Notes under the pieces: generated by a model
What the model saw: the letters and a program-made list of their open reading frames with translations, nothing else
What the model was told of the DNA's origin: nothing
The model's database searches: none
In this document: piece after piece, positions 1-39,464 of the stretch
Layout: every line of letters begins with the position of its first letter
Position numbering within the stretch: position 1 is the first letter of the stretch
Program-made: the position numbers and the translations under genes
DNA from: Chiloscyllium plagiosum
Taxonomy: Eukaryota
Direction: 5' to 3'
DNA length: 39,464 nucleotides
Assembly (NCBI RefSeq): GCF_004010195.1
Contig: NC_057754.1
Location: 4,465,681-4,505,144 of the forward strand

Positions 1-289
1 TAATGGACCTTACCCATCCAACTGATCTCTTCCCACAGCAGCATGTATATCCCCCTGCATCACTCGACCAAGAGATTTTAACATGAGCTTTCAAGTTATG
101 TACTGCCTTTTTACTGATGGATTGCTTGGGAGAATATATAGACATGTAAGCCATGGGCGCAAGATCATTGGGGCCCTACTTCCTGTTGCATCGAATATTA
201 GCACCCATTTTCGGACGGCCTGGGTCGATCATCCAAGATAGTGCCTGAACATCCCAGGAGACCTCAAGCTCATTTAGATATAGAACTCT

Positions 290-715
290 AGGCAGAGTTC
301 TGGAGCACAAGAAAAGACCCTTGGGCCCATCAAGTCTGTGCTGACCAAGAAGAAGCATGTAACTATTCAAATCACATTTTCCAGCACTTGGCCCATAGCC
401 TTGTATGCCTTGGGATCGCAAGTGCACATCTAAATACTTCTAAAATATTATGAGGGTCTCTGCCTCTACCATCCTCACAGGCTGTGTGTTCCAGATTCCC
501 ACCACCCTCTGGGTGAAAATTATCTTCCTCACATTCCCTCTAAACCTCCTTTCCCTTACATTAAATCTGTGCCCCTTTGTCATTGATCCATCCACCATGA
601 GGAAAAATTTCTTCCTGTCTATCCAGTCAGTGCCCTTCAATATTTTATACATCTCAATCACAGCCTTCCTTGTCCTCTCTGCTCCAAGGAAAACAGCCTA
701 GTCTATCCAGGCGTC
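290..715 (-). mobile_element. CR1-type LINE 3' fragment
   Basis: ORF 440-661 (IEMYKILKG...TKGHRFNVR...FTQRVVGIWN) is a CR1 ORF2 C-terminus. Confidence 0.85.
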
Positions 716-954
716 TTCAAAGTTGAATAAACTATCCTCCTGATGCCTCGTATTAAAGCAACTAACACTGCAGGAAATTAATTGCACCAGAAGTAACTGT
801 GAAGGGATTTTGTCCAAATGATGCACTGAATGTTCGCATGATTAAATCAAGTATTGTTAATTTTGCTCAATAACTCATGAGGCCAGCTCAACCCATCAGT
901 TCCTTCCACAATCTAATCAATATTGTGTTCTCATCCGATAATTCAATCTTCACC

Positions 955-1228
955 CTAAGTCTCTAATGTCCTTTCGCAGTCACTGCCAGTATCCATATCA
1001 TCATCCAGCACCACTACATAGAAGTTTCTTGTGTCATCATCCCCGACCTCAGCCCCGCTCGTTGTTTGGGCTGCTGCTCTATGTGCCCCAGTGTTCGTGT
1101 AGTAGACCTCACCCTGGTCCTCGAGGATGGGCAAGGTGGACAGAAGTTCCTGGAGAAGTGATCTGAGCTCAGCAAAGGTTGGTCGCTGTCCTGGATTCAG
1201 GAACCAGCAGCTGAGCATGAGGTGGTAC
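955..1228 (-). CDS. RTK terminal exon: kinase C-lobe end and C-terminal tail
   Basis: Acceptor ttctcttcccag. Reads (L)[29 protein letters not shown]...EVYYTNTG...CERTLET*. Confidence 0.93.
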
Positions 1229-4200
1229 CTGGGAAGAGAAGACTGTTATCAGCAAAGAGGCCGCTCGATGTCACCAAAACTTTGATGTCAATAGTGTCTA
1301 TCAGACTTCCATCATGAAAACCAGCCTCCCATCAGTTGGCTTCATCTATACGTCCTGCTGTCTTGGTAAAGCAACTAACATAATCAAAGACCCCTCCCAA
1401 CCCCGCTTATACTCTCTTCCACCCTTTTCAGCTGGGCAGAAGATGTAAATGTTTGTTTACATTCACAAAGAGAAGAAGATGGGAAATTAGGGATGGGCAA
1501 TAATTGCTGGCCGGTGCAGCGATGCCCTCATCCGGTGAATCAATAATAAAAAAAAGAACAGATTCAAGAACACCTTCTTCCCTGCTGTTGTCAGATTTTT
1601 GAATGGACCCCTTTAATGTCAATATTGATCTCTCTGCATTTTCTGGGCAACTGTAACACTATCCTGCACTCCATTCTGTTATGCTGATGCACTTGTAATA
1701 CTATGATCTGCCTATAAAGCACATGTGCAACACTTTTCACTGTACCTCAGCACACGTGACAATAATAAATCAAATCAAATTGGCAGCTAGTGACTTTTAT
1801 TTATTTACGGTGTTGTTGGGAAGCACTTCTTCAGTCAAAGGGGCATGTAAACCTGAAATGTTTTCCCCTTCTCTTTTAATGGGATGTGGCCAACAATTGT
1901 TACCCATCCATTTTTTTAAATTGCAAAAACATACACGTATTTATGAAATAACTATCTGTCAGCACATACAAAGAGCCCTAAAACTGTTCCGTACAGTCTG
2001 CAGAAAAACAGACTTTGACACTCCTCAGAACTTCCCTGCAGTTGCGAAACAGAGGCACTTTCTACACATGCGGGCGACCATTTACATTCATTTTGAGGCA
2101 CTGAGGGGGGTTTGAGTACTTAACCGACCTTCATTACACTTAGTCAAAAATACCTTAGATGATGTGTCCCGAAGCACATAATCCTGGACTTTGGAATGTG
2201 CCAGTCTGCAACAGTCAGTTGAGGCTAAATGTCTACACTGGAAGGCCAACAAGTTTTGGGCAGACTAAAGTGCACCATTCAGTAAGGTAACGGCCCTCCA
2301 TGCGCAGTCGATGTTGTATCGGTGTGCATCCTGGGGAACAGCCCGTACAGCACAGCACAGAGTTACTCAGGGCTAACCTCGATAAATGCTAGTGCATATC
2401 TCTGCCAACCTTCTTTGCACAGTGAAGGAGATAGGTGACCATCTTTTGCCCCACGCAGCTGCTTTGAGGGCAACATGTGGTGGTGGAGAGAGTCCAAGCC
2501 TACATGAAGGATCTGATGGGCAGTGCCCTTCTCGCCACCAGCCGAGCTAAGTCTTGGTCCTTGTCAGAAAGTTCTGGCAACGGGGCAGTCTGCTAAATGA
2601 CTTTGACAGTCTGCTCAGGGAAACTCCCAACAGGATCCACCCTCTCCTTTTCCCCTAGGATCTCAACTATGTACCTACCTGATGGACTGGAGGTCAAAAG
2701 TGCTTTCCTTTGCAAACTTTTCCACAATGGGCAGGTGATCTGGAATGGTCCAACTGCTTGGAGTGTTCTGCAGCAACAAGGCCAGACCTATTTTCTGTAA
2801 CACTGGGGACAGGTAGAAGCTCAGTACGTAGTGACATTTGGTGTTTGCGTACCAAGGGTTTACACACAGCTTGATGCAGCTGCACACAAAGGTGGCTATC
2901 AGGATGAGGGTAACATTGGATACATCCTTCTTATCCAGAGCTTAGACATGGTCCATTTTTGACCTCCAGATGATGTGTGGAAGATGACTCAGCTGACTGC
3001 AGTGGTGCAGGCTCGGGGAATGGACCAGACCTGTGCCACGTACAACAACACCAAGAGTACCTCACACCTGGTTTTTACCTGCAGGGAATCGAAGCTGTGC
3101 TCCCATAAGTCCAGTTTCTGCCTCACCTTGGCAATATGCCCATCCCAAGTTTCGGCACGTGCCCCAGCCCCTCCGAACCATATTCCCAGCACCTGACAGT
3201 GAAGGGGTAAAGGATCAATCGGCCAAGTTCCCAGAGATCATGGCCTCGATATTGCTTCAATTTACCTTGCTCCTGAGGCAAGTTTGCACTGGTCACAGGT
3301 GTTCATGAGTCTGGGCACTGCCAGTAGATCCGAGCAAAAAATGGCGATGTCATCCATGTACCAGGTCCCTAACTGTCCTTGAGTTAAATGGCTTGCACAG
3401 CTATTTCAGAGGACAGGTAAGAGTCAACCACATTGTTATGAATCTAGAGTCACATTTAGGCTAGACTTGGTAAGGATGGTGGATCTACGTCCTGAAAGGA
3501 TATTGGTGAACCAGATGGGTTATTACGACAACCAATCATAATTTCACAGGCACCATCACGGAGTCTAAATTTTAATTCAAAATTTTATTAATACAATTTA
3601 AATTCCACCAGCTGCCAAAGTTGGATTTGAATACATGTCCCTAGAACCTTGGGGGTCTCTGAATTACTCGTTCATTACCTCGATTCCCCTGTCTCCCAAA
3701 GATTCACTCAGAAATAAGCTCTTGACGTTGGAGGTGAATTGAAAATTTCAAAACTGAGGTGGATAGCTCGTTATTGAGTCAGGATGTCAGGCAATGCAAC
3801 TAATCTGGGTAAATGGATTTGAGATTCAATGGTCAGACAATCTTGAGGGGCCAAATGGCCTCCTCATGTCCCGATACATATAGCAAACAGTCATCAGATC
3901 ACTGGTAAATCTGTCTATCTATGGTGTTAGTCGAGGGCAGTGCAGTCATTGCCTCTTATAGGGGAATGATGGCCGAGTGATACTATCACTATTAATCCAG
4001 AGACCCTAGTAATGTTCGGAGGACGCAGGTTCAAACCTCACTGTAGCAGATGTTGGAATTTGAATTCAATTAAAAACATCTGATATTAAGAGTCTAGTGA
4101 TGACCATTAATCCATTGTTGGGTAAAAACCCATCTTGCTCACTAATGTCCTTTAGGGAAGGAAATCTGCCCCGTCTGGCCTCCATGTGACTCCAGACCCA

Positions 4201-7200
4201 CAGCAATGTGGTTGACTCTCAATTACCTTCTGCAAGTAGGGATGGACACTAAATACTGGCCTAGCCAGCGATGCCCTCGTCCCATGAATGGAATTTTAAA
4301 AAAAGTAACACCACAATCTTTAACATCTACCTCAAAGGGTTAACGTCTCACCTTAAGAAAGGAACCTCCAAGAGTGCAATGATCCCTCAGTACTCCACTC
4401 AAACATCAGCCTAAATTGTGCGGACAAGTCCTAGAATGAGTTTCGTATTGTCTCAGGGAGAAAGCTAGCATGCTTTTTTGAGACTGGCTGCACTGGAATC
4501 CTGCTATCTCATCAGTTGGTAGCCTCCAACCTCTGGCTGTATGAAGTTTAGCAGTTTGAACCCTCCTTCCAGGACTTTGACATAATTTAAGACTTATTCT
4601 CCTACGCTGTACTAAGAGAATTCTGGAGATGTCTTTTGGAAGAATCATGAAACCCAAGTCGACTTATTTACTCTATCAAATTTTGAAGGCTCTCCTGTTG
4701 ATCTTCACTGCTTGAAGGCGGAAAACCATTTTCCCCAGTCCCTTAGCGGAACTGAACTCCCTCAACCCTGGTATTATGCTTCGATACTTTTCCGATTCAG
4801 AGGCAGAATGAAGAAGAGAAGATCCTGGCACTTACAATTTGTCGAGACAATCAGGTGGTTGCTTCAGTCGGTTCCCCTGATGTAGGTAGTCATAAACCTC
4901 GTGGTTTTGTATGCCAGGATAAGGTGTCTTCCCCTGACTCACAATCTCCCACATCGTCACTCCGAAGGACCACTGTGAATGGGGAGCAGGTGTCGGTTCA
5001 GTGCCATTGCAGTGACCTCCGGACTTTCCCACTCTAACACGCTTCCAGCCATTTTCCCATCTGCAAAACCCACCCTCTGTATATTTCAACTCATCTGGAT
5101 CTCTGCTGACGTTGTATTCCAGCTCGCAACAAGTCCCACTCACCCGTCACTCAAACATACATGCAAACAAGGAACAAAGGTAGGCCACTCAGCCCTTCAA
5201 GCCTGCTCTGCCATTTAATAAAATCATGGAGTCCCTACAGTGTGGAAGCAGGCCTTTCAGTCCATTAATCCTCCAAACAGCATCCCTATTCTATCCCTGT
5301 AACCCTGCATTTCCCATGGCTAACCCACCTAGCCTACACATCCCTGGACACTACAGGGCAATTCAGCATGGCTAATCGACCCTACCATGCTCATCCCTGA
5401 ACACTATAGGACAATTTATTTCTCCACCCCCGAAGTTCCCAGCCTCATTCCTGATGAATGGCTCTGGCCTGAAATGTTGATTTTCCTGCTCCTGGGATGT
5501 TGCCTGGCAATTTAGCACGGCCAATCCACCCTAACTTGCACATCCCTGGGCACTATGGGACAATTTAGCACGGCCAATCCACCCTAACCTGCACATCCCT
5601 GGGAATGATGGGACAATTTAGCACGGCCAATCCACCCTAACTTGCACATCTCTGGACACTATAGGACAATTTAGCATGGCCAATCCACCCTAACCGGCAC
5701 ATCCCTGGACACTATGGGACAATTTAGCATGGCCAATCCACCCTAATCTGCACATCTTTGGACTATGGGAGGAAACCAAAGCACCCAGAATAAACCCATG
5801 CAGACATGGGGGTAATGTGCAAACTCTACACAGACAGTCGGCCGAGGGTGGAATCGAACCTGGGTCCCTGGTGCTGTGAGACAGTGCTAACCACTGAGCC
5901 ACTGTAGCACGGTTGATCTGGTTTTAATGTTAACCCTACATTCCTGCATACTCCCAATAATCTTTCATCACCTTGAGCAGCAGTAAAACCTATCTATGTA
6001 TGCATCAGAAATATTTAAATATTCTGTATCCACTGGCTTTCCAGGATGGAATATTCTCCCACAAGATGTACATGGATAGGATGGGTTTAGAGGAACATAA
6101 GCCAAATGCTGGAAAATGGGACTAGATTAAATTAGGATATGTGGTCAGCATGGATGAGTTGGACCAAAGGGTCTGTTTCCATGCTGTACCAGTCTATGAC
6201 GTTATAAGAGGAAACATCTTCTCCATTTCAATCCAGTCAAGTCCCCTCAAGACCTTTTGTATTTCAATTCAGTCACCTCTGACGCTTCTAATGTCTGGAG
6301 GTTGCAGGTGTAGCCTGTCTAAGCTTTTCCTCAGAAGGCAATCCACATACTGCAGGTATTAGCCTAGAGGGTGTGCAGGTTAGCTGGATTAGCCGTACTA
6401 AATTGTCCCTGTAGTGGTCCAGGGGTATGCAAGATTATGTGGATGAACCACGGGGTGGCAGATTTGGGGTGGTTCTGGGTAGGATACTCTTTAGTGGGTC
6501 AGTGCTGACTCATTGGACCAAAAGGCTTGTTTCTGTACTGTCAAATACTTTGAAGCTGTTTCCAATACATTAACATGCTTCCGTAAGGACGGTGACCAGT
6601 ACTTATGCCCCAGTCTTCCAGGTACAGTCTCACCAATGCAAACCTGTACTCTTTGATCTACACTCGCTTCTGTTCTGATCATATACAAAATATAAAATGA
6701 TTCTCAAATGTGCTTGAATCCCTCCATGGTATTGATTGTCCCTAATTCTCGATACTATTTTGGCCCTTTTACCCTCTGACTTTCTCCAGCTGTGCCTGCT
6801 ATGAGTCCTGATTTTCTTTTCTCCAAATTCGGCAGCTCTGCCTTCACTCAGCTAAGCTTTAAGATCTGCAATTCCTTTCAAAACCTCTGACTTTTTGCTT
6901 ATTTTTGCCTCCTTTGTGATGCTGTTTAAAACCTACTTATTTGACTAGCATTAAGGAACATGCCTTGACATATTCTTAAGTGAAATGACTGCATGCAGCT
7001 CTGACCTCCCTGCTATAGGAAGTATGTTGTTAAACTTGAGAGGGCGCAGAAAAAACTTACGAGGATGTTACAGGGTTGGAGGGTTTGAACTTTATGGAGA
7101 GGCTCAATAGGCTATGGCTGTTTTCCCTGGAGCGTCAGAGACTAAGGGTTGACCTTACGGAAGTTTATAAAATAATGGAGAAGGTGAATAACCGAGGTCT

Positions 7201-10200
7201 TTTCACCAGGTTAGGGGAGTCCAAAACTAGAGGACATAAGTTTAAGGAGTGAGGGGAAAGATTTAAAAAGGACCTGAGGGGTAACTTTTTCATGCAGAGG
7301 GTGGGGCATGTATGGAACAAACTGTCAGAGAAGATAGTGGGGGCTGGTACAATGACAACACTTAAAAGGCATCTGGATGTGTATATAAATAGGAAGCGTT
7401 TAGAGGGATATGAGCCAAATGCTGGTAAATGGGACTAGATCAGGTTGGGATATCTGGTTGTTGCATCCATGGTATCCATGTCAATGTTCTGACACGTCTT
7501 GCAGTGGTTGCTATGACAGGGTTGTACAGTGATGTTGTCTTTAGTATCCATTACACGTGGGGACACCATGTACGCAGTGAGTACCCGTGTGACTCGGTCA
7601 ACGTTGTCTATCTCATACGCTGCAGGCAAGGATGACCTGAGGCATGGTACATTGGCGAGACCAAGCAGCCGCTACGACAACAGATGAATGGGTACCGCAC
7701 AACAATCACCAGGCAGGAGTGTTTCCTCCCAATTGGAGAACACTTCAGCGGTCCGGGACATTCGACCACAGACTTTCAGGTGACCATTCTCCAAGGTGGA
7801 CTTCGGGACAAGCAACAATGCAGAGTGGCTGAGCGGAGGCTGATAGCCAAGTTCAGTACCCATGGGAATGGCTTCAACCTTGACCTTGGGTTCATGTCAC
7901 ATTACAGGTGACCCCATTGAACTATACACTCTCTCACACACATGCACACCTCTACATACTCGCAGACCCACACAGACCCCCTCTCATATGTGCAAACATA
8001 TACTGCCTGCACTCACACCCACACCTGCACCATCTCACAGGCATATACCCCATCACTCTCTCTCACACACACTTAACCAAGCTTACACACACATATACTG
8101 TACACGCACACTCTAACACATGCACTCACACCCACATGCACACACTCACTCTGTCTCTCCTACATGCGCACACATATAAGTTTATGGGGTAAAATTGTTT
8201 TTGCAGAATTACATTTTATTTTGCTCAAAACCTGCATGGATCCATGTAAGATTCTGTAAACCCCACTTTAGAAATATAACCAGTCTGACTCAACATTGGG
8301 ACACAGACAGACCTCACACCTTAATGCATTGTCTAAGCTGAGATGGCACCTACTATTAGTAAAGCTAAGATGTCTTGAGAATGTAATTTAAAAGAAGTTG
8401 AATAATTGAATCCCTACAGTGTGGAAATAGGCATTTCGGCCCAACAAGTCCACACTGACCCCTCTGAAGAGTAACCCACCTAGACCCATTTCCCTCCCTA
8501 CTATCCTACATTTACCCCTGACTAATGTACCTAACCTACACATCCCTGAATGCTATGTGCAATTTAGCACGGCTAATTCACCTAACCTGCACATATCTTT
8601 GGATTGTGGGAGGAAACCAGAGCACCCAGAGAAAACCCACGCAGACATGGGGAGAATGTGCAAACTCCACGCACACAGGCGACTGAGGCTGGAATCAAAC
8701 TTGGGCCCCTGGTGCTGTGAGGCAGCAGTGCGAACCACTGAACCACCGTGCTGCCCCAATTTTACATTCTGAGATTTACACATTAAAGAACAGAAACCAG
8801 CATATCCCATTCTAAAAGATGAAAGACTGAATCTAAAATTGTTTAATGTATCATTATTACATCTCCATGACACTGTACTGTGGCTATGAATTCTGTGTCT
8901 TATGGTCTTCTCCACAACCACCTGATGAAGGAGCAGTGCTTTGAAAGCTAGTGTTTCCAAATAAACATGTTGGGCTATAACCTGGTGTTGTGTGATTTTT
9001 CACTCTGTCCAGCCCAGTCCAACACCAGCACCTCCAAACGTAACAGATCAGGCAGGGTTTCTGTTCCTCATCCAATGACCACTTTGGAAAGCATCCTGTC
9101 TCAGACCATCTGGTCGGGAGGCAATGGGATTGGCATTCAATGGTGACTCCCTCTATTTTACGACACTCTGGTTCACATAGCTATCTGGTGGAAGGGAATG
9201 GAATTGGGGTTTGCCTGTGACATACTTCATTGCATGGCAGTCACTGCTTCAGATCAAAGAACATGCTTGACTTCAGTTCCTGCTTTTGTGCCATCAGAAC
9301 ATAAGAAATAGGATCAGGAATAGGCCATCCAGCCCCTCGAGCCTGCTCCGCCATTCAAGAGGATCATGGCTGATCTTTCTGTGGATTCAGCCTGAATTCT
9401 TCTACTGTTCAAAAATCTATCTTTGCCTTAACAACATTCTGTGGAGCATCTCCAGCACCATAAGGAGAGGACCAGAAGCTATGCTCACTTCTCTGCCAAC
9501 CCTGAAAATGATTCCTGGTCTCTCCTCACTCATACCTCCAGCAGCTAAATACAAAAACGTGGCATACCACATCGCTTTTTGTTGTGTAGATTGACTCTGC
9601 CATGCTCTCAATGGCCATCCATTTCACAGGCATCTTTGAGACTGCCCTCTGCCGGTAGTAATTACTGGCGTAGATCTTTTTAGACAACCCAAAATCAGCA
9701 ACGCAAACCCGCATACTGTCACACAACCTGTGCAAAAGGAATTAGAGTTAGAGAGAGGAGACTATTCATGTAATCAACCAGAATGCTTTCAGCTCTCATT
9801 TCCAGTGCTACCCAGCCTGCTGTGCCAAAGTCCTTCAAAAGTTATCTCGAGTGTTTCAGTCCTGAGATTCCTGAGTACAATCCCACCCTAATTCAGCACT
9901 GAACAGTCTCACGTGGGGACGTCATAGACTAGTTGGTGTGAGTGAATAGAAATCACCTCAAACTGACACAGTGTAGAAAGCTGTTCTCCAAGGCTACTGT
10001 TTGAGTAGATTTGAAGGAACATTATTCCATGCTATAAACTGTCCTGGGAGAGTTTGATGGTGAAAATGTGAATGGAGCTTTACATTGTATCTAACCGTGT
10101 GTTGTACCTCTCCTGGGAGTATTCAACAGGGTGTAGACAGAGCTTTATTCTGTATCTAACCCTATGCTGTCCCTGTCCTGGGAGTGTTTGATGGGGGACA

Positions 10201-13200
10201 GTGTAGAGGGAGCTTTACTCTGTATCTAACCCCGTGCTGTCCCTGTCCTGGGAGTGTTTGATGGGAGACTGTATCTAACTCTGTACTATAACTATCCTGG
10301 TGCGTTTGATGGGGGCAGTGTAAAGGAAGGTTTACTCTGTATCTAACCCCATGCTGTCCCTGTCCTGGGAGTGTTTGATGGGAAGACTGTATCTAACTCT
10401 GTACTATAACTATCCTGGTGCGTTGATGGGGGCAGTGTAGAGGAAGGTTTACTCTGTATCTAACCCTGTACTGTAACTGTCCTAGGAACGTTTGATGAGA
10501 GCAGTGTATAAGAAGCTTTACTCTATCTAAACACATGCTGTCCCTGCCCTGGGAGTGTTTGATGGGGACAGTGTAGAGGGAGCTTTGCTCTGTAACTAAC
10601 CCCGTGTTGTCCCTGTCCTGGGGAGTGTTTGATGGGGGACAGTGTAGAGGGAGCTTTGCTCTGTAACTAACCCCGTGCTGTCCCTGTCCTGGGGAGTGTT
10701 TGATGGGAACAGTGTGGAGGGAGCTTTACTCTGTATCCCCTGCCCTGGGAGTGTTTGATGGGGACAGTGTAGAGGGAGCTTCGCTCTGTAACTAACCCCG
10801 TGCTGTCCCTGTCCTGGGGAATGTTTGATGGGGGACAGTGTAGAGGGAGCTTCGCTCTGTAACTAACCCCGTGCTGTCCCTGTCTGGGGAGTGTTTGATG
10901 GGGGACAGTGTAGAAGAAGCTTTACTCTGTATCTAACCCCGTGCTGTCCCTGCCCTGGGAGTGTTTGATGGGGACAGTGTAGAGGGAGCTTCGCTCTGTA
11001 ACTAACCTCGTGCTGTCCCTGTCTTGGGGAGTGTTTGATGGGAACAGTGTGGAGGGAGCTTTACTCTGTATCTAACCCCGTGCTGTCCCTGTCCTGGGTG
11101 TGTTTGATAGGGACAGTGTGGAGGGAGCTTTACTCCGTATCCTGCTTGACCATGCCCACTCCTCACCTCACAACTCTACATGGTCACTTTCCAAAGGGAT
11201 TCACCGGGTAGCAACTTATGATCTTTTTTTTGGTATTTTCGAATCAACCTGTTCAGAGATGTCACGACCTCTAGAGTAGGTGGGAATATGAGCCCATGCC
11301 TCCTGGCTCAGAGGTAGGGATACTACTACTGCACCAGAAGAGCCTAGCCCGTGTTTTTCATTTAATGCCATGCCTGACCCAGTTCAGGTGCTAAGACTAT
11401 TTTTGTGCTCCTGTCAGTGTTTCTACTGTGACCATCTAAATCATCACGGAGTCCAAGAATCAAATGAAAGGTCATAATGGTGTGTATGGCTTCGTTCCAT
11501 CTCGGGCAATTAAAAACCCAAATGGTGGTGGGTTATTAAAAAGGGAGCTAAATAGGCTGCCAAAGAAGATAATCACAAACCCTGAATGACACACCCAAGC
11601 CACCTAGGGGCTAAACACGACTCACATGCAATTCCGAGCTGCCAGGTCTCTGTGTAGAAAGCCTTGGTTACTCAAATACTCCATCCCTGAGGCAATGTCA
11701 ATCATGAACTTCAGGATGACCTGCAGAGGTATGTACTAGGAAAAGAAAGAGATACTGTCTTAATGTCAAGCACGTTGAAACATTTCCAATATTCGGCCAT
11801 GATTTCAGCAATGCGTTAGCACCATCTCGTCTTTGAGTCAGAACACTTTGGGATATAGCTGCCAACCTGGAAACCTGAACACTTAATCCAGACCAACATT
11901 CCCAGTGCAGTACTGAGGGAATGCTGCACTATTTGAGATTCTAAATGAAATTTTAAGCTCAAGTTTCCATCTGACTTCTCAGGTGAACCACAAAAGTGCC
12001 ATTGTATTTGAAGAACAGCTAAGTAGTTTTGACTGCTATCCTGGTCAATGCTTAACCTTCAATCTGTTGTTCATGAGACCTTGCTGCATGCAAACTACTG
12101 CTACATTTCCCACAGAACAAAATGGTACCTAAACTTCAAACTAAGTGGCTACAGATCTCTATGGGGTACCCGAGATAATCAAAGGTCCTATATAAATCAC
12201 AATGTAATTTCTCTTTGACTCTATAGAGATCCCTTCATTCCATTCAGCCTCTATACTCATCCCTACACATCGACCAATAACCCATTTTTAAACATTCATT
12301 CATGGGATGTGAGCACCAACTGGCTGGGCCCAGCATTTATTGCCCATCCCTAGTTGTCCATGAGAGGGTGGTAGTGAGCTGCTTTCTTGAACCATTGCAG
12401 CCCATTTGCTGTAGGTAACTTGCAAAACCCTTTTTCCAGCTTTTACCCAGCAACTGGTGTTTGGTGTTCTCATAGCTTTCAAATAGCAATCTCTGAATAT
12501 CTCCATCCTCTAGGATGGGGGAGCCTAGCACATTAGTGTGAGAGATATAGCTAAAACATCCACAACGGGATGATCCTATTCAATCTTCTTTAGAATCAGT
12601 TTCCAGTCTCCAGCCAATTTGGTTCACTCCATGTTATAGGTTATAAAACCTGACAATAGCACTGTGCTCCAGAACTTGCCGGACCCCTAGCCAAGCTACA
12701 ACACTGGGATCTAGCCGACAACATGGAAAATTGTCCAGGTAGGTCCTGTATATAAAATGCAGGACAAATCCAAATCAGAAATTACCACCCAATCAGTCTA
12801 CTCTTGATCCTCAGTAAAGTGATGGAAGGGGGTCATCAACAGTGCTCCTAAGCAGCATTTGCTTAGCAATAACCTATTCACTGACGCTCAGTTTGAGTTT
12901 TACTAGGGTCACTAACCTTCTGACCTTATTATAGCCTTGGTTGAAACATGGACAAAATCGTTGACCTTCAGAGGTGAGGCGAGAGTGACTGCGCTTGACG
13001 TCAAGGCCTCATTTGTCCTCAAGGAGCCCAAGCAAAACTAAAGCCAATGGGAACTGAGGGGCAGGGGGTTTGGTTTGAGTCATAAATAGCACAAAGGAAG
13101 TGGCTGTGGTTGTTGGAGGTCTGTCATCTCTGAGGAGTTCCTCAGACAAAAACAATGCAAAACCTGCTCCATCAATGACCTTCCCTCCACCATAAGGTCA

Positions 13201-16200
13201 GAAGCGGGGATATTCACTGCTGACTGCACAATGTTCAGCACCATTCATAACTATTCAGATACTGAAACAGCCTGTGTCCAAATGCAGCAAGACCTGGACG
13301 ATATCCAGGTTTGGGTCGACAAGAGGAAAGTACCTTTTGCACCACGTTAAGTGCCAGGCTAAAACAGCAGCTCAGAAGCCAGGAATTCTGCAGCACGTAA
13401 CTCAGTAATTTGTTTCACATAATTTCCTTAAGGAAGCACCCAGATATATTTTACATGTTTAGAAGTGCTATATAAACACAAGTTGTTGTTGGAGACTGGG
13501 CAGATTCCCAGAGGAAGAGCGGATGGGTGCGACAGTTCTGTTCCAACAGAAGCCCAGCAGCAGGATGACCGAGGAATAGTCCCTTGTCTTTGTGATCCAG
13601 AAAAACCGAGGGAGCAGTGGCTAACTCACACCCCACAGTGTCCAAGACCTGAACAGAGGCCTGGAAAGAAATGGAGCAATGAAACACACATAACAAAAGG
13701 TAGGAGCTGACTACCAGTGGCCTCATGGGCTGTTGCTATGGGTTCCAATGGATTAATGTGAATTAGATCCAGTTACCACAGGGTTTTTTCTGTGCCGTGA
13801 GTCGAGGAGAAAGCTGCGGAGGTCTCCGTGAGGCATGAAAGGAAGGATGACCATCGGCATTGGTATTTGTCCTGCAGAGCAAACTTCGAGTGATATCCCT
13901 ATGGAAAATAGAGAAATAACCAATGTCAACCCACAACCACTGAGCGTTCCCAACAGGAACAGAGAATAATTGATGATATTTATGCTTCATTGATCAAGGT
14001 GTACAGAAAGTGAGGAAGTTATGCTGAACCTTTATAAATCACTGATTTAACCTCAGCTGGAGTATTGTGTCCAACTCAGGGCATTACATTGTAGGAAACA
14101 TATTAAAGTCCTAGTGAGGTTGAGTGGTGACGTTATAGAGTTTATAAAACAATGAGGGCTGTAGATAAGGTGAATAGTAGTGTCTTTTCCCGAGGGGGGA
14201 GCATTTCAAGACTAGGGGACATATTTTTAAGGTGAGAGGAGAAAGATTCAAAACAGACATGAGGGGCAACTTCTTTTACACAGACTGTGGTTCGTGTGTG
14301 GAATGAATTTTCAGAGGGAGTGGTGGATGTGGATGGGGTTACAATGTTTAAAAGACGTTTGAATAGGTTCATGAATATGAAAGGTTTCGAGGGATTTGAG
14401 CCAAGCGCAGGCAGATGGGACTACTTTAATTTGGGATTATGGTCAGCACAACTAGTTGGACCAAAGGATCTGTTTCCATGCTGTATGACTCGATGACTCG
14501 AAGTGCTTAGAAGAAATGTATACAATGCTGAATGGTGTACCAAGATCTCAATTGCATGTAGAGACACAAGCATGGTTCTGTTTATATGTACATGTGAATT
14601 AAGAGCAGGAGTAGGCCACTTGGCCCCTCGACCCTACTCCACCATTCAGTAAGATGGTGCTGATCTGTTAGGGTGGCATGGTGGCTCAGTGGTTAGCACT
14701 GCAGCCTCACAGTACCAGGACCTGGGTTCAAGTCCTGACTCAGGTGATTGTTTTTGTGGGGTTTGCACATTGTCTACATTGGTTTCCTCCCACAATCCAA
14801 AGACGTGCAGATTGGGGTGGATTGGCCATGCTCAATTGCCCATTGTGTTGGGTACATTAGTCAGATAAATGTATGGGAATGGGTCTGGGTGGGTTACTCT
14901 TCGGAGGGTCGATGTGGATTTGTTGGTCTGAAGGGCCTGTTTCCACACTGTAGGGAATCTAATCTAATCATGATTACCCTATATTTCTGCTAACTCTCAT
15001 AATCCTTAACTCCCTCACTTATCAAGAATCTATCTTCCTCTGCCTTAAAAATATACAATGATTCTACTTTTACTTCCTTTTGAGAATTATGGCCGACCGA
15101 GAAAAAGAAATTCTCATCTCTGTCATAAATGGGTGACCCTTTATTTTTAAACAGTGACCCTATTTTTCGATTCTCCCACCACAGGAAACACACTCTCCAC
15201 ATCTGCCCCTCAGGATCGGATATTTTCCAATCAAGTCACCTTCTACTCTTCTTACCTCAGCAGACACAAGTCTGTCAAACCTGTCCTCAGAAGAAAAGCC
15301 AGGTATTACTCTGGTAAACCTTCTCTGAACTGCTTCCAACACATTAACGTCCTTCTTTATTATAAGGTGACCAGTACTGTACACAGTACTCCAAATGTGA
15401 TCCCACCAAATGCCCTGTGTAACTGAAGCATTGCCTCCCAAGTTAAAGTGGAGATTTAATCAGGAACAGTTTTGATAAGGGTGACCAAGGATAAATCGTC
15501 CCATTGGCTGGGGGATCAATAACCTATTGTCACAGACTTAAAGCAGGAGAAAATGAGGACTGCAGATGCTGGAGAATTTCCGAGCAGAATTTCCGAAAAG
15601 CCACTGGATAGATCTTAAGAAGAAAACACTGTAAGGCTATTAGAAGAGGGCAGGGAAGTAGGACTAATATTCAACTCTTTCATGGATCTAGTAAAGGCAT
15701 AATGAGCCAAATGACCTCTATCTGTGCTTTATGATTCCATGATTCTAAAATCACAAAATTTTTTTTCTTTCTCATTCATTCTGTTAAGATTCTGAACTCT
15801 ATAAAGCCTAAATCTACTTTAGCTTAAAAGCTTGCTCCCACAGAATCAGACAGTATGGAAGAGGCCCTTCGGGGGTGGGGGAGGCGGCCAGAACTGTTCT
15901 AAATCTACACTTGACCCACTTCCCAGCACTAGGCGCAGAGCTTTGAATATTGTGGGATTTCAATTGCTCATCCAAGTACCTTTCAAAGGTTATACCACAT
16001 CTTGAATGCTCTTTTTCCAGTTAATAGACAAATGGAACCTAGTCATTCGATCCTATCTCATCTCTAACCACAAATGCTCATCCCCAGACATCATTCATCA
16101 ATTGAAACTTGTTACAAATACTCTATCCTACCTTTAATATAAGGTAAACATGGAGAAAATTATTCTGCACATGCGGGAGACCAAAATTAGAACTAAATGA

Positions 16201-19200
16201 CAGCACCTCCCAAAGCTGCAGCCAGGTAGGTGAACAAGAACATGACATTCAAGCAACTGTCATCACTTCCAAATTCCCCTCCAAGCCAGACGCACACATT
16301 AGCACAACAGAACCCCCCTGGTCCTCACCTTCCACTCCACCAATCTCCGTATGCATCACATCATCCTCTGCCATTTCCGCCACCAGGAATTAATTTCCAT
16401 CTCCAACCCTTATCCACTTTCCGTAAAGATTGTTCCCTCCATGACTACCTCATCAGGTCCACGAACCCTGACAACCCTCCCTCCCTCCCTCCCTGGTACC
16501 TTGTCCTGCCACTGCAGGAATTGCAAAACCTGCACCAACACCTCCTCCCTCACCTCCATCCAAAGCCCCAAAGGAGCCTTCCACATCCATCAAAGTTTCA
16601 CGGAGCCTTCCACATCCATCAAAGTTTCACCTGCACTTCCACACATGTCATTTACTGTATCCGTTGGTCCCAATGTGGTCTCCTCTACATTGGGGAGACA
16701 GGACGTCAACTCGCAGAGTGCTTCAGAGAACATCTCTGAGACACCCGCACCAATCAACCCTACTGCCCCGTGGCCGAACACTTCAACTCCCCCTCCTGCT
16801 CTGCCGAGGACATGCAGGTCTTGGACCTCCTGCATCGTCACTCCCTTATTACCCAATGCCTGGAGGAAGAACGCCTCATCTTTCACCTCGGAACACTTCA
16901 ACCCCAGGGCATCAATGTGGACTTCACCAGTTTCCTCATTTCCCCCTCCCCCCACCTTATCTCAGTTCCAACCTTCCAGCTCAGCATTGCCCTCATGACC
17001 CATCCCATCTGTCCATCTTCCTTCCTATCTATCCGGTCCACCCTCCCCTCTGACCTATCACCTTTATCCCCACCTCCACCTTCCTATTGCACTCTCAGCT
17101 CTCTTCTCCCCAGCCCCAACCCCACCCATTTATCTCTTCACCCCCGAGGCTCCCAGCCTCCTTCCTGATGAAGGGTTTTTGCCCGAAACATCAATTTTCC
17201 TGCTCCTTGGATGCTGCCCGACCTGCTGTGCTTTTCCAGCACCACACTCTTGATACTACTTCCTCCATCATTGTCAAGTCAAAATCCCGGAACTCCCTAA
17301 CAGCAAGATTTTTACCCAAAGATTGCTGCAGTGGTGAAGAAGCATTTTTCCATTTAGTGACGAGCATCAAAACTCTGGGCTTGCTAGTAGCACAATTTTT
17401 TTGTTTTAAAATAAAGCTTTATGTTTAATTTCTATGCAAGTAATTCTTCCAGTAAGAGAGGCAAATGACGTAACCTACCTGGTGAAAACAACTCTACTCA
17501 AAGTATGGCCTTTGAATGACCTCTGAACTGGCTCCTATAACAGTCTCTGGCTGATAAATGTGGCTCTGAGCCTCAGTTAAAGCCCTTCCTGGCTGTTGCC
17601 TACACTGGGATTTATCGCAGACCCCCTTCCTATCCTTGATCACCAGCAAAACAAGGCAGATTTGTATTAGGAAGCAGGATTGTCTCAGTTTCCCAAGTGA
17701 AAACACATGTCATTGGCAAACTCCATGCTTTGTACCGATAAGTCTGAGGACATTTGGATGGTCGAAGCCTTGCATCAATTCTGCTTCCCTTAAAAAGGAC
17801 TCCAGCTCTGGCTTTGAATCAAGTCCGTCTGAAAGAGAACGAGAAGATTTCAAAACAAATTAATCCCATGAAAGATGCATTGCAATAGAATGTTAATTGT
17901 GGTCTTGACTCATTCTCAGGCCAGGTTGGTCATTTCAAAAGTTATGCCTGTGGTAAAAGGGAGCTCCAGACATCTCTTTCTTGTGGATAGAGTTTAACGA
18001 CTTCTCAGTCACACAGCTCATTCCAGACCTTGGTGTTGCAAGCACTGCCTGTACAGCTTCTACCTGGCTAATCTGGCACTGTCTGGTCCTGCAACCTCAC
18101 TGCTTCTGAACATAGAACATAGAACAGTACAGCACAGAACAGGCCCTTCAGCCCATGATGTTGTGCTGACCACTGATCCTCACGTATGTACCCTCAAATT
18201 TCTGTGACCATATGCATGTCCAGTAGTCTCTTAAATGTCCCCAATGACCTTGCTTCCACAACTGCTGCTGGCAACGCATTCCATGCTCTCACAACTCTCT
18301 GTGTAAAGAACCTGTCTCTGACATCCCCTCTATACTTTCCTCCAACCAGCTTAAAACTATGACCCCTCGTGTTAGTCATTTCTGCCCTGGGAAATAGTCT
18401 CTGGCTATCGACTCTATCTATGCCTCTCATTATCTTGTACACCTCAATTAGGGCCCCTCTCCTCCTCATTTTCTCCAGTGAAAAAAGTCAGAGCTCAGTC
18501 AACCTCTCTTCATAAGATAAGCCCTCCAGTCCAGGCAGCATCCTGGTAAACCTCCTCTGAACCCTCTCCAAAGCATCCACATCTTTTCTATAATAGGGCG
18601 ACCAGAACTTGGAATACCAGCAGTATTCCAAGTCCGGTCTAACCAAAGTTTTATAGAGCTGCAACAAGTAAACCTCCTCTGAACTCTCTCCAAAGCATCC
18701 ACATCTTTCCTATAATAGGGCGACCAGAACTGGACGCAGTATTCCAAGATGGTCTAACCAAAGTTTTATAGAGCTGCAACAAGATCTCACGCCTCTTAAA
18801 CTCAATCCCCCTGTTAATGAAAGCCAAACACCATATGCTTTCTTAACAACCCCATCCACTTGGGTGGCCATTTTAAGGGATCTACGTACCTGCACCCCAA
18901 GATCCCTCTGTTCCTCCACACTGCCAAGAATCCTATCCTTAATCCTGTACTCAGCTTTCAAATTCGACCTTTCAAAATGCATCACCTCGCATTTATCCAG
19001 GTTGAACTCCATCTGCCACCTCTCAGCCCACCTCTGCATCCTGTCAATGTTCCGCTGCAGCCTACAACAGCCCTCTTTACATTTCGAATATTTACTTCCT
19101 TCGTAATTTTTCACAAATGCAGTTCTGTTCTATACATAACAAGAAAACCAATAAACATTGGAGTTTGACTCTACCCAAATAAACCAAAAACATCTCTTAC

Positions 19201-22200
19201 ACATACAAGACTATATTTACATACATTTGAGGAACTGGGAGGGTCCAATAGCTGAATGGACACCCAATTAACTTCAGCAGGAAGACCTTAGACAGCAGTC
19301 TTCCCCACTACACCTTGGTGGCAGCTGTCCCAAGCATCAGTGCATACATCAGCACGTAGCCCAGGACCTTGGAATGTGCCAGTCTGCACTCTCAGTTGAG
19401 GTCAACTCCTTGCTCTGGAAAACCAACAAGTTTTGGGCATAGAAAAGAGCGTCTTTGACTAAATTGATGGTCATCCAGGCGCAGTCGATGTTTGTCTTGC
19501 TGTGTGTCCCAGGGAACAGACCATAGAGCAGAGAGTCCTGTGTCATGGAACTGCTTGGGATGAGCCTTGACAAAAACCCGCACTGCTTCTGAAGGTTTTC
19601 TGAAAACCTTATAGTTCTCTGTGCCCTACCCTCCTAAAAGCTGCACCAGTATGAACTTTTCAATGAACATGGGTCAAATTCCAAGTGGCCTTGTGAGCAG
19701 TGGCAGTGTCCCTACCTCTAGGATAGAGGGTCCAAGTTCAAGTCCCACTTACCCCAGAGGTGTGTCACAACATGTGATCTTCGCCCTATACAAGCAGCTG
19801 CATCACTGGTTCATGCAAAGTTATTGTTTGGGTCATGAGATCATTGCGTCTGCACATGCCCAGTCTGCACTCACATGAAGCATTGTGAGCAGCTTAAAGA
19901 CTGCAACACCTACAAAGCAGATCATATATATTCTCAAAAGCAACTGCTTCACATCTCATTTTATGTCGGACATCAATTTGTAAACATGATAAAATAAACT
20001 CCTGTGCTGACTCTGACCTGTGACCTCCCATGGTCCTGGGAAATCTGCCATCCAGATCTGAGGCATCCAGATTTCACAGGTTCAATCGAATAACATATCT
20101 GAGCAGGTTGATAGAAAATATCTCAAATTCATTCTCTAATGAAGCAGCATGTTTTTTGTCACATACATGACAACACTACAACACAAGAGAATAGACAGTG
20201 TTGAAATGAGGCAATGTTTTGCTTTAGAACAACATGCTACTAGAATGTAAGCCAATACGTTTAATGTTGTTTGATGCATTTTGTGTGGTATTCTTAAACC
20301 TTCAGATCAAATTCCTCCCTTCATCAAATTCCTTCCTGTTTTCTCCCACTGCAGAGAATCCAACTGACTAACCCTCTTCCTATTCATTTCCACGACACAG
20401 AATCCCAGCCGACCAACGCCCTTACCATCGGCTCGCACTGTTCAGAATCCCAACAGATCAACCTTTTTCCATTCACTCCCACCACACAGAATCCCAACAA
20501 ATTAACACCGTTCCCATTCACTCCCACTGCTTAGAATCCCAATGGATCCAGCCCCTTCCTATTCACTCCCACTACACAGAATCCCAATGGACTAACCCCC
20601 TTCCCACTTACTCCCACCAGACAACATCTCAGTGGATCAACCTCTTTCCTATTCACTCACATAGGATCCCAACTGGGCGAATTCCATTCCCATTCATTGC
20701 TACTATCTCGAATCCAAGCCACTTCTTGTTCATTGCACACCCCATAGATTCCAAAGGATCAAATCTTTTCCTCCACGTATAAAATCTCAACAGATCGAAT
20801 GTCCCATCACTCAAAGACTTCAATACCAAATACCTTTTCACCAGTTATCTTAACCCACTGCAGCATGTCTTAAATTCTTCAAGATCTGACTCCACAGGTT
20901 TCTAACTTACGTTTCATTGTCTTAACAGCGACGTTCTGGTTGATGCCCGTGGATTGCTTGAGTATTCCCTGGTACACTGAGCCAAATTCACCTAAATACC
21001 AGGGATAAGAGACAGAAGGGTCAGCACACCAATACTGTTCCAGCTGCCATGAACAATATCATCCTCTGAATTAAACTGGAAAACTTTGTTGGCAATTGCT
21101 GTGCGCTCTGTCTAGCATGGTACTGACCCCTGCACACCTGGATAGCCTGTACCAAGTTAGCCACTCTCAGGTAAGACTATACTTGAGGGGGAATGAGCAT
21201 TTGGAGTGTTACTTTGTTGATAGGGAGAAGAGAGACAAGTATTTGACAGTGGTGGGAGTGGGGAGGAAACCAGAGTTCCTGCACCTGATCTTTTCCCAGT
21301 GACTTCAGTTGTGACAGGTAGCAACAGAATCGAGTCGCACTGTTGTGACACCCTCACGATCAGTGGAGGCTCAGACACAGAGGTCCTGGAAGGATTTAAG
21401 TGCTCATCGAACTGTAGTACAGCAAGACAATGCCACCAGGAAAAGATGGGAGGAAATGAAACCAGACATTGAATTAATGAGAAACACAAAGCTAAGGGCA
21501 TGAAGCAGAAGAGACGGCAATGGGCATTTCAGAAGCAGAGGTCAAAGAGCCATTGTCTTTTTGGAGATGTACAGCAAACCTTCCTCAGTCCGTGGACCAT
21601 CATTCACATACGTGCTGCTTATCACGGATGCAACCTTTGTGATCCGAACACAGCATATGCATGTATTGCCTTAGGAGTCAGCTGCAGACAGAGTGGGTAG
21701 CATCTTTTGCCTCTGGGCTGGAAATGCTGTGACCGGAAAGAGAGGTGTGGCACCATGTTAATGTCCATGGACTAGTAATCCACCCAGGACATGGGTTCAA
21801 ATCTCACCCATGGCAGCTGGTGGAATTTGAACATGATTCCTGGAATTCTATAAGGGTGGGAAATCTGCAGTCCTTACCTGGTCTTGCCTCCACGTGACTC
21901 CAGATCCTCAATGATATGCTTGACTCTGAAATGGGCTAACTACATAGTCCAAAGGCAATTAGGTTTGGACAATAAATGCCATATCCCATGAAACAATACA
22001 TTTTGAAAATGTCACACTTCAGAGACATGAGGACCTAATCGATGTTGACACTCTCAGTTATGTCTTTTGGGCTTGGTAACTTGAGGTCCAGCTGCCTTTT
22101 CAGTCAGACAGAAAAGATCCCACAGTTACTAATCATAAACGTACAGGAGAGTTCTGTCAATATTTATCCCTCAAACACCTCACCAACGCAATTTGTCTGA

Positions 22201-25200
22201 TTGTTGTTTGTGGAAGCTTGCGGTGTCTGAAATAGGCTGCCAGGTTTCAACATTTCGACCAGTGACGACGCTTCAGAAGTACCTTGTTAGCTGCCATGCA
22301 TTTTGTTGAGAAAGGTGCTCGATAAATGCAAGGCCTCTTTCCTATTTCCACATACCTTCGCCAAGGATTTGACCCAGGGACAGAGAGCTCCTTTCCACCA
22401 TCACCTTCTTCAGGTTCAGCTTCAGAGAGTCACTGATACCGAGATGCTGCACTAGAAATAAAAAAAGCAAGATATGATCAGAGGAGGCAGCGTACGGCAA
22501 GAAGACGTGACAAAGAAATGTGAGCGTGCCAGAGAGAAAGAGAGAACAGGGACAAGGGTGGAGAAAGAGGAGTGGCAGAGAAGCACTGAGACCAGTAAGA
22601 AAGAAGGAAGGAAAGGAATACGTAAAGTCATTGAGTCATAGAGGTTAACAGCACGGAAACAAACCCTTTGGCTCAAACTGCCCAAGACATCCAGTTTTCT
22701 CAATTAAACTAATCTCACTTGCCTGTGTTTGGTCCATATCCCTCCAGACCCATCCCATCCATGTACTGTCTGAATGTTTCTTAAATGACAAAACTGTACT
22801 CACCTCCACCACTACCTCTGGCAGCCCGTTCCAGACACTCACCACCCTCTGTGTGAAAAAATTGCCCCTCTGGACCCTTTTGTATCTCTCTCCTCTCACC
22901 TTAAACCAATGCTCTCTAGTTTTGGACGCCCCTAGCAATGGGAAAAGCTGTTGGTTAACTACCATTTCTATGCCCCTCATGATTTTACATACCTCTATAA
23001 GGTCACCCCTCAGTCTCCTCTGCTCCAGGGAAAAGAATCCCAGCCTCTTCTTATAACTCAAACCTTCTAGTCTAGGTAGCATCCCAGTAAACCTTTTCTG
23101 TGCTGTTTCTGGTTTAATAATATTCTTTCTACAGCAGGGCGCCCAGAACTACTCGCATGTGGCCTCACCAACGTCTTGTACAGCTGCAACAAGACATCCC
23201 ATCTCCGACACTCAATGCTCTGACTGATGAAAGCTCCACGCCAAAAGCCTTCTTCACCAGCCTGTCTTCCTGTGACTCCTGCCTACCTGAATACTTGTAC
23301 AGAAGAACATACAGACTGAACCGTGGCCAATCCAATGACTTACATCGGCCCTCTTCAGTTTCCTTCCTGTAGGATCTTCCTGTGTTGAGTGGGACCAGCT
23401 GTGATTTTGTTCCTGTTTTGCACCTGGGAAATGAATTGTGTAGAGAAATCTATCCAAGACAAGTTAAAACCTTATGGTCACATACACTTCCTGCCCAGAA
23501 GAACATACTTTCTGCTGTCAAGTTGGTGTCCCATATTTTGAGTCAACTTTTTCCATTATAAATTTCTATGGTCTGCATGTGTAATAGAAGTTACCCACAT
23601 AGTATTGAGTCTACAGCACAGATACAAGCCATTCAACCCAACCTCTCATGTCGGTGTCATTCTCCATTGATACTTCTCTCTTCTTCTCACCCATTGGTTT
23701 CTAACCCAATAATAACTCTTTACTATTCCTTTTTTGTTCATGTGTTTATCTGAGATGGAGCGAACAGGAGCAGCAGTAGGCCATTTGACAGATCGAGCCC
23801 ACTTTGCCATTGCTATGATCATGGCCCGATGCCCAATTGCAATACCACCCTCCTGTGCTCCCCCCATGCCCATTCAGTGTTTAGAAATGTATTTCTTTTT
23901 TAAGTATATGTAGTGACTTGGCCCCAACAGCCTCATGCTGTGGAGCATTTCACAGGTCCATCAGCTTCTCAGTGAGGACATTTCTTCTCATCACCGTGCT
24001 AAATGTCCCCTTCTACATCCTGAGGCTGAGTCATCTTATTCTAAACCCCCCAGGGCATGTATCAGCTCTGCATCCAATCTCTCCAGCCTGTCAGAATTCT
24101 TTGTTCAATGCAATCACCTTTCCCTTCCAAACTCCAGGGCATACAGGCCTGGCTGACCCAGTCTCGCCTCACACGACAACCCTGCCATCACAAAGATGAG
24201 CATTTACTATACTCTCTCCCTCAGAACTATACTTCTTCTGAGGTAAGGAGACTAAAGCTGCACAAAATACTCTAAGTCTAGTCTCACCAAGGCTCTGTAC
24301 AGCTGCAGCAAGATACCCCTGCTCTTGTACTCAAATTCTCTTGCAACAAAGGCCAACATATCATTTACATTCTTAACTGCTTGCTGTACCTGCATGCTTG
24401 TTTTTAGTGACCGGTGTAAAAGGACACCCAGTGGGTTCCTTTCTATATAAAATTTCCCAATCTATCATAATTTAAGTCATATTCAGCCATTCTGTTTTCC
24501 TACCAAAGTGAATAACTGCACACGTATTCATGTTATTTTCCCGTTCATGCAACTTGTCCAAATCACCTCTTTAGATCCGCCACACCATTCATCTGGTTTC
24601 ACTTTAATTGTGTCTATGTATCTATCAATGCCTCTCCATGGGCTCGATAGGGTGGAATCTAGAACTGGGGGCACTGTTTCATAGTAAAAAGCTTTAGGAT
24701 TGAAATGCAAAGTAATTTCTTCACTGAGAGGGTGGTGAGTCTTTGGAATTTTCTACCTCTGAGGGTGGTGCAGTCTCAGTCATTCAGGATATAGAACAAT
24801 AGATTTCTAGACATTAAAGATACCAAGGGGTCGGGATATAATGGCATTCAGGTAGAGAATCAGCCAACGATCCAGTTGAGGAGGTTCAATGGGCAAAATG
24901 GCCTATCCCTACTTCTATTTTCTATGTTCCTATTTATCTCTTCTGCTTTGTGTGGGTGTGGGTATATCAGAGAGTGTTACAGTGAGGGGTGTGGGGTATA
25001 TCAGAGAGTGTTACAGTGAGGGGTGTGGGGTATATCAGAGAGAGTTACAGAGAGGGGTGTGGNNNNNNNNNNNNNNNNNNNNNNNNNNNNNNNNNNNNNN
25101 NNNNNNNNNNNNNNNNNNNNNNNNNNNNNNNNNNNNNNNNNNNNNNNNNNNNNNNNNNNNNNNNNNNNNNNNNNNNNNNNNNNNNNNNNNNNNNNNNNNN

Positions 25201-28200
25201 NNNNNNNNNNNNNNNNNNNNNNNNNNNNNNNNNNNNNNNNNNNNNNNNNNNNNNNNNNNNNNNNNNNNNNNNNNNNNNNNNNNNNNNNNNNNNNNNNNNN
25301 NNNNNNNNNNNNNNNNNNNNNNNNNNNNNNNNNNNNNNNNNNNNNNNNNNNNNNNNNNNNNNNNNGGTATATCAGAGAGTGTTACAGTGAGGGGTGTGCG
25401 GTATATCGGAGAGTGTTACAGTGAGGGGTGTGGGGTATATCAGAGAGTGTTACAGTGAGGGGTGTGGGGTATATCAGAGAGTGTTACAGTGAGGGGTGTG
25501 GGGTATATCAGAGAGTGTTACAGTGAGGGGTGTGGGGTATATCAGAGAGTGTTACAGTGAGGGGTGTGGGGTATATCAGAGAGTGTTACAGTGAGGGGTG
25601 TGGGGTATATCAGAGAGTGTTACAGTGAGGGGTGTGGGGTATATCAGAGAGTGTTACAGTGAGGGGTGTGGGGTATATCAGAGTGTGTTACAGTGAGGGG
25701 TGTGCGGTATATCGAAGAGTGCTATAGTGTGCAGTATATCAGAGAATGCTATAGTGAGGGGTGTGGGGCATATCAGAGAATGCTGCAATGAGGGGTGTGG
25801 GGTACATCAGAGAGTGTTACAGTGAATGATGTGGGTTTGATCAGTGGAATATCAGTGTTAATTTAAGGGGTCTCGGGTAACTCGGATTAGAGTGTTACGG
25901 TGATTGTAATTGTAGAGTGTTACGGTGATTGTAATGTGTCTGTTCCTCAGACAGGGTTTAATTCTTACTTGTCCTTCATTTTCATTCTCCAACTGACAAA
26001 CAAGCCAATGAACAGCACTAGCACCAGCAGTGCACCTCCAAATGCTGCCAGTATGACCCCAGACTGTAGATCTCCATTGTGAATAGTTGGTACAGCAGTT
26101 TTGGTGGTGAGGTCTTGATTCTCAATCTCTGTGTGATACAAACAGAAAAATTGTTAGTGAGGATGTTAACAAGTGAGATAACTGCCTTCAGTAATGCAAT
26201 GACCATGTCTTTCACCTGTTCCAATGAGCTAGCCACCAATCATTGTCTACATTTAATATAGTTAGGTAATAACCCGCAAGGAACTTATATACTGTGCAGA
26301 GATTTCTCTTTCTTTACTTTTTCCTTGGATGTGGGCATTATTAGCAAAACAAGCAGAGTGGCTCAGTGGTTAGTGCTGCTGCCTCACAGCATTTGTTCAA
26401 TCCCAGTCTTGTGCAACTGTCTCAAGTTTGCATTTTTGGGAAAGCAAATCTTAGCAGGACTTATACACTTAATGGTTAGGTCCTAGGGAGTGTTAAAGGA
26501 GAAAGTGAGGTCTGCAGATGCTGGAGATCAAAGTTGAAACTTTATTGCTGGAACAGCACAGCAGGTCAGGCAGCATCCAGGGAACAGGAGATTCGACGTT
26601 TCGGGCACAGGCCCTTCTTCAGGAATGAAGGGAGTGTTGCAGAACAAAGAGACCTGAAGTGCAGATTCATAGCTCCTTGAAAGTGGAGTCGCAGGTAGAT
26701 AGGATAGTGAAGAAGGCGTTTGGTATGCTTTCCTTTATTGGTCAGAGTATTGAGTACAGGAGTTGGGAGGTCATATTGCGGCTGTACAGGACATTGGTTA
26801 GGCCCACTGTTGGAATATTGCATGCAATTCTGGTCTTCTTCCTATCGGAAAGATGTTGTGAAACTTGAAAGGGTTCAGAAAAGGGTGGTGCGTGTATGGA
26901 ATGAGCTGCCAGAGGAAGTGGTGGAGGCTGGTACAATTGCAACATTTAAGAGGCACCTGGATGGGTATATGAATAGGAAGGGTTTGGAGGGATATGGACC
27001 GGGTGCTGGCAGGTGGGACTAGATTGGGTTGGGATATCTGGTCGGCATGGATGGGTTGGACCAAAGGGTCTGTTTCCATGCTGTACATCTCTATGACTCT
27101 ATCTGTGTGGGCTTCCTCTGAGTGATCCAGTTTCCTCCCACAGTCCAAAGATGTGTAGGTTAGTGTGCACTGGCTGCACTATGTTGCCCATAGTGTCCAG
27201 GGGATGTGAAGACTAGGTGAGTTGGCTGCTGGAAATGGAGGGAAGGTGGCGAGATGCTTTTTGGAGGAACAGTGCAGACTCAAAGGGATGAATGGCTTCT
27301 TCCTGCACTGTAGGGATTCTATAATTTGTGCCCATCCCCAAGTACCATTGAACTAAGCAACTTACTAGGCCATTTCTGAGCCAAACACATTGCTGGGGTT
27401 CCCTTTCCTTAAGGACATTAGTGAACCAGACGAGTTTTTCAACAATGGTTTCACGGTGATCATTGGATTTTTAATTCCAGATTTTTATTGAATTCAAATT
27501 TCACCATCTGCCATAGAAAGATTATCTGGATTAATATTCCAGCGATAATACCACCGGGCCTTTGCCTCCCTGCTATCAGTGCAGTAATCTACATAAGGTC
27601 CACTTGATGAGCTTTTACTTTAGGGATCTGCTGTTCAGTTGAGAGATTTGTGTTACCTTCACCATACACTCAATTTGTCCCATGGATACAGAAAAACACA
27701 GATGTGTGATATTATCGTCCATTGTCACATCAAGCAATAGGTTTACTGACTCTGGGATCTACCCAATGGGTGCAGGAGACCTTGGGTTCCTCCACCACGA
27801 TCCTATTTACCCCCCTGTGTACATGAAGATGGAAGGGAGCTGTTCATCCCTCTGGTTGATATCACTGACTGATGTGACTGAACAACATCATTTGTTTAAA
27901 ACTCTAAAACCTCCCCAGATGGATGGACTGTCACCATTGTATAAAAAAGTGGTCAAGGTCACTCGTAAAAACATGTTTATGCATTAATTTGCGATATCGC
28001 ACAGTACAACTTCGACCCCAAGGGAGCCCTAGCATCGGACCATACCTACCAGTGTTCCCAAGTTAAAAACAAATAAAGATTTGTAACAATAAAGAAAATC
28101 AACACATCCCAAACTGCATTACAACCAATCAAGGACTTTGGAAGTGTAGTAACCTTTGAAATATTGCTGCAAATTGCACATAGCATGCTGCCACAAATAG

Positions 28201-30235
28201 AAGGATGATAATGACCGGGTAATAAACTTTAGTGATTTCAGTTGTGAGCCCTCAGGTCCTGTTTTTCATTGAAAAAGGACATTGAATGCTTATACCCAGT
28301 TGAGATGGGCTTCCATTTGATATTGCCTCTGGAGAACAGCACCTCATGCTGTGCAGCGCTAACTCAGTACTGCACTGGGGCACCTCCTGCTGTGCAGCGC
28401 TAACTCAGTACTGCATTGGGGCACCTCCTGCTGTACAGCACTCCGTCAGTACTGCATTGGGACACCTCCTGCTGTAAAGCACTCCCTCAGTACTGCATTG
28501 GTACACCTCATGCTGTACAGCACTCCCTCAGTACTGCAATGGGGCACCTCCTGCTGTATAACACTCCCTCAGTACTGCATTTGCACACCTCCTGCTGTGC
28601 AGTGCGCCCTCAGTACTGCATTGGGACACCTCCTACTTTACAGCACTCCCTCAGTACTGCATTGGGGCACCTCCTGCTGTGCAGCACTCCCTCAGTACTG
28701 CATTGGGGCACCTCCTGTTGTACAGCACTCCCTCAGTACTGCATTGGTACACCTCATGCTGTACAGCACTCTCTCAGTACTGCATTGGGGCACCTCCTGC
28801 TGTATAACACTCCCTCAGTACTGCATTTGCACACCTCCTGCTGTGCAGTGCGCCCTCAGTACTGCATTGGGACACCTCCTACTTTACAGCACTCCCTCAG
28901 TACTGCATTGGGGCACCTCCTGCTTTACAGCACTCCATCAGTACTGCATTGGGACACCTCCTGCTGTATAGCACTCCCTCAGTACTGCATTGGGGCACTT
29001 CCTGCTTTACAGCACTCCCTCAGTACTTCATTGGGACACCTCCAGCTGTGCAGCACTCCCTCAGTACTGCATTGGGACACCTCCAGCTGTGCAGCACTCC
29101 CTCAGTACTGCATTGGGACACCTCCTGCTGTACAGCACTCTCTCAGTACTGCATTGGGGCACCTCCTGTTGTACAGCACTCCCTCAGCACTGCATTGGGC
29201 ATCTACTGCTGTACAGCACTCCCTCAGTACTGCATTGGGGCACCTCCTGCTGTGCAGCACTCCCTCAGCACTGCATTGGGGCATCTACTGCTGTACAGCA
29301 CTCCCTCAGTACTGCATTGGGGCACCTCCTATTGTACAGCACTCCCTCAGTACTGCATTGGGACACCTCCTGCTGTGCAGCACTCTCTCAGTACTGCATT
29401 GGGGCACCTCTTGTTGTACAGCACTTCCTTAGTACTGCATTGGGACACCTCCTGCTGTGCAGCACTTCCTTAGTACTGCATTGGGACACCTCCTGTTGTG
29501 CAGCACTTCCTTAGTACTGCATTGGGACACCTCCTGCTGTGCAGCACTCCCTCAGTACTGCATTGGGGCACCTCCTGTTGTACAGCACTCCCTCAGTACT
29601 GCATTGGGGCACCTCCTGTTGTACAGCACTCCCTCAGAACTGCATTGGGGCACCTCCTGTTGTACAGCACTCCCTCAGCACTGCATTGGGGCCCCTCCTG
29701 CTGTACAGCACTCCCTCAGTACTGCAATGGGGTGTCAAGCTAAACATTGCATAAAAACCCCTTGGATGAGACTTGAATTTACAAACTTGTGGCTCAGAAG
29801 ATGGAAGCACTGCGCATTGATCCATGGCCGATGTGTGATTTTGATGATTAAAGGTGTCAAAGATTATTTGGCAATAACTGCACAGAAAAATCAGTGAATT
29901 GTAGCAGCTGTAACAGTAGTACATTGAAGCACAGAATGGCTCCCCCGCCTCTCCAGGATATATACAGCTTCCAATATTTTCCAGGTTTACTTTCTACCCA
30001 TGGAGAAAGTTTCTTCAGTGTATATCTCCTATTTCGCACGAACACTGACAATTTTCGCTGTAATGCTTCTTACCGTAGGCAGTGCAAGCAGCCGACGGAG
30101 AGTGTGCCTCAGTCCTGTTGTAACCACTTAAACATGGGCAGGAGACAGAGGCCTCAGTATCGGAATGACTGTTGGTGGGGCATTTGGTGCAGTCGCCGTG
30201 CCCTGGTGTGTCCTTGTAATATCCTATTTTACAAG
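955..30235 (-). CDS. Multi-exon TAM-family-like receptor tyrosine kinase with an Eph-type cysteine-rich ectodomain module (5'-partial; 11 exons reconstructed)
   Basis: Exons 30074-30235, 25969-26128, 23344-23423, 22356-22451, 20911-20991, 17736-17828, 13777-13898, 11626-11735, 9568-9727, 4836-4972 and 955-1228 splice with GT-AG and matching phases into one frame ending in TAG at 955-957. Motifs [52 protein letters not shown] and SDVWSFG are present. It cannot be confidently assigned to AXL, MERTK or TYRO3. Confidence 0.9.
1315..1780 (+). mobile_element. Rex1/Babar-like LINE 3' fragment with a small insert
   Basis: Degenerate IIKDPSxP.YTLF...GRR...[15 protein letters not shown] reading, followed by a 3' tail ending aataataaatcaaatcaaa. 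Confidence 0.65.
2050..3365 (-). mobile_element. Tx1/L1-clade LINE fragment (RT C-terminal region)
   Basis: YMDDIAIF motif near 3345-3360 and ORF 2989-3192 (LGIWFGGAG...KVRQKLDLW...LLYVAQVW). The frame is disrupted. Confidence 0.8.
3380..3685 (-). mobile_element. tRNA-derived SINE (second family), inverted relative to the copy at 3960-4295
   Basis: Reverse-complement similarity to 3960-4295 (gagtcaaccacattg, ggtgaaccagatgggtt, aaattccaccagctgcc). Confidence 0.6.
3960..4295 (+). mobile_element. tRNA-derived SINE (second family); other copies at about 21745-21995 (+) and 27330-27570 (-)
   Basis: B-box-like ggttcaaacc, shared core tagggaaggaaatctgcc...gtgactccagacccacagcaatgtggttgactct, and a LINE-like tail. 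Confidence 0.65.
4836..4972 (-). CDS. RTK kinase exon (137 nt)
   Basis: Acceptor cattcacag, donor GTAAG. Reads [45 protein letters not shown](L). Confidence 0.95.
5228..5912 (-). mobile_element. HE1-like tRNA SINE with an internal 53-bp tandem expansion
   Basis: The minus strand starts gtggctcagtggttagcact...ggttcgattcc (A/B boxes) and has the ggtttcctccca-tagtccaaagatgtgcag core. caatttagca recurs at 5508, 5561, 5614, 5667 and 5720. Confidence 0.85.
7010..7458 (+). mobile_element. CR1/HER1 LINE 3' fragment
   Basis: Degenerate [13 protein letters not shown]...SKTRGHKFK...RGNFFMQRV reading and the typical tail gagggatatgagccaaatgctgg. Confidence 0.85.
7457..9038 (+). mobile_element. Penelope-like element (GIY-YIG endonuclease end plus 3' region), interrupted by a SINE
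   Basis: Reads [36 protein letters not shown]...EHFSGPGH...AERRLIAKF...GFN, then a CA-rich tail. It resumes after 8757 with a ctgatga...gaaa motif. Confidence 0.8.
8410..8757 (-). mobile_element. HE1-like tRNA SINE, near full length
   Basis: The minus strand starts gggcagcacggtggttcagtggttcgcactgctgcctcacagc and has a CR1-type tail ending ccacactgtagggattc. Confidence 0.9.
9568..9727 (-). CDS. RTK activation-loop exon (160 nt)
   Basis: Acceptor ttttgcacag, donor GTATG. Reads (M)[53 protein letters not shown]. Confidence 0.96.
10030..11140. repeat. About 70-bp minisatellite (gggagtgtttgatggggacagtgtagagggagctttactctgtatctaaccccgtgctgtccctgtcct)
   Basis: Period 70 (for example 10180 and 10250), roughly 16 units, some internally deleted. 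Confidence 0.95.
11626..11735 (-). CDS. RTK catalytic-loop exon (110 nt), missed by the ORF track
   Basis: Acceptor cttttcctag, donor GTGAG. Reads [36 protein letters not shown](M). Confidence 0.95.
11805..12215 (+). mobile_element. DeuSINE (SacSINE1/AmnSINE1-like), old copy
   Basis: cagtgcagtactgaggggaatgctgcact...tctcaggtgaa...tatttgaagaacag...tcctggtcaat...ctatataaat follows the Deu-domain order as I recall it. Confidence 0.7.
12660..13405 (+). mobile_element. LINE reverse-transcriptase fragment (CR1/L2 group)
   Basis: Degenerate [17 protein letters not shown]...[15 protein letters not shown]...[10 protein letters not shown] and INDLPS...IFTADCTMF readings. Confidence 0.75.
13777..13898 (-). 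CDS. RTK hinge exon (122 nt)
   Basis: Acceptor attttccatag, donor GTAAC. Reads (G)[40 protein letters not shown]. The [13 protein letters not shown] motif is TAM-like. Confidence 0.94.
13990..14500 (+). mobile_element. CR1/HER1 LINE 3' fragments
   Basis: ORF 14287-14496 ([29 protein letters not shown]) and the CR1 tail. Confidence 0.8.
14670..14968 (+). mobile_element. HE1-like tRNA SINE
   Basis: gggtggcatggtggctcagtggttagcactgcagcctcacag...gggcctgtttccacactgtagggaatctaatc. Confidence 0.9.
14985..15435 (-). mobile_element. CR1-type LINE 3' fragment
   Basis: ORF 15160-15441 ([20 protein letters not shown]). Confidence 0.75.
16300..17252 (+). mobile_element. Penelope-like element 3' part (GIY-YIG endonuclease) with terminal hammerhead-like motif
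   Basis: CHCRNCKTC...[37 protein letters not shown]...VAEHFNSPS...[20 protein letters not shown]. There is a 29-bp tandem duplication at 16573-16630. Confidence 0.88.
17736..17828 (-). CDS. RTK alphaC exon (93 nt)
   Basis: Acceptor ttctctttcag, donor GTACA. Reads (H)[30 protein letters not shown](G). Confidence 0.93.
18108..19078 (-). mobile_element. CR1/HER1 LINE 3' part (about 1 kb)
   Basis: ORFs 18710-19114, 18499-18747 and 18194-18469 ([43 protein letters not shown]), with a (ttctatg)n-type tail. Confidence 0.92.
19082..19595 (-). mobile_element. Tx1/L1-clade LINE 3' end, related to 2050-3365
   Basis: Shares ttggaatgtgccagtctgca...ccaacaagttttgggca...gcgcagtcgatgtt with 2190-2315. ORF 19349-19573 reads [10 protein letters not shown]...[13 protein letters not shown]. 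Confidence 0.75.
20335..20800. repeat. Degenerate 44-45-bp tandem repeat (cccattcactcccactacacagaatcccaatgga...)
   Basis: gaatccca recurs at about 20400, 20445, 20489, 20533 and 20578. Confidence 0.75.
20911..20991 (-). CDS. RTK Gly-loop/VAVK exon (81 nt)
   Basis: Acceptor gtatttag, donor GTAAG. Reads (G)[26 protein letters not shown]. Confidence 0.94.
21690..22340 (+). mobile_element. DeuSINE-like element with a nested tRNA SINE (about 21745-21995)
   Basis: gaaaagatcccacag...caatatttatccctcaa...gtttgtggaagcttgc...ggctgcc...cttcagaagtac...ataaatgcaag. Confidence 0.6.
22356..22451 (-). CDS. RTK juxtamembrane/kinase-start exon (96 nt)
   Basis: Acceptor ttttttatttctag, donor GTATG. Reads (L)[31 protein letters not shown](G), which resembles the TAM LGxSxxL...LGxxLGEG segment. 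Confidence 0.92.
22628..23278 (-). mobile_element. CR1/HER1 LINE 3' fragment
   Basis: ORF 22645-23082 ([36 protein letters not shown]...[17 protein letters not shown]). Confidence 0.9.
23344..23423 (-). CDS. RTK juxtamembrane exon (80 nt, phase 2-1)
   Basis: Acceptor tcatttcccag, donor GTAAGT. Reads (K)[26 protein letters not shown](L), resembling the AXL-type KSYSRRTTEATL segment. It bridges the phases of the flanking exons exactly. Confidence 0.82.
23755..24570 (-). mobile_element. Degenerate CR1/L2-type LINE fragment
   Basis: Shares CR1 landmarks (ctcaccaaggctctgtacagctgcagcaag, aaggccaacat, tgtaaaaggacaccca). Confidence 0.6.
24955..25825. repeat. 34-bp minisatellite (ggggtatatcagagagtgttacagtgaggggtgt) spanning an assembly gap
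   Basis: Near-identical units lie on both sides of the N run and decay towards 25825. Confidence 0.95.
25063..25365. other. Assembly gap (303 N)
   Basis: Run of N bases. Confidence 1.
25969..26128 (-). CDS. RTK stalk plus transmembrane exon (160 nt, phase 1-2)
   Basis: Acceptor tcacacag, donor GTAAG. Reads (E)[52 protein letters not shown](K): a hydrophobic helix followed by a basic stop-transfer segment. Confidence 0.88.
26355..27322 (+). mobile_element. HE1-like SINE split by a CR1 fragment (about 26437-27102), which itself contains a 134-bp Penelope-derived insert
   Basis: SINE head gtggctcagtggttagtgctgctgcctcacagc at about 26358 and SINE body resuming tctgtgtgggcttcctctgagtgatccagtttcctcccacagtccaaag at about 27102. 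CR1 ORFs lie at 26659-27022. Confidence 0.85.
26591..26626 (-). ncRNA. Minimal type I hammerhead ribozyme motif (Penelope-associated)
   Basis: AUUC-CUGAAGA-A-GGGC-CUGU-GCCC-GAAA-C-GUC-GAAU: the core CUGANGA/GAAA, stem II GGGC/GCCC, stem I AUUC/GAAU and a GUC cleavage triplet are all present. Confidence 0.75.
28095..29815 (-). mobile_element. DeuSINE-like element hosting the 41-bp array
   Basis: 28100-28340 resembles the reverse complement of the Deu-domain 3' part. 29730-29815 (gtgtcaagctaaac...gacttgaatttacaaacttgtggctcaga) resembles its 5' part. Confidence 0.6.
28340..29730. repeat. 41-bp minisatellite (cagcactccctcagtactgcattggggcacctcctgctgta), about 34 units
   Basis: Head-to-tail units with no unique spacers. 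The array generates the long repetitive ORFs in the track. Confidence 0.97.
30074..30235 (-). CDS. Eph-receptor-type cysteine-rich/EGF-like exon (162 nt, phase 1-1)
   Basis: Acceptor ctcccacag, donor GTAAG. Reads (A)[53 protein letters not shown], matching the Eph pattern CxxGYYK...CxKCPxxSxS...CxCxxGYxR...CT. Contains an NRT sequon. Confidence 0.88.
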
Positions 30236-30304
30236 CTGTGGGAGGGACAGAATAAATCAATAAACGGTAAACAGGTAAAAATATTCAGTTCTGGATTGTT
30301 AAAA

Positions 30305-30645
30305 AAAAAACACTTGAATTTATATAGCACCTTTCCTGACCTCAAGATGTCCCAACACACTTCAGAAGTACTTTACAAGTGCTCGGATTATTGTGTTGCC
30401 AGCAAACTCCCTCAAACAGCAAAATGTTAACAACTGGATAGTCTGCATTTTTCTGTTGATCGAGCGATCAATATTAGCCTGGACACAGGGGAGAATTCTC
30501 TTGGTCTTTCTTCAAATAGCATCATGGAACTTTCCATGGCCCCCTGAGAGTGAAAAGGGATCTCAGTTGTACCTCAATGATGCAACACTGGGGAATGTCA
30601 GTAGAGATTACGTTTTTGTGTTTGAGTCCCTGGTGTGAGACTTTG
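30305..30645 (-). mobile_element. DeuSINE-like element
   Basis: ttatatagcacctttcctgacctcaagatgtcccaa...aatattagcctggacacaggggagaattctc...ttcttcaaatag...cctgagag. Confidence 0.65.
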
Positions 30646-30849
30646 TTAGCCATGATTTGGCTGGATTCAATATTGTCTCTTTAACATTCACGTAGACAGA
30701 CAAAGCCCTTGTTTTAATGTTTTACCCAAGGGGAGACACTGAAATGGCCATAAAACTAACTTCCAGTGACAGAGGTGTGGGTTATAAAGAAATACTGTCG
30801 AAACTCGGATTTCCATCAATCAGAGGCAGCAATCCTATCTAAGAATATA

Positions 30850-31510
30850 AATACTGTCGCTACAAGAGCAGGTCAGAGGCTAGGAATCCTGCAGCAAGTA
30901 ACTCACCTCCTGACTGTCCACCATCTACAAGGTACAAGTCAGGAGTGTGAACTATTCCCGATTGTCCTGATTGTATAGGTCCCACCTTCTTCAGAAATAT
31001 TCCCAGTGATCCAGGAATCTAAAACCCTCCCTCCTGCATCAATACTGTGCAGCCATCTGCTCCATTCTCCTATTTCTGTATTCGCAAGCCCTTGGCACGG
31101 GGAGTAATCCTGACAGGTTTGTTTTCTTATTCAATTGTGGGCATCGCTGGCTAGGCCAGTATTTATTGCCCCCATCCCTAGTTGCCCCTTGAGAAGGTGG
31201 GGGGTTGAGCTGCCTTCTTGAACTGCTGCAGTCCATGTGCTGAGGGTTGACCCCCCATACCCTGAGGGAGGGAATTTCAGATTGTGACCCAGCAACAGTG
31301 AAGGAGCGGCCGATATATTTCCAAATCAGTGGCTCGGAGGGGAACCAGAAGGTGGTAGTGTTCCCGTGTCTCTGCAGGTCTTGTCCTTCTAGATGGAAGT
31401 GGCCATGGGTTTGGAAGGTGCCTATCTGAGGAACTCTGGTGAATTCTTGCAGTGCATCTTGTAGATGGTACACACTGCTGCTACTGAGCGTCGGGGGTGG
31501 AGGGAGTGGA
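30850..31510. mobile_element. CR1/L2-group LINE fragments in opposite orientations
   Basis: Plus strand reads ATRAGQRLGILQQVTHLL at 30858-30960. Minus-strand 3' fragment at 31135-31510 (ORF 31039-31473) has the tail tagggatggg-aataaatactggcctagccagcgatgccc. Confidence 0.65.
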
Positions 31511-32094
31511 TGCTTGTGAATGTGGTGCTAATCAAAACCTCTGATTGCAACCTTTGAGGCCCTGCTTTTTAATACACTGCTTGGCAAGACCTCATCCCTT
31601 GCCCTGCCTACGTTGCTGGTTCCCTTCAGTACCACAACCTCCATCTTATCACCATCCCCCATCAGGATTCCCTGCAGCAGAGGAGCAACACAGCAGCTTG
31701 GAGTGACAGAAATGATTAGTTTCAAAGACCTCCTCGTGTATAGGGACAGCGTTGGGATAGAATTGGTCCTGTGAAGCTTTGAATGTTGTAAAGCTGATGA
31801 TTAAATGCAGACTCCAGTGTAGAATTCCATATTACTATCAGTCTCGGTTTCTCAATGAGAACATGTTTGGGCTGGTGACTACTTTGTGTTGAAATACAGC
31901 CCTCACCACAAAGATAACGTAAAAAGCAACCTCTTACACTCTGTTAGTGAGATTGTGAAGGTTTATAAAGAGACTCTCAGTCCCAGTTCCACACCTTGAC
32001 CGCACCACTGCAAAGAAATCAATAATTATTGTCTAAGTGAAAGAAATAGGAACAGAAGTTAGCCATTCAGCCCCTTTTGCCTACCCGGTTATAG

Positions 32095-32412
32095 AATGCC
32101 TACAGTGTGGAAGCAGGCCATTCAGCCCATCCTGTCCACACTGGTCCTGCGAACAGTAGCTCACCCAGACCCATCCCGAACCCTATCCCTGTAACCCTGC
32201 ATTTCACATGGCTAACTCACTTCCCGCACACCCCTGGACACAATGGACAATTTCCCATGGCCAATCCACCATAATCTGCACATCTTTGGACTGTGGGAGG
32301 AAACCGGAGCACCCAGAGGAAACCCACGCAGGCACGGGAAGAACTCCACACGCACAGTAACCCAAGGGTGGAATCAAACCTTGGTCCCCAGTGTTGTAAG
32401 GCATGTGCCACC
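32095..32412 (-). mobile_element. HE1-like tRNA SINE
   Basis: catctttggactgtgggaggaaaccggagcacccagaggaaacccacgcag...ggaatcaaacc. Confidence 0.85.
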
Positions 32413-32837
32413 TCCTATCGGACTTGAAACATTAACTCTGTTTTGCCTCCTATAGCTGCTACCAGATCCACTGAGTTTCCCAAGTGCTTTCTGTTTTCAT
32501 TTCAAATCATACATCTGCAGTACATTGCTTTCATATGGTGTGGATGTTTGCCCTTGCGTATTCATATATAGAATAATGAGGAAAGATTTAACTTTATATA
32601 GCGCCTTTCACAGACTTGGGCTGTACCAGGTGTTTTATAGCCAATTAAATACTGTTTTTGAAGTGCTGTCACTATGCTAATATATAGAAATGTGGCTGCC
32701 AACTTGTGCACAGCAAGATCCCACAAAACCAGATGTGGTGAATGACCAGCCAGTTTGATCCATGTACTGTTTAAGGGATAAATTCAAGCTAAGAAACTGC
32801 AAGGATTCGCTATTGTTTTTCAAAATAGCCGTAGATT

Positions 32838-33330
32838 CATCGAGTCATACAACACAGAAACTGACCCTTCAATCCAACTCGTCCACGGCGACCAGATATC
32901 CTAAACTGATCTAGTCCCATTTGGCCCATATCCCTCTAAACCCTTCATATTCATATACCCATCCAGGTGCTTTTTAAATGCTGTCATTGTACCAGCCTCC
33001 ACCACTTCCTCTGGCAGCTCATTCCGTACACGTACCACCCCCTGCATGAAACAATTGTCCCTCGGGTCCCTTTTAAATCTTTCCCCACTCACCTTAAACC
33101 TATGCCCTCTAGTCTGAGAGAAAGACCTTGGCTGTTCATCCCATCCTTGCCTCCTCACGATTTTATAAACCTCTATAAGGTCACCCCTCAGCCTATGACG
33201 CTCCAGGGAAAACAGCTCCAGCCATTCTGCCTCTCCCTATAGCTCAAACCCTCCAACCCTGGCAACACCCTTGTGACTATTTTCTGAACCCTTTCAAGTT
33301 TCACAACATCCTTCCTATAGCAGGGAGACT
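32838..33330 (-). mobile_element. CR1/HER1 LINE 3' fragment inserted in a DeuSINE-like element (about 32580-33485)
   Basis: ORF 32901-33158 (TRGHRFKV...[23 protein letters not shown]), with Deu-like sequence on both flanks. Confidence 0.85.
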
Positions 33331-33809
33331 AGAAACAGGGGAACTATTTTTACATCCACCTGAGAGGGCTGATGGGGACAGGGTTGGAAGGATGGTGGGG
33401 GTTGGAGAGGCACCTCTGTCAATGCAGTGTTAGCTCTGTACTGCACTGAAATGTCAGCATAGATTATGTACCCAGGTATCTGGGGAAGCTGTGTTTACTA
33501 CCACCACAACTTCAGAGGGCACAACTTCTGACGGCCCATACAGTTGCAGTATATATGGCATTGCTGCCTATCAGAGCAGGGAAGGGCAGTGCAGAGCTGG
33601 GAATGTGGGGGAAATAGAGTGGGGAGTAGGAGAGTGGGGAGTGGGAGAGCAAAACAGAGATGGGAAAGCGGATGAAGAGAGTGGGGAGCCAAGCTGAGCT
33701 GCAAGTGAGTGAGGCAAGGGTTCCTTAGGCATCAGTGATGCCATACATGTGCATTAGGATAGCTGCCACGCCAATCTCCAGCTTTAAGCATCCATGGGGA
33801 GGGCCGTAA

Positions 33810-34292
33810 CATACGAGTTAAAGTAGGCCATTAAGTCCATCGCATCTGCTTGTAATTCAGTCAGATCATAGCTGATCTGATGACCCTCAACTCTACTTTC
33901 CTGCATTTTCCCCATAACTTTCGATTAACTCTTTCTGATTAAAAATCTGTCTATCACAGCTTTGAATAGATGTAATGACCCAACTTTGACAGCCTTCTGT
34001 GGTAAAGATTTCCACAGACTCTCTACCCTCTGAGAGATGAAATTCCTCCTCATCTCTGTCTTACTGGGTGATGCCTAATTCTGAAATGATACCCTTTGAG
34101 CCTAGACTTTCCCAAAAGGGGAAACAACCTCTCCACATCTGCCCTGTCAAGTCCTTTAAGAGGCTGGTATGTTTCATTAAGGTCACCTCACATTCTTCCA
34201 TATTCTGACAGATACAAGCCCAATCTACTCAACCTCTCCTCATAAGGCAGTCCCTCCATAACTGGTCTCAACCAAGTGAACCTCCTTTGGTT
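33810..34292 (-). mobile_element. CR1-type LINE 3' fragment (same family as 14985-15435)
   Basis: Shares aatctgtctat, aaattcctcctcatctctgtc and aacctctccacatctgccc with 15025-15210. Confidence 0.7.
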
Positions 34293-34485
34293 TGTCTTCA
34301 ACGTCAGTAGCTGGGAGGGTTCAGAAATGGGATGGTGTCATCCTCGCACGTACGAATGCATTCTGGCAAAGAAGGTTTCGTCACAGCAGTGTAACCTCAC
34401 TGGCGCCACCTCTCCAGCCGGTGGCCATCTTTGTCGGCCATCTTAGTGTTGGCCTACATACTCCACTCTGGAGCAGGGACTTAAC

Positions 34486-34551
34486 CTTCTGGCCCAACAA
34501 TTACAGCGCGCAACCCATTGAGCTGACACTTCATGATCTCCCTCAATCCAG
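34486..34551 (-). CDS. Candidate upstream 66-nt phase 1-1 exon (xGLREIMKCQLNGLRAVIVGPE)
   Basis: Good acceptor ttttgttctcacag and an open frame phase-compatible with the Eph-like exon. The donor (GTTAAG) is weak and I recognise no homology. Confidence 0.25.
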
Positions 34552-34779
34552 CTGTGAGAACAAAAGTCTATCCTCATTTTTTTGTGGCAATTGCGTGGCA
34601 CCAAACTTCGATTTGATGACTTGGTTGATAAGAGAAAACTGCAGGATGTCAGAGATTCCACAGATTCAGGTAATGAATGAGTGAGAGTGAGTAAACTCAG
34701 CAGAATGGGGAGGGAGAGTGTGTACAGCTAAAAGTAAAGATGATCTCGTGTCAATCCATTCAATTTAAAAGAGAGTATA

Positions 34780-35392
34780 TGTAGACAGGGTGGTGGAGAA
34801 GGCATTTAGCATGCTGGGCCTTTATTGGTTGAGGCATTGAGTATAAGAGTTGAGACGTTATGTTAGAGTTGTATAAGTCATTGGTGAGGCCATACTTGGA
34901 GTGTTGTATACAGTTTTAGTCACCCTGTTATAGGAAAGACAAAGTTAAACTGGAAAAAGTGCAAAGATTCATGAGGATGTTGCCAGGACTAGCAGGCCTC
35001 AGTTAGAGGGAGAATGAGGGACAATCTTATTGAGGTTTATAAAATCATGAAGGGCAGAGGTAGGATGAATGCATGTAGTCTTTCTTTCCCAGGGATGGGA
35101 AGTTGAAAACTAGAGGGCATAGGTTTAAGGTGAGAGGAGAAAGATTTAAGAAGGACCTGAGGGACAATTTCTTCACACAGAGACTGGTGCTTGTATGGAA
35201 TGGATTGCCAAAGAAAGTAGTTAATAGCAAAAAAACATTTGGATAGGTACATGGATGGGAAGGGTTTAGAGGGATATGGACCAAATGCAGGCAATTGGGA
35301 CTAGCTGAGTGAGCACCATGATCAACATGGACCAGTTTGGACCAAAGGGCCTGTTTCCTTGCTGTATTACAGTATTACTCTATGACTCTACG
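34780..35392 (+). mobile_element. CR1/HER1 LINE 3' fragment
   Basis: Degenerate LVRPYLECCIQF...IEVYKIMKG...[26 protein letters not shown] reading. Confidence 0.88.
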
Positions 35393-35704
35393 ATATGTGC
35401 ACTGTTTGTCGGTAAACAACCTGATTTAGGATTGCGACACTATTTCAACACGCACGCAATATCTGAAAAGCCCAGAGTTTCAGATACTGCACTGAATCAA
35501 ATAGCAGGCACCAGGGAGACTACAAATTACATTCTTCACTGATGTCTAACAGTAATAATGCAGACAGAAAGCAGCTTGAGTGGGTGTATAAGACACGCCC
35601 TGACCTGAGCTCGGAGGCATTTTAAAAGGCACTCTATCAGTCTGTCAAAAGTTAACACTGGGGATGGGACACTTTTCCATTTCAGGTATTCCCAGGTATA
35701 CACT

Positions 35705-35920
35705 ATCCCAAACAATCCCAGGATAGGGACAACATGGGGTTAGATACAGAGCAAAGCTTCCTCTACACTGTCCCCCATCAAACACTCCCAGGACAGAGAC
35801 TGCATGGGGTTAGATACAGAGCAAAGCTTCCTCTACACTGTCCCTCATCAAACACTCCCAGGACAGGGACAGCACAGGGTCTATACTGTTGCCATTAATG
35901 CTCCCAGGACAGGGACACCT
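35705..35920. repeat. Short inverted copy of the 70-bp minisatellite family
   Basis: ggggttagatacagagcaaagcttcctctacactgtcccccatcaaacactcccaggacag is the reverse complement of the 10030-11140 unit. Confidence 0.9.
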
Positions 35921-36294
35921 TAAATATCCATCCACAATGCCAATGTCCTGACATCTATTCTGTATGACAAATATTCCATTTCCAACTCCAAGCCTGCGGT
36001 TTCTCTGTGTAGGATTATTGAAACTGGATTTCCCAAGCAACTGCATCCCACACACTGGCCATTAACAGTCAGCAGAGAGTTCCACCTCATTGGGCTGGGT
36101 TGCATCCACGCCTCTGTTAATGTGAGAGAGCGGTGTCTAACTACCCAAACTTTCCATCTCCAAAGCATGAGAAAATATGACTTGGCTGTGTTGTGAACTG
36201 AGCCCTTTGTTCTGGAACTGCTTGTTATTTCTGGATGCAGATCTGAACTGGAAGCCTGTGACCAGCGGTGTGCTGCACGGATTGGTGCTGGGGA

Positions 36295-37415
36295 CATTGC
36301 ATTTGTTGTTTATGCAAATGATTTGGATGTGAATACAGTAGGTGCGCTTAGCAAGTTTGCAGATGACACCAGAATTGGTGGCGTAGTGGACAGTGAAGAA
36401 GGTTACAGTGACTGAGAGAAAGTGAGGACTGCAGATGCTGGAGATCAGAGTTGAAATGTTTGGAGCTGGAAGAGCACATCAGGTCAGGCAGCATCCGAGG
36501 AGCAGGAGGATCGATGTTTCGGGCATAAACCCTCCATCAGGAGTGTGATGAAGGTTACCTCAGAGTACAACGGGACCTTGATCAGATGGGCCAATGGGCT
36601 GATGAGTGGCAGGTGGAGTTTAATTTAGGTAAGTGTGAGGTGTTACATTTTGGTACGGCAAATCAGAGCAGAACTTGTACATGTAATGGTAGGGCCTTGG
36701 GGAGAGTTGCCGGACAAAGAGATCTAGAGGCAGATCTGCACAGTTCCTTTCAAGTGGAATCACAGGTAGACAGGGTAGTGAAGAAGACATTTGGCACGTT
36801 TGCCTTCATTGGTCAGAACACTGAGCATAGGACTTGGAATGTCATATTGCAGCTGTACAAAAATTGGTTAGGCCCGTTTTAGAATATTGCATTCAATACT
36901 GGGTTCCCTATGATAGGAAAGATGTTGTTAAACTTAGAAGGATTCAGAAAAGATTTACAAGTTGGAGGGTTTGAACTATAGGGAGATGCTGAATAGGCTG
37001 GGGCTGTTTTCCATGGAGTATCAGTAGCTGTGGTTATAGAGGTTTATAAAATCACTGCCAGAGGCTGAGGGGTGACCTGATACAGGTTTATACAATCATG
37101 GATAGGGTGAATAGCCAAGATCGTTTCCCACGGTAAGGAAGTCCCAAATTACAGGGCATAGGTTCAAGGTGAGAGTGGAAAGGTTAAATAGGGACCTGAG
37201 GGCCAACTTTTTCACGCAGTGGGTGGTGTGTATGGAATGACCTGCCAGAGGAAGTGATGGACCTAATAACATTTAATAGGCATCTGGATAGGTACGTGAA
37301 AAGGAAGGGTTCGAGGGATATGGGTCAAATGCTGGTAAATGGCACGAGATAAGTTTAGGATATCTGGTTGGCATGGACAAGGGTCTGTTTCCACATTGCA
37401 AAACTCTATGACTCC
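36295..37415 (+). mobile_element. CR1/HER1 LINE RT-to-3' fragment with a 143-bp Penelope-derived insert
   Basis: LFVVYANDLD...SKFADDTRIGG reading, and ORF 36586-36882 (WADEWQVEFNLGKCEVLHFG). Confidence 0.9.
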
Positions 37416-37688
37416 GTGTGGACAGCCAAAAATAATCTTGCGGGGGCTTAAGCTTGAAGTAGAAAGATAATGGCCTCTGAGTAAGGGAGGATATTGTCTC
37501 ACACTCGCTCCATTTGGGTTCTATTCTGTGGTTTCAGACTTATGCATGCACAGCCCAACCTGCGTTGGTTAAGTTCTTTGCAGTGAGAGTTATTTCAGCT
37601 GGGTTTCATCCTGTTTAAATTTTTTTTAAAAAGCAGTCACAGAGCTGGCCGATTAGCCAGCAATCCGCCGCTAACCACAGGATTTGCC

Positions 37689-37710
37689 ACTGCGTCACTC
37701 TATTGGCTCT
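37689..37710 (-). promoter_or_regulatory. Adjacent CCAAT box and CRE-like TGACGCA
   Basis: The minus strand reads AGCCAATAGAGTGACGCAG in a unique CpG-containing stretch upstream of the RTK exons. This is a motif match only. Confidence 0.25.
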
Positions 37711-37913
37711 CCCACTTCTGCGGGCAGGAATTAATTTGTCACTGAATTTCCAGGGATGTGAGGCCATAACTCAAATTGTTCCGAAACAAATTGCTTCAAA
37801 AGCAAATCATCTCAATTCACTCTGACTATGCCTTGCACAGAGGATCATTGCTGGTCTGGTGTGTGATGGGGTTCTGAGACAATTGCCTCCGGTCACTGGT
37901 GGGACCCTCAGAT

Positions 37914-37973
37914 TTATGAGAATTGCTTAAAATCACTCGTGAAGTTACTCTTGGGAGTATTGTCAGCGCTGTC
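37914..37973 (-). other. Strong splice acceptor and possible exon (terminal exon of an upstream gene, or a 5' UTR exon)
   Basis: Acceptor tcccttttctctccag at 37974-37989 in non-repetitive sequence. Phase-0 reading is DSADNTPKSNFTSDFKQFS*. No homology recognised. Confidence 0.25.
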
Positions 37974-38039
37974 CTGGAGAGAAAAGGGACAGCGATTCAG
38001 GGCAACGCAAGACGCCAACAATACCAAAGATGATAATCG

Positions 38040-38363
38040 TAGAACCCCTCTAGTGTGGAAGGCGGCCATTTGGCCCATCGAGTCCACACCAACCCTCTGA
38101 AAAACACCCACCCCATTGCTGCAGCCCTGCATTTTCCCCATGGCTAATCCACCTAGCCTGCAACATCCCTGGACACAATGGGGAAATTTAGCACGGCCAA
38201 TCCGCCCTAACCTGCACATCTTTAGACTGTGGGAGGAAACCCCATGCAAACACGGGGAGAATGTGCAAACTCCACACAGACAATCGCCTGAGAGTGGAAT
38301 CAAACCCAGGGTCCGTGCCGCTGTGAGGCAGCGGTGCTAACCACTGAGCCGCTGTGCCACCCA
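38040..38363 (-). mobile_element. HE1-like tRNA SINE
   Basis: The minus strand starts gggtggcacagcggctcagtggttagcaccgctgcctcacagc. Confidence 0.9.
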
Positions 38364-38684
38364 AAGTGGCAGGATAATCTGTTACTCGACACTTCCTTTT
38401 TCTGTTATTTTTGCGACTGGAAACCTGACTGGGCCTCAGCCAGAGCTGAAGCTTCATCGACAGCACAGCACTCCCTCAATATTGGGTGGCAAGTCTGGGT
38501 GCAGAAATAACGGGCCCTCAGTGGAGCTCTGGGCCGTGGCCTCCACACCCACAGCTCACCATCAGAGTGCCAGCACACCCGCCCAACCCACCATGTGCAC
38601 AGAAGCCTCCTTGTAGACCCTGATTCTTGGGCCCTAATGTGTTCCCAATGCCCTGGACCTCACTGCTTGAAAGCGCACACTCTG

Positions 38685-39136
38685 CCTGAGAACAACCTAG
38701 CTCTCAATACCGGCAAAACCAAGGAACTCATTATTGACTTTCGGCGGGATGTTATTCACGCCTCCTACACATTAACAGCACAGAGGTGGAACAAGTCGGG
38801 AGTGTCAAGCTCCTGGGAGTGGTCATTCACAACAAGCTTTCTTGGACTCTTCACGTGGACGCACTGGTTACAAAAGCCCAACAATGTCTCTTCTTCCTCA
38901 GGCAGCTGAGGAAATTTGGCATAACGGCGAATACCCTTGCCAACTTTTATAGGTGCACCATCGAGAGCGTTCTGTCTGGATGTATCACGACCAGATATTG
39001 CAACTGTACCATTCAAGATCGGAGACGGTTACAGAGAGTGGTGAACTCGGCCCGGACAATCACAAAGGCCAACCTCCCATCTATAGAATCCATCTAACAG
39101 ACCCACTGTTAAAGAAAGGCTGCCAGCGTTCTCAAA
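38685..39136 (+). mobile_element. Rex1/Babar-like LINE RT C-terminal fragment
   Basis: ENNLALNTGKTKELIIDFRR / VKLLGVVIHNKLSWTLHVDALVTKAQQCLFFLRQLRKFG...FYRCTIESVLSGCIT. Confidence 0.85.
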
Positions 39137-39464
39137 GAGGTAAAAACAATGACTGCAGATGCTGGAAACCAGATTCTGGATTAGTGGTGCTGGAAGAGCA
39201 CAGCAGGTCAGGCAGCATCCAAGGAGCTTCGAAATCGACGTTTCGGGCAAAAGCCCTTCATCAGGAATAAAGGCAGTGAGCCTGAAGCGTGGAGACATAA
39301 GCTAGAGGAGAGTGGGGGTGGGGAGGGGAGAAAGTAGCATAGAGTACAATGGGTGAGTGGGGAGGGGATGAAGGTGATAGGTCAGGGTGGGGTGGAGTGG
39401 ATAGGTGGAAAAGAAGATAGGCAGGTAAGACAAGTCATGGGGACAGTGCTGAGCTGGAGGTTTG
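39137..39464 (-). mobile_element. Penelope-like element 3' end, running off the window
   Basis: Reverse complement resembles 16960-17250 (pyrimidine-rich tail, hammerhead-like motif, ctgctgtgctcttccagcacc). Confidence 0.8.
39233..39268 (-). ncRNA. Minimal hammerhead ribozyme motif (Penelope-associated)
   Basis: AUUC-CUGAUGA-A-GGGC-UUUU-GCCC-GAAA-C-GUC-GAUU: intact core and stem II, shorter stem I. Confidence 0.7.

Follow-up and report, generated by a model that had tools for sequence, protein, structure and literature searches.

An Eph-TAM chimeric receptor tyrosine kinase gene in Chiloscyllium plagiosum, probably descended from an ancient jawed-vertebrate fusion

Here, we identify a gene of the shark Chiloscyllium plagiosum whose predicted product joins an Eph-type ectodomain to a kinase of the TAM (AXL, MERTK, TYRO3) type. 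We put the probability at roughly four in five that this gene is the elasmobranch ortholog of an ancient jawed-vertebrate Eph-TAM fusion gene, that it encodes a functional single-pass receptor tyrosine kinase (RTK), and that FN3 was lost from it later. Vertebrate RTKs fall into about 20 subfamilies by the type of their ectodomain, with ectodomain and kinase lineage generally regarded as staying together; the split of cartilaginous from bony vertebrates dates back well over 400 million years. If our reading is correct, exon shuffling recombined two RTK subfamilies, and the product has been retained since before that split.

Exon structure of the gene

The window, i.e., the whole 39,464-nucleotide stretch of DNA analyzed, corresponds to C45:4465681-4505144 of the 3.56-Gb C. 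plagiosum assembly, and all positions are given in window coordinates. On its minus strand, 11 GT-AG exons run from position 30235 down to 958, followed by the stop codon at 957-955, and encode residues 268-758 of a 758-aa receptor. Exons were placed by tblastn with a 758-aa Hemiscyllium protein (P0001) as query; its residues 268-758 fell on 11 blocks from 30236 to 958 with 79-100% identity per block, intron overhang included. A brute-force search for frame-keeping GT/AG pairs then gave a single clear best solution at every junction. The GT-AG borders and the open joined frame bear out an earlier note on this DNA, which had proposed 11 in-frame minus-strand exons, and the splice-site search reproduced exactly its exon sizes of 96, 81, 93, 122, 110, 160 and 137 nt and its junctions 30074->26128 and 25969->23423.

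The first three exons (E1-E3) encode residues 1-267, that is, the signal peptide, the full Eph ligand-binding domain (LBD) and the first half of the Cys-rich domain (CRD). They share the contig and strand of the other exons and lie 5-9 kb past the right end of the window, on the upstream side of the gene. With the window numbering continued, E1 (48664-48574) contains the ATG start and a signal-peptide-like segment, E2 (46159-46107) has 53 nt, and E3 (45168-44511) is one open exon of 658 nt that covers the Eph ligand-binding and Cys-rich parts with 91-92% identity to P0001 residues ~47-267. The earlier note had described a swapped ectodomain with an Eph-like Cys module. The Eph type of the ectodomain stands, but the Cys module is not alone: with E1-E3 upstream, the gene has a whole Eph LBD and CRD.

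Within the window, E4 (30235-30074; 162 nt, phase 1-1, residues 268-321; 94% in tblastn) encodes the second half of the Cys-rich domain (Ephrin_rec_like), and E5 (26128-25969; 160 nt, residues 322-375; 94% in tblastn) the stalk, the transmembrane (TM) helix and the start of the juxtamembrane region. E6 (23423-23344; 80 nt), placed by tblastn and splice borders, adds a juxtamembrane segment. E7 (22451-22356; 96 nt), which is 100% identical to P0001, encodes a TAM-type juxtamembrane part and the kinase start with the glycine loop. The kinase continues through E8 (20991-20911; 81 nt; glycine loop and the VAVK lysine), E9 (17828-17736; 93 nt; alpha-C helix region, FLREAELM), E10 (13898-13777; 122 nt; hinge region), E11 (11735-11626; 110 nt; catalytic loop HRDLAARN), E12 (9727-9568; 160 nt; DFG and activation loop) and E13 (4972-4836; 137 nt; C-lobe). 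All six were placed by tblastn and splice borders, and E8, E11 and E12 additionally by their motifs. E14 (1228-955), coding to 958 with the stop codon at its end, encodes the end of the kinase and a C-terminal tail with a YTN motif and without SAM. All 14 exons, each on the minus strand, are bordered by GT-AG. Joined, they give 2274 nt, i.e., 758 codons with 0 internal stops, and the predicted product is identical to P0001 at 716 of 758 positions in an ungapped comparison.

Domain architecture of the predicted receptor

The predicted protein comprises, in this order, a signal peptide, Ephrin_lbd, Ephrin_CRD, Ephrin_rec_like, a stalk of ~25 aa, a TM helix and a TAM-type kinase. In Pfam scans, P0001 scored 296 bits for PK_Tyr, 57.5 bits for Ephrin_lbd (cut-off 27), 38.9 bits for Ephrin_CRD and 30 bits for Ephrin_rec_like. 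Across the four shark proteins scanned, the scores were 293-296 bits for PK_Tyr_Ser-Thr, 49.5-68.8 bits for Ephrin_lbd (cut-off 27), and, both above their cut-offs, 34-42 bits for Ephrin_CRD and 24.8-30.5 bits for Ephrin_rec_like. Pfam detected no fn3, Ig, SAM (SAM_1/SAM_2) or EphA2_TM domain in any of these four proteins. A hydrophobic 21-mer begins at residue 345, and ~25 residues separate the last Cys-rich residue from the membrane. These results agree with three predictions made from the sequence beforehand, namely a stalk of about 25 aa before the TM helix, no SAM domain after the kinase, and a Cys module resembling that of EphA4: the best PDB sequence matches of the E4 product are EphB6 (1.5e-6) and EphA4 (1.7e-6).

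The ectodomain resembles Eph receptors in several respects. First, the signal peptide, Ephrin_lbd, Ephrin_CRD and Ephrin_rec_like follow one another as in Eph receptors, where an N-terminal jelly-roll domain that binds ephrins precedes a Cys-rich region of a sushi and an EGF-like part. Second, the residues spanned by the 658-nt exon (~47-268) match single exons at the Eph loci of the same genome, where at least 14 other loci have a single open Eph-type exon matching these residues; moreover, the sizes of E2-E4 (53, 658 and 162 nt) resemble what we take to be the usual sizes of Eph exons 2-4. Third, a model of the E3 product, computed from an alignment of 23 members of the family (pLDDT 88.7), has as its best PDB matches the ectodomains of EphA4 and EphA2 (TM-score 0.77-0.80, E ~1e-16, ~31% identity), with EphB2 and EphB6 next in the structure search. 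Unlike Eph receptors, which have two FN3 domains near the membrane, the hybrid lacks a second FN3 domain (sharks have none), EphA2_TM, an Eph kinase and SAM, and its LBD is far more divergent than that of any ordinary Eph examined: Ephrin_lbd scores 57 bits here versus 234-243 bits in two ordinary Ephs scanned. In the ESM Atlas, the best match (0.86) is an Ephrin_lbd/CRD cluster, which we treat as a lead only.

The kinase is of the TAM type, as had been proposed. The PDB matches of the DFG exon E12 are, in order, MERTK (4e-21), AXL and TYRO3. PVKWMAIES and other kinase motifs are found in short open frames on the minus strand, and the catalytic lysine, the alpha-C glutamate region, HRD, DFG, the activation loop and KWMAIES are all kept. 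In TAM kinases, the signature KW(I/L)A(I/L)ES replaces the usual ...APE kinase motif. The hybrid has KWMAIES at residue 604, with M at the first variable position, where the PDB alignment gives KWIAIES for MERTK. Thus, KW-x-A-I-E-S is shared with the TAM receptors, as are the activation-loop tyrosines Y-x-x-x-Y-Y and the kinase exon sizes of 122, 110, 160 and 137 nt; the tail YTN motif is also present. In the same genome, the MERTK-like and TYRO3-like loci have exons of 122, 110, 160 and 137 nt among their GT-AG candidates, and the AXL-like locus has candidates of 110, 160 and 137 nt; exon-wise matches break at residues ~533, 570 and 622.

The TAM ectodomain consists of two Ig-like and two FN3 domains, and Gas6/Protein S activates TAM receptors through the Ig domains. 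When canonical TAMs were scanned in the same way by Pfam, nearly all had Ig and/or fn3 domains. In contrast, the hybrid has no Ig domain and, in sharks, no FN3 domain, so that the Gas6/Protein S module is absent.

Distribution of the hybrid receptor

The gene is not shark-specific but is conserved in bony fish, lungfish and some amphibians. All four matches of the tail exon E14 at E<=0.001 are shark proteins with Ephrin_lbd and a kinase. A search with the ectodomain listed 25 proteins, of which 11 come from elasmobranchs and share this architecture, nine from sharks (Hemiscyllium, Stegostoma, Heterodontus, Cetorhinus, two Scyliorhinus, Mustelus, Heptranchias and Pristiophorus) and two from rays (Mobula and Pristis). 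The same 25 include proteins of the teleosts Gambusia and Anableps; these lack SAM and combine a weak Ephrin_lbd with CRD, rec_like, one fn3 and a kinase. An exhaustive search of representatives added seven more 50%-identity clusters with the same plan, from Geotrypetes (caecilian), Lissotriton (newt), Protopterus (lungfish), Thalassophryne, Acipenser, Arctogadus and Danio rerio (si:ch73-40a2.1), and other searches gave further hybrids in Huso, Myripristis and Merluccius. This range, from elasmobranchs through bony fish to a caecilian and a newt, answers the earlier suggestion that the architecture be sought in other chondrichthyans, bony fish and tetrapods. Among the matches listed, we saw no hybrid from amniotes or frogs.

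Most bony-vertebrate hybrids have one Eph-type FN3 domain, placed after the Cys-rich domain and before the TM helix, while the hybrids of sharks, rays, cod and lungfish and the zebrafish models have none. Bony-vertebrate hybrids such as zebrafish si:ch73-40a2.1 share the plan of the shark receptor and fall into the same kinase and ectodomain clades; they differ from it in that most have this FN3 domain and in that ectodomain identity is 28-39%.

The public names of these proteins contradict one another and include Mer-like, UFO-like, TYRO3(-like), erbB-4-like, EphA2-like, EphA4-B(-like), EphA5-like, EphB1-like, LTRK 1 and HGF receptor(-like). Such contradictory names show that annotation pipelines are blind to the hybrid family, and our analysis exposes a widespread misnaming of one gene in public annotation.

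Each half of the hybrid forms its own clade

We analyzed the two halves separately. The kinase tree (68 rows, 313 columns) was made with a careful IQ-TREE run. In this tree, a single clade (100/99), nested within the vertebrate TAMs (92/90), contains the 20 hybrid kinases; it divides into a cartilaginous branch of 10 rows (100/99) and a bony-vertebrate branch, also of 10 rows (95/89). MERTK (100/100), TYRO3 (100/100) and AXL (95/95) are clades separate from the hybrid kinases. Outside the vertebrate TAMs are TAM-like rows from amphioxus and a hemichordate and three unnamed outgroup rows of ~1370-1390 aa and 41-45% identity, which are MET/RON by length alone. All named Ig-bearing TAMs of jawed vertebrates in this tree are within the three clades, and P0061, an unnamed Ig-bearing representative with a long branch, is placed beside AXL. 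The hybrid clade is placed as the sister group of the remaining vertebrate TAMs, those of cyclostomes among them, though support for this position is weak (85/89). Judged from this topology, the hybrid kinase may be a fourth 2R ohnolog with a long branch or an older duplicate, the sister placement being no clean fit to a 2R ohnolog.

The ectodomain tree has 47 rows and 300 columns, with isoforms and fragments left out, and its sampling of Ephs is thin, EphA3, A4, A5, A8, B1, B2 and B6 being absent by name. Here, 23 hybrid ectodomains form one clade (100/100) among the Ephs, with a stem of 1.13 changes per column. It joins the EphA-type receptors (81/99) and stands away from EphB3, EphB4 and EphB5. 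The split between cartilaginous and bony vertebrates is repeated in both trees; thus, one fusion before this split is the simplest reading. The shark hybrid kinase is 57-64% identical to bony hybrids and 59-63% identical to MERTK, and the shark hybrid ectodomain is 28-39% identical to bony hybrids and 27-35% identical to Ephs. Overall, the search of representatives gave identities of ~33-37% for Eph representatives versus 50-60% for TAMs.

The level of kinase identity to MERTK (61-63%), together with the NCBI names "Mer-like," "UFO-like" and "TYRO3-like," could be taken to mean that the gene is a true MERTK, AXL or TYRO3 ortholog with Ig/FN3 exons further upstream, and that the Eph-like exon is alternative or foreign. 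However, exon-wise matches followed by tblastn identified three other TAM-kinase loci on other contigs of the genome. The locus on C3 is 82.6% identical to Heterodontus MERTK and that on C10 is 94.0% identical to Rhincodon (whale shark) TYRO3; the locus on C41 is closest to teleost AXL (69-72%), an assignment made without a shark AXL for comparison and the weakest of the three. In addition, the hybrid kinases have their own clade, and the exons found upstream on C45 code for a signal peptide and an Eph LBD rather than for Ig domains. With matching loci elsewhere and a separate clade, the ortholog scenario that the earlier note had named as a refutation fails, and we regard it as close to untenable. 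Instead, at the sensitivity used and as judged by sequence comparison, the genome has four TAM-kinase loci, the hybrid on C45 being the fourth such gene. The proposed fourth TAM-like lineage, its ectodomain being of the Eph type, is thereby upheld by a kinase clade of its own and by three other TAM loci.

Splice evidence and integrity of the gene

Contigs from four public runs were aligned to positions 20850-30300. None of the runs in which the stretch occurs is recorded as RNA, their labels being a guess ("RNA?") or "?". In run X8, which has the same species label as the window, a 468-nt contig (record 25) joins E4 directly to E5 with 0 mismatches. Its positions 130-293 correspond to 30237-30074 and its positions 294-455 to 26128-25967 (164 and 162 letters), so that the junction 30074->26128, which had been singled out for a check in RNA reads, is found exactly. 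At its outer ends, ~129 letters upstream and 13 downstream have no fit to the aligned stretch 20850-30300. Pieces of contigs from X1 and X3 also end at 30074/30237 and 25967/26129. We infer that the spliced contig derives from RNA, the alternative being a processed DNA copy. E4-E5 is the sole joint seen among the contigs listed; E3-E4 and E5-E6 rest on orthologous, mostly automatic gene models. A contig from X2 (record 9), which runs from 22451 through the E7 donor to 22239, is unspliced or alternative RNA. The aligned contigs are dominated by repeats of intron 4, with a depth of >40,000 at 26222-27169. For the newt cluster, five Logan contigs of 4.1-5.2 kb each encode the whole 852-aa protein and are transcript-sized.

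The sole assembly gap of the window, 303 N at 25063-25365, is in intron 5 and abuts a tandem array with a 34-nt unit (25366-25825). A gap that separates E5 from E6, together with supporting proteins that are mostly automatic predictions under contradictory names, would fit an artefact in which an Eph fragment and a TAM gene, adjacent or misjoined at the N gap, were fused by gene predictors. However, the gap, next to its tandem array, has the TM exon on one side and the kinase exons on the other and does not separate the Eph-type exons from the TM exon, and proteins listed from 11 further elasmobranch species join the flanking exons in the same order. Including at least nine bony-vertebrate species, this order is annotated in independent assemblies. 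Moreover, neither half groups with an ordinary Eph or TAM gene, a contig splices E4 to E5, and the newt contigs carry the whole protein. Altogether, we consider an artefact extremely unlikely.

Could the gene be a decaying or signaling-dead relic, i.e., a pseudogene, pseudokinase or decoy? The lack of hybrids from amniotes and frogs among the matches listed would fit such a fate, as would the repeated shortening of the ectodomain, given that the FN3 domain is missing in sharks, rays, cod, lungfish and the zebrafish models. Against this, the frame is open, the catalytic motifs are all kept and the spliced E4-E5 contig is present. The kinase core is also near-invariant across the 23-sequence alignment, and kinase identity among the 10 elasmobranch hybrids is 74-89%. 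A relic is, in our estimation, very unlikely, and the evidence favors a functional RTK.

Junction of the two parental genes

The FN3 domain of the bony-vertebrate hybrids bears on how the two genes were joined. By match, this domain is the first Eph FN3: it aligns with Eph positions ~300-440, the best Eph matches having E values of ~1e-12 to 1e-26 depending on the query, and canonical TAMs are absent from the top 14 matches of all five bony-hybrid FN3 queries. Because this FN3 matches the first Eph FN3, the portion taken from an Eph gene originally extended to the end of that domain or beyond. We found no relic FN3 exon in shark intron 4 or elsewhere in 52 kb. The end of E4 and the start of E5 are both in phase 1 and, therefore, loss of one or more phase-1-1 FN3 exons would keep the frame. 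Residues 322-402 (E5-E6; stalk, TM helix and early juxtamembrane region) have no significant match to Eph or TAM receptors. Secure TAM similarity begins at E7; with E5-E6 resembling neither family, sequence similarity does not place the breakpoint.

We suggest that the gene arose by fusion of Eph 5' exons, encoding the signal peptide, LBD, Cys-rich domain and first FN3 domain, to TAM 3' exons, encoding the juxtamembrane region, kinase and tail. This fusion would be older than the cartilaginous/bony split, and the FN3 exon or exons would have been dropped later, in frame, in sharks and rays.

Possible ligand and signaling

Eph receptors bind their ligands and cluster through the LBD and CRD. 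We propose that the divergent Eph-type LBD/CRD of the hybrid may read an extracellular ligand or a cell-contact cue. Clustering would then bring the TAM-type kinases together, so that the activation-loop tyrosines (Y-x-x-x-Y-Y) could be phosphorylated in trans; subsequently, the Y-x-N motif of the tail might recruit Grb2-type adaptors in the fashion of TAM receptors. Eph-specific output would be absent, i.e., that of the juxtamembrane tyrosines, the SAM domain and the PDZ motif. By analogy with TAM receptors, the hybrid, having no Ig domains, is unlikely to bind Gas6/Protein S.

A tentative alternative is that the Eph-type ectodomain retains ephrin binding and that the protein would be an ephrin receptor with TAM-type intracellular output. 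The LBD is above the Pfam cut-off, the E3 product is modeled with confidence onto the EphA4/EphA2 ligand-binding domains, and the ectodomain clade groups with EphA-type receptors (81/99). Yet the Ephrin_lbd score is far below that of the two ordinary Ephs, the ectodomain has diverged strongly both from Ephs (27-35% identity) and between shark and bony hybrids (28-39%), and the stem branch is long. Because the LBD is so strongly divergent, a changed ligand is likelier than classical ephrin binding, which we consider possible but doubtful.

On balance, we lean toward the view that the hybrid represents an unrecognized class of vertebrate RTK, an Eph-TAM chimera present since the jawed-vertebrate ancestor that couples an Eph-style cue to TAM-style signaling through a fast-evolving LBD with a new or modified ligand. 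Such a class would have persisted in sharks, rays, ray-finned fish, lungfish, caecilians and salamanders, and the gene known as "Axl-like" would be this chimera and not lost in all tetrapods. The hybrid provides a natural setting in which to ask whether a kinase outside the Eph family can be driven by ligand binding and clustering of the Eph type. It is also an orphan receptor whose zebrafish ortholog, si:ch73-40a2.1, is open to knock-out.

Relation to the Axl-like gene

The earlier note had cautioned that extra AXL-like paralogs may already be catalogued, and this proved apt. According to the available text of Brunet et al. 2016 (PMC4898815), the TAM genes are Tyro3, Axl, Axl-like and Mertk, classified by their kinase domains, and Axl-like was lost in tetrapods; that text holds no mention of an Eph-type ectodomain of Axl-like. 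Given four TAM loci in the genome and Ig-bearing TAMs in three clades, the hybrid is likely Brunet's Axl-like, and the hybrid kinase lineage is probably the "Axl-like" of the available text of that paper. If so, what is new would be the Eph-derived ectodomain and the survival of the gene in caecilians and salamanders, and accounts of the "fourth TAM" gene, including its stated loss from tetrapods, would need correction.

The chimeric nature of the hybrid is apparently undescribed in print. In the literature searched, which leaves most subscription journals outside, we found no description of an Eph ectodomain on a TAM kinase and no match for the zebrafish gene name ch73-40a2.1. The parts available of a paper on Eph evolution (Arcas 2020, PMC6993872) contain none of the terms Axl, Mertk, Tyro3, chimer or hybrid, and those of a paper on the holozoan tyrosine kinome (Yeung 2021, PMC8662651) contain neither Axl nor TAM. 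For "axll," Brunet 2016 was the sole relevant match, and for "axlb" nothing relevant was among the matches listed; in the accessible portion of PMC7249569, axlb occurs once as a zebrafish gene name. The tetrapod loss of Axl-like given in the available text of PMC4898815 disagrees with the finding of the hybrid in a caecilian and a newt.

Hybrid gene in other vertebrates

The hybrid gene, which joins an Eph-type ectodomain to a TAM-type kinase, is present in both a caecilian (Geotrypetes; proteins P0174 and P0028) and a newt (Lissotriton; P0175 and P0029). Among the matches listed, none was seen in frogs or amniotes. Brunet et al. (2016; PMC4898815) state that the fourth TAM gene, the "Axl-like" gene that is most likely the hybrid gene, was lost in tetrapods. 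The caecilian and newt genes conflict with this published loss.

Pfam finds no FN3 domain in the proteins from the bony vertebrates Protopterus (P0030), Arctogadus (P0033) and Danio (P0035 and P0181), and their ectodomains span only ∼276 to 344 residues. These observations suggest either that the ectodomain was shortened repeatedly and independently or that the gene models are incomplete.

In the Chiloscyllium plagiosum assembly itself, the Eph ligand-binding domain (LBD) exon has at least 14 further single-exon matches (contigs C2, C3, C12, C13, C27 and C34 and two small contigs), which mark its complement of ordinary Eph genes. One of the Eph LBD exon matches, L009, contains an in-frame TAA.

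Repeats, assembly gap and a contig crossing the exon 7 donor

Intron 4 of the hybrid gene is rich in repeats. A 41-nt tandem array (28339–29732; 34 copies, 89% matches) occupies one third of the intron; read on the minus strand, it shows extended open frames of repetitive sequence, which might be taken for coding DNA. The segment at 26222–27169 is a very abundant interspersed repeat, with depths, summed over contigs, of 29,000 to 209,000 in all four aligned sequencing runs and with numerous variant letters. In intron 5, the sole assembly gap (303 N) and its adjoining 34-nt tandem array (13.7 copies) together span 25063–25825. Because the array directly adjoins it, an unresolved minisatellite probably accounts for the gap, rather than the scaffolding together of unrelated pieces.

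Intron 11 contains arrays whose unit is about 70 nt long (10039–11142), and a 70-nt unit related to it is found upstream of exon 4 (35709–35871). The two seem to belong to one family of dispersed repeats, members of which can also build tandem blocks. Reverse-transcriptase-like open frames occur on both strands in introns and in the upstream region (18197–19129, 22648–23148, 32901–33236 and 36529–36882), and resemble retrotransposon fragments. Finally, a contig of sequencing run X2 (record 9, 365 nt; 22239–22451) crosses the donor site of exon 7 and reads 117 nt of intron 7; it represents either DNA, RNA that is still unspliced, or an alternative end.

Follow-up and report, generated by a model that had tools for sequence, protein, structure and literature searches.

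The 39,464-nucleotide stretch of Chiloscyllium plagiosum DNA analysed here (hereafter the window) carries the last 11 coding exons, at the 3' end, of a chimeric but intact gene for a receptor tyrosine kinase (RTK), in which an Eph-type ectodomain is joined to a TAM-type kinase. We consider it very probable, taking the explanation as a whole, that this gene descends from an Eph-TAM fusion shared by jawed vertebrates, that the first FN3 domain (FN3-1) was later lost in elasmobranchs, and that the product would work as a contact receptor with a TAM output.

The 11 exons lie on the minus strand from 30235 to 955 and give 490 open codons and a stop, with AG/GT splice sites and compatible phases throughout (Table 1). 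The phases originally read for the Eph-like exon (1-1) and the TM exon (1-2) agree with the exon coordinates and splice sites. Identity to a Hemiscyllium ocellatum protein (P0001) extends over 467 of the 490 codons. Pfam analysis of P0001 gave Ephrin_lbd, Ephrin_CRD, Ephrin_rec_like, a TM segment and a tyrosine kinase but none of fn3, Ig and SAM, and the open reading frame of the exon at 30074-30235 itself matched Ephrin_rec_like (E 1.2e-5). Residues 1-267 of P0001, corresponding to the ligand-binding domain (LBD) and sushi exons, fall outside the window; tblastn with three orthologs and a shark profile found no match within it (best score 1.2 bits). An Rfam search returned 0 matches.

Table 1. 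Coding exons, the EGF-TM intron and the repeats within it (positions in the window; residues are those of P0001).
Feature	Position	Strand	Remarks
EGF-like/Cys-rich Eph module exon	30074..30235	-	162 nt, phase 1-1, AG/GT, aa 268-322
Intron, phase 1, FN3 exon absent; putative exon-loss site	26129..30073	-	3945 nt, GT..AG
Minisatellite inside intron	28339..29732	.	41-bp unit, 34 copies
Dispersed repeats, class unassigned to SINE/LINE	26340..27620 (approximate)	.	very high contig depth
Stalk + TM helix exon	25969..26128	-	160 nt, phase 1-2, aa 322-375; parent TAM or Eph
Juxtamembrane exon 1	23344..23423	-	phase 2-1, aa 375-402; weak TAM similarity
Juxtamembrane exon 2 to Gly loop	22356..22451	-	aa 402-434, clearly TAM-type
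Kinase exon, VAVK	20911..20991	-	aa 434-461
Kinase exon	17736..17828	-	aa 461-492
Kinase exon	13777..13898	-	aa 492-532
Kinase exon, catalytic loop HRDLAARN	11626..11735	-	aa 533-569
Kinase exon, DFG + activation-loop tyrosines + KWMAIES	9568..9727	-	aa 569-622
Kinase exon	4836..4972	-	aa 623-668
Last coding exon: end of kinase, YxN tail motif, stop; SAM absent	955..1228	-	

The predicted protein carries a signal peptide and one predicted TM helix, and its sequence has the motifs of a catalytically active RTK (GxGxxG, VAVK, HRD and DFG). AlphaFold2 with an 88-row alignment modelled it at a mean pLDDT of 82.8, with ectodomain and kinase both confident; a run with a 7-sequence alignment gave a pLDDT of 30, and the 88-row model was used. 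The fold over aa 31-320 had pLDDT values mostly of 85-97, in an alignment that included Eph rows, while the stalk (323-340) fell below 50 and the TM helix started at 341. Prediction of an ectodomain homodimer, computed without the alignment, scored 0.00, a value that speaks neither for nor against a dimer. Of the 11 elasmobranch proteins, 10 have 27-29 residues between the last Cys and the TM segment, and the Pristis model has 20, so that the Cys module does sit near the membrane, as had been proposed.

The kinase half was clearly of TAM type. Its best PDB sequence matches were MER, AXL and TYRO3 (394-412 bits, vs. 245 for MET), and its fold matched Axl (5u6b; Z 38.0, rmsd 2.1, 290 aligned), both fold searches being filled by kinase matches. 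Identity was ~55-64% to TAM kinases and at most 39% to the Eph kinase. In a 40-row kinase tree, the 13 Eph-TAM proteins included (hereafter hybrids) formed one clade (support 100/98) inside the TAM group and far from the Ephs; a 23-row tree recovered the hybrid clade (99/96) and left its sister group open. A grouping of the hybrids with Axl was marginally rejected (AU p 0.04, on only two Axl-type rows, one of them long-branched). By script, HRDLAARN and DFG were present in all of 20 hybrids, and 19 of these have a YxN tail motif, the Grb2-type SH2 consensus; the TAMs checked have these motifs too. All 20 also have Met at the third position of KWMA(I/L/M)ES (KWMAIES in the window gene), a variant common to other RTKs. 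Pfam detected neither Ig nor TAM FN3 domains in the hybrids, and P0001 scored -2.4 bits on a TAM FN3 profile. Since these domains are absent, the hybrid lacks the Gas6/Protein S binding module. SAM domains were likewise without a match in the hybrids scanned, an Eph control matching SAM_1 at 1e-19.

The ectodomain half grouped with Eph receptors. In a 30-row ectodomain tree, 10 hybrids formed one clade (100/100) nested in vertebrate EphA (96/92), and the best PDB matches of a ray ectodomain fragment were EphA4 and EphA2. The EphA placement may be pulled by the long hybrid ectodomain branch (1.27), and the Eph sample in this tree was dominated by teleost EphA2/A6. The domains, the trees and the 490-codon frame all agree with the original reading of the gene as an Eph-ectodomain/TAM-kinase chimera.

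The presence of the hybrid in other species was also investigated. An ectodomain search yielded 11 elasmobranch proteins (9 sharks and 2 rays) among 1050 candidates, all with LBD, CRD and kinase; Pfam found Ephrin_rec_like in 10 of the 11 and fn3 and SAM in none. Among bony vertebrates, hybrids were found in the caecilians Geotrypetes and Microcaecilia, the salamanders Lissotriton and Ambystoma, the lungfish Protopterus, the sturgeon Acipenser, and Thalassophryne, Merluccius, Arctogadus, Brachyhypopomus and Danio (si:ch73-40a2.1). The Eph-TAM join is thus present in the models of at least 22 species, 11 elasmobranch and 11 bony-vertebrate. Sources of these sequences were name look-ups, a profile search against 1.84 billion representatives, with the best 150 matches listed, and a word search (best 120 of 196 matches, with 3 hybrids), the last of which was crowded by true Ephs among those best 120. 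An Eph LBD combined with a kinase scoring higher on the TAM than on the Eph profile was found in 32 of 333 proteins. No frog, amniote, holocephalan or cyclostome hybrid was among the best 150 or the best 120 of 196 matches listed; with neither holocephalans nor cyclostomes among them, the timing of the fusion is bracketed only loosely. A single origin before the split of cartilaginous and bony fishes would be the simplest reading of this distribution. The ESM Atlas also holds a 59-member chordate cluster with Pkinase and Ephrin_lbd, possibly the hybrid protein's own.

Most of the orthologs are automatic gene models, and their database names conflict (erbB-4-like, Mer-like, EphA2-like, UFO-like, TYRO3-like and HGF receptor). 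This inconsistency, a 303-N gap in the window at 25063-25365 and the position of the LBD exons outside the window would be expected if a neighbouring Eph pseudogene and TAM gene had been merged by annotation or misassembly. Such an artefact is highly improbable, given that the same join recurs in the models of 22 species, that the splice phases are compatible throughout, and that the whole hybrid occurs on single short contigs. Specifically, each of five Logan-assembled proteins in a newt cluster is the complete 852-aa hybrid, encoded on a contig of 4.1-5.2 kb. The length of a 2796-nt contig from run X1 also fits one mRNA. This contig matches the window only at 25967-26129, which is the TM exon plus chance-matching bases across the splice sites. 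On the 5' side of the TM exon the contig extends for 1008 nt, 44 more than the 964 coding nt predicted for a transcript without FN3; on the 3' side it extends for 1628 nt, against 1153 predicted coding nt. It therefore fits a near full-length mRNA without FN3, the EGF-TM splice being suggested by length arithmetic and the run being presumed RNA; none of the matching runs listed is recorded as RNA. A 604-nt contig from run X2 (also presumed RNA) likewise matches the TM exon only. Four runs were compared over 25940-28330, a stretch that ends short of the minisatellite and the EGF exon; X6 and X7 gave no cover of the TM exon, and the non-repeat part of the intron had almost no contig cover within this stretch, neither of which carries weight as evidence.

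The intron between the EGF and TM exons was searched for fn3 and Ig by Pfam on open reading frames and by six-frame profiles, as had been suggested. Pfam gave no match to either domain in the 65 scanned of the 130 open reading frames overlapping the intron. In six-frame translations of the whole window (stops as X), the maximum was 4.1 bits for a hybrid-FN3 profile, 4.3 bits for an Eph FN3-1 profile and 4.8 bits for a TAM FN3 profile, with no credible match in the intron for any of them. As positive controls, an EGF-exon profile built from bony vertebrates only recovered 30081-30239 at 59.6 bits, and the TAM FN3 profile gave 160-239 bits on three held-out TAMs. The earlier failure to read an FN3 exon in 26129-30073 was therefore confirmed, as was the presence of a minisatellite. 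Repeats, among them the minisatellite and the dispersed repeats of Table 1, account for 2378 of the 3945 nt by self-BLAST, which leaves about 1.2-1.6 kb of non-repeat sequence and not the ~450 bp of unique sequence previously given. The intron is ordinary repeat-rich DNA, of interest because it would mark the site of one module deletion.

The history of FN3 was reconstructed from the orthologs. Gene models of 8 of the 11 bony-vertebrate species place one FN3 after the EGF module and ahead of the stalk, and those of the 11 elasmobranchs have none there. A profile of this bony-hybrid FN3 gave 49-92 bits on the first FN3 of Ephs (18 of 19, with one split match), at most 15 bits on the second FN3 of Ephs and at most 12 bits on TAM FN3s (14 TAMs). 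The link between EGF and FN3 in the bony hybrids, CT-x-PPSAP, is the same as in Eph receptors. The bony FN3 being Eph FN3-1 with an Eph-like link, the ancestral donor segment would have run through FN3-1. The bony orthologs carry it at exactly the place of the intron at 26129-30073, so that the adjacency of EGF and TM exons would be a later elasmobranch deletion, and this intron most likely records the loss of the elasmobranch FN3 exon. The original prediction, a direct join of the EGF exon to a TAM-derived TM exon that leaves out the FN3 domains of both parents, is not supported, as 8 of 11 bony species keep Eph FN3-1.

Loss of modules was also seen elsewhere in the clade. FN3 is missing from the Arctic cod model, as are EGF and FN3 together from those of lungfish and zebrafish; in all three, the missing part begins at residues where the EGF exon of the window starts or ends. 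As these models are automatic, the absences may reflect skipped exons or model error. The idea that shuffling of symmetric phase-1 exons shaped the ectodomain is supported.

A direct fusion within this intron, from the Eph EGF exon to the TAM TM exon, would instead make the bony FN3-1 a later gain or the product of a separate fusion. The intron without a trace of FN3, the 11 of 11 elasmobranchs without the domain, and the position of elasmobranchs as the earliest split in the hybrid clade (in both kinase and ectodomain trees) are as this alternative would have them, and because of that early split parsimony alone cannot polarise gain versus loss. It would, however, require that an Eph gene donated a further segment in collinear order, as the bony FN3-1 stands directly after EGF, in Eph order and with the CT-x-PPSAP link, in the manner of one contiguous donor segment. 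Module loss in the cod, lungfish and zebrafish models also speaks against it, as does the single origin given by the kinase tree and the ectodomain tree each. We regard direct fusion as very unlikely, and retain a fusion through FN3-1 followed by loss in elasmobranchs.

Profile comparisons were used to place the breakpoint of this fusion. The TM region scored 33.8 on the TAM profile and 33.7 on the Eph profile, and this equality does not bear out the assignment of the TM exon to TAM in the original prediction. Six elasmobranch TM segments scored 8.7-19.7 on the Eph profile vs. 2.4-11.0 on the TAM profile. The test of TM origin is without power, because cross-family controls score as high, Ephs reaching 26.9 on the TAM profile. 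The TM exon of Eph genes is probably phase 1-2 as well, in which case the phase of the TM exon would not discriminate between the parents. TAM similarity was weak in juxtamembrane exon 1 (13.4 vs. 7.0 for Eph) and clear in juxtamembrane exon 2 (54.6 vs. 5.6). The breakpoint would thus lie after FN3-1 and before juxtamembrane exon 2, most plausibly just before or just after the TM exon.

In the latter case the TM exon came from the Eph parent, the breakpoint lies in the next intron (23424-25968, phase 2), and the intron at 26129-30073 never contained the fusion point but reflects a two-step loss of both Eph FN3s. The tied TM profiles, the higher Eph scores of the six elasmobranch segments, the probable shared phase and the fact that TAM similarity can be shown only for sequence 3' of the TM exon all lend something to this version. 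The equally high control scores detract from it, and it implies that the Eph FN3-2 exons were lost as well, a step that a TAM-derived TM exon does not require; we judge it a real possibility, with roughly one chance in three. It is a sub-case of the preferred explanation, in which only the breakpoint changes. If the TM exon is TAM-derived, the present intron still contains the ancestral breakpoint. The earlier placement of the fusion point in this intron holds on that condition only, and its direct EGF-TM join is not supported in view of the bony FN3-1.

The input of the receptor was considered from the conservation of the ectodomain. LBD and sushi are always kept in the full-length ortholog models examined, in which EGF and FN3 are optional, and this retention suggests that the LBD does something. 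EphB4 binds ephrin-B2, and EphB4 rows, like the hybrids, lack an Arg at the column that we take, from the R-D-C motif, to be equivalent to EphA2 Arg103. Of 66 Ephs, 89% have this Arg, and none of the 22 hybrids does; 7 of 11 bony hybrids have Glu there. The sushi motif W-[LV]-V-P, which has a role in Eph clustering, is changed as well, its Val being present in 59 of 66 Ephs and 0 of 22 hybrids. In EphA2, Arg103 forms a salt bridge with Glu119 of ephrin-A1, according to PMC8880657. Of 44 LBD columns conserved among Ephs (a set biased to teleost EphA2/A6), 26 are not kept, and those kept are mostly core Cys, aromatic and Gly positions. In the LBD, shark and bony orthologs are no more than 22-36% identical.

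These changes are what would be expected if the LBD had lost ligand binding, leaving a ligand-independent or co-receptor kinase or an ectodomain serving mainly as promoter, signal peptide and spacer. The EphB4 example, the retention of LBD and sushi while EGF and FN3 are dispensable (suggesting selection on the LBD), and the confidently predicted fold, albeit with Eph rows in the alignment, argue the other way, and both a dead LBD and a ligand-independent or co-receptor role for the hybrid seem unlikely. Judged from sequence, the input could be an ephrin bound with altered selectivity, or it could be a ligand other than an ephrin; we propose each tentatively, at somewhat below even chances.

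The fusion and its consequences could be envisaged as follows. Before cartilaginous and bony fishes diverged, an EphA gene would have contributed its 5' portion, from the signal peptide through LBD, sushi and EGF-like module to FN3-1, and a TAM gene, putatively the fourth vertebrate TAM paralog, its 3' portion, the two being fused within an intron that lay ahead of the TM exon (phase 1) or behind it (phase 2). The fusion would have replaced the Gas6-binding Ig-Ig-FN3-FN3 ectodomain and left out the Eph SAM domain. Modules may later have been removed at exon-like boundaries, namely FN3-1 in the elasmobranch ancestor and the Arctic cod model, and EGF with FN3 in the lungfish and zebrafish models. 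The product would be a single-pass receptor in which the Eph-fold LBD binds a cell-surface partner and brings active TAM kinases together, which would then autophosphorylate their activation-loop tyrosines and the conserved YxN tail site. Eph-like contact sensing would in this way feed a TAM-type output independently of Gas6/Protein S. The boldest form of this proposal, which we put forward with less than even confidence, is that of an unrecognised jawed-vertebrate RTK architecture in which two subfamilies were fused >400 million years ago. Such a receptor might still bind an ephrin or a new cell-surface ligand and turn contact into TAM-type signalling without Gas6. It would have been kept in sharks, teleosts, lungfish and non-frog amphibians (frogs and amniotes having none among the matches listed), with ectodomain length tuned repeatedly by phase-1 exon deletion.

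Subfamilies of vertebrate RTKs take their definition from the ectodomain, and in the census of 20 subfamilies the fourth TAM gene counts as an ordinary paralog. Should it prove to be an Eph-TAM fusion, it would represent a rare, dated case of a new receptor made from two RTK families and kept for >400 million years. The orthologs form a natural deletion series showing which Eph modules matter, and with the orphan receptor present in zebrafish and axolotl, tests of ligand, expression and knock-out are directly available. No description of an Eph-TAM chimera was found in the literature searched, most subscription papers lying outside the search, and the architecture was not found in passages of PMC7249569, PMC6993872 and PMC7067772. 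The chimera is real, old and apparently undescribed.

Several known systems can be compared with the hybrid. Axl-like (Axll) is described by Brunet, Volff & Schartl (2016; PMC4898815) as a fourth jawed-vertebrate TAM gene, missing in human and mouse and lost in tetrapods. No Eph ectodomain is mentioned for Axl-like in the methods and results passages searched, and the supplements and figures may show the architecture. In our trees no extra TAM clade of jawed vertebrates appears apart from that of the hybrids, and we infer with good confidence that the two are the same gene, although the reported tetrapod loss contrasts with the hybrids of two caecilians and two salamanders. Zebrafish si:ch73-40a2.1, a name not found in the literature searched, is an ortholog by the kinase tree and has Ephrin_lbd, Ephrin_CRD and a TAM kinase, but its models lack both the EGF-like module and FN3.

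The TAM receptors (TYRO3, AXL and MERTK) share with the hybrid the kinase, the juxtamembrane segment, the activation-loop tyrosines and the YxN tail. They differ in their ectodomain of two Ig and two FN3 domains, absent from the hybrid, and in their signature, which is defined as KW(I/L)A(I/L)ES and not KWMA(I/L/M)ES; the hybrid forms its own clade. EphA receptors share the LBD-sushi-EGF-like order and, with most bony orthologs, FN3-1, whereas the hybrid lacks the second FN3, the Eph juxtamembrane motif, the Eph kinase and SAM, and does not keep the Arg103 equivalent or the sushi V-P motif. On architecture, the hybrid falls outside both parent families.

The gene is collinear with the Hemiscyllium ocellatum hybrid protein (P0001). 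This collinearity shows that no coding exon is hidden by the 303-N assembly gap, which lies within a minisatellite in the intron 3' of the transmembrane (TM) exon. This intron is also the alternative candidate location of the Eph/TAM breakpoint. Upstream, the intron 5' of the EGF exon extends over more than 9.2 kb (window 30236-39464), and searches with tblastn of three orthologs and with a shark profile found no ligand-binding domain (LBD) or sushi exons within the window. At the other end of the gene, repeat-like sequence (window ~250-700) starts within a few hundred bases past the stop codon, and a piece of a retroelement is probably part of the 3' UTR. No AATAAA or ATTAAA was found between the stop codon and the window start.

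Tandem repeats were also present in other introns. The 41-bp array at 28339-29732 may have grown out of a dispersed repeat.

Repeats in introns of the hybrid gene (window coordinates)
Feature	Position	Remarks
34-bp minisatellite	24954-25825	intron 3' of TM exon; encloses 303-N assembly gap 25063-25365
70-bp minisatellite family	10039-11142; 35709-35871	two intronic sites, opposite orientations
Single copy, 93% similar to the 41-bp unit	11900-11929	opposite strand

Four ortholog models (P0011, P0009, P0058 and P0018) seem incomplete: that of Pristis is missing a portion of sushi/EGF, that of Pristiophorus stops inside the kinase, that of Hypanus consists of the ectodomain alone, and that of sturgeon is without two kinase-region segments. 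The juxtamembrane segment is longer in teleost orthologs than in sharks, and juxtamembrane inserts of 26 and 45 residues set the zebrafish isoforms (P0021, P0166, P0167) apart. The hybrid was also found in two caecilians and two salamanders (P0160, P0161, P0216, P0217), although the fourth TAM gene is reported to have been lost in tetrapods (PMC4898815); no frog or amniote hybrid was among the matches listed.

Alignment of the LBD across hybrids and Ephs revealed a cysteine pair (positions 105 and 111 of P0001) that sharks keep, as do 98% of Ephs. Most bony-vertebrate hybrids have lost this pair, and their FTLRDC segment is replaced by the acidic sequence FAQEEE.
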